Positions 1-32,000 of a stretch of DNA of 32,000 nt are shown piece after piece. The stretch covers positions 1,170,001 to 1,202,000 of the forward strand of contig NZ_CP007754.1 in assembly GCF_000757865.1 (NCBI RefSeq), in the 5' to 3' direction. The DNA comes from Prochlorococcus sp. MIT 0801. GTDB taxonomy: Bacteria > Cyanobacteriota > Cyanobacteriia > PCC-6307 > Cyanobiaceae. The notes under the pieces were generated by a model. The model did no database searches. It saw only the letters and a list, made by a program, of their open reading frames with translations, and was not told where the DNA came from. Numbering within the stretch: the stretch's first letter is position 1; the number at the start of each line of letters is the position of its first letter. The translations under genes were made by a program, and so were the position numbers.

Positions 1-1185
1 ATATACAGCTACAACTCCAGCTCTTTCAGCTCCTACAAACATATAAGGAGTACCTTTGATTTTCGCATAAGTCACTGATTCAGGTTCTACTCCTTTCTTT
101 CCAGCACGATCGTCTTGAAAATGACCAATTTGTGCAATAGCTCTTTCTAGTCTGTTTCCATCTTCATAAACAACAGAACCATCTTTATTCCAAATCGTCC
201 AAGATCTAGAACCTCCTCTTTTTGCCTGACCTTCTTTCTTTAACTTGTAATCTCCCTCATTAGCTGTCGCAAAATGATCGTTATCAATCCAAGTTAGTCC
301 GTCTGGTTCACGTCTAACGTTTTTTAGCTTTTTCTTGAATGTATGTGCTCCATCTTTTTTAGTATCCATTCCTGCCATTTGACTTACTAGACCTGCTGAA
401 AAATGGGAGATAACTTCACCTTTTTTATTTAGTACCACCAAGTGATTATTTTCTTGCAGTGAAACAACTGTTTCACCTTTTTTATTAATCGTTAGAAATT
501 CTGGTTCAGGATCACTTGGTGCTATTTCAGAAAGACCAGAGACATCTGCGAAGAACATTGAATCACAATCAAGATCTCCTCCTTTTAGCTTTACAAAAGC
601 TACATTACCTGCAGGCATTTGTGGAATCACACCATCATTAAATTCTTCATCTCTTTCATTCTCAATCGCAACTGCGATAAATTTTCCGCTTGGGGCAATT
701 GCGACACTATCAGGTTGACCACCAACGTTGCATTCTTTTGACTTAATACCTGTTTTTAGATCGTATGAAGTTATTGATCCTGATGGATTTGTATAGCTTT
801 CAGATGTATTAATACCTACAAAGATTTTACCTTTACGCTCCATAACTGATGTTGGTTCTGCGTCTAACTCGATAATCCCTTCAGCTTTAGGATCTGATGG
901 ATCGGTAATATCTATTATTCCTACAACACCAAGATCACTATCAGTGTAGATAAGTGTTTTTCCATCCTTAGTTGCTGTGATGGTCTCTGCAGATGTTTTA
1001 GTTGTGGACTTTACACCAGATGGAAGATTCCTATTGATAGCGAAAGAAGAAACTCTATTGAAATTCTTATTTGAAGCATCCCGCCAACCTGCAATACTTG
1101 CTGTGCTAGAGGAGGCTAAGAGAGCTAGCACTGCTGAGCCACATGCTAGTACAACCCTTTTTTTCATTGAGTAAAAATCAGACAT
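1..1185 (-). CDS. Partial CDS (N-terminal about 395 aa; C-terminus lies left of the window): secreted beta-propeller protein, candidate atypical alkaline phosphatase/phytase-like enzyme of the Pho cluster
   Basis: The reverse-strand frame is open from 1185 to 1. It is absent from the ORF track because it has no stop in the window. It starts MSDFYSMKKRVVLACGSAVLALLASSSTASIAG (signal peptide; alternative ATG at 1165-1167). It continues ...LGVVGIIDITDPSDP...GGQPDSVAIAPSGKFIAVAIENE..., typical of LVIVD/choice-of-anchor-I type propellers. It sits beside the porin and pstS, in the phoA slot of picocyanobacterial Pho islands. Confidence 0.55.
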   Translation of the reverse strand, partial: MSDFYSMKKRVVLACGSAVLALLASSSTASIAGWRDASNKNFNRVSSFAINRNLPSGVKSTTKTSAETITATKDGKTLIYTDSDLGVVGIIDITDPSDPKAEGIIELDAEPTSVMERKGKIFVGINTSESYTNPSGSITSYDLKTGIKSKECNVGGQPDSVAIAPSGKFIAVAIENERDEEFNDGVIPQMPAGNVAFVKLKGGDLDCDSMFFADVSGLSEIAPSDPEPEFLTINKKGETVVSLQENNHLVVLNKKGEVISHFSAGLVSQMAGMDTKKDGAHTFKKKLKNVRREPDGLTWIDNDHFATANEGDYKLKKEGQAKRGGSRSWTIWNKDGSVVYEDGNRLERAIAQIGHFQDDRAGKKGVEPESVTYAKIKGTPYMFVGAERAGVVAVY

Positions 1186-1225
1186 CTAATTATTAGCTGA
1201 CTGAAGTTAAGAGAAAAACTTTTTC

Positions 1226-1266
1226 AATTAAAAATTTGATTAGCAACAAGTTAAGAGGCGTTTAAC
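1226..1266 (-). promoter_or_regulatory. Pho-box-like array upstream of the phosphatase-like gene
   Basis: The minus strand reads GTTAAACG cct CTTAACTT gtt GCTAATCA aat TTTTAATT, four 8-mers with 3-nt linkers. CTTAACTT fits the cyanobacterial PhoB consensus PyTTAAPyPy(T/A) exactly. A further CTTAACTT lies at 1204-1211. Confidence 0.4.
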
Positions 1267-1276
1267 AACTATGTAT

Positions 1277-1308
1277 AAAAAAAGGCCCCTAATGTAGGGG
1301 CCTTTTTG
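1277..1308 (-). terminator. Rho-independent terminator downstream of the porin gene
   Basis: Perfect 8-bp stem AGGCCCCT (1283-1290) / AGGGGCCT (1296-1303) with a 5-nt loop. It is flanked by an A-tract and a T-tract. On the minus strand the stem is followed by T8. Confidence 0.75.
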
Positions 1309-1327
1309 AAAAGTTTAAGTAAGAAGT

Positions 1328-2314
1328 TTAGAACTTGTACTTAACGTTAACAGCTGCGCCAGATAGATCTTCTCCACCGACACCAGCATCTTCTGATGTC
1401 CAGATCATTGGAGTGATCTTGACGCCATCAGCAATCTTGTAGTCATACCAAGCTTCGTATGTAAGCTTCTCATCAGTTCCCTTTTGAGTTCCTACGCCTA
1501 CGCCAAGTGTACCTGGACCTGCATCAGCTTCTACACCAACAACCCAGTTTTCATCTTCTTCACCTGTTTCAGGATCCATTGAATCAAAATAAGCACTTAC
1601 GGTAACAGGGATTGATTCTGGCTGGAAATAGCCACCAATACCGTATGCAGTGTATGTATCACTGCTATCACTATATGTAAATGTTCCACCAAAACCATCT
1701 CCATCAAAACCAAGCTGAGCAGTTACATAGTCTTCAGTATTGTCACCAAAGATTCCCTTACTTGCATCATCACCATCAGCAGCTGTCATGTTAAGAGAAG
1801 CATTCCAGCCATTATCTCCTGCATAAGCGATAGTTGCACCTGTTCCACCTTCACCGGCAAGAGCATAGTATCCATCAACTGCCAATAGAACTGGCTCACC
1901 ATAGATAGATGTAGTACCAGCAAGACCTTGATCTCCATCCATCTTTGGTCCGACGCTTATTGTTAAATCTTCCGCAAGAGGGAATTGGTAATAAAGATCA
2001 GTAAGAGTTGGTGTTTTACCGTCGCCCTTACTGCTTTGAGGATCGATTCCCCCAGCTAAGGTTTTACCACTTCCAATTTCAAATTTTCCAACAAGCTTGT
2101 CTTCACCAGTAAAACTAGTAGTAGCTTTCCACTTCATTTCATATGAAGAATGAAGCTCGTCTCCATCTGCTGAATCTGTATTAGAACCAACAGTGAAATT
2201 TACACTGCTTTTTAATTTTGTAGTTGGGCTAAATGCAGTATCTGCATTAACAGCAACAGGAGCCATAAGGCCTAATGCTGCAGGAGCTATTAATAAGCTC
2301 TTAAAAAATTTCAT
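1328..2314 (-). CDS. phoE: Outer-membrane porin, Pho-regulon type (small Som/PhoE-like beta-barrel)
   Basis: ATG at 2312-2314 gives the signal peptide MKFFKSLLIAPAALGLMAPVAVNA. The tracked start at 2329 is a TTG extension. The sequence has alternating Gly/aromatic beta-strand character, is acidic and ends in YKF, a typical beta-barrel C-terminus. It is divergent from pstS. Confidence 0.75.
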   Translation of the reverse strand: MKFFKSLLIAPAALGLMAPVAVNADTAFSPTTKLKSSVNFTVGSNTDSADGDELHSSYEMKWKATTSFTGEDKLVGKFEIGSGKTLAGGIDPQSSKGDGKTPTLTDLYYQFPLAEDLTISVGPKMDGDQGLAGTTSIYGEPVLLAVDGYYALAGEGGTGATIAYAGDNGWNASLNMTAADGDDASKGIFGDNTEDYVTAQLGFDGDGFGGTFTYSDSSDTYTAYGIGGYFQPESIPVTVSAYFDSMDPETGEEDENWVVGVEADAGPGTLGVGVGTQKGTDEKLTYEAWYDYKIADGVKITPMIWTSEDAGVGGEDLSGAAVNVKYKF

Positions 2315-2387
2315 CGTGTCCTCACACAAGATAAAAAGGTAATGGATTTAACATCCAAATGAAAGGTATAAGATGCAGGTTTAGGAG

Positions 2388-2417
2388 TGACTAAAGTTAC
2401 GTAATGGTTTGGTTAAG
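2388..2417 (-). promoter_or_regulatory. Pho-box-like array about 60-100 nt upstream of the porin start
   Basis: The minus strand reads CTTAACCA aac CATTACGT aac TTTAGTCA, an 8-3-8-3-8 arrangement. The first unit matches PyTTAAPyPy(T/A) exactly. Confidence 0.4.
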
Positions 2418-2493
2418 GTTCAACGAAGTAAACATTAATTTTTTTTAGAGTAAAAATCGTCATTTTGAAATTTCTTGAGCTTAAAAAAAATAA

Positions 2494-2523
2494 AAATTAA
2501 ACTTGGATAATCAAAAGGTTAAG
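2494..2523. promoter_or_regulatory. Second Pho-box-like array in the porin/pstS divergent region, about 105 nt upstream of pstS
   Basis: The minus strand reads CTTAACCT ttt GATTATCC aag TTTAATTT. The first unit equals the Synechocystis-type core CTTAACCT. Its orientation relative to pstS is reversed, so assignment to pstS is uncertain. Confidence 0.3.
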
Positions 2524-2627
2524 AACAGATCAAGGAAAATTGATGAATTGCTAATTTGAATTTTAAAGATAAATATTTAGATCAATTAAATGCTATGAAA
2601 TAAGAGCCAGTTTTTTTATTAGGCCTC

Positions 2628-3599
2628 ATGACCTTCGCCAAGAAGGCCCTCATCTATACTTCTTTGCTTGCAGTGGGCGCAGGCATGTCCGCAAATGCAG
2701 CTAGTCGTCTTAGTGGAGCAGGTGCATCCTTTCCCGCTAAAATCTACACACGTTGGTTTTCTGATTTAGCCAAAGAAGGTGGACCTCGAGTCAACTATCA
2801 AGCTGTTGGTTCAGGTTCTGGCCGTAAAGCTTTCATTGACCAAACCGTTAACTTCGGTGCTTCTGATGATCCAATGAAAGCAAAGGATATTGCAAAAGTT
2901 ACTCGTGGATTAGTTCAAATCCCAATGGTTGGAGGCACAATTGCCTTTGGTTATAACTACGATTGCGACCTTAAGCTGACTCAAGAGCAAGCTGTTCGCG
3001 TTGCTATGGGTAAAATCTCAAATTGGAAAGAAGTTGGTTGTCCTGCAGGAAAAATGACATGGGCACATCGCTCTGATGGCTCCGGTACAACCAAGGCTTT
3101 CTCAAACTCCATGCAAGCTTTCTCTAAGACATGGAATTTAGGAACAGGTAAATCTATTGCTTGGCCTGCTGGTGTTGGTGGAAAAGGTAACGCAGGTGTT
3201 GCAGGCGTAATTCGTAATACTCCTGGTGCAATTGGTTATGTAAACCAGTCATACATTAAAGGAGAAATCAAGGCTGCCGCTCTTCAAAACTTATCTGGAG
3301 AGTATTTAAAGCCATCTACTGAGTCAGGAGCTAAAGCTCTTAATGGAATTACTTTAGATGAAAACTTAGCAGGTAAAAACCCTAACCCAACAGCTAAGGG
3401 TGCATACCCAATCGCTACGTTGACATGGATTCTTGCTTATGAAAAAGGCAATGGTAGAAATACTAAAGCTATTCAAAAATCACTTAACTACTTGCTAAGT
3501 GATAAAGCCCAGGCTAAGGCTCCTTCTCTTGGATTCGTACCTCTTAAAGGTGAAATTCTTAAAAAATCACGCGCTGCAGTAAAGCGTATTGGTAAGTAA
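2628..3599 (+). CDS. pstS: Phosphate ABC transporter periplasmic substrate-binding protein PstS
   Basis: 323 aa with a signal peptide (MTFAKKALIYTSLLAVGAGMSANA). Hallmark PstS motifs are present: GAGASFPAKIY, YQAVGSGSGRKAF, GASD, HRSDGSGTT and GAIGYV. Confidence 0.95.
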   Translation: MTFAKKALIYTSLLAVGAGMSANAASRLSGAGASFPAKIYTRWFSDLAKEGGPRVNYQAVGSGSGRKAFIDQTVNFGASDDPMKAKDIAKVTRGLVQIPMVGGTIAFGYNYDCDLKLTQEQAVRVAMGKISNWKEVGCPAGKMTWAHRSDGSGTTKAFSNSMQAFSKTWNLGTGKSIAWPAGVGGKGNAGVAGVIRNTPGAIGYVNQSYIKGEIKAAALQNLSGEYLKPSTESGAKALNGITLDENLAGKNPNPTAKGAYPIATLTWILAYEKGNGRNTKAIQKSLNYLLSDKAQAKAPSLGFVPLKGEILKKSRAAVKRIGK

Positions 3600-3623
3600 A
3601 ACTTAGCTTTTAATACAATCAGA

Positions 3624-3652
3624 AAAGGAGACTTTAAGTCTCCTTTTTTTAT
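3624..3652 (+). terminator. Rho-independent terminator of pstS
   Basis: AAAGGAGAC (3624-3632) / GTCTCCTTT (3638-3646) form a 9-bp perfect stem with a TTTAA loop, followed by a T-run. Confidence 0.8.
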
Positions 3653-3719
3653 TTCCTGTTCACTCTTAACCACTACTTAAAAAAAGTAGTTTAAGTTTTT
3701 ATTAACCTAAGTTTTTAGT

Positions 3720-3905
3720 ATGCAACTAAATAATTGGAAAGAAATAGTTGGATCACCTATCTGGTGGATACCTGTGTCACTGCTAGTTTTATTTAGTTCG
3801 ATTGAGGGCTTACATCTCGCGGAGCATGGTAAAAACTGCAAAACAAAAGCAGCTTGGATGAATGAAGCTGGTCTTGAATATGATCGAGAGTCAGAGGTGA
3901 GATGA
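3720..3905 (+). CDS. Hypothetical small membrane protein (61 aa)
   Basis: ORF with one hydrophobic helix (IWWIPVSLLVLFSSI). No recognisable family, and it lies in an intergenic-looking AT-rich context. Confidence 0.3.
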   Translation: MQLNNWKEIVGSPIWWIPVSLLVLFSSIEGLHLAEHGKNCKTKAAWMNEAGLEYDRESEVR

Positions 3906-4005
3906 TTATTTTATTTAGCAGTTGTTTGAACGAATTTTTAAAATCTTTTTCTTAAATTAAACTTAAAAACAATTTGATAATCTTACTTTAGATACAAGAG
4001 AAAAA

Positions 4006-4371
4006 ATGAAAAGATTGCTTCTACTTTCTCCGTTATTTCTTTTCTTATTAACGGGTTGTCCAGAAAAAGATCAACTTAAAAATATGAATCAAACAGAGTT
4101 AGAGAAATTGGATCAATGTATTAATGATCAAAAAGCTAAAGGTTTGCCTATTTTAGAATGTGGAAAAGATTTAAAAAAATCCACTGATTCCAAATCAACT
4201 CCAACAACTACAACTGCAGTTAAAGAGAAGGAAGGGAGTTTTACTAAGTCAAACACAAAACTCAAATCAAACGAGCCCAATCAATCAAAGACAGAATTAG
4301 ATAAAATTGATGAATGTATAAATAGGATGAAAGCGAAAAAATTACCCTATTTTAAATGCCTACAAAAATAA
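4006..4371 (+). CDS. Lipoprotein with an internally duplicated Cys-containing module
   Basis: Signal peptide with lipobox (LFLFLLTGC). Two related modules are present, TELEKLDQCINDQKAKGLPILECGKDLKK and TELDKIDECINRMKAKKLPYFKCLQK. They are separated by a Ser/Thr/Lys-rich linker. Confidence 0.6.
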   Translation: MKRLLLLSPLFLFLLTGCPEKDQLKNMNQTELEKLDQCINDQKAKGLPILECGKDLKKSTDSKSTPTTTTAVKEKEGSFTKSNTKLKSNEPNQSKTELDKIDECINRMKAKKLPYFKCLQK

Positions 4372-5598
4372 AATTTGGATTGCCATCCCTAGAACAATAG
4401 ATATGGCAACTAATTTATAAGGCTTTATGGATTGTTTAAAACTAAGGATTAGACTTATAAAAAAGATTAGACTATAAATACAAGTTTGAAAGATATCTTT
4501 GCCAACGATAACCTTACCCGTCATAGGTATGACTACAGCAAGAATTGCACCCGGTATGCCTGATAACACTCCATTAATATAGTTATCTATCATCACTTTA
4601 TTTTTGATTCTTTTTATTAAAGGTTCCCCTAAAAGAATAAATATAAAACTTGGTAAAAATATCGCGAATGTTGAGATGAGGGAGAAAAATGTTCCTAAAA
4701 GAATAGTTCCTTCTTTTGCTCCAACTTGAAAGCCTATAAATGCACTTGAAAGAACTACTGGCCCTGGAGAGAGTTGACCGATGGCTATAGCATCAATAAA
4801 ACTACGACTATCTAACCAACCCATCTCAATTACTTGGGTTTGTAGGAGTGGAACAATTACTAACCCTCCACCAAAAACCAGTAAACCTGCTTTAAAGAAT
4901 ACATAAAATAACTTCAAAGAGTTCGATAATAAATTGCCTATATCCTCTCGAAATATTGGAGCTGTTAAAAAACTTGGAAAACCAAATAATTTTAGATCGA
5001 AATAAGAATGCTCAAAGCCATAAGGAATAAAGAAAAAGCTCAGGAATCTCTTAGAATTACTTTGATAGATTCCGAAAATTCCAGCCAACAATAAAAGCAA
5101 TGTGATAGGTAGATGTAGTGAAGTTGATCGATCAATAATTGACCCAATAAATACAAAACTAGCCGTTGTCCATTGCCATACTTGACTACGATTTTTTAAT
5201 AGGTTTAAAGCAAACCCCCAAATTATTGAAATTACAATTATTTGAGGAATAGACAAAAAATCTGAAAAATTATCAATTGATTGTCCTTGTCTCCAAAGTT
5301 GACTCATAAGTAAAATGATGAAAAATCCAGGCAATAAAAAACATATCCCACTTATTAATCCTCCATAAAAACCCTTTATCTTTGTCCCTAAAAAGATTGC
5401 TAATTGACTTGATGTCGGCCCAGGTAGTATTTCGCAAATACCCAATCCTTCGTCAAACTCTTGCTCGGAAACCCAATTCCTTTGAATGATGATCTCGTCT
5501 TTAAACATTGCAATATGCGCATATGGGCCGCCAAAACTAAAGACTCCTATTTTCAGAAAAGTTGAACTCAGTTCAGAAAATGTTGGGCTCACTATCAC
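4360..5598 (-). CDS. chrA: Chromate-transporter family protein (ChrA, duplicated CHR domains)
   Basis: 412 aa, polytopic. Both halves carry the CHR motif context: FGGPYAHIAM...ILPGPTSSQL and FGGGLVIVPLL...GQLSPGPVV. Confidence 0.85.
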   Translation of the reverse strand: MIVSPTFSELSSTFLKIGVFSFGGPYAHIAMFKDEIIIQRNWVSEQEFDEGLGICEILPGPTSSQLAIFLGTKIKGFYGGLISGICFLLPGFFIILLMSQLWRQGQSIDNFSDFLSIPQIIVISIIWGFALNLLKNRSQVWQWTTASFVFIGSIIDRSTSLHLPITLLLLLAGIFGIYQSNSKRFLSFFFIPYGFEHSYFDLKLFGFPSFLTAPIFREDIGNLLSNSLKLFYVFFKAGLLVFGGGLVIVPLLQTQVIEMGWLDSRSFIDAIAIGQLSPGPVVLSSAFIGFQVGAKEGTILLGTFFSLISTFAIFLPSFIFILLGEPLIKRIKNKVMIDNYINGVLSGIPGAILAVVIPMTGKVIVGKDIFQTCIYSLIFFISLILSFKQSIKPYKLVAISIVLGMAIQILFL

Positions 5599-5649
5599 TA
5601 AACAAATATCCTATAGAAAAAGATAAGGTAATCTTTTGGTATAAGAATA

Positions 5650-6912
5650 TTAGGCTTTTTCAATAGCTATAGCACTTGAAACTGGTGGTAGTCGTAAACT
5701 AGTCAACAATGAGAGAAATACAAATAGGCTTGAACACCATAAACATAGTTGCATTCCTATAGAGGCATTAGTTCCAAGCATAAATAGGACACCAGATAAG
5801 AGCGTACCAATCAGTCTTCCTGCCGCATTTGCCATGTAATAGAAGCCGACGTTTAGGCTCACGTTTTCCTTGTCCGTATAAGCAAGAACCATATAGGAAT
5901 GTATTGATGAGTTCATTGCAAAAATGAACCCAAATAATATCAATCCAGCTGTAATTGCTATTTCTGGATTGCTTTGTCGCCATAGTGCTATTGCTATTAG
6001 CGCAGGTATCGCAGTTAAGACAGCACTCCAAAATTGAACAGAAGAAACTCCTGGACTTGTTTTCTTTCCCCATAAATTTCTTAAAGACGGTGCAAAAGCT
6101 TGGATAAAGCCATAACCAATAACCCACAAGCCTAGGAACGCTCCAATCTCAGAAAAATTCCAATTTAGATACGTTTCAAGAAAAACAGGAAGTGCTACGA
6201 CGAACCATACATCTCTTGCCCCAAAGAGAAAAAAACGTGCAAAAGAGAGGACGTTGATCCCTTGAGATTTAGAGAATAAGTCTTTAAAGATGGGTTTGCT
6301 TTTCATCTTTCCAATATCTCCAGGCAAAATCAATGTCAATAGAAACGAAACACCTAATCCGATAGCCATTAATTCAACTGCTTTATTAAAACCAAAACTG
6401 GTCAGCAACAATCCACCAAGAAAGAAGCCAACTCCTTTGAGTGCATTTTTTGAACCAGTTAAGATAGCTACCCATTTAAATAATTGATTATTTCCACCAT
6501 CTTCTTCTGAGGAGTCTGGAACGACAGTTTTGATGGCACTTTTAGCACTCATCTTATTGAGATCTTTTGCTATACCACTAATCGCTTGAGCAACCATGAC
6601 ATAAATGACACTCAAAAGTTTCGACCAACCACTCGAAACTGGTATCAACATCAATAAGGCACCGATTTGTAAAAGAGTCCCGACCCATAATGTTAGACGT
6701 AATCCATATCTTGCTCCAATCCATCCACCATAGAGATTAGTGATAACGCCAAAGAACTCGTAAAAAAGGAATAAGAATGCGATTTCTAACGTTGTATATC
6801 CAAGGCTATGAAAGTGAAAAATCACTAGCATCCTTAGAGCACCATCTGTCAGTGTGAATGCCCAATAGTTGGTCGTTACGATTCCATATTGTTGCAATGC
6901 CGTTAATCGCAT
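5650..6912 (-). CDS. arsJ: MFS transporter of the ArsJ type (organoarsenical / 1-arseno-3-phosphoglycerate efflux)
   Basis: 420-aa protein with about 12 TM helices, lying 10 nt downstream of a GAPDH gene on the same strand. This is the characteristic gapdh-arsJ pairing, and it is under a divergent arsR. Confidence 0.75.
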   Translation of the reverse strand: MRLTALQQYGIVTTNYWAFTLTDGALRMLVIFHFHSLGYTTLEIAFLFLFYEFFGVITNLYGGWIGARYGLRLTLWVGTLLQIGALLMLIPVSSGWSKLLSVIYVMVAQAISGIAKDLNKMSAKSAIKTVVPDSSEEDGGNNQLFKWVAILTGSKNALKGVGFFLGGLLLTSFGFNKAVELMAIGLGVSFLLTLILPGDIGKMKSKPIFKDLFSKSQGINVLSFARFFLFGARDVWFVVALPVFLETYLNWNFSEIGAFLGLWVIGYGFIQAFAPSLRNLWGKKTSPGVSSVQFWSAVLTAIPALIAIALWRQSNPEIAITAGLILFGFIFAMNSSIHSYMVLAYTDKENVSLNVGFYYMANAAGRLIGTLLSGVLFMLGTNASIGMQLCLWCSSLFVFLSLLTSLRLPPVSSAIAIEKA

Positions 6913-6922
6913 GTTTTTATTT

Positions 6923-7948
6923 TTATTCTTTTTCTAGCTTGATTACATGTGATACGAGATCAGCCATTCGACAGCTATACCCCCATTCATTGTCATACCA
7001 AATATAGACTTTCAGTTGAGTTTTGTTGATCACCATGGTTGAGGGCGCATCAATAATTGAACTTCTCGAGTCATTGACATAATCGATTGATACAAGTGGT
7101 TTTTCTTCGTAACCAAGTATTCCTTTTAGTTCTCCTTCTGAAGCTTCTTTGAACACATGATTGACTTCTTCTTGCGTGACCTCTTTTTCTAATTCAAATA
7201 CAGCATCAGTTAAAGATCCATTGAGGAGAGGAACTCGAACTGCATGACCATTTAATTTACCTTGTAATTCAGGGAATATCATCCCTATCGCTTTTGCTGA
7301 TCCTGTTGTTGTTGGAATTAAGCTTTGTGATCCGCTCCTTGCTCTTCTTAAATCTGATTTAAATGAATCAACGATTACCTGTGTATTTGTTAGGTCATGG
7401 AGTGTTGTGATGCTTCCATGCTTGATACCAAAAGCTTGATTAACAACTTTCACAACGGGAGCCAAGCAATTAGTCGTGCAGGATGCAGCTGTTACTAAGC
7501 GATGTTTATTGGGCTCATATAAATCATGATTAATACCGTAGACGATATTTAGAGCATCCTCTCCCTGGATTTCTCCTTTTACTGGACATGCAACGACAAC
7601 TCTTTTCATCCCAAGAGTATCGAAATAAGGATTTAATGTTTGAGGGGTTTTGAATTTCCCTGAGCATTCGAGAATTAACTCTGTACCTTTTTCCTTCCAT
7701 GGCACTTTTGTGAAATCACTTTCTTGTGAAAAAGATATTGGGTGACCTTCAATATTCAGGTTGTTTTGATCGTTGCTTATTGCTTTGTTCCAACGACCAT
7801 GAACTGAGTCATATTCAAGTAAATGCGCAGCTCCCTTTGCATCACCCAATGGATCGTTGATATGCGTAATCTCTATATTTTCTCTACCCCAGAGTGCCCT
7901 AAGAACAAGTCGTCCTATACGACCAAAACCATTAATACCAATGCGCAT
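6923..7948 (-). CDS. gap1: Glyceraldehyde-3-phosphate dehydrogenase, ars-associated paralogue
   Basis: A start at the ATG 7946-7948 gives the canonical N-terminus [13 protein letters not shown]. The tracked upstream extension [11 protein letters not shown] is unlikely. The active site [10 protein letters not shown] is present, and the C-terminus reads WYDNEWGYS. Confidence 0.9.
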
Positions 7949-7983
7949 AAAACTCCGCACAATAGAGCACATACACAGCATAT

Positions 7984-8017
7984 ATCAACAATGGTTGATA
8001 TATCAACCATTGTTGAT
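7984..8017. promoter_or_regulatory. Perfect 34-nt palindrome in the gap1 / arsR divergent promoter; candidate ArsR operator
   Basis: ATCAACAATGGTTGAT-AT-ATCAACCATTGTTGAT. The two 16-mers are exact reverse complements, and each is itself a near-palindrome (ATCAAC....GTTGAT). It lies between gap1 (start 7948) and arsR (start about 8062). Confidence 0.6.
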
Positions 8018-8061
8018 TGGTTTTGGAAATTCTTGTACTATGAGTTCATATTTTTACTCTT

Positions 8062-8391
8062 TTGTCTGTGAGTTCGGCGGTTGACAGCGAAATTGTTTCA
8101 GACAAGACAAAGAAACTGCTAAAAGCTCTTTCAGAGCCTCTTAGGCTTCAAATCATTGAGGCTTTGTCTTCAGGCGAAAAATGTGTATGTGATCTTATTG
8201 AAGAGATGGGACTTGCTCAGTCAAAAATATCGTTTCATTTAAAAGTCTTGAAAGAGGCTGAATTGATAATTGATAGGCATAGCGGAAGATGGGTTTATTA
8301 TCACTTAAATATTGAAGCTCTAAATTCTTTGCAAGATTGGATTGTTCTTCTTAAGGAGAACTCGCAAGGGTCTACAAAAGATTGTTGCTAG
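8062..8391 (+). CDS. arsR: ArsR/SmtB-family metalloregulator
   Basis: Winged-HTH sequence ...LKALSEPLRLQIIEAL..GEKCVCDLIEEMGLAQSKISFHLKVLKEAELI..., with the CVC As(III)-sensing motif in the ELCVCDL position. The start is a non-ATG codon (TTG 8062 or GTG 8068). Confidence 0.9.
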   Translation: MSVSSAVDSEIVSDKTKKLLKALSEPLRLQIIEALSSGEKCVCDLIEEMGLAQSKISFHLKVLKEAELIIDRHSGRWVYYHLNIEALNSLQDWIVLLKENSQGSTKDCC

Positions 8392-8544
8392 ACTTTCTAT
8401 TATTAATTTTATTTTTTAAATATAGAAACTATATTTAACATTGAAATTAATGCAAAAAATATCTAAATTGATTTCAAATAGTTATTATCATAAACAAACT
8501 TTATATGCTGTTGTTTACAGTAGTATTAACTTTAGAATTTGTGA

Positions 8545-9573
8545 ATGTCTTTTGTAGATCGATACCTAAGTTATTTTATCGCTGTTTCCATGATTCTAGG
8601 GGTCTCTATTGGATCTATCTTTCCTAATTTTTCTAATTATATTTCCTCTTTAGAACTAACAGGTATCAATCTACCTATAGCTTTTTTGATATGGGGAATG
8701 ATAATTCCAATGATGTTATCAATAAATTTTAATTCTATTATCAAAATCAAGGATAGGCCACAGGCGATTTTGATTACGGTAATAGTGAATTGGTTAATCA
8801 AACCAATACTTATGACAGGTATAGCTATATTATTTATAAATAATATATTTTCAACTTGGATTGATGCTGGTAAAGCTTCAGAATATATTTCTGGGATGAT
8901 TCTATTAGGAGTTGCTCCTTGCACAGCAATGGTTTTTGTCTGGAGTAATCTTGTTAAAGGGAACTCTAACTATACTTTGGTCCAGGTTATTATTAATGAT
9001 CTTATTTTATTATTTGCTTTTGCACCTATTGCTTCTTTCTTGCTTGGTGTTAATCAAATCAAAATACCCTTATGGACTATATTTAACTCTGTTTTGATTT
9101 ATGTATTTACACCACTTTTATTCTGCTTATTGATCAAAAAAATTGTTAATGATGCAGCAAAAATTTATACGATAAATAATTTTTTGAAGCCAATTTCTGG
9201 GATTTGCTTGGTTTTAACTGTTTTATTTTTATTTTTAGTACAAGCTAGTGAGGTTATCAATAACCCATTCCAAATCTTATTAATAGCTATCCCTTTAATT
9301 ATGCAGACCTTTTTGATCTTTTTTATTACAGCAATTCTTTTGAGAATATTTAATCAAGAAAAATCAATAGCAGGTCCAGCTTCAATGATTGGGGCTTCCA
9401 ATTTCTTTGAATTAGCTGTTGCTACCGCAATAAGTCTTTTTGGTGTCAATTCAGGTGCCGCAACTGCGACGGTTGTTGGTGTTTTAGTTGAAGTGCCAGT
9501 AATGCTATCTTTGGTTGGCATTGTTAACAATAATGATTATTTATTTCCTCCTAGAGCTAAAAGCTATAGCTGA
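8545..9573 (+). CDS. acr3: Arsenite efflux permease, ACR3 family
   Basis: 342 aa with about 10 TM helices. ACR3-type motifs are present: LGVAPCTAMVFVWS, GASNFFELAVA and GVLVEVPVML. Confidence 0.9.
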   Translation: MSFVDRYLSYFIAVSMILGVSIGSIFPNFSNYISSLELTGINLPIAFLIWGMIIPMMLSINFNSIIKIKDRPQAILITVIVNWLIKPILMTGIAILFINNIFSTWIDAGKASEYISGMILLGVAPCTAMVFVWSNLVKGNSNYTLVQVIINDLILLFAFAPIASFLLGVNQIKIPLWTIFNSVLIYVFTPLLFCLLIKKIVNDAAKIYTINNFLKPISGICLVLTVLFLFLVQASEVINNPFQILLIAIPLIMQTFLIFFITAILLRIFNQEKSIAGPASMIGASNFFELAVATAISLFGVNSGAATATVVGVLVEVPVMLSLVGIVNNNDYLFPPRAKSYS

Positions 9574-9663
9574 TTTAGCTTTTTCTGATTTGCTCAAATA
9601 AATCAAATAAAACATCATGATTATTCTAATTATGAGAAGCTCTAGCGAAATACATTAAGAACA

Positions 9664-10053
9664 TTGTCCTCAGATTCACAGCAACTAGAAGCACTTATTC
9701 AAGGCTTTACCGATAGGGCTCAAAACAAGACATTTTTACCCGCTAACACTACAAATGATTTCTTGGCTATCAGGCCAAGTGGTAACCCCATAACCGCAGA
9801 GGATCTTGCAGGAATGTATGACAGTGCAGATTTGGTTATTGAGCTTTCCGAATTAGTAAAGATTCATCGATTAGAAGCTAATTCTGATTGGGGCTTTGCT
9901 GCATTCACATTGAAAGAAGCATTTAGCTACAAAGGTGAGCGAAACAATGATTTATCTAGTTATTCATTGATTTTCAAGAAAATTGATGGCACTTGGAAAA
10001 TTTCCTGGATGCAAAGATCTCAAGGAACTACAGACCTCTCGACTTGGAATTAA
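9664..10053 (+). CDS. NTF2-fold (SnoaL/DUF4440-like) small protein
   Basis: 129 aa with a TTG start. The C-terminal ...FKKIDGTWKISWMQRS pattern is typical of NTF2-like domains. The family call is by eye only. Confidence 0.45.
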   Translation: MSSDSQQLEALIQGFTDRAQNKTFLPANTTNDFLAIRPSGNPITAEDLAGMYDSADLVIELSELVKIHRLEANSDWGFAAFTLKEAFSYKGERNNDLSSYSLIFKKIDGTWKISWMQRSQGTTDLSTWN

Positions 10054-10170
10054 CCTATTTCCCAACGCCTGAAGGCGTTAATGTAATTTTTCTCAATTAG
10101 GTTAAGAATCAGGTTTAGATTCTTAACCATTTCTTGAAGACAACAAAGGAAAGATCGTTGTATAAATCAA

Positions 10171-10250
10171 ATACAGAACGGAAGTACTCCTCGCACATCG
10201 TTCTGTATCAAAAGAGCATCCACTCAGTAAGCAGGGCAGGGTGCTTTTTT
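10171..10250 (+). ncRNA. Candidate small RNA (two hairpins, the second a terminator)
   Basis: Perfect 10-bp stem ATACAGAACG (10171-10180) / CGTTCTGTAT (10199-10208). A second hairpin AGCATCC...GGGTGCT follows, ending in T6 (10245-10250). A TATAAA box lies at 10161-10166. No ORF is present. Confidence 0.3.
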
Positions 10251-10340
10251 AATGTCTTATTTAAAAGTATGCACATGTGACAGTTAAGAGACTCATCTAC
10301 TGATACTTGAGACATCTAGATTTTTCAAATAGTTTTAATT

Positions 10341-10434
10341 TGTGAGGAGTAGAGATCCTCCGCAGTGGAAACAAGGAAACACTTGCGCCTGATCTCACAA
10401 TCAAACCGCCCTAACAGAACTGGGCGGTTTTTTT
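10341..10434 (+). ncRNA. Candidate small RNA ending in a strong intrinsic terminator
   Basis: Terminator AACCGCCC (10404-10411) / GGGCGGTT (10422-10429) followed by a T-run. Upstream there is GTGAG...CTCAC long-range pairing and a GAGGA/TCCTC hairpin. An AT-rich -10-like TTTAAT lies at 10334-10339. No ORF is present. Confidence 0.3.
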
Positions 10435-10533
10435 GTTTTTAATTAGAAAAACTAATGATGTTTCTATAGGCACGTTTGATTCATTCAATATAGTTTTATC
10501 TTTTCAATGAGATAGGTATCATGCATAAGTTCT

Positions 10534-10809
10534 ATGAAAGAACCAAAAAGAGAAGCATTGCCAACAATTACAGGTTGGTTAGTTGCTCCAACAAGAGATT
10601 TTTGTTTGTTCTTTATTCGTGATCCCAAATCATCCGTAGGTTATCCAAGTGTGCTGAGTCAACTTTGGTATTGCACTATCGAAGGAAGTCCAACAAAGTT
10701 AAAAAATACAAGACGAATAGATTTGAATAGTGCAGAAGAAACTTGGAGAGAGCTAATTAGCAATGGTTGGGAATTAGTTGAAGATCAAATTAATGATGAT
10801 GCTGCCTAA
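10534..10809 (+). CDS. Hypothetical protein (91 aa), picocyanobacterial orphan type
   Basis: Clean ORF ending ...ETWRELISNGWELVEDQINDDAA. No family recognised with certainty. Confidence 0.45.
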   Translation: MKEPKREALPTITGWLVAPTRDFCLFFIRDPKSSVGYPSVLSQLWYCTIEGSPTKLKNTRRIDLNSAEETWRELISNGWELVEDQINDDAA

Positions 10810-10882
10810 ATATGATTGGCGACTCTTAATACAAACGCCTAACATATTGCGACCTAATATCTAATTATTAGCTAGTAAAAAC

Positions 10883-11030
10883 AAGCAAAGAGAGCCGGAC
10901 TTCCCGTAGTAACGACTCTTCCTTGCTTGGCTTGGTGACCACTGCTTAGATTGGTACTTTGCATTTTGATTATGGGTAAGGAAGATTAATTAATGGATAA
11001 TCAATACTTAATTCATAGTTAAGCTAGCGT
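10883..11030 (-). repeat. 148-nt repeat copy A: orphan 3'UTR-plus-terminator module
   Basis: About 93% identical over the first about 135 nt to 13649-13796 in the same orientation. On the minus strand it ends in the hairpin AAGCAAGGAAGAG...CTCTCTTTGCTT followed by GTTTTT. It retains a relic of the last codons and stop of a gene that is no longer present. Confidence 0.85.
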
Positions 11031-11179
11031 AATACTGGGTTTGTACGGATAATAGAAAGTGGTTTTATTGAGAATCTTTTAATAATGGCAATAAAGAGCA
11101 GTTTGATTTTGTTTGACGCAATTTAAAAAAAATTTAATTAGAGTATTAATATATTAGAAGGTAAAAATTCTTTATCTGC

Positions 11180-11701
11180 ATGGAATCTAAGAAATTATTT
11201 TCTAGGAAGAATTTACTCAATTCTCTTGCTTTCTCTGGTGTTCTTTTCGTAAATACATTGAACCCTCAAGGGATTAGTGCTGAAAGTCAAAAAAGCATAG
11301 ATATTCCTAAAGTTGTTTCTTACAGATCAGCATCATGCGGTTGTTGCAAGAAATGGGTTAACCATCTACGCGATAATGGATTAGAAGTTGTTGATAACGT
11401 TATTGAAGATGTCTCAGCAATAAAAAAACAATATAAAATTCCCAATAATTTAAGATCATGCCACTCTGCTCAAATAGGTGAGTACAAGATTGAAGGACAT
11501 GTGCCGATTGAATCAATCAAAAAACTTTTCAAAGAGAAACCAAGTATCTCTGGGATAGCTGTTCCTGGTATGCCTCATGGTTCTCCTGGAATGGAATTAC
11601 ATTCACACGAATCACATTCTCACGATAATTATGAAAGTTATAAAGTAGTTTCATTTAGTAATAGTGGTAAAACAAAAATATTCGACAAAATTTATCCCTA
11701 A
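11180..11701 (+). CDS. DUF411-family periplasmic metal-binding protein (CopG-like, copper-associated)
   Basis: Signal peptide, then SASCGCCKKW...CHSAQIGEYKIEGHVP...GIAVPGMPHGSPGME, which is the diagnostic CGCC / EGHVP / PGMP-GSPGM motif set of DUF411. A His-rich tail follows (HSHESHSHD). Confidence 0.8.
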   Translation: MESKKLFSRKNLLNSLAFSGVLFVNTLNPQGISAESQKSIDIPKVVSYRSASCGCCKKWVNHLRDNGLEVVDNVIEDVSAIKKQYKIPNNLRSCHSAQIGEYKIEGHVPIESIKKLFKEKPSISGIAVPGMPHGSPGMELHSHESHSHDNYESYKVVSFSNSGKTKIFDKIYP

Positions 11702-11715
11702 GACAAGTACTTATT

Positions 11716-11952
11716 ATGTTAATAATGAGTTTTGTTCTTAGGAAGTTAAAAATTCTCACTTTTTTCTTTTTCTTAACTCTTCCTTTCAATCTTTATTCTC
11801 AAGCTCATATGAAGGGTACATTTTATTCTGAGCAAGAAGCTGAAAAAGAATCATTTGAACTTGGTTGCATTGGAATACATAAAAATCAAGATAAATGGCT
11901 TCCATGTAAAAACGAAAAAGAGCTACATAAGAAACGTCGAGCGAATCAATAA
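11716..11952 (+). CDS. Small secreted protein (78 aa)
   Basis: N-terminal signal-like helix (LKILTFFFFLTLPFNLYSQA). Its stop overlaps the next start (TAATG at 11950-11954), which suggests translational coupling. Confidence 0.45.
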   Translation: MLIMSFVLRKLKILTFFFFLTLPFNLYSQAHMKGTFYSEQEAEKESFELGCIGIHKNQDKWLPCKNEKELHKKRRANQ

Positions 11953-12218
11953 TGAAAAAACTATATTCAAGTCGGAAATGGCATAGAAGATTTGCAGTAA
12001 TTCTTGCGGTTCCATTATTTTTAACTATTTCAAGTGGTTCTCTGTACCCCATTTTATTAGCTTTTGGTATAGATGCTTTTTGGTTGATCAAATTACATAC
12101 AGGTAATTTTGGATTTATAAATTTGCAGTCTATTTATTCACCATTAACAGGACTGTCAACTTTGGTACTTCTTTGCACTGGAATCTCTTTATTGAAAAGA
12201 CCTTCAAAAACAAACTAA
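11952..12218 (+). CDS. Small two-TM membrane protein with a PepSY-TM-like motif
   Basis: 88 aa. The pattern ...WHRRFAVILAVPLFLTISSG...KLHTGNFG...LSTLVLLCTGISL resembles a single PepSY-associated TM unit. Confidence 0.45.
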   Translation: MKKLYSSRKWHRRFAVILAVPLFLTISSGSLYPILLAFGIDAFWLIKLHTGNFGFINLQSIYSPLTGLSTLVLLCTGISLLKRPSKTN

Positions 12219-12290
12219 AAAATTGTTTGCACAGCACAAAGCTATGCCCAAGCGCATGTAAAGGAGGTCACATTTAGTTTTGAAAAATTC

Positions 12291-12623
12291 TTGATAATGT
12301 CGATGGAGAACCAACAAGTTCTACGCTTTCGAATCACTAATACTATGGATGACACCACCAATAGGTGCATTTCTCTAAAAGAAGACCCATTGCAAAGCGC
12401 TCAATCAAAACGCTACCAAAAACAATTACCAACTGAGAAGTGGAAACCCACTGATGATCACGCGATTGACATCATTAGTGATTATTTGATTTGTGTTAGA
12501 GAAGATATGAACGCAATGATTGAAGAGCTTGGTTGTCCTAAAGAGTATGCCGCAGGTTTGCTAAGAGCTATTGCTGATGGATATGAAGACCTCAATTCAA
12601 ATTCCGAGGACTATTCCAAATAA
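12291..12623 (+). CDS. Hypothetical acidic protein (about 106-110 aa)
   Basis: ORF with possible starts at TTG 12291, ATG 12297 and ATG 12303. No family recognised. Confidence 0.45.
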   Translation: MIMSMENQQVLRFRITNTMDDTTNRCISLKEDPLQSAQSKRYQKQLPTEKWKPTDDHAIDIISDYLICVREDMNAMIEELGCPKEYAAGLLRAIADGYEDLNSNSEDYSK

Positions 12624-12662
12624 TAGTGAATAAAAAAATAGACATCTTAGTACAAGTGTCTA

Positions 12663-12815
12663 TCAATCATGCAATTGATTTTCTATTTCTAAGTTTATAG
12701 ATGTAGGAGAAAAAGCATCAGCAGAGCCAGAGAAAGCTATTACAGCTAGGCTAACTGCACCAACAACTGTTGATAATGTTTTCAACTTTTTGGAAACTTT
12801 CGCTTTTTTTGACAT
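12663..12815 (-). CDS. Possible 50-aa secreted or membrane peptide (below the ORF-track cutoff)
   Basis: Manual translation gives MSKKAKVSKKLKTLSTVVGAVSLAVIAFSGSADAFSPTSINLEIENQLHD*. It has a basic N-terminus, a hydrophobic core and an ADA cleavage-like site. Confidence 0.35.
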   Translation of the reverse strand: MSKKAKVSKKLKTLSTVVGAVSLAVIAFSGSADAFSPTSINLEIENQLHD

Positions 12816-13029
12816 GTGCTTGTGAAGTCGAACTTCTTAAAATTAATCTATTGTTAACTCTAAGATAAGAGAAAGTTAATAAATGGAAATCAAACCTTAA
12901 CTTAAGCTAGAAAGAATAGTTTGCATAGAACGATCAGCAGAAGCTCTTTCTTCAGCTACAAGTTATTGGAATTTAAATAGGAGATTTTTCTAAGCTTAGG
13001 GCTGACTATTCATCTACTTCCTTAAGAAA

Positions 13030-13284
13030 TTAATTCGTATCGGCTACATTCTTAAAGAACTCACAATAAACCATTAAATCTGATTCTTTTTCTGTCTTCA
13101 GATTGAGTAATTCTATGGTTTTAGCAGTATCAATTCTATAGGCATACCAATCAAGACAAGTCTCTCTTTGTTTTTGTGTCGATGAAATGGGCTTTGCTTT
13201 ATATGTACCTACTTCTGTTGAAGTCTTTGTACAAGCACTTATCAAAACAATAAATAAGATTAATAAAAATAAACGGGTCATCAA
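13030..13284 (-). CDS. Small lipoprotein (84 aa)
   Basis: MMTRLFLLILFIVLISAC gives a signal peptide with a lipobox Cys. Confidence 0.55.
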   Translation of the reverse strand: MMTRLFLLILFIVLISACTKTSTEVGTYKAKPISSTQKQRETCLDWYAYRIDTAKTIELLNLKTEKESDLMVYCEFFKNVADTN

Positions 13285-13648
13285 TATTTAATCAGCCATC
13301 CATCAGAACATAGCACTCGTTTCATTAGCTTCAGGTATTAAAGATTACACAGGTTATTGAGATATTCTGATAAGTTAAAAATGGCTGGTGATTTGCGTGA
13401 ACAGATTACCAGCTTGTAGCCTTACTACTTGCAATAGCTAAAAGTGGATAGGTGATTTCGACTACACGAAAAAATCTGAAAAAATGCTAGAAAATAACAT
13501 AATTAAATTCTTATAATGAAACCACTTGCAGACAGTAATCATCTTCAACAAGTATTAGCTCAGATTCAATTAAACATAATCAGAACTAAAGATCAAAAGA
13601 TGTCTCATCATCTCTGGTATCAGAAATCAATGTGTGATGGAGAAAAAT

Positions 13649-13796
13649 AAGCAAAGAGAGCCGGACTTCCCGTAGTAACGACTCCTCCTTGCTTAGCTTG
13701 GTGACCACTGCTTAGATTGGTACCTTGCTTTTTGATTATGGCTAAGGAAGATTAATTACTGGATAAGCAATACTTAATTCGCAGTTAAGTCAGCAT
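13649..13796 (-). repeat. 148-nt repeat copy B: 3'UTR and terminator of the 81-aa gene
   Basis: Paralogue of 10883-11030. It begins at the last four codons and stop of ORF 13785-14030. It ends in the minus-strand hairpin AAGCAAGGAGGAG...CTCTCTTTGCTT followed by ATTTTT. Confidence 0.85.
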
Positions 13797-14030
13797 TGTA
13801 TTTTTTTGATATTTGCTAACTATCTCGGTAACTTCCTCACCATGAATCCAGCGAATTTCGCCAGAATCTACGTTGGCAATTTGAAAGAGTGAGGGTGCAT
13901 CAGTATCACGAGAGCCTCCAACAAAAGTAAGAACTTTTCCAATTTGGTCCTTTTCATAAAGAACAGCGTCACCGCATTTAACTTTTAAAAATAAAGGCTC
14001 TTCAACTAATTCTTCATCGCTATAGCCCAA
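13785..14030 (-). CDS. Hypothetical protein (81 aa) downstream of ligase-like gene 1
   Basis: ORF overlapping the end of the upstream ligase-like gene by 25 nt. No family recognised. Confidence 0.45.
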   Translation of the reverse strand: MGYSDEELVEEPLFLKVKCGDAVLYEKDQIGKVLTFVGGSRDTDAPSLFQIANVDSGEIRWIHGEEVTEIVSKYQKNTMLT

Positions 14031-14791
14031 TTAGGTGCTTTTGAATTTACTCCAAGTCTCTTCTTTGTTTTCCCAAAATTAACTTTGACGACTATTCCAT
14101 CAGTTGGGAGATTTTCGAAAAGTTCACCAGCAAGCCATTCTTTATGCCATCTCTTAACTTGGAGAGGATCAGCAGTTCTATTAGTTGGCGGAATTTCAAA
14201 GAACCATGATTCTAATTTTTTTATATCTTCAATTTCATCTGCAGTACTTCCAAGAATTTCATACGCCACAAAACTAAGACCAGCACCAGTTGGGTTTTTC
14301 TTTCTTAGGTGTCCTCCAGCCAAAGCTTGGGATTTAGTTCTAGAAAGATTTGGCCCATAGAGTTCGCCACGGATCTCAAGTGGTTCTTCTGAAACTGCAA
14401 TTCCATCTTCTGGAAGTTCCACAGGAAGATTGCAAATAGTTCTAGCCGCTTCAAGTACATCTTTTCCACTTCTAGTGAATGCTGCTACTAAGGTTCCAGA
14501 TTGGTATCGAAGACCTAAAGCACAGCCATCAAATTTTGGTTGAACAATCATGGTTTCATTTCTGGCTTTCTCTGCCCACCATTCGCTAAAGCAATAATTA
14601 TCCAAACTAAGTAACTTCATTTTCTGCTGGAAATATGAATTCTGAGGATCAATTTCCTTAAGCCTATTTTCTAACTGATCAAATTGCTTGTCACTTACTT
14701 GAGCATTGCCCGATCTGTAGGCCACATCTAGCTTTTCGACCAAGCCAGAAAGTTCTTTTGCCCACGTTTTGCCCACGCTATTATTTCCCAT
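14006..14791 (-). CDS. Stand-alone NAD-dependent-DNA-ligase-type adenylation domain protein (domain Ia plus nucleotidyltransferase only), copy 1
   Basis: The start is taken at ATG 14789-14791 (MGNNSVGKTW...). The tracked N-terminal 32 aa (..GSTRSQVRILSPR..) is read-through of the tRNA fragment. LigA motifs are present: domain Ia YRSGNAQVSDKQFDQLENRLKEI, motif I QPKFDGCAL (KxDG), motif III IRGELY, motif IV DGIVVKV and motif V NWAIAMK. At 261 aa it has no OB, Zn-finger, HhH or BRCT domains. Confidence 0.7.
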   Translation of the reverse strand: MGNNSVGKTWAKELSGLVEKLDVAYRSGNAQVSDKQFDQLENRLKEIDPQNSYFQQKMKLLSLDNYCFSEWWAEKARNETMIVQPKFDGCALGLRYQSGTLVAAFTRSGKDVLEAARTICNLPVELPEDGIAVSEEPLEIRGELYGPNLSRTKSQALAGGHLRKKNPTGAGLSFVAYEILGSTADEIEDIKKLESWFFEIPPTNRTADPLQVKRWHKEWLAGELFENLPTDGIVVKVNFGKTKKRLGVNSKAPNWAIAMKN

Positions 14792-14879
14792 TAAAAAAGA
14801 CAGGCTGGGAAACCTGTCTCTGACTGATCGGGGCGACAGGATTCGAACCTGCGACCTAGTGCTCCCAAAGCAATCGGTT
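14789..14879 (-). repeat. att repeat 1: 3' 44 nt of tRNA-Pro(UGG) (14828-14871) plus its terminator; not an intact tRNA
   Basis: The reverse complement reads GC-TTTGGGA-GCACT-AGGTC-GCAGG-TTCGAAT-CCTGT-CGCCCCG-A. This gives the anticodon loop with UGG, the variable loop, the T-arm, the 3' acceptor strand and discriminator A. The hairpin AGACAGG/CCTGTCT plus T6 follows. No 5' acceptor strand (CGGGGCG) or D-arm lies upstream. It is 88/91 identical to 24511-24601. Confidence 0.85.
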
Positions 14880-14991
14880 GTACACATGAGACTGGTATAA
14901 AGATCTAATCCCTGACTAAAAATATTCTAGCTATTGTAATGAGTTTGAGACTAACAATTGAAATGAATATCTATTTGTTTTAACTTGTATT

Positions 14992-15018
14992 TACTCAGGA
15001 GATCCCGCTGAGATCCCG
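14992..15018 (+). promoter_or_regulatory. Arm-type repeat, left arm of element 1 (just upstream of int1)
   Basis: TACTCAGGAGATCCCGCTGAGATCCCG contains a tandem GAGATCCC-gct-GAGATCCC. The same 27-mer, with 2 mismatches, recurs at 24472-24498 at the opposite end of the element. Confidence 0.55.
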
Positions 15019-15038
15019 CTTTAAAGACTTCATCCTTA

Positions 15039-16424
15039 ATGAAAGCTCGTTCAGAAGCACCAGATTGGGTTCAAAGCATGAGGATCTTTCTTAGGGGGGA
15101 GGTTGGAGCAAACTGGCAGGTCACAACAAAAGGCAGGAGAAGGGCTTGTTTAGGTGTCAGGTTTGACGATGGAACGAGAGTCTTTAAAAATCTCCCTGTC
15201 TTATGGGAGAGGGCACAGCAAGCGAAGATCCAAGAGCTTGTTCTTGAAGTACATGAATTAGTGGTCAAGAAAAAGATATGCGGACTAGACGAAGCTATTG
15301 ATCGAATCAACAAAGCCAATACAGAAGTTCCTAGTGCAGCAGACAGGGCAAATCCAATGCTTCTTCTTGCCGCATGGGAAAAATACGAACACTACAAGGT
15401 GAAACAAAAAGGGGATGTCACTCAAGCGAATTGGAATAAAGAATATGGAGGGAGACCAAATACAAAAATCAACCCTCCAAGGCCAAAGGACAAAGGGAAA
15501 ACATATTTAAGGTTTAAGCAAATAGTGAAAACGGCTACCAATGCTAATGAACTATTAATCCAAATTGGTGACTACGAAGATAAAAATAAAAAGCCCGAAC
15601 CTATTAAGCCTTTAGAAGCTGGAAGTCGTAGCAGGCAAATCAGAGTTCAACATGTTGCAGCTTTTTTAAGATGGGCAACTTCAAAAAAATCAGGTTATTT
15701 ACTAAATCCAGAGAATTGGTCTGCGCCACCAAGGAATGCAATCGATGATTACGTAGGAGTTAAGTCAGCCAAGAAAAAGAAAGAAACTTCTAGTCCAACA
15801 GTTGCGATTGAAGATGACGATCTTTTAGCGCTATTAGGCTCACTACCCATAGACATAGACAAAGAAGAGAAAAGGCATCGATTAAGAGATCGTGCAATGG
15901 AGTGGGACTTTGCTCTAAAGCTTGCAATTACTTATGGCCTACGTCCTGAGGAAGTACGACATGAGCATCTAACGATCAAAAAGAATGACAAGGAATATAT
16001 GTTCTGCACCTATTGCAAAAAGTCTGGGGGAGGTATTACCAGGCCTCGCAGACTATGGCCGATCCATCCCGAATGGGAGAAGAAATGGCATTTATTGGAA
16101 CGTATTAAAAAGAGAGATCCTTTACCAAGAATGAAAGCTGGTGCAGGTGATGCATTTAGGAATTACCTACGTTTTAATGAGGTCTGGAAAAAATTAAAAT
16201 CAGATGTAGGTGTTGTGCCCTACAGCTTTAGACATTCCTATAGCAAGCGGGCACATCAAATTTACAAATTAAGTGATACAGAAGTTGCAGCTTTTATGGG
16301 TCACAGTGTCCCTGTACATAACGCTCGCTATGCTCAGTGGAGCACCGAAACTATGCTAGAAAGATCAATGGAACGTGCTATAAAATTCAGGAACATCCTC
16401 GAGGGTTCGCAAGTGGTCAATTAA
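15039..16424 (+). CDS. int: Tyrosine recombinase / integrase 1
   Basis: 461 aa. The catalytic signature is GLRPEEV (Arg I), FRHSYSKRA (HxxR) and MGHSVPVHNARYAQW (His/Tyr nucleophile). It lies about 160 nt from the att repeat. Confidence 0.9.
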   Translation: MKARSEAPDWVQSMRIFLRGEVGANWQVTTKGRRRACLGVRFDDGTRVFKNLPVLWERAQQAKIQELVLEVHELVVKKKICGLDEAIDRINKANTEVPSAADRANPMLLLAAWEKYEHYKVKQKGDVTQANWNKEYGGRPNTKINPPRPKDKGKTYLRFKQIVKTATNANELLIQIGDYEDKNKKPEPIKPLEAGSRSRQIRVQHVAAFLRWATSKKSGYLLNPENWSAPPRNAIDDYVGVKSAKKKKETSSPTVAIEDDDLLALLGSLPIDIDKEEKRHRLRDRAMEWDFALKLAITYGLRPEEVRHEHLTIKKNDKEYMFCTYCKKSGGGITRPRRLWPIHPEWEKKWHLLERIKKRDPLPRMKAGAGDAFRNYLRFNEVWKKLKSDVGVVPYSFRHSYSKRAHQIYKLSDTEVAAFMGHSVPVHNARYAQWSTETMLERSMERAIKFRNILEGSQVVN

Positions 16425-16819
16425 TCTAAATCAACTCTTTTAACTGTTGGTTTTACTTCTAGTTGTCCTTGACTAAGTTTAAAAAGATTCGCATAGGAAA
16501 TAGATTCTTCATCTCCAATTGATTTAATTTGTTCAATTGTTCTAAGAAGTTTTTCTTTAAATTCTTCAGCTTCAGATTTACTACTACAAATACGAAAGAT
16601 GTCATTATGGATTAAAACTCCCCATTGTTTTTTTATTGTTGTATGTGCATCTGCAGGGTCTTTCCGATAAGGAACAAGTCTCCCATTGATTTTCCAATTA
16701 CCTTCCTGAGAGTCTTCAATGATCAGTGATTCAATATTAGAGTTATATGAAGTAATAACTTTGTCCGCATGATCCGACCAATACCTTCGAGAATAGATAG
16801 GAGTAACTTGAATAGTCAT
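16421..16819 (-). CDS. Hypothetical protein (132 aa), convergent with int1
   Basis: Clean ORF whose 3' end overlaps the int1 stop by 4 nt. No family recognised. Confidence 0.45.
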   Translation of the reverse strand: MTIQVTPIYSRRYWSDHADKVITSYNSNIESLIIEDSQEGNWKINGRLVPYRKDPADAHTTIKKQWGVLIHNDIFRICSSKSEAEEFKEKLLRTIEQIKSIGDEESISYANLFKLSQGQLEVKPTVKRVDLD

Positions 16820-17150
16820 GTCTTTAATCCTTTTATTAGTTATTTTTGAGGTTAGAGAAAAAGACTTCCAACAAACATTAATTATTTAACAATTCACATT
16901 TCAAAAATCATAGTTTGATCGATTGAGACATAGCTACTTCTTTCTCATGCACAATCTAACTAAAAATAATTTGTAGATAATAGGTTGCACTTTTCTATAG
17001 ATGTGGATACTCTCCCACTAATAGAGAAGGCACGTTTTTGAGCTAAATCGGACAAAGCTTTTAGTTGCAACGCTAACTAAGACACCGAACTCAAATAGCA
17101 GAGCTAGCGGAAAGCCCTCACCAAATAATAATCTTTACCACTAATGAATA

Positions 17151-17375
17151 ATGTCCACGTCCCAATGGGTATCGACTTCTAATGCTGCAAAGGCCTTAGG
17201 ACTTAATCCTGTAACTCTTCTCCGAAAAAGAGTACAGCTAGAAAAAGATGGTTTCTTAAAACCCAACATCCATTACATAAGAACAGGGCAAACGAAGAAT
17301 TGCTCTTATTTATGGAAATTAGATGCACTTGAGGAATTACTCAGCAAATGGAAAGCTCCTAAGAGGTCCATCTAA
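17151..17375 (+). CDS. Small HTH DNA-binding protein (excisionase/AlpA-like)
   Basis: 74 aa. WVSTSNAAKALGLNPVTLLRKRV is a helix-turn-helix of the MerR/excisionase type. Its stop overlaps the next ATG (TAATG at 17373-17377). Confidence 0.6.
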   Translation: MSTSQWVSTSNAAKALGLNPVTLLRKRVQLEKDGFLKPNIHYIRTGQTKNCSYLWKLDALEELLSKWKAPKRSI

Positions 17376-19225
17376 TGAAAAATACATCTATCAATAAAGC
17401 ACCAACACAAGCGAAGTCGGACGACTTTACAAAAGAGTGGTCCAACAAAAGAGAATGTACTTTTAGTCATTTCAAGCAGTGGTGTAGAGAAGCCGAATAC
17501 TTAGTGCTATCAAACTATGAAGATCTAGATGCATTTAAAGGTGAAGAGATTCTTGAACCCATAAGTATTGAAAAACTATTCGAAAATGACTTCGAACCAC
17601 CAAGAGTTGGATCAGCCTATAAAAAATATTGTCGACTTGAATCTCAATATTATTTATTTGATTTAGACCACCCTGACTATCTAGGAAATTATTGGAATCT
17701 AATTGGTTTACTTTGGGGAGCACTACAAACTCATCAAGACCCTTATTTTCATAAGTGGAATTATCGAATGAAGTGCAATATCCAAGAAGCAAAGGCGTCT
17801 GGGGAAGATTATTCCATTTACGAAAGGATGATTCATCTAAACGACGTCGCAGAAATTGAGCCTATTGAAGAATTTGAAGCGCGCTTACTTCTAATAAAAA
17901 TGAAAGCTGGTGTGGTTTATAGACTTATTGAGGGAAAAGACAAGCCAGATATAGAGGATTATTTAACACCCATGGAACATATCAAGTGGCTCAAAACAAA
18001 TCACGTTCCACTAAATCCACCCTCAATAACAACAAAAACAGAAGACTCTTTAACGATCTTAGAGAAAGGTTGGAATGAGATAAAACTACTCCCTAGACCT
18101 AGTCAAAGGCGTTTAGGACTAAAGCAGCTACAAAAAGAGTTGAAGATGAATCCCAAAGAGCTCAGCTCTCTTATTTATGAATTGCAAGTGGAGAAGTCAT
18201 CTAAGAATCAAAAACTAAACAACTTCAATGCTGTCATGTCAGGTGAGTTCAACCAGAAGACACTTGTAGATAATTTCATCATGAGCGGGACAGTATCCAT
18301 GCTTGCAGGGGACGGGGGCTCAGGTAAAACCTCGTTGCTCTATCAAACAGCAGAGTCAGTTACGACAGGTAAGCCATTATTTGGAAGACTCACTACTAAG
18401 AAAAGAAAATGTCTATTAATCCAAGGTGATGAGAGTCACGTTAATGCACAAACAAAATGGAAAAGGATGAACTTGCAACCCGATCCAGCTCAATGGGAAT
18501 TGTGTTGGAAATGGACTGCAAGCCAACTTCCAGACCTAAGACAGTGGATTGATAACAATGGTTTTGGCCTTGTCCAAATGGATTCTTTTGGAGTTTTATT
18601 TGGTGGTAATGAGGCTATGAATGATGCTGAAATTGGACTCTACATGTATGAACTAAACAGTATTGCCGCGGATACTGGAGCAGCAATTGTGGTAAATCAT
18701 CATCTAAAAAAAAGGACACATAAGAATACTAAGGAGGCAGCGAAATGGAAACCATCTTTAGGAGACTTCTTTGGTTCGTCATACATCGTTAATGGAATTA
18801 GAGATGCTTGGGGTTTATGGAAAAAAGGAGAACATCTTGATGGATCGCCCATCTATGGATTGAAGTATCTCAAAGATAATTCTGGATTAATAGAAAATGG
18901 CTTTGTTATGAACCTACTAGGATCTGAAGAATCCTATAGATACTCTCTATTTGGTGACGAGGGTGGAGTTAAAGAGCTCGACGTTCGTAACACTATTCGT
19001 AGTCAACTTCATTCAGGACTTAAATCAAAAGCAGGGGAATGGCTACCATTTACAACTCTAAAAACCTTTACGCCTAAAGCAGATGACAGATCAATAAAAA
19101 GAGAATTAGCAAATTTATTTACTCATGCTGCTGCTACAGGTATAGAACGTAGACCAATTGAATCAGGACACGTTGGACGTCCCAAGTATGAATACCGTTT
19201 TGCAATATGCGGGGTGTGTGATTAA
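17375..19225 (+). CDS. Replication protein: about 300-aa N-terminal domain of unknown type plus a RepA/DnaB-like RecA-fold P-loop ATPase (AAA_25-like)
   Basis: Walker A MLAGDGGSGKTSLLYQ is present. LLIQGDES and Walker B-like GLVQMDSF follow, then VVNHHLKK. This arrangement is typical of plasmid RepA / AAA_25 helicases. The gene is translationally coupled to the HTH gene. Confidence 0.7.
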   Translation: MKNTSINKAPTQAKSDDFTKEWSNKRECTFSHFKQWCREAEYLVLSNYEDLDAFKGEEILEPISIEKLFENDFEPPRVGSAYKKYCRLESQYYLFDLDHPDYLGNYWNLIGLLWGALQTHQDPYFHKWNYRMKCNIQEAKASGEDYSIYERMIHLNDVAEIEPIEEFEARLLLIKMKAGVVYRLIEGKDKPDIEDYLTPMEHIKWLKTNHVPLNPPSITTKTEDSLTILEKGWNEIKLLPRPSQRRLGLKQLQKELKMNPKELSSLIYELQVEKSSKNQKLNNFNAVMSGEFNQKTLVDNFIMSGTVSMLAGDGGSGKTSLLYQTAESVTTGKPLFGRLTTKKRKCLLIQGDESHVNAQTKWKRMNLQPDPAQWELCWKWTASQLPDLRQWIDNNGFGLVQMDSFGVLFGGNEAMNDAEIGLYMYELNSIAADTGAAIVVNHHLKKRTHKNTKEAAKWKPSLGDFFGSSYIVNGIRDAWGLWKKGEHLDGSPIYGLKYLKDNSGLIENGFVMNLLGSEESYRYSLFGDEGGVKELDVRNTIRSQLHSGLKSKAGEWLPFTTLKTFTPKADDRSIKRELANLFTHAAATGIERRPIESGHVGRPKYEYRFAICGVCD

Positions 19226-19422
19226 TGTCATAAATTAAAAATGTCATCCCCAAATACGTTCCAGTGCAATAGAAGAGAAAGATACAATAATAATAAATGA
19301 CAAAAAACTAACACCCCACAAGTGCTTGCTGGTTCGTACAAATTAAAAGTGTAGACACATAAATTAAATGATTTTTTCTAACTTAAAAACCCTAAAATAA
19401 CTACAGAAAAATTTCTAGCACT

Positions 19423-19581
19423 GTGAGATTCGAAAGAGAACTGGAACGTCTACGTCAACGGGTACAACAGATATCGATTGAACAAGCACCACCGACTCTT
19501 CGTATGGTGATGATTAAAGATGAAATAATTCCAATAGATCTAACCGTATGGGATTTACCCATAACAGTGGAGAGTAAATAA
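19423..19581 (+). CDS. Possible 52-aa ORF abutting the next gene (below the ORF-track cutoff)
   Basis: GTG start. The translation is RFERELERLRQRVQQISIEQAPPTLRMVMIKDEIIPIDLTVWDLPITVESK*. The stop is immediately followed by the ATG at 19582. Confidence 0.25.
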   Translation: MRFERELERLRQRVQQISIEQAPPTLRMVMIKDEIIPIDLTVWDLPITVESK

Positions 19582-20028
19582 ATGACTTTGACTGATTTCG
19601 AACCAAGAAGAAAAGGAAGACCTTCTATAGAAGAGATACCTCTGCCTCCTCACGTACAAAGAGCACTTGTTCTCAGAGGCAATGGATCGTCATGGAAAGA
19701 TGCTGCTGAATCAGTAGGGATGGATTATCGAACACTCAGGAAATACGTCAGAGATCATCCTGATGCAAATGAGTTCCTGGAACGTCAAACACAAGACGCT
19801 TTAGATCAAAGCCATAGCAAACTCATTGCTGCAGCACCTGCAGCGGCACAAAGATTAATCGATGTAATTAATGACGAGGGCAATAGAGGTTATGTAGTTG
19901 TTCAAGCTGTTGAGAGTTTATTTAGGATTATTGATCGAGGTATTACAGATCGAGAGAACGCTGAGCAACTCAAAGAGATTAGAAACTCTATAAATGCTCT
20001 TGAAGGTGGAAAGATAATTAATGTCTGA
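19582..20028 (+). CDS. HTH-domain protein resembling a phage small-terminase subunit or regulator
   Basis: 148 aa. RKGRPSIEE...GSSWKDAAESVGMDYRTLRKYVRDHPDANEFLERQ is followed by a helical coiled region. This layout is common in TerS proteins. The functional call is tentative. Confidence 0.4.
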   Translation: MTLTDFEPRRKGRPSIEEIPLPPHVQRALVLRGNGSSWKDAAESVGMDYRTLRKYVRDHPDANEFLERQTQDALDQSHSKLIAAAPAAAQRLIDVINDEGNRGYVVVQAVESLFRIIDRGITDRENAEQLKEIRNSINALEGGKIINV

Positions 20029-20063
20029 ATGGCCTAGATAAGCTAGAAAGGTAGAAAGAAGTA

Positions 20064-21293
20064 ATGATGTTTATGCAACTAAGGCTATTACTCTTTCTTT
20101 CTCTTCTACCCTCAATATTCTTCATAGAAGCTAAGTCCTTTGGAGTATTAAGTGATAACTGCAATGCGAACAAATACACACCAGCTGAATTATTTAAATC
20201 GAAAGTAAATTCCGTCGTTGTTATCACCTCTGAAGGAAGTCAAGGGAGTGGATTTGTAGTTGAAAGACGCAAAGGTCATTCTTATATACTTACCAATGCT
20301 CATGTTGTCGGTAATAAAAAACGAGTAGACGTTAAATGGAATGATGGAGAAGTTGATCGAGCAGAAGTAGTTGGGAACTTGGGGGGGGATAAACTTGAGA
20401 GAGATCTTGCATTAATTAAAGTCGCTGGAACGAAAGGAACACCAATAAAACTTAGTAAAAATTCGCCAGAAGTTGGTTCTGATGTCGTCGTGATTGGAGC
20501 ACCTAGTGGTCTCGAATTTAGTCTGACAAGAGGTGTTGTTAGTCAAATTAGAGATCGAGAGAATTTTGTCCAAATTGATGCCCCTGTAAATCCTGGCAAC
20601 AGCGGTGGTCCTGTATTTAATAATGGTGGATGTGCGATTGGTGTTGTTACCTTCAAATCTGGTGAAGGGACAGAGGGACTCAACTTTGCTATCGGGAATA
20701 AGCAAATAACAAAGTTTTTAAAAAATCCAATTATTGATGAAGAGGCAATTAATAAACAAACACTTGCGAATCTCCCATTACCACCAAAATCAATTGAAGG
20801 ACCATTCCCGCCTTTTGAATTTGAATATGGAGAAACTTACAGTCAAATACAAGTTAACAAAGGGAATAAAGAATGGACTACTCTCACTGTAACAACTGAA
20901 TTGTCACCTAATAGAGAGCCAAAAACAAATCGATTAATGATAGAAAATAAATCCATCAGAAAAGATGAAGACTGGTTTTCTGTAAAAGCTATAAGAAACG
21001 CCCTATCAACCTTTGCCGAGGTCACCGTTCAAAAAACAGGTCAAAAAGTTTATCTCTCTGGTTCCTACCCTTTTGAAAGAAAAATCAATTGCAAAGATCA
21101 AATAGTTCAGCATGGTCCAACAACTTATAAAGGGAGAACAACGGGACCAACTAACTATTACAAAGTTGGTCCAGGCTGGTTTATGACAAAGTACGAGATC
21201 AAAAAAGGCAAATTAGTTGATCTGCCCGGGAACAGCAAAGAAGTCGATCAAATGGAAAACGCTGCTTTGTTTAATTATTTTTGCAAAGGCTAA
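20064..21293 (+). CDS. Secreted trypsin-like (S1C/HtrA-type) serine protease with a non-PDZ C-terminal domain of unknown function
   Basis: A signal peptide is present. The catalytic triad context is TNAHVV (His), RDLALIKV (Asp) and GNSGGPVF (Ser). The last about 190 aa contains no recognisable PDZ domain. Confidence 0.85.
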   Translation: MMFMQLRLLLFLSLLPSIFFIEAKSFGVLSDNCNANKYTPAELFKSKVNSVVVITSEGSQGSGFVVERRKGHSYILTNAHVVGNKKRVDVKWNDGEVDRAEVVGNLGGDKLERDLALIKVAGTKGTPIKLSKNSPEVGSDVVVIGAPSGLEFSLTRGVVSQIRDRENFVQIDAPVNPGNSGGPVFNNGGCAIGVVTFKSGEGTEGLNFAIGNKQITKFLKNPIIDEEAINKQTLANLPLPPKSIEGPFPPFEFEYGETYSQIQVNKGNKEWTTLTVTTELSPNREPKTNRLMIENKSIRKDEDWFSVKAIRNALSTFAEVTVQKTGQKVYLSGSYPFERKINCKDQIVQHGPTTYKGRTTGPTNYYKVGPGWFMTKYEIKKGKLVDLPGNSKEVDQMENAALFNYFCKG

Positions 21294-21344
21294 AAACCAA
21301 AATATTCACAAAGGACACATACCACAATCCTTCAAAAACTTCAC

Positions 21345-21470
21345 ATGAAATCTCAGGAATTATCTGCTGAAGAACAAGCTCTCTGGAATGAGGTTGAAGA
21401 AAGAATTGATCGTAATTTGAAAAAAGAATTATTTGAGAGGCTTAAAGAGTATGGTTTGAAAATTGAATAA
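21345..21470 (+). CDS. Possible 41-aa helical peptide (below the ORF-track cutoff)
   Basis: Manual translation gives MKSQELSAEEQALWNEVEERIDRNLKKELFERLKEYGLKIE*. Confidence 0.2.
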   Translation: MKSQELSAEEQALWNEVEERIDRNLKKELFERLKEYGLKIE

Positions 21471-21550
21471 GTTTTTATGTGATATTTGTTTTAACTAGAT
21501 CAGCTAGAAAGGTATAGAGATCTATATTCCTCATACAGAAAGAGTCCTAA

Positions 21551-22753
21551 ATGAAGCCAGACTTACGAATCACTGATCCTGATGATTTCGAGAAAGTCGT
21601 AGCAAGACAATGTATGACTTTGGGCTACGAAGTCGTAATGCCAACAAAAAACAATCCCGGATACGACATTGAATTAATTAAAGGGAAAGAAAGAATCGCT
21701 GTACAAGTTAAATGTCATAAAGCAAAGCAAAACACAGGTCAATACAAAAAGTTTGTTGCTTTTTTAGAACTTCCAATAGCTTCAAATTTCACTAGTGGAT
21801 GGTTTATCTCGCAAAGTGGATATAGCAAAAATGTTTTAGCTCTTGCTGAAGCAGATCGAGAGCCAAATCTAAAGCTAGGAACTTCCTCACAAAGAGGAAT
21901 CAAATGGAATTATGACCCTGATTTAGCCCCAGGAGAAAGCCCTGAAGAAGAGAAAGAAGAGGATATAGAGGAAAAGAATGTAAAAGATGAAGCAGTCAAA
22001 TATTTTGGAATTTTCACTTGTAAAGGAGGTGTTGGGAAAACGACTGTTGCAGCTCATCTGGCTGGTGCATTCGCAATAATGGGTTATGACGTAATCCTGC
22101 TAGATCTTGATCCTGACAGGAATTTGAGGAAATTGTTTCTTCAAGATCAGGACTCTGATGAAGATGCTTCTTTGTATATCCCCCCCAATAAAAAAGGTTT
22201 TTCAGGAGCAACAATCACTGTCTTAAATGCCGACGAATGGGATGAAAGGTCATATTCCGAAAAAGTCGTTATTTGTGATTGCTCTCCTGTCCTTTCCGAA
22301 AATCCTAAGTATCTAATAAGAAAATTTGATTATTGCGTAATACCCACAACCCTTAATCCTCTTGGTATCGCAAAGAATGGCGATGTGATCACAAGAACTT
22401 TCAAACATATTAGAAAAATGAATAACAAGGCTGAAATGTTTTGTTTGATCAACTCATATAGCGGAGCTCAATCATACGAAGAAAGAAATAAACATCTATT
22501 AGCCTTGGTTGAAAAGCCAATCAAGGAATATCAAAAGAACGATCCAAAATGTCAACTTATACATCCTGATTATGTGAAGATTAGAGAAAGTAGAGCTCTT
22601 CGATATTGGGGGTATCACCTTGTCGATGGATCTCCACCTCAATTAGCTTTCAAATCTGTTGCTAATAGAAGTGCTCCAAGAACTGACTTCATGCAATTAG
22701 CAGAATATTTAGAGGATCACACCTCAATCACTTCAACAAGAGAACTTGATTAA
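21551..22753 (+). CDS. Fusion protein: N-terminal Mrr-like PD-(D/E)xK nuclease domain plus C-terminal ParA/MinD-type deviant Walker A ATPase
   Basis: The N-terminal sequence ...GYDIELIKGKERIAVQVKCHK gives a D...E-x-K core as in Mrr_cat. An acidic linker follows (PEEEKEEDIEEKNVKDE). Then GIFTCKGGVGKTTVAAHLAGAFAIMGYDVILLDLDPD gives the KGGxGKT deviant Walker A and Walker A' region. Confidence 0.75.
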   Translation: MKPDLRITDPDDFEKVVARQCMTLGYEVVMPTKNNPGYDIELIKGKERIAVQVKCHKAKQNTGQYKKFVAFLELPIASNFTSGWFISQSGYSKNVLALAEADREPNLKLGTSSQRGIKWNYDPDLAPGESPEEEKEEDIEEKNVKDEAVKYFGIFTCKGGVGKTTVAAHLAGAFAIMGYDVILLDLDPDRNLRKLFLQDQDSDEDASLYIPPNKKGFSGATITVLNADEWDERSYSEKVVICDCSPVLSENPKYLIRKFDYCVIPTTLNPLGIAKNGDVITRTFKHIRKMNNKAEMFCLINSYSGAQSYEERNKHLLALVEKPIKEYQKNDPKCQLIHPDYVKIRESRALRYWGYHLVDGSPPQLAFKSVANRSAPRTDFMQLAEYLEDHTSITSTRELD

Positions 22754-22809
22754 GGGTTAATGAGAAAAGAATTTCTCTTACCAGTCGACCTAACTGCAAG
22801 GAACTATTA

Positions 22810-23013
22810 ATGCAAAAAATGCTAATCACAGTAGGACTACTGATCGCATCAATAGGTGTTCTATATCCTTACTTAAAACGAATAGGGTTAGGACGATTGC
22901 CTGGGGACATCATTATTCGAAGTGAAAACTCATCTTTTTATTTTCCAGTAGTTAGCTGTATTGCCATCAGCCTGCTTCTTTCAGTCATTTTTAATTTATT
23001 TCGATCCTCCTAA
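22810..23013 (+). CDS. DUF2905-like small membrane protein
   Basis: 67 aa with two TM helices flanking GLGRLPGDIIIRSEN, the characteristic (K/R)LPGDI motif. Confidence 0.55.
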   Translation: MQKMLITVGLLIASIGVLYPYLKRIGLGRLPGDIIIRSENSSFYFPVVSCIAISLLLSVIFNLFRSS

Positions 23014-23201
23014 TGAGTTTCGCTGATAACTGGGCCAGGGTTTTTGTTGTGATTACTTTTCTAACTTTTGGAGAAGCTCAGATCATTGGTGGCATCGTTC
23101 CGAACCTTATTGCTTTTAGCTTGTTTCTTGGAGCAATTGGATACTTTGCTTTAACTGGAAAAATGGCTGAGATGTTTGGTATTAAAAAACGGCCCAAATA
23201 A
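23013..23201 (+). CDS. Small two-TM membrane protein (62 aa)
   Basis: The start overlaps the previous stop (TAATG). The protein is hydrophobic with a basic C-terminus. Confidence 0.4.
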   Translation: MSFADNWARVFVVITFLTFGEAQIIGGIVPNLIAFSLFLGAIGYFALTGKMAEMFGIKKRPK

Positions 23202-23263
23202 GATTATTCCTCCACCGTTTGACCGCCGATTGCTATCGAAAACGCAGGAATGAAATGACTCAG

Positions 23264-23416
23264 TCAATCCTTATTATCAAATTCTTCTTCTTTCTGGATT
23301 TTAATTTCAACTCTCATATTCATTCCTAAAAAAACAATGATGACTCCTATTACCGGAAGCCAAAGGCCAAATTGTTTTGATTCAGCTGCTGCTTGATTAA
23401 AAATATCAGGAGTCAT
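23264..23416 (-). CDS. Possible 50-aa single-TM peptide (below the ORF-track cutoff)
   Basis: Manual translation gives MTPDIFNQAAAESKQFGLWLPVIGVIIVFLGMNMRVEIKIQKEEEFDNKD*. Its ATG overlaps the stop of the upstream small ORF (TAATG). Confidence 0.3.
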   Translation of the reverse strand: MTPDIFNQAAAESKQFGLWLPVIGVIIVFLGMNMRVEIKIQKEEEFDNKD

Positions 23417-23574
23417 TATTGATTAACACTCCATTTATCTTGATAAGGAAGTTGGTAATCCTCTTTATTCATAGGAATCCAACTCCAATCAACGCAAATG
23501 GTTATTTGATAACCAATTACATATAAAGCAAGCATTGCATTGAATAAATTTATGTGTTGAACGGGAGCATCCAT
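23416..23574 (-). CDS. Possible 52-aa peptide (below the ORF-track cutoff)
   Basis: Manual translation gives MDAPVQHINLFNAMLALYVIGYQITICVDWSWIPMNKEDYQLPYQDKWSVNQ*. It is coupled to the ORF at 23264-23416. Confidence 0.3.
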   Translation of the reverse strand: MDAPVQHINLFNAMLALYVIGYQITICVDWSWIPMNKEDYQLPYQDKWSVNQ

Positions 23575-23758
23575 AATTATCACTAAAAAATTTCACTAAA
23601 TATTCTCACAGAAGATAAGAATGTAGTTGACGGAAAATACTACACAAATTCATCCGTCGGGAGGCCACCTCGAAAGTTACTTGATGTTAATTGGAAGACT
23701 TTTTGCATCTTTCATCTCGATTTTCGTTAAAAATCAAATTCAAATATATTTTTCTTCA

Positions 23759-24064
23759 ATGGCTCTTTTTAAACTTGACTGGGCATTTCCTACTCAGGAA
23801 TCATCATTTGCAGGAGGAGAAAAATTTCTTGAATATCTTGAAGCTGGTGGTCCAGCTGACGAAACTGAAGGTTTTAAAATTCTTTGGCGTGTAACCAACC
23901 CACTTAATGGAACAGGTAGCTTCGTCGCTGAAGCAACTGATATCAGCAAGATGTGGGAACACGCTGCTCCTTGGATCAAAGGGTTTGGATGTATGTGCGA
24001 AGTAGAGGCTGTGTTCTCAGACGAGCAATTTGTTACTACTGCGAAAAAAATCTACGCATCTTAA
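23759..24064 (+). CDS. Hypothetical soluble protein (101 aa from ATG 23759)
   Basis: The tracked ORF starts at TTG 23627. The ATG at 23759 (MALFKLDWAFP...) is the more plausible start. It is followed by a strong terminator. Confidence 0.5.
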   Translation: MALFKLDWAFPTQESSFAGGEKFLEYLEAGGPADETEGFKILWRVTNPLNGTGSFVAEATDISKMWEHAAPWIKGFGCMCEVEAVFSDEQFVTTAKKIYAS

Positions 24065-24109
24065 ATAATTGACTTATCTATAGTTGAAATCATTTTTGGA
24101 TGAATACTC

Positions 24110-24136
24110 AGGACTGACTTAGCTCAGTCCTTTTTT
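24110..24136 (+). terminator. Rho-independent terminator
   Basis: AGGACTGA (24110-24117) / TCAGTCCT (24124-24131) form an 8-bp perfect stem with a 6-nt loop, followed by a T-run. Confidence 0.75.
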
Positions 24137-24137
24137 A

Positions 24138-24275
24138 TTAGTTGGCCATCATATAAAAAAGGAATCCTGCAAGAATAGTTAGCTTTGCACCAATGCCGTA
24201 TGCAATTATTTTTCCAAATTTTGATCCTCTGGAATAATCAGACCAATGATTATCAGCCTTATTACTTGAAGTCAT
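24138..24275 (-). CDS. Possible 45-aa membrane peptide (below the ORF-track cutoff)
   Basis: Manual translation gives MTSSNKADNHWSDYSRGSKFGKIIAYGIGAKLTILAGFLFYMMAN*. Confidence 0.3.
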   Translation of the reverse strand: MTSSNKADNHWSDYSRGSKFGKIIAYGIGAKLTILAGFLFYMMAN

Positions 24276-24471
24276 TTCTAATTAGAGAAAAGGTTTAGCG
24301 AGAAAAGGAAGTTGCTATGCAGTACACCTTCCTTAACTCTCATTGGATCAATGCTCACTGATAACCAATGTTCAAGGAACATAACTAGAAATTCATTATT
24401 CCTCTAGGCCGGTTGAGGTAGGGCTAACCAACACAGAGAGGTCAAAACCATTGCCACTAAAGACAAGTAAC

Positions 24472-24498
24472 TACTCGGGAGATCCCGCTGAGATCCCA
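24472..24498 (+). promoter_or_regulatory. Arm-type repeat, right arm of element 1
   Basis: TACTCGGGAGATCCCGCTGAGATCCCA matches 14992-15018 at 25/27 positions. It runs directly into the terminal inverted repeat CCAGTCTCAT (24496-24505). Confidence 0.55.
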
Positions 24499-24510
24499 GT
24501 CTCATTTTTG

Positions 24511-24601
24511 CATTAAAAAAGACAGGCTGGGGAACCTGTCTCTGACTGATCGGGGCGACAGGATTCGAACCTGCGACCTAGTGCTCCCAAAGCGATAGGT
24601 T
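24511..24601 (-). repeat. att repeat 2: 3' 44 nt of tRNA-Pro(UGG) (24550-24593) plus its terminator; not an intact tRNA
   Basis: 88/91 identical to 14789-14879 in the same orientation. The sequence to its right (the tRNA 5' side) has no D-arm or CGGGGCG acceptor strand. Confidence 0.85.
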
Positions 24602-24606
24602 TGATT

Positions 24607-24714
24607 AAGCTATAACTTGTCTTTAAAGCTATAACTCTAATTATATCTACAGTTTCTTTCTAATACTTTCTAATACTTTCTAAAATATGGTTGCTTTTTC
24701 CCAAGTTTTTCCCA
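24607..24714 (+). promoter_or_regulatory. Cluster of short direct repeats between att repeat 2 and int2 (candidate arm-type sites/promoter)
   Basis: AAGCTATAACT occurs twice (24607-24617, 24626-24636). CTTTCTAATA occurs as 2.6 tandem units (24656-24685). TTTTTCCCA occurs twice (24695-24703, 24706-24714). None of these resemble the GAGATCCC repeats of element 1. Confidence 0.4.
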
Positions 24715-24747
24715 ATAATATACCTAGTGCCTACAACGTTTTGATAA

Positions 24748-25965
24748 GTGCCACAAACCAAGCAAAAAGAAGAATGGGTTAAGCACTACAAAGACCAACT
24801 AAAAGAATTCTTTGGCAAAGGTTCTGGTTGGTATGTATCGCAAAGTGCTGGAAATATTAAATTAGAAGTTCTTGTTAATGGAAAAAAGGAAAGTAGAACT
24901 CTTCCTTATAAATGGAGCAAATCTGGCTTTGCTGTTGGAGTAGAGGAAATCAAGCAAATATTTAAAAGGTTCCATACTGGAAAAACAACAACGCTTGCTG
25001 GTGCTTGTGACATCACCAGTGCATCCAATTCAACAATTGAGACTAACTGGGAAGAACTATTTACTGCTTATAAAAAATTTGTACCGCAAGCCTCTGCCAA
25101 AACATGGGGAAAAAGTTATTACAAGACATCTGAGCAATTAGAGAAAGCAATAAAACCGCCTGTTTTAAATCAAGTGGAAAGATTGATGGCGAAAAAGAAA
25201 AAGCCTACAAATGGAACTGAATTAATGATGCAGGCGTTGGAGCCTTGGGAACAAGGATCAAGAGCAAGGCAAATTTCTAGAAGAGTATTAAAAGGATTTC
25301 TTGAATGGGCAGTATTAAATGCAAAGCTCACCGCGAATTTCGCTCCGCCTGCTGTTATTCCAGAGATCAGAGATGATAAAAGAATTGGTTATGCCTTAAG
25401 TGATATTCAGATTCTTTCGTTAATAGAAAACGAACCGGATGATAAATGGAAATATGTCTACCAACTTTTAGCGGTATTTGGATTAAGGCCAGCAGAATTA
25501 AAATATCTAAGAATTATTGATGGTGAACTTTGGTGTACTTACGGGAAAAGCATGGGTGGGAAGAAAGGTAAGAAAACAAAACGTAGAAAACTATCACCTA
25601 TTCCTTTAAAAAATATTGATGGGAAAGCCATTGAATTCAACCTTATAAAAAGAATCCAACTTGGTGAAGAAATGCCACCTCTAGGGCGTGAAGGTGAGAC
25701 AGCTATGGCACTTAGAACCCATCTAAGAGGATGGAAATTATGGAAGCAATACAGAGAGGAGGCAACAAAAATCGATGAGGTTCTCGTCCCTTATACGTTT
25801 AGGCATCGATACGCAAAAGCTAGTCATGCTTTGGGTTTTCCAATCAAAAACATTGCTGAAGCAATGGGACACACAGCCGAAGTCCACCTCGAAAATTATG
25901 CAAGATTTCAACCAGATGGAACTACCGAAATGTATAAAGCTGCCTTTGAAGGGATAGCAGCATGA
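24748..25965 (+). CDS. int: Tyrosine recombinase / integrase 2
   Basis: 405 aa with a GTG start. The catalytic signature is GLRPAEL, FRHRYAKASH and MGHTAEVHLENYARF. It shares the family with int1 but is clearly divergent. Confidence 0.9.
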   Translation: MPQTKQKEEWVKHYKDQLKEFFGKGSGWYVSQSAGNIKLEVLVNGKKESRTLPYKWSKSGFAVGVEEIKQIFKRFHTGKTTTLAGACDITSASNSTIETNWEELFTAYKKFVPQASAKTWGKSYYKTSEQLEKAIKPPVLNQVERLMAKKKKPTNGTELMMQALEPWEQGSRARQISRRVLKGFLEWAVLNAKLTANFAPPAVIPEIRDDKRIGYALSDIQILSLIENEPDDKWKYVYQLLAVFGLRPAELKYLRIIDGELWCTYGKSMGGKKGKKTKRRKLSPIPLKNIDGKAIEFNLIKRIQLGEEMPPLGREGETAMALRTHLRGWKLWKQYREEATKIDEVLVPYTFRHRYAKASHALGFPIKNIAEAMGHTAEVHLENYARFQPDGTTEMYKAAFEGIAA

Positions 25966-26726
25966 ACACCAAAGACCTAGCCAAAAAAATTCAATATTTT
26001 GATGATTGCTACAGGAAAGGAGAGGCCAAAATATCTGATGTTGAATTTGATCAGCTAGTTAAACAACTCAAAGCAAGAAATCCTAATCATCCTGCAATTA
26101 ATCCAGAAGGTATGAAACTTCTTTCACTTGGTAATAGCTGCTTTTCCGAATGGTGGGCTGAGAAAGCTAGAAATGAAACCATGATTGTTCAGCCTAAATT
26201 TGATGGCTGCGCTCTTGGCCTTAGATACCAATCTGGAACATTAGTAGGAGCCTTTACTAGGAGTGGGAAAGATGTAACCGAGGCAGCTAGAACTATTGCA
26301 AATATTCCTCTGGAGCTGCCTGAACTTGGTGAGTCAGTAAGTGAAAGTCCAGTAGAAATTAGAGGCGAATTATATGGGCCAAATTTAAGTAGAACTAAAA
26401 GCCAAGCATTAGCAGCTGGTCATTTAAGAAAGCGAGTTCCCACAGGTATGGGGCTTTCTTTCGTGGCTTATGAAATTCTTGGATCAACTCAAAATGAAAT
26501 TGATGATATTAAAAAATTAGAATCGTGGTTCTTTGAAATTCCGCCAACAAATAGAACTGCAGATCCAAAGCAAGTTAAAAAATGGCATAAAGAATGGTTG
26601 GCTGGTGAATTATTTGAGAATCTTCCTTGTGACGGAATTGTCGTCAAAGTTGCGTCTGGAGCAGCCAAACAAAGACTTGGTGTTAATTCAGTTGCACCTA
26701 ATTGGGCATTGGCTTTGAAGGATTGA
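25962..26726 (+). CDS. Stand-alone NAD-dependent-DNA-ligase-type adenylation domain protein, copy 2
   Basis: 254 aa. Its ATG overlaps the int2 stop (ATGA at 25962-25965). Motifs are YRKGEAKISDVEFDQLVKQL (domain Ia), QPKFDGCAL (KxDG), IRGELY, DGIVVKV and NWALALK. It is about 80% identical to copy 1 outside the N-terminus. Confidence 0.75.
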   Translation: MNTKDLAKKIQYFDDCYRKGEAKISDVEFDQLVKQLKARNPNHPAINPEGMKLLSLGNSCFSEWWAEKARNETMIVQPKFDGCALGLRYQSGTLVGAFTRSGKDVTEAARTIANIPLELPELGESVSESPVEIRGELYGPNLSRTKSQALAAGHLRKRVPTGMGLSFVAYEILGSTQNEIDDIKKLESWFFEIPPTNRTADPKQVKKWHKEWLAGELFENLPCDGIVVKVASGAAKQRLGVNSVAPNWALALKD

Positions 26727-26885
26727 TGTCTGACTAAAAAAACATTGAGCTAAAACTCTTGATTAAATAAAGAAGCAACTAAGAGATTTTTTAACTTTTG
26801 ATATGGGTTTATCAATTAAGAACTAAAAGGCTCAGACAAGTTGATATAGTAAAAATATAAAAACTATACACTTAATCGGACTGAT

Positions 26886-29108
26886 ATGACTCTGAGTGGT
26901 GTTACTGCATCTGGAAGCAAATATACAGTCTCAGTTATCAATCGACCTGCAAATTTAAACGTAAGCGAATCCCTTTTAGCCCTAAATGGTGAAGCTGCAA
27001 TTAAATATATTGGAGAATATCTCAAATGGCAGGGAACACTAGATATTGGTATTGAATTTGATATCAACAATACAGTTAAGAATTGGGAGGAAACTGGCAA
27101 TGCATATGCCTGTCATGGAGGACATGTATTCGATAGTAAATCAGGAGAATACAGGACAGCTGCATATGTTGAAGCAACAACTGGTATAGATACAACAGCT
27201 AGTAATGGAAGGGAAATAGATGCGGGAACATGGATTTCAAGTTGGGTAACTGATGTTCTTTGGAAAGGATATGGAGATGAAACAGCATACATAGTTGATG
27301 ACTATAGTTACTCTCTTGATGCAGTCGAGGAAAATCCAACAATATCTAATTCAGGAGAAATGAATTTCTTCGCCGTGATGGTTCATGAAATTTTTCATGG
27401 CTTAGGATTCTGGGCAATAAATAACCCTACCTTCTCTCCCTTTGATTTCGACATTATTGGTGACAATGGCTATGTCACTGGAACCAATATCAATAAGGTA
27501 TTAGGCACTTCAATGCCTTGGAACCTGACCCAAGCACATCATGCATTAGGAGATTCAAAACATAATCTTATGTATGAAAGAAAATCGGGAGCGAAGTATC
27601 AAATAACAAATTTAGACCTAGCTGTTCTTGCAGACTATGGATGGGAAATCTACAAATGGGCTGAAAAATTTGTCAGATTATCTGCAAATAATAATGTCGT
27701 TTCAACTGGAGCCGATGAAGGCGAATCAATCACCATAAATATAGACACTGATCATATTGTTGGTGGGGCTACATATAATTATTCAATTTCTGGTATTTCA
27801 GATTCAGATTTAAGTTCTGGCTCAACAAATGGATCGGTCACAGTTGATTCAGATGGAGATACAACTATAACTTTTGGCTTAAAATCTGATGCACTCACTG
27901 AAGGAATAGAAAATTTAATTTTTTCTATTGATGAAGAAAGTATAACCATTCCAATCAATGACACCTCTTTAACTAATCAAACTCCATCTAATATCAGCCT
28001 CTCATCTTCTTCCTTTAATGAGCATATTGCTGCAGCTTCTACGGTCGCAACTCTCTCAACGACGGATGCTGATTCATCCGATACGCATACCTACTCCTTA
28101 GTAACTGGCTCAGGTGATACCGATAATGATTCATTCACCATTGATGGTTCATCTTTAAAAATCAAAGCTTCTCCTGATTACGAGACAAAATCTTCCTACA
28201 ACATTCGCTTACAAACAACTGATAGTAGTGGTGAAACCTACGCCAAAACATTCACGCTTTCTGTTAATGATATCGATGAATTCACCGCAACCATTTCAGG
28301 AACATCCAGCACTGATAGTTTACAAAGTACGAGTGGTAACGATTCAATCGATGGGCTAGGTGGTACAGATACAGTTACTTATACCGCCAGCTTCTCCAAC
28401 TATTCCTTTACCCGTGGCACAGACACCCTACAAATAGCCGATCAACGTACGACAGGTACAACCGATGGAACCGATACTCTTAAAAATATTGAATACATTC
28501 AATTTACTGATCAAACAGTAGAAGAATCAAAAGTAGACGTAGTTAAAACCTATAGCGGTAATTTTAGCGATTATAAGTTCTACAACAAAGGTAATGGTAA
28601 ATATGAGATCAAAACTGATTCTGGCTATGACGATATCACTGGCTATCCTCTACTAACATTTACAGGAGAAGCAACAACTAGCTCCTTCCGTGATGTAAGT
28701 GCCATTGTTGATATCAAAGGGACATTTGACCAAGTCACTGGTTTAGACACAGACGATGCAAAGATGTTCCGTTTATATAACGCTTCTTTCAAACGCCTTC
28801 CAGATCCTGATGGGTTGAAGTATTGGATTGGTAAATATAGTTCTGGAGAGAATGATTCAAGAGCAGTTGCATCTTCTTTCTTAGTTTCTGCAGAATTTAA
28901 GGAGCGATACGGAGAGAACGTTTCTAATGCAAAGTATGTTGAGACTCTTTATACAAATGTCCTTGGTAGGGACTATGACCAAGATGGTTATAACTATTGG
29001 CTAGGTAATTTAAATGCAGGTACTGAAACAAGATATGAACTCCTTTTAGGCTTTGCAGAAGCAGCAGAAAACAAAGCACTCTTTACTGAGATGACTGGTT
29101 TTGGTTGA
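26886..29108 (+). CDS. Large multidomain extracellular-type protein: HExxH metalloprotease-like region, Calx-beta-like, cadherin-like and C-terminal DUF4214 domains
   Basis: [13 protein letters not shown] gives an HExxHxxG motif. [13 protein letters not shown]...[22 protein letters not shown] is Calx-beta-like. [18 protein letters not shown]...[36 protein letters not shown]...LSVNDIDE is a cadherin repeat. The C-terminal YWIGKY...AEFKERYG...[22 protein letters not shown] is DUF4214. No N-terminal signal peptide is present, and an in-frame stop lies 36 nt upstream of the ATG. Confidence 0.8.
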
Positions 29109-29120
29109 GACGTGTATTTT

Positions 29121-29354
29121 TTAAAGCACGTTATAAACTCTTCTTTGAATATTTCTTCTAATTTTTTGTTCTAAAGGTATACATCCTTGAGGTTGGAGTT
29201 GGAAGAATACTCTTCCTGAAATTGACTCGACTACATAATCATCAAGTTTACCCTTATTTAACAATCTATAGAGGGTTTTAGTAGATTTATATCCTAATAA
29301 TCGTGCTGTCTGGGAGATAGTGAAAACTTCGAAGGTTCTTGTTTGTTGTTTCAT
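29121..29354 (-). CDS. Small HTH DNA-binding protein (excisionase/regulator-like)
   Basis: 77 aa. FTISQTARLLGYKSTKTLYRLLNKGKL is a helix-turn-helix. Confidence 0.55.
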   Translation of the reverse strand: MKQQTRTFEVFTISQTARLLGYKSTKTLYRLLNKGKLDDYVVESISGRVFFQLQPQGCIPLEQKIRRNIQRRVYNVL

Positions 29355-29536
29355 CTTACGTTTTTTACATTTGCGTAAACAGTAGTTAATGCTATACTTC
29401 TCGGCTTTTCTGTTAAAGATCCGTGTAAAACCGTGTCCATATTTAGTGGCCTGTGCTTACTGGAATTTTGGGCCCCGAAAGTAACCTCATCAAAACGGCC
29501 AGAGAAGATCCATCACACCATATATAGACAATAATA

Positions 29537-29572
29537 AGGGGGGGGAGAAACACTCCTGAAACTCCCCCCAAT
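29537..29572 (-). terminator. G/C-homopolymer hairpin downstream of the capsid gene
   Basis: GGGGGGAG (29539-29546) / CTCCCCCC (29561-29568) with a 14-nt loop in AT-rich flanks. No clean T-tract follows, so terminator function is uncertain. Confidence 0.4.
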
Positions 29573-29592
29573 TTATTATTTAGTAATAAGAA

Positions 29593-31194
29593 TTAGGTAG
29601 CAATGGCGTCAACCATTGCAGCAAATGATTGAGGGTGCCTAACAGCTATATCGATTGATTGTAAGGCTCTAATACCTGTTGTTCCTTTTGCAAAGTCTGT
29701 ATATGGATCAACAAGAATTTCTAAGTTACCCCACATTCCAATCATTAAGTCTGCAAAGTTTCCATAAATAATTGCACTTAAATTTGATCCAGTGCCTTTA
29801 GATAAGTTGCTTGGAACATTGTTGCTAACAACTAAACGTCTACCGCTGATCCTTGAATCACCTAAAGATGCACCATAAGGATTTAATAGATAATTACTTT
29901 GATCGTCTTTAAGTTGTGATAGTGCTGCTTCAACTTTGGTATTAGTTAAATAGCCAGCCGTTGAGACATCAGCGTTATCAATAGAGATTTCTTTTTTTAG
30001 CTCAAGTAAATGATCAATTGTTGGTGCAAGACCATTTGTTCCACCTGCAACGCTACCTATTCCACTTGTGTTGAGAATTCCTCTAGGTTGATTAGATGAT
30101 CCTGTTCCTGTAATAGCAGCTAAATCAATTGCCTCTGCAATAACAGCTAGGAAATCACTTCTTACTAAACCCTCTATCTCTGGTGTTGCCTGTAGATCCA
30201 TTAAATGACTGAATTTGCTATATGCACCAATGGTTTTGGGTGTCATTGCAATACTGCCTAAAGCTCCAGTTGACTCAGTAATTGAGTCAGAATTGTCTGC
30301 ACCAATCCAATAGGCACTGGCTGATCCACTACGAGTAGGAATATCGACATTGCCCACTAATGATGGAAGCATTGTTGCTCCAAGTTCAGCTACAGCAAGG
30401 CTGTTTCTGAGACTATCTACAAATCGATCTGCAAGATGTTCAGTCGCAATCAGATTGCCACCAGAAGCAGCAGTGCCAGCCACATAAGCCCTTGTAGACC
30501 AACCGTTAGAAGGGACGAAGAAGCCTTGAGTTCTTTTGCCATTAACTCTTTCAAGTTCTGTATTTATTTCTAACTCTCTTCCAGATAAACCTCTGCCAGA
30601 TGCGATACCTTTTGCAGCTTGAATAATAGAGAAATTATCTGATTCTCTTGCAAACTCATCTGGAATAGATGTGTTGATTGGTTCGTAGTTTGAAACTGGA
30701 GTTGTTGTCATTTGATTAGCAGGAATTGATGTGGAACGATTAACGCCAATAGATGGATCAGCAGGGATTGAAACGATGCTCAACTCAACTGGTTGCCATG
30801 AAATAGCTCTTGTTATTTCTTCGTCTTGCTCTACTTGATTGACTTGATATCCAACAGAAATATTTTCCAGAATATTATTTTCAACATCTTTTCTAATCTC
30901 TAATGCTCTTGGATTAGTCGCCCATTTAATAGTGGCTTTGCCTCTCTTGTCTTCGATCCAAGCTTTGGTGACTTTGCCCAAAACTTGGTTGGGATCATGG
31001 TTGAACAATAGTGGAGCTGCACCTGTATTTAGACGAGTTAAATCAACAGATTCCTCATCATGGTCGAGTACTTCCTCTCCAAAATATCTTTCTACTGGTT
31101 GCTCACTACTAAATGAAAAAGTGAGATTATCCCGTTCTGTTTGAGCATCCATGGGAAGAAATCTCCTTTTGATTTCAACGGTTTTTGTAGTCAT
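29593..31194 (-). CDS. Fusion of HK97-family prohead serine protease (S78) and HK97-fold major capsid protein
   Basis: The N-terminal about 150 aa reads FSFSSEQPVERYFGEEVLDH...LLFNHD...LGKV...ISVGY...ELSIVSIPADP, the S78 His/Ser context. The C-terminal about 330 aa reads GGNLIATEHLADRFVDSLRNSLAVAELGATMLP...AYWIGADN...KFSHLMDLQATPEIEGLV...ILVDPYT, which is Phage_capsid (HK97) family-like. Confidence 0.85.
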   Translation of the reverse strand: MTTKTVEIKRRFLPMDAQTERDNLTFSFSSEQPVERYFGEEVLDHDEESVDLTRLNTGAAPLLFNHDPNQVLGKVTKAWIEDKRGKATIKWATNPRALEIRKDVENNILENISVGYQVNQVEQDEEITRAISWQPVELSIVSIPADPSIGVNRSTSIPANQMTTTPVSNYEPINTSIPDEFARESDNFSIIQAAKGIASGRGLSGRELEINTELERVNGKRTQGFFVPSNGWSTRAYVAGTAASGGNLIATEHLADRFVDSLRNSLAVAELGATMLPSLVGNVDIPTRSGSASAYWIGADNSDSITESTGALGSIAMTPKTIGAYSKFSHLMDLQATPEIEGLVRSDFLAVIAEAIDLAAITGTGSSNQPRGILNTSGIGSVAGGTNGLAPTIDHLLELKKEISIDNADVSTAGYLTNTKVEAALSQLKDDQSNYLLNPYGASLGDSRISGRRLVVSNNVPSNLSKGTGSNLSAIIYGNFADLMIGMWGNLEILVDPYTDFAKGTTGIRALQSIDIAVRHPQSFAAMVDAIAT

Positions 31195-31309
31195 TCCTTT
31201 CCTCTTTTTGTAATTGCAGATAACGTCTTCTCATTGGTGAAGTAAGAGCATCATCTAGGACGTGTTTGCACACTCTTGGTGTGTCGTCATCAACTAAAAG
31301 CTGAGTCAT
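31175..31309 (-). CDS. Possible 44-aa ORF overlapping the capsid start (below the ORF-track cutoff)
   Basis: Manual translation gives MTQLLVDDDTPRVCKHVLDDALTSPMRRRYLQLQKEERNDYKNR*. It overlaps the capsid-fusion start by 20 nt in another frame. Confidence 0.2.
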   Translation of the reverse strand: MTQLLVDDDTPRVCKHVLDDALTSPMRRRYLQLQKEERNDYKNR

Positions 31310-31631
31310 AAAATATTGCGAATAATATATTTTATCTGTAAAAACTATTGGTATAGCTGTTGTTTTGGTGGGTAAATGAAATTAAAAACTAAATAGTATT
31401 ATATGCCAACTAATAACTCTTAATTAATGTTAAAACGACTAAAAATGTCTTAAAACAGCTTAAATACATATTTCAATTTCGATACATAATTAATGCTGTC
31501 TCGGTGCCTCAGGTGTCTCGGCATTTTCTATACCTTTCCCAGTATTGTTATCTATCTATAAATTACTACCTTCAACTTTATTATCTGAGACACTGAGGCG
31601 GAAGGGCTAAAGCCCAACCACCAGAACAGGT

Positions 31632-32000
31632 TTACCCCGCCTCGGAAGAAGCCAAATCTACTGAGGCTTCTGAGGCAGACTTTCTCCATAGTCTTGGTTG
31701 CTTGACTCCATTAATTCGTTTTTGATTTTTATCTTGGACGAAACCTAATTCTCTTAGAGCGTTACCAGCTTCCTTACAATCGTGAGCTGTTATACGACCA
31801 CGATCTCTGCAACCACTTAAGTGGAGAGCTGTTTCTGCAGAGAATCCATCTGATCCTTGCTTATTTACCCACTCATACAAGCTTGAATAAAAAGGATGCT
31901 CAGCTTCAAAGTCACTATTATTCAACTCTGATTGAGCATGTTCTTCAGGAGACAGATAACACTTGTAGCCATTTAGATAAGCGAGGTGAGCAGCTTTCCA
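31632..32000 (-). CDS. Partial CDS (C-terminal about 122 aa; N-terminus beyond the window): C-terminus of a VirE/P4-type primase-helicase-like protein
   Basis: The frame stays open upstream of the tracked TTG (31925) to nt 32000 (WKAAHLAYLNGYKCYLSPEEHAQSELNNSDF...). The tail ...ITAHDCKEAGNALRELGFVQDKNQKRINGVKQPRLWRK resembles the winged-helix-like C-terminal segment found at the end of phage/plasmid primase-helicases. The call is tentative. Confidence 0.45.
   Translation of the reverse strand, partial: WKAAHLAYLNGYKCYLSPEEHAQSELNNSDFEAEHPFYSSLYEWVNKQGSDGFSAETALHLSGCRDRGRITAHDCKEAGNALRELGFVQDKNQKRINGVKQPRLWRKSASEASVDLASSEAG

Follow-up and report, generated by a model that had tools for sequence, protein, structure and literature searches.

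The 32-kb window analyzed here, a stretch of the genome of Prochlorococcus sp. MIT 0801, carries a phosphate/arsenic island on the left and, at the tRNA-proximal end of that nutrient island, tandem elements at tRNA-Pro(UGG) (Table 1). The presence of a neighboring nutrient/stress island had been pointed out in the initial annotation of the sequence, and the tandem arrangement itself is confirmed.

Table 1. Features of the tandem array at tRNA-Pro(UGG); positions are those of the window
Feature	Position	Strand	Description
Older element, probably decayed	left of copy 1		survivors: right arm and ligL
ligL	14006..14791	-	NAD-dependent DNA ligase adenylation domain alone; Pfam DNA_ligase_aden 4e-23
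Orphan arm doublet	14756..14777	+	TTTTGCCCACG x2, period 11; probable right-end (Y) arm of the older element
att copy 1	14789..14879	-	hairpin 14799-14818; tRNA-Pro(UGG) 3' 45 nt at 14828-14872; no 5' half; left junction of A
Element A	14880-24510		Int, Xis-like HTH protein, SF4-type helicase, cargo
X (integrase-side) arm of A	14880..15038	+	GAGAC/GAGATC motifs at 14886-14895 and 14944-14955; doublet GAGATCCCGCT x2 at 14999-15020, just upstream of intA
IntA	15039..16424	+	461 aa, divergent inward-facing tyrosine recombinase, XisA/XisC-related cyanobacterial clade
132-aa ORF	16421..16819	-	inside A; no family match
74-aa helix-turn-helix (HTH) protein	17151..17375	+	candidate excisionase or regulator of A
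AAA_25 (RecA/DnaB-like, SF4) ATPase	17375..19225	+	616 aa; Pfam AAA_25 2.5e-24; PHROG primase/helicase families; replication module of A
148-aa HTH protein	19582..20028	+	sigma-70 region 4-like, weak Pfam match; A-type backbone regulator
Cargo block of A	20064..22753	+	HtrA-like S1C protease 20064-21293; Mrr-nuclease/ParA-ATPase fusion 21551-22753
Small genes, right end of A	22810..24064	+	DUF2905 22810-23013; 62-aa two-helix membrane protein 23013-23201; DUF3303 23627-24064
Y (right-end) arm doublet of A	24479..24497	+	GAGATCCC x2, period 11; word identical to A's integrase-side arm (repeat finder)
att copy 2	24511..24601	-	hairpin 24521-24540; tRNA-Pro(UGG) 3' 44 nt at 24550-24593; no 5' half; right junction of A, left junction of B
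Element B	24602 to beyond 32000, probably to about position 34 kb		Int, NAD-ligase adenylation domain, 740-aa cargo gene, HTH protein, protease-capsid fusion, VapE; PICI-like
X (integrase-side) arm of B	24602..24747	+	GCTATAACT x2 (24609, 24628); TTTCTAATAC x2 (24657-24676); doublet TTTTTCCCAA x2 (24695-24715)
IntB	24748..25965	+	405 aa, inward-facing tyrosine recombinase; PHROG 1 integrase 2e-15; NCBIfam XerA/XerC
ligB	25962..26726	+	254 aa, NAD-ligase adenylation domain alone, KxDG motif present; start overlaps intB end
Cadherin-like/RTX/DUF4214 protein	26886..29108	+	740 aa (Pfam); cargo inserted in PICI-like B
HTH_17 protein	29121..29354	-	77 aa; candidate excisionase or regulator of B
Prohead protease-HK97-type major capsid fusion	29593..31194	-	533 aa; Pfam Phage_capsid 3e-47 and Peptidase_S78; NCBIfam major_cap_HK97 and fusion family
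VapE-like (SF3 helicase/primase) gene, 3' end	31632..32000	-	runs off the window

The repeated tRNA fragments and the adjacent integrases

Using a repeat finder, a 96-nt direct repeat (14784-14879 and 24506-24601, 95% identical) was detected with a spacing of 9722; within it lies the 91-nt core, whose two copies match at 88 of 91 positions and stand 9722 bp apart, reproducing the length, spacing and identity first reported. A repeat of such length cannot arise randomly in 32 kb. Each copy has the same order of parts -- a GACAGG-8 nt-CCTGTC hairpin, a minus-strand T-run and, last, the tRNA 3' part in reverse complement -- and the terminator is part of the elements' own attP, not fixed chromosomal flank. 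Copies 1 and 2 are identical over 45 and 44 nt, respectively, to the intact tRNA-Pro(UGG) genes of relatives, with the identity stopping at the 5' edge of the anticodon stem-loop, and ARAGORN detects no tRNA in the window; the earlier view of both as displaced tRNA fragments lacking a 5' half is thereby upheld. No additional att remnants or integrase fragments were found in the window. The ORFs encoding IntA and IntB read away from copies 1 and 2, beginning 160 and 147 nt to their right, respectively; the products are homologous at 24% identity (E 4e-18), in keeping with the description of a different tyrosine integrase beside each copy.

IntA has no match in Pfam, PHROGs or NCBIfam. Besides its homology to IntB, residues R302, K327, R398, H422 and Y431 are invariant or nearly so across its family, the family profile matches XerA (4a8e, 8e-5), relatives bear PF27132 (XisAC_2nd), and the AlphaFold model (pLDDT 90.6) has Tn1549 Int, XerA and Cre as its top PDB matches. 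Homology, catalytic residues and predicted fold together confirm that it is a tyrosine recombinase. The initial assignment stands, with the correction that family searches do not recognize IntA and that this other evidence was needed. IntB matches Pfam Phage_integrase at 6e-6, just below the curated cut-off, and has 188 homologs at E<=1e-40 in Prochlorococcus and Synechococcus.

Gene content of the elements

The X arm of A, including its doublet, is kept at a related locus (L064; L numbers denote loci and contigs used for comparison) whose integrase gene shows 89% DNA identity. Homologs of the 74-aa HTH protein lie downstream of the integrase in L065, L073 and L080, and the equivalent gene in L062, directly upstream of the replication gene, shows a weak match to DUF1233 (excisionase). 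The replication module is optional, since the A-like element in L064 lacks it. The 148-aa sigma-like gene is conserved beside the right end in L020, L018 and L064; in L020, the protease and Mrr/ParA genes are missing between it and the 62-aa gene. Many LLI-clade genomes have the 62-aa gene, with the GAGATCCC arm after it, beside tRNA-Pro or fragments of this tRNA.

In element B, the int-lig pair is shared with L087 and L088. L088 has a B-like element that is collinear except that it lacks the 740-aa gene, its lig lying ~130 nt before the small genes and capsid gene. Homologs of the 77-aa HTH_17 protein are found in L006, L016, L017, L021 and L071. The protease-capsid fusion is the packaging hallmark of B; it is 65% identical to the capsid gene of L021, an IMG/VR contig of 8.6 kb whose ends overlap by 99 nt. 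L021 also carries an integrase and an attP, made up of an arm doublet, terminator, tRNA half and the same doublet again, and from its sequence would be an excised circular form within the family. Another sequence, L001, is 100% identical to 28466-32000 and reaches 107 nt further. Each segment, as first described, combines a replication or packaging module with cargo.

The HK97-type capsid-prohead protease fusion and the VapE-type replication protein, together with the position of the right part of B outside the window, might suggest a defective prophage remnant rather than a satellite-like (PICI-like) element. We consider this very improbable: no portal, terminase or tail genes are found in the 7.4 kb of B within the window, a contig with the identical capsid gene has beyond it only VapE (434 aa) and then 116-aa and 69-aa genes upstream, the compact architecture recurs in L088 and in circular L021, and the protease-MCP fusion is a listed hallmark of tycheposons, considered below.

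The two integrase-bearing elements of the initial annotation are both there, but the array is not limited to them, as copy 1 has a third, decayed member to its left. LigL and LigB are full-length paralogs (75% aa identity over 251 aa), and a 613-nt inverted repeat, 76% identical, pairs the ligL region with 26112-26724. The likely ligL start, an ATG at 14791, abuts the att repeat, and ligL is probably the last surviving gene of this older element. The orphan doublet beside it, TTTTGCCCACG, recurs in L016 and L060, to the left of att copies, and in L005 and L067, as an integrase-side (X) arm.

Related loci and the making of the array

Partial tRNA-Pro copies occur at 18 related genome loci, and wherever an integrase homolog was detected (L006, L010, L014, L018 and the second copies in L008 and L016) it lies immediately to the right, reading away; none was found to the right of four partial copies (L005 and L013, with a short right flank, and the first copies in L008 and L016). 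An intact tRNA stands at the end of the array in 10 loci. A search for relatives lacking one or both elements, proposed at the outset, was successful: the A-type right arm lies directly beside an intact tRNA in L011, L012 and L019, a state without B, and an arm resembling that left of copy 1 does so in L004, a state without A.

The reading of 14789-32000 as a tycheposon-like product of serial integration is supported by these data. We regard the segment, with a probability of about 0.88, as a tandem array of tycheposon-type integrative elements that entered the anticodon-loop region of tRNA-Pro(UGG) one after another by site-specific integration. Each attP would supply its own tRNA 3' half and terminator, and integration would therefore rebuild a working tRNA and push the previous 3' half and the previous element away. 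From left to right, the order of integration would run from oldest to newest -- the decayed element, A, B and then the intact tRNA, a single tRNA-Pro(UGG) that should lie just to the right of the window.

A and B might instead form one composite of ~19 kb that moves as a unit, with the internal att copy a relic, as all att copies have the same core, so that copy 1 could in chemical terms recombine with the intact tRNA. This is hardly credible, given that A-like and B-like elements are found separately in other genomes with other neighbors and cargo (A-like in L064, B-like in L088 and L087; also L060-L063), and that A's arms match each other while B's motif differs, so that joint excision would pair unlike arms.

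The proposed search for a circular junction of A met with less success: neither a circular nor a tandem A-type junction was found in IMG/VR, and in the lone metagenome match, L065, the A-type right arm is joined to another element. The doublet search likewise revealed no B-type attP, returning chance matches alone. The empty virome and metagenome scans for both types, the three differences among the 91 positions of the att copies, and the decayed members found both here (ligL and the orphan arm) and in relatives (segments of L008, L016 and L061 that lack an integrase) would fit with A and B being immobile fossils of past integrations in what is now fixed island DNA. We think this unlikely, since the backbone ORFs of both elements are all full length with catalytic residues intact, the doublet block on the two arms of A is identical, clusters of at least 90% identical proteins (53 members for IntA, 24 for IntB) span many environmental assemblies, and tycheposons of other strains excise in culture (bioRxiv 10.1101/2020.12.28.424599). 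Elements A and B may still be mobile.

Arm doublets and relationships to known systems

Tandem doublets of 8-11 nt, with a period of 11-12 nt, occur at fixed offsets on the element arms. The words differ between elements, GAGATCCC in A as against TTTTTCCCAA in B, and the corresponding arm in the B-like element of L088 reads GCTATAAC x2, TTTCTAATAC, TTTTCCCTAAA x2. The same word stands on both arms in element A, where the shared block is 19-20 nt, between att 2 and att 3 of L061, in L021 and in 11 virome attP junctions, with 11 distinct words in all. Contigs with unlike arms resemble junctions of different elements: L073 and L080 have two integrases each, and the arms of L067 have different words. 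Between L074 and L086, and between L060 and L061, the first ~100 aa of the integrases are 55-65% identical and the remainder 95-100%, and the doublets differ. The IntA model has a low-confidence linker at 96-101, following a three-strand-plus-helices domain and coinciding with this boundary at about residue 100.

From these comparisons the doublets are probably arm-type sites, bound by an element-specific N-terminal domain of ~95-100 aa in Int. A gene for a small HTH protein is likewise present in each element, and the integrase gene begins shortly after the X-arm doublet, which is in a possible operator position; the doublets might then be excisionase or regulator binding sites, or replication iterons. 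We see this as a lesser but serious possibility, since the doublets lie at fixed distances on both sides of the core, track swaps of the N-terminal ~100 aa in integrases whose catalytic part is 95-100% identical, and are kept in the integrase-less segments of L061; for iterons, two copies are few. If they are arm sites, the integrases would be heterobivalent tyrosine recombinases as in phage lambda, with C-terminal domains acting on the tRNA core common to all of the elements and the N-terminal domain reading the element's own doublets on both arms, GAGATCCC for A and TTTTTCCCAA for B. Despite the common core, this difference between arms should make each element pair its own two ends on excision.

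The lambda system likewise has a tyrosine recombinase with an extra N-terminal domain set off by a linker, short repeated sites in tandem, about one helical turn apart, on both attP arms (P and P') away from the core, and a small HTH excisionase-like gene. It differs in that the core here is a tRNA anticodon stem-loop, arm binding is predicted from sequence, and each arm has one doublet in direct orientation, with many distinct words around a single common core. Islands targeting tRNAs, including those with anticodon-loop att sites, were reportedly classified by Williams in 2002; the latter share the crossover at the anticodon loop, the supply of the tRNA 3' part by the element and tandem accretion at one tRNA, but the duplicated unit here includes the terminator. 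B resembles PICIs and capsid-forming PICIs in its size (~9-10 kb), in the terminal position of its integrase and in encoding a replication protein and a capsid, with no tail, portal or terminase genes in the window and a circular relative in a virome. Unlike PICIs, its integrase is of a cyanobacterial clade and not of the Tn916/SXT types (bioRxiv 10.1101/2020.12.28.424599), neither an Stl-like master repressor nor terS could be identified in B within the window, and B has a large cargo gene. B may depend on a helper phage, though none is known for it.

The array type is a published phenomenon, the tycheposons, the study of which by Hackl et al. is said to have appeared later in Cell (2023). 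Their preprint (bioRxiv 10.1101/2020.12.28.424599) lists tRNA-Pro(tgg) as one of seven target tRNAs, describes tandem arrays in which neighboring tycheposons are parted only by a partial tRNA, and includes MIT 0801 in the genomes surveyed. The resemblance extends to the Prochlorococcus host, partial-tRNA flanks, an inward-facing tyrosine recombinase at one end, the presence of both cargo (A) and PICI-like (B) types, and the hallmark NAD-ligase domain, DnaB/RecA-like helicase, VirE/VapE helicase, protease-MCP fusion and xis/HTH_17 regulators; the tycheposon architecture proposed in the initial annotation is borne out by this layout and these gene types, and there is no essential difference. B does differ in adding a 740-aa cargo gene to a PICI-like element, a kind of combination that the preprint (bioRxiv 10.1101/2020.12.28.424599) says was never observed, and its text and available supplements do not mention the matched, element-specific arm doublets. 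What the array adds to the known picture is a short repeated "address" motif particular to each element, present at both ends of A and expected at both ends of B.

The tRNA-Pro(UGG) repeat and its integrases

MIT 0801 is an isolate of the LLI clade with a genome of 1,929,203 bp. The 3' part of tRNA-Pro(UGG) with its terminator occurs twice in the window, 9722 bp apart; the repeated unit is 95% identical across 96 nt, and its 91-nt core, here called the att copy, is equal at 88 of 91 positions. Each copy contains a hairpin, with a T-run after it on the minus strand, and then the reverse complement of the tRNA 3' part. Copy 1 matches the intact tRNA-Pro(UGG) genes of relatives without a difference across 45 nt, and copy 2 does so across 44 nt; neither has a 5' half, the match stopping at the anticodon stem-loop's 5' edge, and ARAGORN detects no tRNA in the window. 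Segmental duplication as the source of the repeat is ruled out, because the flanks of the two copies are unrelated. To the right of each fragment lies a different tyrosine recombinase reading away from it, IntA in element A and IntB in element B. The initial annotation had noted these features, and that observation is confirmed; its reading of them as serial site-specific integration into one tRNA is supported. No additional att remnants or integrase fragments were found in the window, and base composition marks no element boundary (GC 0.36-0.42 throughout). Two short Logan contigs (L001 and L002) are 100% identical to the window.

IntB is matched by the PHROG 1 integrase profile (2e-15) and by XerA/XerC models, with Pfam Phage_integrase falling just below its curated cut-off. 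Pfam, PHROGs, NCBIfam and a single-sequence search of PDB returned nothing useful for IntA, so that its assignment needed a family profile and a structure model. Four lines of evidence make it a tyrosine recombinase: its alignment with IntB spans 421 aa (E 4e-18); R302, K327, R398, H422 and Y431 are invariant or nearly so in alignments of 21 and 91 sequences, Tyr395 occupying the usual place of the first His of the HxxR motif; the family profile matches archaeal XerA (4a8e) across box II at 8e-5; and the AlphaFold model (pLDDT 90.6) has the Tn1549 integrase, XerA and Cre as its top PDB matches. PF27132 (XisAC_2nd) is present in relatives. Nearly all homologues of the two integrases come from Prochlorococcus and marine Synechococcus, many of them adjoining tRNA-Pro fragments; a peptide-pattern search of IMG/VR for IntA relatives found none.

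Among species-representative genomes, a scan with the tRNA half found 18 loci of the LLI clade, 10 with an intact tRNA-Pro(UGG) and the remainder with fragments only. Every integrase homologue detected at a fragment is its immediate right-hand neighbour and points away from it (L006, L010, L014, L018 and the second copies of L008 and L016), and this layout is therefore the family rule. Four fragments showed no integrase: the first copies of L008 and L016 have none, and in L005 and L013 the right flank is too short to tell. Strain MIT 1307 and two single-cell genomes carry IntA-family integrases (61-62% identical) beside the same fragment, and just beyond this fragment comes a conserved stretch. 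The right arm of A-type elements directly adjoins an intact tRNA in three loci (L011, L012 and L019), which is the state before a B-like element arrives, and in L004 an arm like that left of copy 1 abuts the intact gene. From relatives (L017 and others), an intact tRNA-Pro would be expected at the far end of element B. Three loci (L007, L012 and L017) have a TTTGTCACTCG doublet, a tandem short word of the same style as the arm doublets described below, some 95 nt upstream of the 5' end of the intact tRNA, towards the core genome; L019 and L020 have a single copy only. Genomes diverge immediately past this doublet, and variable DNA may start here as well.

Gene content of the array and its left flank

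The features of the region are collected in the table.

Features of the tRNA-Pro(UGG) array and its left flank (window positions)
Feature	Position	Strand	Remarks
Phosphate/arsenic stress island	1328-10053		
Cyano-1 RNA (RF01701)	10336-10400	plus	64.7 bits; island left of array
152-nt direct repeat	10877-11028; 13643-13794		92% identity, 2766 bp apart
ligL	14006-14791	minus	full-length paralogue of ligB, 75% aa identity
ligL/ligB inverted repeat	14008-14620; 26112-26724		613 nt; 76% DNA, 75% protein identity
TTTTGCCCACG doublet	14756-14777		overlapped by first codons of ligL
Repeated unit	14784-14879; 24506-24601		
att copies 1 and 2	14789-14879; 24511-24601		
att hairpins	14799-14818; 24521-24540		
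Element A	14880-24510		
GAGATCCC doublet, integrase-side (X) arm	14999-15020		
IntA	15039-16424		first gene of element A
Xis-like gene and helicase	17151-19225		follow IntA
HtrA-like protease and Mrr-nuclease/ParA-ATPase fusion	20064-22753		cargo
GAGATCCC doublet, right-end (Y) arm	24479-24497		
132-aa ORF	element A	minus	no family match
74-aa HTH protein (the Xis-like gene above)	element A		Xis-like
616-aa ATPase (the helicase above)	element A		AAA_25/SF4-type
HTH protein	element A		sigma-r4-like
DUF2905, 62-aa membrane protein, DUF3303	element A		
Element B	24602 to beyond 32000		
TTTTTCCCAA doublet, X arm	24695-24715		
IntB	24748-25965		left end of element B
ligB	element B		254 aa; NAD-ligase adenylation domain only, KxDG motif present
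740-aa protein	element B		cadherin/RTX/DUF4214
HTH_17 protein	element B		
Prohead-protease/HK97-capsid fusion	element B		
VapE	element B, far right		extends past window end

As had been proposed, each element combines an integrase, a replication or packaging module and cargo. The cargo of A comprises the HtrA-like protease, in which no PDZ domain was detected, the Mrr-ParA fusion beside it and small membrane proteins. This protease and fusion may be a defence gene pair; PADLOC gave weak, domain-level matches to them, and a search for the gene context of the fusion yielded a single, uninformative 1.9-kb contig. In locus L064, integrase and arm are A-like (89% DNA identity), with a DUF3804 gene as left neighbour and no helicase module: at 7057-9214 of that contig the integrase is followed directly by the sigma-like regulator, the Xis-like gene and helicase being missing, and the replication module is thus dispensable or has been lost. 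A search of IMG/VR for A-type elements closed into a circle or joined in tandem gave 0 matches; in the sole metagenome match for such a junction, the A-type arm is joined to a different element.

As far as it is seen, element B, whose right end lies outside the window, has what marks a PICI or phage satellite: an integrase, a replication module, a capsid gene and few virion genes. Integrase and ligase genes stand at its left, VapE at its far right. In a contig with an identical capsid gene, VapE and two small genes lie beyond the capsid; should MIT 0801 be collinear with this contig, B would extend to about window coordinate 33500 or farther. Homology searching with the 157-aa C-terminus of VapE gave only 40-45% identical homologues, on short contigs. 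The B-like element of L088 has an integrase (59% identical), a ligase gene, small genes, protease-capsid and VapE without the 740-aa gene, and that gene is therefore cargo added onto a PICI-like backbone. No master repressor was identified in B; an HTH_17 gene is present. We know of no helper phage for this element. A relative, IMG/VR contig L021 (8.6 kb), is circular, since its termini overlap by 99 nt; its capsid gene is 65% identical to that of B, and its attP, terminator plus tRNA half, lies directly upstream of its integrase.

A nutrient/stress island does adjoin the array on the left, as the initial annotation stated. It is a phosphate/arsenic island, with a pstS-like binding protein, the chromate transporter gene chrA, an MFS and GAPDH pair that resembles an arsenate-resistance pair, arsR, an ACR3-type transporter, DUF3804 and small cyanobacterial DUF genes. 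The DUF3804 gene directly adjoins the att fragment, in opposite orientation, in L016, L018 and L064; the island has thus been rearranged between strains. The 152-nt direct repeat encloses small DUF genes (DUF411, DUF3721 and others), has no Rfam match, is absent from every fetched locus and folds marginally better than shuffled sequences (z -1.8 and -2.2).

Between island and copy 1 lie ligL and the TTTTGCCCACG doublet. They are read as the right end of a third, decayed member of the array, an older one that no longer has its integrase end. In L016 and L060 this doublet is found beside att copies, and in L005 and L067 it makes up the integrase-side arm. The inverted repeat formed by ligL and ligB brackets element A together with intB; recombination between the two genes would invert about 11.5 kb, which is unlikely given their divergence.

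Arm doublets and the integrase N-terminus

Alignment of all junctions reveals tandem doublets of 8-11-nt words, with a period of 11-12 nt, at two fixed places: the Y-arm doublet just past the terminator on the right-end side, and the X-arm doublet some 95-135 nt beyond the core, a short way upstream of where the integrase starts. In element A, both arms carry GAGATCCC doublets. The possibility that the GAGATCCC block left of copy 2 is native chromosomal flank was rejected, because the block is also found upstream of intA, in the window and in L064. The X-arm word of B is TTTTTCCCAA, with TTTTCCCTAAA in the same place in the B-like element of L088, and the TTTTTCCCAA word is predicted to recur just beyond the 3' end of the intact tRNA. 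Searching IMG/VR with B's predicted doublet found no B circle; its four matches, none of them related to the window, are chance matches.

The circular contig L021 has TGGACGCA on each side of attP, and L061 has AGCGCCCC at both ends of a segment without an integrase. Lying between two tRNA-Pro fragments, this 4.2-kb segment (5600-9835 of L061) contains a gene for an Mrr restriction endonuclease and may represent a non-autonomous element, mobilisable in trans by a cognate integrase. A scan of IMG/VR with the tRNA half gave 21 contigs, and both arms carry the same word in 11 attP-type junctions; with element A, L061 and L021 added, there are 11 distinct words. By our own rough estimate, about four offsets x 4^-7, a 7-mer would be shared at both places by chance with a probability of roughly 1e-4 per junction. 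Arms are mismatched in three contigs -- L073 and L080, which have two integrases each, and L067, which has two different words -- and these look like junctions between different elements. Seven IMG/VR contigs (L069, L070, L076 and L082-L085; 14-40 kb) share an attP for tRNA-Pro in which each arm has the CTAGATTAC doublet; three of them (L083-L085) show an integrase of this clade. Several measure 25-40 kb, and the contigs may therefore come from temperate cyanophages or large satellites and not from 10-kb elements.

Judged from sequence comparison, the doublet words track the integrase N-terminus. The integrases of L074 and L086 are 95-100% identical past residue ~100 and 55-65% before it, and their doublets differ; the same pattern is seen between L060 and L061 and between L071 and L083-85. 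For L074 against L086 and L060 against L061 there is a sharp recombination boundary at about residue 100, with the N-terminal module 40-65% identical and the rest about 75-100%. These comparisons suggest that the N-terminal domain is exchanged as a cassette together with the arm sites. The IntA model shows one helix, then three strands and two helices, within residues 9-94, and after these a low-confidence linker (96-101). The layout of the doublets and such a domain would fit the arm-type sites and arm-binding domains of lambda-type integrases, and by this analogy the N-terminal domain would be expected to bind the doublets.

Relationship to tycheposons

Four features define tycheposons in Hackl et al. 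(bioRxiv 10.1101/2020.12.28.424599), among them a site-specific integrase, mostly of a lineage-specific tyrosine recombinase clade, shared hallmark genes, and cargo or phage-interference genes. In their account tRNA-Pro(tgg) is among seven target tRNAs, elements lie between partial or full tRNA copies, neighbouring elements may be separated by a partial tRNA alone, and the hallmarks include an NAD-ligase domain, DnaB-like and VirE helicases, a protease-MCP fusion and xis/HTH_17 regulators. The genomes they tabulate include MIT 0801. Here both integrases are tyrosine recombinases, and two tRNA-Pro(UGG) 3' fragments bound A and start B, the intact far copy being expected from relatives. Domain-level matches cover DNA_ligase_aden, AAA_25/DnaB-like, VapE/VirE, Phage_capsid with Peptidase_S78, HTH_17 and a DUF1233-like xis, and gene order agrees, with int followed by xis-like gene and helicase in A, and in B int-lig on the left side and VapE farthest right. 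Because every testable defining feature is thus found, including the cargo (protease and Mrr-ParA in A, the 740-aa DUF4214 protein beside the protease-MCP fusion in B), the tandem array is an instance of this published kind, and the tycheposon architecture suggested at the outset holds. For mobility the evidence is at the level of the family, from the circular relative L021 and the virome attP contigs.

Two points go beyond that account. The preprint reports that PICI-like tycheposons were never seen with cargo, whereas B is PICI-like yet carries the 740-aa gene; and its text contains nothing on arm sites, attP anatomy or the terminator, on which a literature search for Prochlorococcus also found nothing. 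The cargo-bearing PICI-like element and the arm-doublet rule raise the interest of the array slightly.

The window shows a pair of displaced tRNA 3' halves, inward-facing tyrosine recombinases that differ from each other, and complete, matching arms of A; related elements occur in other contexts and as a circle. In the mechanism proposed, successive integrations at the intact tRNA would have brought in the now decayed element, then A, then B. Excision would be carried out by the integrase with the small HTH proteins, replication would use the SF4 helicase in A and VapE and the ligase domain in B, B would be packaged with phage help, and the private arm words would keep excision element-specific. 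The general reading -- that the clade's tRNA-Pro elements share one common core and bear private 8-11-nt arm words read by a swappable ~100-aa N-terminal module of the integrase, an orthogonal addressing system, with B in addition a satellite-type tycheposon with cargo -- is put at slightly better than even (about 0.55).

Tycheposons are thought to build the genomic islands of Prochlorococcus, and the array illustrates them clearly in a cultured strain of the LLI clade, without a new principle; as MIT 0801 can be cultured, the arm rule can be tested directly, as can excision of either element. If the doublets are integrase arm sites, they would explain the shared tRNA target, the tandem stacking and one-at-a-time excision, and the rule would locate true element ends, pair orphan arms with integrase types and flag non-autonomous passengers. 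Several elements could then lie in tandem at one tRNA and each be excised individually, segments without an integrase would be mobilised by the cognate integrase alone, and addressing would evolve by exchange of the N-terminal-domain/arm cassette.

Follow-up and report, generated by a model that had tools for sequence, protein, structure and literature searches.

How does an integrase recognise the ends of its own element when the neighbouring element shares the same attachment core? A genomic island of Prochlorococcus sp. MIT 0801 raises this question, with two integrative elements, each encoding its own tyrosine recombinase, placed side by side on copies of one tRNA-Pro sequence. Prochlorococcus islands gain genes through tycheposons and related phages. 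According to the preprint text searched, tycheposons occupy these islands in tandem at tRNA-Pro(tgg), with partial tRNAs between them, and their integration involves seven island tRNAs of Prochlorococcus (bioRxiv 10.1101/2020.12.28.424599). Here, we describe short tandem repeats in both arms of one of the two elements. From comparisons of DNA and protein sequences, we consider it likely that these repeats are arm-type sites of its integrase, Int1, acting as a heterobivalent tyrosine integrase.

Element 1 and the tandem pairs in its arms

The window, which is the whole 32,000-nt stretch of DNA analysed, contains element 1 (14880..24505, plus strand), a 9.6-kb tycheposon-like integrative element lying between two partial tRNA-Pro copies. 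Core copy 1 (14784..14879, minus strand) consists of a terminator and the 3' half of tRNA-Pro(UGG) and forms attL of element 1, while core copy 2 (24506..24601, minus strand) is attR of element 1 and simultaneously attL of element 2. The two copies constitute a direct repeat of 96 nt with 95% identity, in which the tRNA reads on the minus strand with the anticodon TGG. In core copy 1, a terminator hairpin occupies 14800-14819 and the tRNA-Pro(UGG) 3' half, up to the anticodon loop, occupies 14828-14871. This 44-nt tRNA part matches, with 100% identity, the 3' half of the complete tRNA-Pro(tgg) gene that adjoins the right end of a related element in locus L061. ARAGORN found zero whole tRNA genes in the 32-kb window, and both core copies are therefore fragments. 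The initial annotation had named a 91-nt core, which starts with CATTAAAAAAG at 24511; the looser 96-nt repeat extends from 24506.

The gene order of element 1 begins with int1 at the left end (15039..16424, plus strand), encoding a 461-aa tyrosine recombinase, followed by a primase/helicase-like gene and cargo genes. The ORF at 17375-19225 matched AAA_25 and the PHROG primase/helicase families, and downstream cargo ORFs matched a trypsin-like peptidase and a fusion of Mrr_cat with a ParA-type ATPase. The element also encodes small unannotated proteins, such as that of a 74-aa ORF at 17151-17375, and none of these small ORFs had a family match in the Pfam/PHROG search. With its partial tRNA-Pro(UGG) flanks, its relatives in Prochlorococcus, the tyrosine recombinase int1 and the replication module at 17375-19225, element 1 is a tycheposon-like element that has tRNA-Pro(UGG) in a genomic island of Prochlorococcus as its insertion site.

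Each arm of element 1 carries one tandem pair of the same short unit. The P' arm pair, GAGATCCC-gct-GAGATCCC, lies at 14999..15017 (plus strand) with a period of 11 bp, and 21 nt separate it from the downstream int1 ATG. The P arm pair, again GAGATCCC-gct-GAGATCCC, lies at the right end of element 1 (24479..24497, plus strand), has the same orientation as the left pair and ends 13 nt before the 91-nt core. GAGATCCC occurs exactly four times in the 32 kb, at 14999, 15010, 24479 and 24490; shuffled versions of the window contained a mean of 0.73 copies, and none of 100 shuffles reached four. The spaced pattern GAGNNNCCNNNGAGNNNCC has only two sites in the window, namely the two pairs, against an expectation of 0. 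The pairs belong to a block, TACTC(A/G)GGAGATCCCGCTGAGATCCC, common to both arms (14992-15017 and 24472-24497), and similarity between the arms reaches 31 nt at 90% (14987-15017 vs 24467-24497). The tandem arrangement, once per arm, is thus as the initial annotation had described it, and so is the presence of a larger shared block, the length of which is 26 nt rather than the 27 nt given there.

Tandem pairs in related elements

We compared the arms of element 1 with those of about 60 related loci (designated L002 onwards) from Prochlorococcus genomes, marine metagenomes and phage contigs, chosen via their integrases. Both Prochlorococcus genomes and marine metagenomes contain int1 relatives. 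In all seven genome loci with an int1-family start (L002-L008), a tRNA-Pro fragment lies about 165 nt upstream of int; L003-L008 showed no right end within 10 kb and were used for left arms only. L063 and L064, with degenerate pairs and an int upstream region in which tRNA-Pro sequence was not recognisable, were set aside. Nearly every int1 relative for which upstream sequence was present (36-98% identity) has a pair directly upstream of the int start, made of 8-10-nt units with a period of 11-12 bp and placed about 20 nt before the start codon. Exceptions are L028, L029 and L032, in which the pair is degenerate, and L031, in which none was detected.

The sequence of the unit varies between elements, and both copies always carry the identical change. 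Among the genome loci, units with an 11-bp period are GAGATCCC in L002, GAGCTCCC in L003 (Prochlorococcus MIT 1307) and GAGGGCCC in L004-L008. Metagenome relatives with 43-96% identity carry GAGGGACC, AGATCCCCC, TAGCGCCCC, TAGCTACCC, TAGCTCCCC and TAGAGCCCC, and further left-arm units among int1 relatives are GAGAGTGCAA and AGCTACCCC. For most, the consensus is (G/T)AG-NNN-CC(C), with a variable centre. L002 is the closest relative of element 1, and its integrase is a remnant 98% identical to int1. Between the window and L002, the stretch 14927-15018 shows 2 mismatches over 92 positions, compared with 16 over 67 in the remaining arm.

The far end of the same element repeats its unit, as seen for 10 distinct unit types, and these far-end pairs have the orientation of the left pair and adjoin the core. 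TAGCGCCCC is present in both arms of L050, and AGCTACCCC in both arms of L065. In L061, GAGAGTGCAA occurs twice at 9567 and twice at 19102, so the pairs are 9.5 kb apart, and the right pair lies 27 nt from the whole tRNA-Pro gene. The array in L007 contains two integrase-less remnants with matching arm pairs, TAGCTCCCC and AGCGCCCC. A search of viral contigs with the integrase alignment returned distant integrases only, with 27-38% identity to int1 in the best-aligning segment. Those contigs in which the core was found have an identical 44-nt tRNA-Pro sequence flanked on either side by a pair at a fixed offset, the right-hand one directly adjoining the int start. Matching arms were found in phage contigs L009, L011-L014, L017 and L020-L024; one of these, L013, carries terminase, portal and head genes and is a true phage. 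The viral-contig units include CTAGATTAC, CTAGGATAC, GATGTGCGCT, TTATGCGC, TTGTGTACA and TTGTGTAG.

We also compared P and P' arms directly. Within one element, the longest string common to P and P' measured 10-21 nt. In mismatched P/P' combinations, excluding elements with a common unit, it measured 5-9 nt for nearly all; three unrelated combinations reached 11 nt, which is about the chance level for the number of comparisons. At array junctions in the window, L007, L002, L065 and L010/L016, differing units stand on the two sides of one core, indicating that the pairs belong to the elements and not to the host site. The arrangement that an excised element would have was present in two Tara metagenome contigs, L066 and L067. 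In these contigs, the right and left ends of the L065 element, whose integrase is a relative 36% identical to Int1, are joined via a single core copy, with 96-99% identity to both L065 ends. This junction is the attP of a relative, seen directly, and its source could be an excised circle or a tandem of the same element.

Element 2 has a pair of its own. Its 405-aa tyrosine recombinase, int2 (24748..25965, plus strand), shares 24% identity with int1 and 27% with the L013 phage-contig integrase, and the element also has a truncated ligase-like gene and a capsid-protease gene. The P' arm pair of element 2, TTTTTCCCAA-g-TTTTTCCCAA (24695..24715, plus strand; copies at 24695 and 24706), has an 11-bp period and lies 32 nt upstream of int2. 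Its layout is that of the int1 pair and its sequence is unrelated; in an alignment, it falls at the same place as the pairs of the phage contigs L009-L022. Near core copy 2, element 2 contains two further repeats, GCTATAACT at 24609 and 24628 and CTTTCTAATA at 24656 and 24666 with a partial third copy. On the other side of element 1, directly left of core copy 1, two copies of TTTTGCCCACG (14756..14777, plus strand) again show an 11-bp period. Related units adjoin tRNA-Pro cores elsewhere (TTTGCCCACG in L003; TTGCCCACA in L010 and L016), and the TTTTGCCCACG copies probably served a third, older element as its right-arm pair.

These comparisons bear out several proposals of the initial annotation. 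It had suggested that an attP of element 1 could be reconstructed, and the joined ends in L066/L067 provide such a site in a relative. It had further noted that element 2 carries different short repeats in the equivalent place, as GCTATAACT, CTTTCTAATA and TTTTTCCCAA do, and had proposed that the integrases share a core and use different arms; accordingly, the unit differs between elements and matches within an element. Its expectation that motifs of the GAGATCCC type would be absent from elements with int2-type integrases also held, with int2-type and phage-type integrases accompanied by unrelated units at equal positions.

Int1 and the reading of the arm motifs

We utilized AlphaFold2 to predict the structure of Int1 (pLDDT 82.8). 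The model comprises an N-terminal domain (N-domain, residues 1-94), a disordered linker (residues 95-103), and core-binding and catalytic domains. The predicted N-domain contains a helix (9-22), three strands (26-31, 35-41 and 47-55) and two further helices (58-77 and 83-94), and modelling it alone gave a pLDDT of 84.7. For the C-terminal two-thirds of Int1, the best Foldseek matches were the Tn1549 integrase, XerH and Cre, with E values of 7e-5 to 7e-3. Across 28 homologs, K327, R398, H399, H427 and Y431 were invariant, and R302 and H422 were nearly so. Int1 itself had no match in Pfam or PHROG, and three of its homologs matched Pfam Phage_integrase weakly. The model and these matches identify Int1 as a tyrosine recombinase with predicted core-binding and catalytic domains. 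For the N-domain, nothing significant was found among PDB structures (Foldseek), PDB sequences or BFVD, nor in a comparison with lambda Int residues 1-91, and there was no similarity to the Pfam arm-binding families.

Next to this conserved recombinase, the N-terminal strands varied together with the unit. We compared integrase pairs with at least 85% identity in the catalytic domain and scored residues 24-56. Mean identity over these residues was 96% for integrases with the same unit (n=19) and 61% for those with a different unit (n=36). For example, L003 and L004, with GAGCTCCC and GAGGGCCC, respectively, are 93% identical in the core-binding domain, 94% in the catalytic domain and 50% in residues 24-56. 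Likewise, the window and L060, with GAGATCCC and GAGCTCCC, respectively, are 88%, 89% and 52% identical in the same three regions. The N-terminal β-sheet region changes with the unit, and the remaining protein is 86-95% identical. Int1-family integrases are thus mosaic by domain, and the arm unit tracks the integrase N-domain, the pairs compared being phylogenetically non-independent. The correspondence is not strict: L040 and L041 are an exception, with N-terminal strands 94% identical and differing units, and L040 and L050 have a unit in common and clearly different N-terminal strands.

The P' pair lies about 20 nt from the region coding for the N-domain, so the co-variation could partly reflect linkage. 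The P arm is distant from that region, and its match is not explicable in this way. Linkage matters for the alternative in which some other protein of the element, for instance a directionality factor resembling an excisionase, or a repressor, occupies the pairs and coordinates the ends or controls int, while the N-domain would have its role elsewhere. Sites of excisionases such as lambda Xis are typically tandem direct repeats one helical turn apart, as the pairs are, and element 1 encodes small unannotated proteins that could be candidates, including that of the 74-aa ORF; the N-domain, moreover, has no link to known arm-binding domains. Against this stands the breadth of the layout, which is common to cargo tycheposons, a capsid-carrying element and true phages of very different gene content, with no other common gene apparent in the gene lists of these integrase-selected loci. 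The small ORFs lack a family match, and excisionase sites usually lie on one arm only, whereas the pairs occupy both. We therefore regard binding by another protein as unlikely, though it is the most serious competitor to binding by Int1.

If Int1 is the protein that binds the pairs, as is probable, the following mechanism can be proposed. In the attP of element 1, the 96-nt core would be joined to the right end (~24467-24505) on one side and to the left end (14880-15038) on the other. The core-binding and catalytic domains of Int1 would act at the anticodon stem-loop, where strand exchange probably takes place because the identity of the att copies ends there. The N-domain would bind the tandem GAGATCCC units, two per arm and one helical turn apart, at about 100 bp from the crossover in the P arm and 142 bp in the P' arm. 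Bound to arm and core sites together, Int1 would bridge the arms and the core and build the recombination complex. Since the unit is element-specific, each integrase could tell its own ends from those of neighbours with a common core. Replication iterons were also considered as an identity for the pairs and rejected, since there are two copies per arm, they always flank att and they are present in true phages.

The position of the P' pair, 21 nt before the int1 ATG, further suggests that Int1 probably represses its own gene. Use of the P' pair as an int1 operator with autoregulation is possible by analogy and is put forward as a conjecture, a simple sigma-70 promoter and terminator scan of 14700-15100 having found nothing. 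A more restrictive version would make the left pair a mere operator or promoter of int1 and the right copy a by-product, for instance of gene conversion or imprecise excision. In its favour, the distance from the left pair to the int start is always 0-35 nt, and overlap of attL with the promoter, together with autoregulation, is common for tRNA-associated integrases (PMC2951348). However, the right pair is fixed beside the core with a matching unit in 10 distinct unit types, at up to about 9.5 kb from int, and it persists in integrase-less remnants; the blank promoter scan also weighs against a purely regulatory role. This version is accordingly quite improbable, and we retain arm-type sites of Int1 as the preferred reading of both pairs.

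The arms contain a second kind of motif, outside the pairs. The left 10-mer of an inverted repeat, ATGAGACTGG, lies at 14886..14895 (plus strand), and the right 10-mer, CCAGTCTCAT, lies at 24496..24505 (minus strand), where it overlaps the last 2 nt of the pair. The two 10-mers are exact reverse complements of each other, and the window contains no further match to ATGAGACTGG on either strand, even when one mismatch is allowed. Two 25-nt stretches drawn at random from the window would have an inverted 10-mer in common with a probability of about 7e-4, and an inverted 7-mer with about 3%. In an alignment of left arms from eight loci, ATGAGAC is invariant, 15 nt past the 44-nt tRNA part, and the left counterpart in L002, ATGAGACTGT, agrees with ATGAGACTGG at 9 of 10 positions. 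A second TGAGACT motif, TTTGAGACT (14944..14952, plus strand), in the middle of the left arm, is invariant in the same alignment and recurs in most of the more distant int1 relatives, including L061, L065 and L066. We considered TTTGAGACT as a -35 box and rejected it, as there is no acceptable -10 at 17 nt. On the right, (T/G)TCT(C/A)A directly follows the pair in seven of the eight tabulated int1-family right arms, and the right arms of L065 and L066 also have this motif.

In most relatives, including L066, a local palindrome, TTCTCA-n2-3-TGAGA, lies inside the right arm, and the left arms have two direct TGAGAC copies. GTCTCA is the conserved part of CCAGTCTCAT, and the exact symmetry of the 10-mers is specific to the window. 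TGAGAC/GTCTCA is thus a second, constant motif of both arms, and its copies are probably sites for a shared accessory factor. The initial annotation had located the inverted 10-mers correctly, with no other match in the window, and had rightly judged them unlikely to arise by chance. Its expectation of conservation at the ends of homologous elements was borne out for the layout of the pairs, and for the 10-mer only in the form TGAGAC/(G/T)TCTCA. Its picture of a core symmetrically bracketed by inverted 10-mers does not generalise, most relatives having the right-arm palindrome instead.

An exact inverted 10-mer around a core, rarely produced by chance in two 25-nt flanks, could also be taken for transposon-style terminal inverted repeats that define the ends of the element. 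Element 1 has no transposase, though, and carries a tyrosine recombinase and tRNA att repeats instead. Only 5-7 nt of the 10-mer are conserved, with even the closest relative differing at one position, and the relatives mostly replace the symmetry with their own right-arm palindrome and two direct left-arm copies, which makes this explanation very improbable. Least credible of all, to the point of being negligible, is that the motifs match by accident or represent a general repeat of the genome with no connection to integration: two-copy short repeats often arise by chance and an 11-mer overlapping the unit also stands beside the tRNA in the unrelated phage contigs L017 and L024, but the shuffles never reached four copies of GAGATCCC, the spaced pair had 0 expected occurrences, the pattern was found only at element ends across the ~60 loci, and the exact 19-mer GAGATCCCGCTGAGATCCC had no match in 2.9 million viral contigs.

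Returning to the pairs as arm-type sites of Int1, we tentatively suggest that the variable centre of the unit and the swappable N-domain constitute an address code. Such a code would allow many elements and phages to use one tRNA-Pro, to stack in tandem and to excise only as their own element, with new addresses arising through N-domain exchange or rapid divergence. We are similarly reserved about a further part of this idea, that the N-domain which reads the address is of a type unrelated to known arm-binding domains. If each element does have its own arm sites, this would explain the sharing of the tRNA, the arrays and the independent movement of elements, as well as the stranding of integrase-less remnants. 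These loci also amount to a naturally occurring set of integrases in which the catalytic parts are nearly identical, the core is the same and the combinations of N-domain and arm sites differ. With this set, the rules of arm recognition are testable, and it may offer orthogonal integrases for engineering.

Comparison with known systems

The KplE1 (CPS-53) integrase IntS has arm-type P' sites that overlap the integrase promoter in attL, which results in negative autoregulation (PMC2951348). Element 1 is similar in that its int gene lies beside a tRNA-derived attL and has P' sites in its own upstream region. The two differ in organism and in integrase family, and element 1 has no predicted promoter.

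Among tycheposons as described in the preprint text searched (Hackl et al.), element 1 has clear counterparts: it carries a tyrosine recombinase, a replication gene and cargo, and it has a capsid-carrying, PICI-like neighbour beside it. In contrast to the elements described here, the attachment site in that text is the ~40-nt partial tRNA only, and the text searched is silent on arm sites, on inverted end repeats and on an integrase N-terminal domain (bioRxiv 10.1101/2020.12.28.424599). In a literature search on arm-type sites in Prochlorococcus, Synechococcus, cyanophages and tycheposons, the top-ranked matches included no study of such sites.

The closest functional parallels are the integrases of lambda, L5, Tn916 and Tn1549. 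Well-known layouts of this kind are the lambda Int arm sites P1, P2 and P'1-3 and the arm-site pairs of mycobacteriophage L5 Int. Like these systems, element 1 has repeated short sites on both attP arms, which have no relation to the core sequence and lie about 80-145 bp away from the presumed crossover, and in Int1, too, the N-terminal domain is predicted to be separate and attached through a flexible linker. In fold, the core-binding and catalytic domains of Int1 are similar to those of Tn1549 Int. The Int1 N-domain differs from the arm-binding domains of these integrases in having no detectable similarity to them, so the term "lambda-type" describes a probable working mode and not family membership. 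The element family described here further differs in having exactly two units per arm, in one orientation, and in a unit that is hypervariable between close relatives, while the tRNA-Pro core and the rest of the protein are constant.

Arm motifs beside the tRNA-Pro cores

The first copy of the tRNA-Pro core is abutted on its left by two copies of TTTTGCCCACG (14756-14777), arranged with an 11-bp period. This pair resembles what a third type of element would carry as its right-arm pair. Units akin to TTTTGCCCACG also adjoin tRNA-Pro cores at other loci, namely TTTGCCCACG in Prochlorococcus MIT 1307 (L003) and TTGCCCACA in the viral contigs L010 and L016. The 5' end of a minus-strand ligase-like ORF is overlapped by the TTTTGCCCACG pair.

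Left arms contain further motifs. In element 2, which starts to the right of the second core copy, ACCTAGTGC lies between the arm pair and the start of the integrase gene int2 (24722-24730); it duplicates the half-site of the tRNA core that comprises the variable loop and anticodon stem. The same motif follows the arm pair, immediately ahead of the integrase ATG, in many relatives of int1, the integrase gene of element 1 (L030, L037, L039-L041, L050, and L007), and is absent upstream of int1 itself in the window. We suggest that ACCTAGTGC may provide the integrase with an additional core-type site for autoregulation. The left arm of element 2 additionally carries GCTATAACT twice (24609-24617 and 24628-24636), a motif that recurs in phage contigs L009, L011, and L013 despite an integrase identity of only 27%. 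Its reverse complement, AGTTATAGC, was found in the left arms of int1 relatives such as L037 and L061, and GCTATAACT/AGTTATAGC is a further constant arm motif.

Arm retention in decayed and integrase-less relatives

The closest relative of int1, in genome locus L002 (10001-10380), is 98% identical over residues 1-127; its codon 21 is an in-frame TAG, and homology to the window stops after about residue 127. It is a decayed copy, in which the left arm and its pair are still intact. Genome locus L007 (1025-9835) holds an array with three tRNA-Pro fragments, between which lie two remnants of ~4.5 and ~4.1 kb without an integrase. Both arms are kept in these remnants, and in one of them a single unit of the left pair has been lost along with the integrase gene. 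Such remnants are stranded elements, no longer able to excise by themselves.

Repeats and an sRNA around the elements

A 613-nt inverted repeat (14008-14620 and 26112-26724; 76% identical) corresponds to two gene copies on opposite strands, one left of element 1 and the other just past int2. Each encodes, in 254-261 amino acids, only the adenylation domain of an NAD-dependent DNA ligase. This repeat pair could mediate inversion of the entire region between the two copies. A direct repeat of 152 nt (10877-11028 and 13643-13794; 92% identical) has copies 2.8 kb apart, with a weaker third copy of 30 nt within int1 (15740-15769). The window also contains a plus-strand Cyano-1 sRNA (10336-10400; 64.7 bits, where the Rfam gathering score is 41).

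Cargo and element identity

A 3.6-kb block encoding a chromate transporter, an MFS transporter, and GAPDH (4360-7948) lies left of element 1 and not inside any intact element of the window; it is 86% identical to cargo within the int1-family element of L004-L006. The cargo of element 1 itself includes a gene in which an Mrr-type restriction endonuclease domain is fused to a ParA/MinD-type ATPase (21551-22753) and another for a secreted trypsin-like peptidase (20064-21293); for both, defence or accessory functions are possible. Element 2, whose right end lies past the window edge, as does the intact tRNA, encodes on the minus strand a head-maturation-protease and major-capsid fusion (29593-31194) of PHROG family 617, as in phage contig L013. 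Because it carries this fusion, element 2 is either the remnant of a phage or a PICI-like element with a capsid gene.

Follow-up and report, generated by a model that had tools for sequence, protein, structure and literature searches.

A solitary fusion of an Mrr-type nuclease fold to a ParA/MinD-class ATPase, carried by a Prochlorococcus tycheposon

In their known roles, ParA/MinD ATPases are engines of positioning and partition and act together with a partner protein. The gene described here raises the question of what such an engine does when it is joined to a nuclease-like domain in one polypeptide and carried on a mobile element. It lies at 21551..22753 (+) in a window of 32,000 nt from Prochlorococcus sp. 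MIT 0801 (contig NZ_CP007754.1, positions 1,170,001 to 1,202,000), to which all coordinates refer. A first-pass annotation of the sequence had described a single-polypeptide fusion of an Mrr-like domain to a ParA/MinD ATPase, for which it offered two roles: a one-gene anti-phage or anti-plasmid system, or a partition or anchoring protein of the excised element.

The open reading frame begins with ATG and encodes 400 aa followed by a stop codon; public data hold an identical protein (P0001). Compared with an 88%-identical Prochlorococcus copy, dN/dS of the gene is about 0.02, with dS saturated. The gene is real and constrained, and both of its domains are under strong purifying selection. Both domains pass their Pfam cut-offs and both folds were confirmed on structure models, which bears out the proposed fusion. 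No domain other than these two was detected in the protein with Pfam, NCBIfam or the structure model.

The N-terminal PD-(D/E)xK domain is encoded at 21572..21913 (+). Pfam Mrr_cat (PF04471) matches residues 8-102 (E 1.3e-9, 38.6 bits against a cut-off of 21), and the folded unit extends beyond this match to about residue 121. The AF2 model of the domain (pLDDT 89.9, pTM 0.84) has an alpha-beta-beta-beta-alpha-beta core. Searching the PDB with the sequence of the whole protein returned P-loop matches only and a profile of the N-terminal domain returned none, so a fold search was used for the nuclease. With the model of the domain as query, the best Foldseek match was 1y88 (TMq 0.64), the structural representative of the Mrr_cat family (PMC3424549), followed by MspJI, AspBHI, Hjc and NucS/EndoMS. 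On the model, therefore, the N-terminal domain has a nuclease fold, which both profile and structure searches found. The catalytic core had been read as D...ExK within DIELIK; this needs correction. In residues 39-57 (DIELIKGKERIAVQVKCHK) the conserved core is D39...Q52-V-K54 (codons 21665-21667, 21704-21706 and 21710-21712; 21665..21712, +), which together with E14 gives a D...QxK core of the Mrr type. Of the 120 closest homologues, at least 90% retain D39, and 98-100% retain Q52 and K54.

The same type of domain, with its D...QxK core, is found in the type IV restriction enzymes E. coli Mrr and MspJI/AspBHI. There the catalytic domain is coupled to a reader of modified bases (a winged helix or an SRA-like domain), whereas in the fusion a ParA ATPase on the C-terminal side takes the place of the reader. 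No modified-DNA reader coupled to Mrr_cat was found in the protein, which has no domain able to tell self from non-self DNA; this counts against a role in defence.

The two domains are joined by a disordered P/E-rich linker (residues 122-150; 21914..22000, +), with pLDDT below 50 at residues 129-146. The linker had been called highly acidic. This holds for the protein itself (net charge -9) and for the marine picocyanobacterial clade, to which a strongly acidic linker is specific, but not for the family as a whole, where the median net charge is -2. Across the family the linker is 11-35 aa long and P/E/S-rich. Against the 88%-identical copy its dN/dS is 0.19, compared with 0.014 in the ATPase.

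The ParA/MinD-class ATPase occupies residues 151-400 (22001..22750, +). Pfam CbiA, AAA_31 and ParA match residues 153-317 above their curated cut-offs (E 4e-14). The KGGVGKT and DLDPD motifs reported earlier are present at residues 158-164 and 185-189. Among 42 deep cluster representatives, the signature K158 of the deviant Walker A motif (TCKGGVGKT; 22019..22045, +) is kept in 41 and K163 in all; in Walker A'/switch I (DLDPD; 22103..22117, +) D185 is kept in 41 and D187 in 35, with N in the other seven; and D243 of Walker B (VVICDCSP; 22265..22288, +) is kept throughout. A family-specific C-terminal block at about residues 331-390 is also conserved (DPKC, LxYWGxH, PQLAF, PRTDFxQLAEYL), and residues 346-376 have low pLDDT though highly conserved. 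Mean pLDDT of the full-length model is a moderate 74.9. The sequence shows no sign of an amphipathic membrane-targeting helix at the C-terminus. The invariant C242, C244, C262 and C334 were considered as ligands of a metal or Fe-S cluster, and this was rejected: they occupy ordinary ParA strand positions, and in the Walker B and 'IPV' strands of ParA such positions are ordinarily hydrophobic or Cys.

Foldseek assigned the ATPase with probability 1.0 to ParF, TP228 ParA, Soj, FlhG and MinD (TMt up to 0.67). The best fold matches were ParF/TP228 ParA (type Ib) and Soj/ParA (TMt 0.57-0.67, at only 16-20% identity), which have the same deviant Walker A with its signature lysine, Walker A' and Walker B. 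By homology with these proteins, ATP-dependent dimerisation and DNA binding would be expected of the fusion. Unlike them, it lacks a ParB partner and a parS site, always carries the nuclease domain, has a C-terminal block of its own and is absent from the plasmids searched. In type Ia ParA proteins (P1 ParA, F SopA), too, an additional DNA-binding domain precedes the ATPase within one chain. There, however, the extension is a winged helix-turn-helix for operator binding and ParB/parS are kept, whereas the extension of the fusion is a PD-(D/E)xK fold and the protein is partnerless.

One reading would be an ordinary ParABS-type ParA with a fortuitous N-terminal extension. It agrees with the automatic annotation of homologues as 'chromosome partitioning protein', with ParA_partition (NF041546) as the best NCBIfam match and with PHROG 164, a ParA-like partition protein. 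That NCBIfam match, however, reaches 56.9 bits against a cut-off of 180, and the N-terminal nuclease fold is conserved and no accident. The first-pass observation that no parB-like gene is nearby also extends beyond the window: no parB or adaptor gene was found there or at 26 other loci (27 in total), and no centromere-like repeat array lies near the gene, where 21250-23300 holds short, chance-level repeats only. In tblastn searches of 72,556 plasmids the family gave no homologue at E<=1e-10. The ordinary ParA is in effect refuted and may be regarded as very improbable. Clustering of neighbours at 23 loci revealed no recurrent neighbour family, nor did four further loci. Two genes near the fusion gene were rejected as partners, namely a 41-aa upstream ORF (21345-21470), which is not conserved and is not a ligase remnant, and the adjacent trypsin-like protease, which has a signal peptide and PADLOC matches at domain level only.

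The gene had been taken for cargo of a mobile element, and it is indeed accessory cargo of a tycheposon of about 9.8 kb (14784-24601) at tRNA-Pro(UGG). The element is bounded by 96-nt direct att repeats that are 95% identical: the left repeat (14784..14879, -) consists of the 3' half of tRNA-Pro(UGG) with its terminator hairpin, and the right repeat (24506..24601, -) contains a second 3' half. The window contains no intact tRNA. As the half-tRNAs are matched weakly by the tRNA covariance model, the assignment makes use of the 29-nt 3' end of the repeats, which recurs inside intact tRNA-Pro(tgg) genes elsewhere. A divergent tyrosine recombinase of 461 aa (15039..16424, +) has no Pfam match; in BLASTP it is similar to the tyrosine recombinase at 24748-25965 (E 4e-18) and to one that adjoins a homologue of the fusion gene at locus L008 (E 4e-23), and the similarity takes in the C-terminal R-H-x-x-Y region. 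A primase/helicase-type replication gene (17375..19225, +) was recognized by Pfam AAA_25 (2.5e-24) and by PHROG primase/helicase families. The neighbouring element carries a tyrosine recombinase, a ligase and a capsid gene. The target tRNA-Pro(tgg) is among the seven used by tycheposons, and the tyrosine recombinase, primase/helicase, flanking partial tRNA-Pro(tgg) repeats and cargo all resemble those elements (Hackl et al., bioRxiv 10.1101/2020.12.28.424599). The likeness concerns the vehicle and not the fusion gene itself; the text and the available supplements of Hackl et al. (10.1101/2020.12.28.424599) make no mention of ParA or Mrr cargo.

Far from being singular, as first presented, the fusion belongs to an old and widely distributed family of fixed architecture, always fused, solitary, horizontally mobile and uncharacterised. 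The architecture is shared by 941 homologues (90% clustering), which form about 50 clusters at 50% identity (E<1e-30), with members in cyanobacteria and proteobacteria. It is fixed down to about 30% identity, which implies that the two activities are coupled. Effector swapping was looked for among distant relatives and none was found; the Mrr_cat profile matches eight of ten distant members. The protein of the window is 57-61% identical to proteobacterial copies, nearly the 64-66% that it shares with other Prochlorococcus copies, which suggests horizontal transfer. DNA homology to locus L001 is confined to 21550-22737, so the gene moves as a single-gene unit. A scan of a genome collection with the protein found one close relative only; the contexts of homologues were drawn from exact-protein look-ups and one metagenome scan. 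Literature searches for the Mrr_cat-ParA/MinD architecture found nothing.

The genomic contexts differ between groups. The Prochlorococcus copies lie in islands or mobile elements, whereas outside Prochlorococcus the gene sits amid housekeeping genes, with synteny in two genome pairs; the 13 contexts annotated with Pfam were mostly housekeeping. Conservation differs between the two domains as well. Roughly two thirds to three quarters of the deep lineages keep canonical nuclease residues; in the other one quarter to one third these are degraded while the ATPase stays perfect, so cleavage is not essential family-wide.

These patterns bear on a second reading, that of a nucleoid-tethering or positioning ATPase. 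Its function would centre on the ParA engine, the Mrr fold would serve mainly as a DNA- or cargo-binding adaptor, much like the N-terminal extension of type Ia ParAs, and cleavage would be secondary or dispensable. In the tycheposon, such a protein could keep the excised circle attached to the chromosome while it replicates. The ATPase residues that stay invariant while the nuclease triad degrades, the partly syntenic housekeeping contexts and a fold nearest to bona fide partition ATPases all point this way, and an element with its own replication gene would find a maintenance function useful. On the other hand, the large clade of the window protein conserves the catalytic triad at 90-100%, and the gene has neither centromere-like repeats near it nor a co-occurring cargo or adaptor gene. 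The family is also absent from the plasmids searched, the very place where a device of this kind would help most. The anchoring role proposed for the excised element is further weakened by the homologues that are chromosomal and non-mobile; most homologues lie off mobile elements. Tethering is judged rather unlikely.

A DNA repair or recombination factor was also considered, in which a Hjc- or NucS-like nuclease would be delivered to the chromosome, or regulated on it, by a ParA-type ATPase. By its model, the N-terminal domain resembles archaeal Hjc resolvases and NucS/EndoMS almost as closely as restriction enzymes, the gene is solitary in housekeeping neighbourhoods and very highly conserved in sequence, and umuDC is 2.7 kb away from one picocyanobacterial copy. 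None of the 27 loci, however, showed linkage to known repair operons, and the Mrr family itself is the best match by both profile and fold. The distribution is moreover patchy and accessory, Prochlorococcus copies being confined to islands and elements, and identity across phyla suggests horizontal transfer. A repair function is accordingly judged improbable.

The explanation favoured, tentatively and at somewhat less than an even chance, is a self-contained, ATP-gated DNA nuclease dimerised by its ParA domain, with restriction or exclusion of foreign DNA (phage, competing elements) as its most likely role. ATP bound at the deviant Walker A would, to judge from K158, K163, the DxD switch and D243, produce a ParA-type 'sandwich' homodimer, and kinship of fold with ParF, TP228 ParA and Soj suggests that the dimer would bind DNA. 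Dimerisation may bring together two Mrr-type domains on flexible tethers of 25-30 aa so that both strands are cut, by analogy with dimeric PD-(D/E)xK enzymes, and hydrolysis of ATP would reset the switch. Such a protein would need no dedicated partner gene, and exclusion of foreign DNA would benefit host and element alike. This explanation is favoured by the two confirmed folds, by a conserved triad and ATPase motifs under purifying selection, by the obligate fusion, by the lack of a recurrent partner and by the gene's movement as a single unit and its place in islands or elements of Prochlorococcus; the absence of effector swapping and the degraded nuclease residues of some deep lineages count against it. 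A more specific form, in which a one-gene immune or exclusion nuclease coats DNA as an ATP dimer, fires its paired Mrr domains at phage or rival mobile DNA, is trafficked by tycheposons among cells of Prochlorococcus, the most abundant phototroph of the ocean, and has spread across phyla, is possible but doubtful.

It is an established theme of defence that an Mrr_cat effector sits N-terminally on an NTPase switch (PMC9122126; bioRxiv 10.1101/2024.07.02.601686). A nucleotide switch placed over a nuclease is a logic shared with OLD/GajA (ABC-ATPase and Toprim), GmrSD/BrxU (ParB-like NTPase and HNH), Avs/STAND NTPases with N-terminal Mrr_cat and Lamassu with an Mrr_cat effector. Unlike Avs, Lamassu, OLD and GmrSD, the fusion uses a SIMIBI-class ParA/MinD ATPase as its switch, and it has neither a sensor repeat domain nor effector swapping. 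Literature searches found no described defence system with a switch of this class on a nuclease. In vWA-MoxR conflict systems, inactive MinD/ParA-like effector domains occur, as do Mrr-like REase domains (Kaur et al. 2020, PMC7159879). The former are predicted to be inactive and belong to large multi-gene systems (PMC7159879), whereas the ATPase motifs of the fusion are invariant and its gene is solitary.

The statement that the architecture is no named defence system stands: PADLOC-DB 2.0.0 gave no full-length match of the protein to a system component model. Weak matches were a 44-residue Walker A stretch to PDC-M28B (E 4e-6) and, at E>0.01, the Mrr-like parts of ZorD and PDC-S02. Genomic context lends the proposed one-gene anti-phage role no positive support. 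Housekeeping and partly syntenic neighbours outside Prochlorococcus are not the pattern of a defence island, and the family is absent not only from the plasmids but also from 50,697 phages (tblastn) and the IMG/VR collection. Among 76 neighbours at 14 loci, 15 PADLOC families were matched by one member each, a count that has no background control. Matches localised in two scans of ten proteins were NsnA at L030:5537-6706 (2e-65) and a weak one at L017. The former is a Menshen NsnA/PD-T4-2-like gene 1.3 kb upstream of a fusion homologue, so that a localised defence gene adjoins the fusion gene at one of 27 loci.

The family is large and old, its engine invariably fused to a nuclease fold and never accompanied by a partner gene, which points to an undescribed use of this ATPase class. 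Be it a new ATP-gated enzyme of restriction or exclusion or a DNA tether made of one protein, the ParA field would gain a mechanism, and in the first case a compact single-gene module would join the defence catalogue. The family also offers tycheposons a concrete, testable cargo function, where most of the non-nutrient cargo is unexplained. With about 50 clusters at 50% identity and a protein of 400 aa, it is within reach of direct biochemistry.

A 26-nt motif with the 20-nt core CTAGATNAGCTAGAAAGGTA lies upstream of the gene (21495..21520, +). It is absent at 98 other loci and is common only to this upstream region and the region just 5' of the protease gene (20034-20059); two matches were found where 0.04 were expected.

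The fusion gene (21551-22753, + strand) is a genuine open reading frame with an ATG start, encoding 400 amino acids, and every sequence string cited from it in the first-pass annotation is present in the protein. Both domains proposed there were recovered with Pfam: Mrr_cat at residues 8-102 (E 1.3e-9, 38.6 bits versus a cut-off of 21) and P-loop models of the CbiA/AAA_31/ParA type at residues 153-317 (E 4e-14 to 1e-7). Compared with an 88%-identical Prochlorococcus relative, the gene is constrained by strong purifying selection (dN/dS ~0.02 with dS saturated; ATPase domain 0.014, linker 0.19). The linker (residues 122-150) has a net charge of -9; the acidity noted earlier therefore stands for this protein, but it is clade-specific and not a trait of the family, whose linkers are P/E/S-rich, 11-35 aa long and have a median net charge of -2.

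The N-terminal domain has a nuclease fold, as its model and fold matches indicate; the outcome named in the first-pass annotation as a refutation, an N-terminal domain without that fold, did not arise. Modelled separately (pLDDT 89.9, pTM 0.84), it contains the canonical alpha-beta-beta-beta-alpha-beta core, and the best matches are 1y88 (AF1548), which is the structural representative given for the Mrr_cat group (PMC3424549), the catalytic domains of MspJI and AspBHI, archaeal Hjc resolvases and NucS/EndoMS. Some weight is given to a repair or recombination factor because of the Hjc- and NucS-like matches, and this role is judged unlikely. The AlphaFold model of the full-length protein, built from the family alignment, is of moderate confidence only (mean pLDDT 74.9); the N-domain is confident, linker residues 129-146 are disordered (pLDDT <50), and the model defines residues 346-376 poorly. 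In Foldseek searches against the PDB the C-terminal domain groups with ParF, TP228 ParA, Soj, FlhG and MinD (probability 1.0, target-normalised TM at most 0.67).

A word-indexed search matched 941 homologues. The best 120 are all 360-420 aa long, carry both domains at 55-88% identity, and originate from Prochlorococcus, other cyanobacteria (Xenococcaceae and others) and proteobacteria (Thiospirillum/Rhodoferax, Chromatium). An exhaustive search of 1.84 billion representatives yielded 50 clusters at E<1e-30, nearly all full-length across both domains; two-domain matches reach down to about 30% identity, below which only P-loop matches were obtained. Effector swapping was not found among ten distant members tested, since Mrr_cat still scored in eight of them. 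Judged from these alignments, the fusion is not a one-off, the architecture being common to the whole family. Database names for its members are limited to 'AAA family ATPase', 'restriction endonuclease' or 'chromosome partitioning protein', and a literature search for the Mrr_cat-ParA fusion architecture found no paper describing it. The closest described proteins are inactive MinD/ParA-like domains in multi-gene vWA-MoxR systems (Kaur et al. 2020, PMC7159879). Both real and old, the family is so far tied by the evidence to no specific biology.

Among the 120 homologues Q52 and K54 are kept in 98-100%, and D39, E41, F13 and E14 are each at least 90% conserved. Because of the conservation of D39, Q52 and K54, the nuclease core reads as Mrr-type D...QxK and not as an ExK in 'DIELIK'. 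The ATPase motifs K158GGVGKT, DLDP and CD243CSP are all invariant in this set, as is a C-terminal block specific to the fusion family (LxYWGxH, PQLAF, PRTDFxQLAEYL). In a deep comparison with 41 cluster representatives at 28-50% identity (counts given out of 42), the ATPase residues are fixed (K158 in 41, K163 and D243 in 42), and the nuclease triad is partly degraded: D39 is present in 32, Q or E at position 52 in 30, and K54 in 30 with R in a further six. The canonical triad is thus found in about two thirds to three quarters of the deep representatives, and misalignment at low identity may account for part of the apparent loss. This pattern of residues marks the ATPase as the indispensable core of the family, and cleavage looks intact in the clade of the window protein, not family-wide.

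The protein is firmly established as a constrained, obligate and solitary fusion of an Mrr nuclease and a ParA ATPase. The most economical mechanism would be an ATP-gated nuclease, in which ATP would drive a ParA-type sandwich dimer on DNA and the dimer would juxtapose the two tethered PD-(D/E)xK domains, leading to DNA cleavage. We tentatively propose such a nuclease with a role in conflict or restriction, a possible reading that falls short of probable; dimerisation, DNA binding, cleavage and role are all drawn from homology. The NTPase-coupled nuclease logic matches that of OLD/GajA, GmrSD/BrxU and Avs proteins with N-terminal Mrr_cat (PMC9122126), and the distinctive trait of the family is that a nuclease of this known kind uses a ParA/MinD switch.

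The genomic contexts of homologues were inspected at 27 loci. Outside Prochlorococcus the Pfam-annotated loci are ordinary chromosomal neighbourhoods, with neighbours such as ccm genes, pdxJ, nitrate/bicarbonate-type ABC transporters, amylase, and a tRNA synthetase with PNPase and S15. Neighbour clustering on 23 loci gave no recurrent neighbour save promiscuous ABC ATPases and response regulators, inconsistent in distance and orientation; clear synteny was seen between loci L005 and L010 and between L026 and L030. These housekeeping contexts, together with the degraded triads of the deep lineages, favour a tethering or positioning ATPase whose nuclease fold is mainly a DNA-binding adaptor, a reading regarded as rather doubtful. 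The top NCBIfam match is ParA_partition (56.9 bits, below the cut-off of 180), and PHROGs assigns the protein to a ParA-like partition family. The reported lack of a parB neighbour holds at all 27 loci inspected, the window locus among them, and an ordinary partition ParA is highly improbable. A family of unannotated proteins (333-521 aa, no Pfam match on record) recurs upstream of the fusion gene, ~3-4.5 kb away and in differing orientations, at two Prochlorococcus loci and one from another cyanobacterium (L001 4633-6198, L008 4440-5441, L009 2443-3540), which could be coincidence or loose linkage.

Neither the 72,556 plasmids nor the 50,697 phage genomes searched with tblastn contained a homologue at E<=1e-10, and IMG/VR gave P-loop matches only, with no fusion homologue. 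No PADLOC model truly fits the protein, in agreement with the earlier remark that it was not recognised as a named defence system; it is firmly established that the protein is neither a ParABS component nor in a defence catalogue. Among 76 neighbours of 14 loci, 15 PADLOC families were matched, with one member each. Only some of these matches were localised, and a single defence neighbour among the 27 loci is clearly so: at the metagenomic locus L030 an NsnA-like gene (5537-6706; NsnA 2e-65, with further matches to PD-T4-2_A and a type II REase model) lies 1.3 kb upstream of the family member (7950-9116), and this Menshen NsnA/PD-T4-2_A-like gene and a following 344-aa ORF (together 5537-7747, + strand) directly precede it in the same orientation. 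The localised matches were this one at L030 and a weak one at L017, and any defence association of the family would be sporadic.

The claim that the gene lies on a mobile element is supported by the enclosing region 14784-24601. A 96-nt direct repeat (14784-14879 and 24506-24601, 95% identical) reads on the minus strand as the T-arm and 3' acceptor strand of a tRNA, with a terminator hairpin after them; a 29-mer from it also lies inside intact tRNA-Pro(tgg) genes of two other contigs, and this tRNA is one of seven tycheposon targets (bioRxiv 10.1101/2020.12.28.424599). Just inside the left repeat is a divergent tyrosine recombinase (YR) of 461 aa (15039-16424, + strand; BLASTP 4e-18 and 4e-23 to two YRs), which has no Pfam, PHROG or PADLOC match, is 24-30% identical to neighbouring YRs and keeps the C-terminal RHxxY region. 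It is followed by an AAA_25 primase/helicase-type gene (17375-19225), a 148-aa ORF, a trypsin-like serine protease of 409 aa with an N-terminal signal peptide (20064-21293, + strand), the fusion gene, two small membrane ORFs and a DUF3303 gene. The ~190-aa C-terminal region of the protease has no assigned fold, and the protein matches PADLOC models (RT-Protease_XI, LmuA, Avs1b) only through its protease domain. Given the repeats, recombinase, AAA_25 gene and cargo in order, the region is laid out like a complete tycheposon of ~9.8 kb, the fusion gene falling within the cargo portion. At L008, the same tRNA-Pro fragment and a related YR are found 2.6 kb away from a 64%-identical homologue, and the MIT 1306 homologue adjoins DUF3854/AAA_25, T5orf172 and SNIPE genes. 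DNA similarity between the window and L001 is limited to 21550-22737, which indicates that the gene changes context as a single-gene unit. It is firmly established that the gene is accessory and carried on elements in Prochlorococcus, and chromosomal outside that genus.

Several repeats were observed in and around this element. A 26-nt motif with the 20-nt core CTAGATNAGCTAGAAAGGTA occurs on the + strand just upstream of the protease start codon (20034-20059) and 31 nt upstream of the fusion gene start (21495-21520), two copies in the window versus 0.04 expected; it is absent from 98 other loci and may be a shared promoter/operator or a cassette junction. A 31-nt repeat, GTAnnTACTCnGGAGATCCCGCTGAGATCCC, follows the left att repeat (14987-15017) and precedes the right one (24467-24497) at 90% identity, and would suit either an arm-type recombinase site or a sequence that bridges the junction formed when an element circularises. 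The 29-nt 3' end of tRNA-Pro(tgg) was also found in 44 viral-fraction contigs of IMG/VR (L100-L142); as it lay outside an intact tRNA in 10 of 12 checked, these copies are candidate att sites, from tycheposon- or PICI-like elements that virus-like particles may have captured.

A second element begins at the right repeat, abutting the first, and is seen here over 24506-31194, its far end lying beyond the window. It contains a YR (24748-25965) overlapping a ligase-adenylation gene (25962-26726, + strand), a cadherin/DUF4214 protein of 740 aa (26886-29108) and a prohead-protease/major-capsid fusion (29593-31194, - strand), a gene content by which its layout is that of a PICI-like tycheposon. The ligase gene and another truncated NAD-ligase adenylation-domain gene (14006-14887, - strand) form a 613-nt inverted repeat, 76% complementary (14008-14620 versus 26112-26724). 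Since the left copy lies outside the first element and no recombinase adjoins it, it may be what is left of an older, inverted element. A 152-nt direct repeat (10877-11028 and 13643-13794, 92% identical, spacing 2766 nt), without an Rfam match, lies in a small-ORF region between a phosphate island and the first element, and a third, partial copy (the last 30 nt) is found at 15740-15769 within the YR gene. The window has a Prochlorococcus-like character, seen in its Cyano-1 RNA, its phosphate-island genes and its nearest relative, which lies in Prochlorococcus sp. AG-409-B05. The phosphate/arsenate gene set (2628-10400) comprises a pstS-like PBP, chromate transporter (chrA), MFS, GAPDH (gap), ACR3/SBF-type transporter and DUF3804 genes and, with the Cyano-1 RNA after them (10336-10400, 64.7 bits), fits the usual pattern of a Prochlorococcus variable island next to tycheposons.

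Follow-up and report, generated by a model that had tools for sequence, protein, structure and literature searches.

Truncated NAD+-dependent DNA ligases have been reported from Prochlorococcus as the ND-Lig tr group, proteins of <260 aa made up of domain Ia and the nucleotidyltransferase (NTase) domain only and encoded on genomic islands or in mobile regions (Hjerde et al., bioRxiv 10.1101/2020.05.11.089284). In that study, by Hjerde, Maguren, Rzoska-Smith, Kirby and Williamson, the group formed a clade apart from full-length LigA and was considered not to consist of simple pseudogenes; no synteny was seen around the genes, soluble protein was not obtained and activity was judged highly unlikely. 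Hackl et al., whose data comprise 623 genomes, gave lig_IRVE-NAD as a hallmark of tycheposons and placed it under replication (bioRxiv 10.1101/2020.12.28.424599). Its assignment there was made via homology and context alone, with no mechanism proposed, and the searched part of that text contains no mention of translational coupling of lig_IRVE-NAD. For full-length bacterial LigA the reference is the E. coli enzyme (671 aa), in which domain Ia gives NAD+ specificity, the NTase domain is the sole domain needed in every step, and the OB (317-404), Zn (405-432), HhH (433-586) and BRCT (587-671) domains make up the remainder (boundaries from PMC4797296). NTase plus OB is accepted as the smallest ligase scaffold (PMC7470946). 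A further relative is the T5-like split NAD+ ligase (PR1 phage, PDB 9hu3 and 9i5i), in which the adenylation polypeptide, subunit A (323 aa), is separate and an adjacent gene for subunit B gives the Zn/HhH part, so that LigA function is divisible between two proteins.

The locus analysed here lies in a 32,000-nt stretch of Prochlorococcus DNA (the window) and has at its centre the following features:

24748 to 25965, plus strand: int2, a tycheposon-type tyrosine recombinase of 405 aa with a GTG start, oriented into the element
25962 to 26726, plus strand: lig2, truncated ligase of the NAD type (ND-Lig tr / lig_IRVE-NAD), 254 aa
25962 to 25965, plus strand: ATGA overlap, bases shared by the stop codon of int2 (TGA) and the start codon of lig2 (ATG)
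24607 to 24730, no strand: short direct repeats in the interval separating the att core from the start of int2

The lig2 gene is not new: it belongs to ND-Lig tr (Hjerde et al. 2020), from which it shows no structural difference and with which it shares architecture, host genus and mobile-region location, and it matches the tycheposon hallmark profile lig_IRVE-NAD (Hackl et al. 2020), being of the same gene family (DNA_ligase_aden). The first-pass annotation of this DNA had pointed to an unusual pairing of an integrase with an adenylyltransferase; the pairing is real, but the family had already been described under these two names.

In the lig2 protein, domain Ia spans roughly residues 1-40 and the NTase domain roughly 55-254, the chain ending one residue past motif V. 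The Pfam search gave PF01653 (DNA_ligase_aden) at 3.3e-23 (83 bits, cutoff 27), which supports a ligase adenylation domain, and no other Pfam family was matched. It had been claimed earlier that the protein contains domain Ia and the NTase core without OB, Zn, HhH or BRCT domains and is not a conventional LigA. Pfam, TIGR00575 and a LigA HMM agree on this: lig2 aligns to positions 1-301 of the 652-position TIGR00575 LigA model with 95 bits against a cutoff of 444, and its match to the 707-position LigA HMM, built from 58 full-length LigAs, stops at position 340, where the NTase domain ends. All motifs quoted at that time (KxDG, IRGELY, DGIVVK, NWALALK) are present, as KFDG (79-82), IRGELY (133-138), DGIVVK (224-229) and NWALALK (247-253), and Lys79 is the predicted AMP-accepting residue. 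The AlphaFold2 model of lig2 (pLDDT 87) was matched by Foldseek to LigA adenylation domains with E-values down to 3e-21. Domain Ia, NTase motifs I, III, IV and V and the predicted fold are common to lig2 and E. coli LigA; lig2 differs from the latter in a shorter motif Ia loop, in a contracted stretch of ~15 aa downstream of motif III and in the absence of the OB, Zn, HhH and BRCT domains. Subunit A of the T5-like ligase is ~30% identical to lig2 and shares its compact NTase domain but, unlike lig2, has an OB domain, and no subunit B is found near lig2.

Conservation was followed at the level of single residues. In the NTase domain, K79, D81, G82, R100, G135-E136, R156, D224-G225, K229 and K253 of lig2 correspond to E. 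coli LigA K115, D117, G118, R136, G172-E173, R208, D285-G286, K290 and K314, and in domain Ia Y17, D26, F29 and D30 correspond to Y22, D32, Y35 and D36. Across 54 sequences reaching down to ~30% identity, every one of these positions is fully or almost fully conserved. The NMN-binding residues, to which the first-pass annotation had drawn attention, are thus retained at Y17, D26, F29 and D30 but not at the position of E. coli LigA H23, where the lig2 family has an invariant arginine, R18. The positions aligned to E. coli LigA R200, R218, R277 and R308, which we take to be DNA contacts, are not arginine in the lig2 family, and this counts against an active lig2. The dN/dS values of the family are 0.13-0.22, with 0.15-0.22 for lig2, and >130 homologues share the C-terminal end point of lig2. 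Among 50%-identity cluster representatives ~120 matches at E <= 1e-30 were obtained, short forms and full-length LigAs together; clusters contain up to 452 members. With the family profile the short forms score 150-350 bits and full-length LigAs <=151 bits. Within the species-level genome collection, short-form homologues are limited to Prochlorococcus. The lig2 gene is not a relic, as shown by its invariant catalytic residues, the invariance of most NMN-binding residues and dN/dS of 0.13-0.22. An obvious truncated pseudogene of the host ligA, the outcome that would have spoken against the earlier proposal, was ruled out on the basis of dN/dS, motif conservation and a C-terminal end that is the same throughout. 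There is also a subfamily of ~200 aa without any domain Ia, which is hard to square with a requirement for NAD+ and likewise counts against activity; no RNA family was found with Rfam upstream of these Ia-less genes or at the att sites.

Both open reading frames noted at the outset were confirmed at their coordinates and the ATGA overlap was confirmed in the sequence, the junction reading gcagcATGAacacc, with int2 TGA at 25963-25965 over lig2 ATG at 25962-25964. From this arrangement int2 and lig2 are predicted to be translationally coupled. The overlap is not a chance feature of the window, because a 4-nt recombinase/ligase overlap recurs in 10 related loci (among them L008, L009, L010, L011, L014, L017, L018, L119 and L121). 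The ligase gene adjoins a site-specific recombinase gene in 17 of the 26 Prochlorococcus-type copies; of these 17 recombinases, eight are of the tyrosine type and share 4 nt with the ligase gene, and another five are large serine recombinases. A serine recombinase-ligase pair is carried by L008 (MIT 9302). Serine recombinases beside the ligase appear to be in excess, at 5 of 13 against 27 of 937 elements overall. Other neighbours of ligase genes across the loci are SRAP and primase/helicases. The association with recombinases expected from the first-pass annotation is therefore real, but it is neither exclusive nor restricted to tyrosine integrases, as serine recombinases also take part. Whereas Hjerde et al. 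found no synteny, recurrent recombinase adjacency together with strict conservation of catalytic residues is documented here.

The int2 protein scored 26.6 bits against PF00589 in the Pfam search, just below the cutoff of 27.1, and matches integrase family phrog_1 at 2e-15. Its catalytic residues R247, R352-H353, H375 and Y384 (the Tyr nucleophile) show no variation among nine relatives (alignment A4), and it is 46-49% identical (tblastn) to the integrases of loci L010 and L018, both of which likewise precede a short ligase. The direct repeats at 24607 to 24730 comprise three copies of CTTTCTAATA, two of AAGCTATAACT and two of TTTTTCCCAA, and are possibly arm-type binding sites for the integrase; ACCTAGTGC repeats part of the tRNA core. 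The remaining features of the setting are:

14006 to 14791, minus strand: lig1, the other truncated ligase of the NAD type, 261 aa if read from the ATG at 14791
14789 to 14871, minus strand: att repeat copy 1, tRNA-Pro(TGG) 3' half and terminator
15039 to 16424, plus strand: int1, tyrosine recombinase (461 aa) belonging to the adjacent tycheposon and oriented divergently from lig1, with the att repeat between the two
24511 to 24593, minus strand: att repeat copy 2, tRNA-Pro(TGG) 3' half and terminator hairpin, the distal end of the int2/lig2 element
26886 to 29108, plus strand: cargo gene, 740 aa, DUF4214 at 1.7e-34, cadherin/RTX-like repeats with weak Cadherin and HemolysinCabind matches
29121 to 29354, minus strand: small HTH protein, HTH_17 at 1.6e-4, under the Pfam cutoff
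29593 to 31194, minus strand: prohead protease-major capsid protein fusion, Phage_capsid 3e-47 and Peptidase_S78 4e-9
31632 to 32000, minus strand: C-terminal part of a primase/helicase-like gene, jackhmmer label PRIHEL 9e-21, continuing past the window end

The two att copies form an 83-nt repeat with 1 mismatch, and the anticodon loop TTTGGGA can be read directly from copy 2. No complete tRNA was found in the window by ARAGORN; from the geometry of the fragments, it should lie past position 32000. tRNA-Pro(tgg) is among the seven target sites of tycheposons. Both partial tRNA-Pro fragments are followed by an inward-facing integrase gene, int2 (plus strand) after copy 2 and int1 after copy 1; int1 is 25% identical to int2 (E 2e-21) and has the same invariant catalytic residues. 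The tycheposon hallmark genes in the window are lig, xis-like, primase/helicase and MCP, and cargo is also present. Judged by its position, the small HTH protein is a putative excisionase or regulator. The capsid fusion identifies the element as a PICI-like tycheposon, and homologues of the fusion adjoin YR-lig or LSR-lig pairs in L008, L010, L018 and L119. The second ligase, lig1, had been missed in the first-pass annotation; it matches PF01653 at 4e-23, is 75% identical to lig2 (BLASTP), and starts within the end of att copy 1, where the repeat ends in ...TTTTTTAATG and the ATG of this sequence is the lig1 start.

A protein that could supply the missing LigA domains was sought around the ligase genes. 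The 707-position LigA HMM revealed no partner with an OB, Zn or HhH domain, either in the window or at 52 related loci (searched to ~6 kb), and no match went beyond position 341; as a positive control, the same model detected the T5-like subunit A to position 416 and subunit B at 7e-24. PADLOC gave no match for lig2 or int2, and a defence role for the two was rejected on this ground. In marine phage contigs a sister clade of the ligase lies in replication modules, downstream of a conserved 250-aa protein and with no recombinase. This protein had no Pfam match and only a weak match to phrog_1924, annotated as 'minor tail protein'; its AF2 model was mediocre (pLDDT 69), with no PDB fold match at E < 0.7, and it was not found in the Prochlorococcus loci. 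Residue conservation, dN/dS, the absence of a nearby partner, the counts of recombinase adjacency and the phage sister clade are what the present analysis adds to the earlier papers.

Most likely, lig2 acts on the free DNA of the element as a functional NAD+-dependent adenylyltransferase or strand joiner, with DNA binding provided in trans. The residues conserved to ~30% identity and the low dN/dS point to activity, and DNA substrates are favoured because the surrounding genes encode primase/helicase, SRAP and recombinases. Judging from the invariant residues, domain Ia would bind the NMN half of NAD+ and Lys79 would attack the adenylate to form enzyme-AMP. The gene context suggests that the AMP may then move onto a 5'-phosphorylated DNA end of the element, whether excised or newly arrived, and that the enzyme may seal, or at least adenylylate, nicks or cohesive ends during circularisation, replication or repair of the free element. 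Since there is no OB or HhH clamp, binding to DNA would be supplied by another protein or be weak. The overlapping genes would lead to int2 and lig2 being produced together at excision or integration of the element. As a whole, we give an even chance to an explanation in which the window comes from a Prochlorococcus genomic island with two tandem tycheposons inserted at tRNA-Pro(TGG) fragments, int2-lig2 is the att-proximal operon of a PICI-like tycheposon, and lig2 is an ND-Lig tr protein working by this three-step mechanism.

Tyrosine and serine recombinases reseal DNA on their own and need no ligase, which counts against a ligase role. Such proteins are not known to have activity, and ND-Lig tr was insoluble alone and judged highly unlikely to be active (Hjerde et al.). 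The minimum of NTase plus OB (PMC7470946) counts against an active lig2 as well, and no OB, Zn or HhH partner was found near the gene. It is possible, though doubtful, that in the short protein an NTase domain on its own makes up a functional NAD+-dependent strand joiner or 5'-adenylyltransferase, which takes its grip on DNA from the protein encoded upstream, namely the tyrosine or serine recombinase in tycheposons and the conserved 250-aa protein in marine phages. If true, the ligase would represent a novel two-part design coupled to site-specific recombination, in cells whose host ligase is reported to be ATP-dependent.

The same missing domains can be read in another way. According to Hjerde et al. 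the needed domains are lacking, and lig2 could be a catalytically dead ligase remnant with a structural role or none. The absence of OB, Zn, HhH and BRCT both in cis and nearby fits with this, as do the insolubility of ND-Lig tr expressed alone and the NTase-plus-OB minimum, but a remnant is unlikely given nucleotide-binding and catalytic residues that are invariant or nearly so to 30% identity, dN/dS of 0.13-0.22, an end point shared by all copies and a large, abundant family (the ~120 matches at E <= 1e-30, short and full-length). The tight coupling to the recombinase gene would also suit an NAD+-sensing accessory that joins no DNA and by a change of shape tunes integration versus excision to the metabolic or damage state; LigA adenylation domains show large domain rotations that depend on NAD+ and have served as the basis of engineered NAD+ sensors (PDB titles 6kdu and 8jyd), and tycheposon hallmark genes respond to DNA damage. 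However, ligases of the same lineages are found with recombinases from two classes of unrelated structure and also with SRAP, and a specific regulatory contact with all of these partners is improbable; the phage clade sits in replication modules without a recombinase, and in a pure sensor an invariant nucleophilic Lys and motifs IV and V would be superfluous. We regard such a sensor as decidedly unlikely.

Two further explanations start from the element itself. As it is PICI-like and carries a capsid gene, lig2 might act against helper phage or host defence, as an abortive ligase that adenylylates 5' ends without sealing or as an effector that burns NAD+, and an NTase domain without OB could conceivably stall after step 2. 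This is very unlikely in view of the lack of a PADLOC match, the presence of the same family in replication modules of marine phages, in which selection would act against self-damage, and its occurrence in cargo-type, non-PICI elements (L120, with TonB/ExbBD genes). An RNA- or tRNA-end adenylyltransferase or ligase acting on the target tRNA gene or its transcript was considered because these elements target tRNA genes and lig1 starts 2-3 nt past the tRNA fragment and terminator. Sequence and fold are, however, specifically LigA-like and not Rnl-like, no RNA-repair partners (kinase/phosphatase, RtcB, 2H) lie nearby, and the adjacency to tRNA is explained by att-site geometry, which makes such an enzyme extremely improbable.

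Prochlorococcus is the ocean's most abundant photosynthetic cell, and as far as is known it exchanges genes mainly through tycheposons; the tycheposon work of Hackl and colleagues later appeared in Cell (2023). In high-light strains LigA is replaced by an ATP-dependent ligase (Hjerde et al., bioRxiv 10.1101/2020.05.11.089284), and the only NAD-type ligase modules there would therefore be mobile half-enzymes. If they are inactive, the strict conservation of truncated ligases still requires an explanation. If they are active, the accepted DNA ligase minimum of NTase plus OB needs revision, and a new adenylylation or sealing step, made together with the recombinase, would enter the life cycle of tycheposons and of abundant marine phages.

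The gene pair under study lies on the plus strand, and ORF calling reproduced the coordinates that the first-pass annotation had assigned to both of its members:

24748-25965, plus strand, int2, tyrosine recombinase of 405 aa with a GTG start
25962-26726, plus strand, lig2, ligase-like gene of 254 aa

The overlap proposed for the two genes was found as well: in the junction gcagcATGAacacc, the stop codon of int2 and the start codon of lig2 have four bases in common. The Pfam score of int2 was borderline and its match to phrog_1 reached 2e-15; R247, R352-H353, H375 and Y384 were invariant among the nine relatives compared, and to judge from its sequence int2 is a genuine tyrosine recombinase. 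Short direct repeats (three copies of CTTTCTAATA, two of AAGCTATAACT and two of TTTTTCCCAA) occupy window positions 24607-24730, in the interval that separates the att core from the start of int2, and a 9-mer copying part of the tRNA core sits immediately before int2. The repeats and the 9-mer may be arm sites of the integrase.

The lig2 protein is the adenylation module of LigA, with nothing beyond it. The earlier description, domain Ia and the NTase domain without OB, Zn, HhH or BRCT domains, proved accurate: the sole Pfam match was the NAD-dependent ligase adenylation domain (PF01653, DNA_ligase_aden; 3.3e-23), and the protein terminates where the NTase domain does, at position 340 of 707 in a custom LigA HMM made from 58 full-length enzymes. 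The NCBIfam LigA model has 652 positions, of which lig2 aligns to the first 301; its score of 95 bits is below the cutoff, 444. Sequence matches of lig2 in the PDB were LigA in every case. An AlphaFold2 model (pLDDT 87) resembled LigA adenylation domains in Foldseek, with E-values as low as 3e-21. We regard this identity as nearly certain. The C-terminal end corresponds to residue 315 in E. coli LigA numbering, and the NTase/OB boundary of that enzyme is at 316/317 (PMC4797296).

Across alignments that covered roughly 30-88% identity, the lysine nucleophile K79 with D81 and G82 (motif I), R100, G135-E136 (motif III), R156, D224-G225 and K229 (motif IV) and K253 (motif V) were invariant or nearly so, as were the domain Ia residues matching E. 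coli Y22, D32, Y35 and D36. Pairwise dN/dS between close copies of the short ligase was 0.13-0.22. Residue mapping gave no counterpart in the family for R200, R218, R277 and R308 of E. coli LigA, which we take to be DNA contacts. The lig2 gene is real and conserved. Attempts to find the missing part of LigA elsewhere, with the custom HMM, gave no OB, Zn, HhH or BRCT match among the ORFs of the window, 20 Prochlorococcus loci and 31 viral loci; subunit B of a T5-like ligase, used as positive control, was detected at 7e-24. In T5-like phages the NAD ligase is split over two genes, and the heterodimer has been solved bound to nicked DNA (PDB 9hu3). Subunit A of that enzyme retains the OB domain, however, whereas lig2 lacks it.

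The short ligase family and its location in tycheposons, the Prochlorococcus mobile elements at tRNA genes, are already published. Truncated NAD-dependent ligases of less than 260 aa, having only the Ia and NT domains, are known from Prochlorococcus genomic islands, where they form their own clade and were probably acquired by horizontal transfer; in high-light strains full-length LigA is absent and an ATP-dependent ligase takes its place (Hjerde et al., bioRxiv 10.1101/2020.05.11.089284). In the same study the truncated ligase was insoluble, its activity was judged 'highly unlikely' and no synteny to adjacent genes was seen. The profile lig_IRVE-NAD (DNA_ligase_aden) is a replication-class hallmark of tycheposons (Hackl et al., bioRxiv 10.1101/2020.12.28.424599). 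Given these descriptions, lig2 belongs to a described family and is not a new kind of protein.

The neighbours of the short ligase genes were surveyed in all fetched loci, using ORF calls and jackhmmer labels.

Upstream neighbours of the 26 Prochlorococcus-type copies for which the sequence on that side could be read
8 of 26, tyrosine recombinase on the same strand, with a 4-nt overlap in all 8
5 of 26, large serine recombinase on the same strand (Resolvase/Recombinase domains), spacing -4 to +35 nt
4 of 26, divergent tyrosine recombinase across the att site
3 of 26, SRAP (abasic-site) protein
6 of 26, other neighbour

The neighbourhood is not random, as recombinases account for 8 + 5 + 4 of the 26 copies. 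The idea that the ligase goes with tyrosine integrases held only in part, for the same-strand and divergent copies; the serine recombinase, SRAP and other neighbours depart from it. Tyrosine and serine recombinases alike were found with each of the two ligase lineages (the lig2-like lineage and one of 251 aa, about 32% identical), so it is the position that is conserved and not a particular partner. Pairs of a serine recombinase and a short ligase are in L008:4136-6744, L117:2968-5771, L121, L013 and L021; the two genes overlap by 4 nt in L121 and in L008, from strain MIT 9302. Serine recombinases make up 5 of 13 co-oriented recombinase neighbours, in a small sample selected through the ligase gene; 27 serine recombinases occur among 937 elements (Hackl et al.). 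In L012:5257-7031, L016:3235-5008 and L019:5258-7031 the gene for SRAP, an abasic-site-binding peptidase, is followed by the short ligase about 93 nt on and then by a 96-aa ORF, which has a 4-nt overlap with the stop of the ligase and no Pfam or PADLOC match.

Abundant copies of a sister clade, 39-46% identical, come from phage-like marine contigs, viral and metagenomic (L081-L111, L123-L200; for example L085:5196-5945, then 5986-6765). There the ligase gene belongs to a replication module that also encodes helicase and primase/helicase proteins. Nearly all copies whose upstream sequence could be read directly follow the gene of a conserved protein of about 250 aa, which had no Pfam or PDB fold match and matched phrog_1924 weakly. 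A further subfamily of about 200 aa has the NTase domain without domain Ia (L004:1895-2497, L005:6028-6639, L154, L173, L175, L181, L186 and L192). No coding potential for domain Ia was found upstream of these genes, where the DNA is rich in stop codons; conserved stretches lie immediately before their start codons.

The window represents a genomic island of the Prochlorococcus type, with about 37% GC, the picocyanobacterial families DUF1651 and DUF3804, and phosphate/arsenate genes (PstS, ArsR, ACR3 and a GAPDH gene adjoining an MFS transporter). No complete tRNA was found in it by ARAGORN. Element ends are marked by two att repeats made up of the 3' half of tRNA-Pro(TGG) and a terminator hairpin, and a second truncated ligase gene, lig1, lies at the first of them:

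14789-14871, minus strand, att repeat copy 1, 83 nt
24511-24593, minus strand, att repeat copy 2, 83 nt
14006-14791, minus strand, lig1, PF01653 (the ORF spans 14006-14887, the true start being the ATG at 14791)
15039-16424, plus strand, int1, integrase of the neighbouring tycheposon

The att copies differ at one mismatch, and each is followed by a plus-strand integrase gene directed away from it (int1 and int2, 25% identical). Lig1 is 75% identical to lig2, and its start ATG is formed by the final three bases of att copy 1, so that it begins exactly at the element boundary. Lig1 and int1 are divergent across the repeat, an arrangement also present in L120, L122 and L152.

To the right of int2-lig2 follow, in order, a DUF4214/cadherin-like cargo gene, a small HTH gene, a prohead protease-capsid fusion and a partial primase/helicase gene. 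This element is of the PICI-like tycheposon type, whose gene order was repeated in L119, L018, L010 and L008. The cargo gene separates the ligase from the xis/capsid genes:

26886-29108, plus strand, cargo protein of 740 aa with two DUF4214 repeats, cadherin-like and RTX-like segments

Such cargo is unusual in a PICI-like element; the related elements L119 and L018 have small ORFs only at this place. The neighbouring tycheposon carries, at 17375-22753, genes for a 616-aa AAA_25 primase/helicase-like protein, a small protein resembling sigma-70 region 4, a trypsin-like protease that PADLOC matched to its RT-Protease and LmuA models, and a 400-aa fusion of an Mrr-type nuclease with a ParA/MinD ATPase, a set that may be defence cargo. 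Left of lig1, positions 1328-12623 hold typical island cargo for phosphate, arsenate and chromate: a PstS-like binding protein, a chromate transporter, ArsR, an ACR3-type SBF transporter, the MFS transporter beside the GAPDH gene (an ArsJ-like pair), DUF3804, DUF1651 and DUF411. No integrase was found in this block. A Cyano-1 sRNA (Rfam RF01701, 64.7 bits) is at 10336-10400 on the plus strand, within the cargo of the island.

What the short ligase does can be narrowed from these contexts. The protein does not look like the product of a dead gene, and a relic is unlikely because its catalytic residues are under selection. A regulator of recombination that senses NAD+ is difficult to square with partners that are unrelated to each other and with the replication setting of the phage copies. 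An abortive or NAD-consuming interference factor has no support from PADLOC, which matched neither lig2 nor int2, and is at odds with the occurrence of the family in phage replication modules, and an enzyme acting on RNA ends finds no support among the neighbouring genes.

We propose instead that lig2 acts on the DNA of the element, a mechanism to which, as a whole and read from sequence, we would give at best an even chance. The Ia-NTase unit of LigA gives NAD+ specificity and participates in every chemical step (PMC4797296), and self-adenylylation of lig2 at Lys79 from NAD+ would thus be expected. DNA 5'-phosphate ends would be the likely AMP acceptors, as the recombinases, SRAP proteins and primase/helicases encoded nearby all act on DNA. 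Lig2 might then seal nicks alone, seal them with a DNA-binding helper, or stop at DNA-adenylate. The conserved gene overlap argues for joint production of recombinase and ligase, which would take place at excision of the element or on its fresh entry into a cell, when the free element DNA would need circularisation, replication or repair. Since the chemistry of site-specific recombinases proceeds without a ligase, what links the two genes is probably their timing and not a joint catalytic role.
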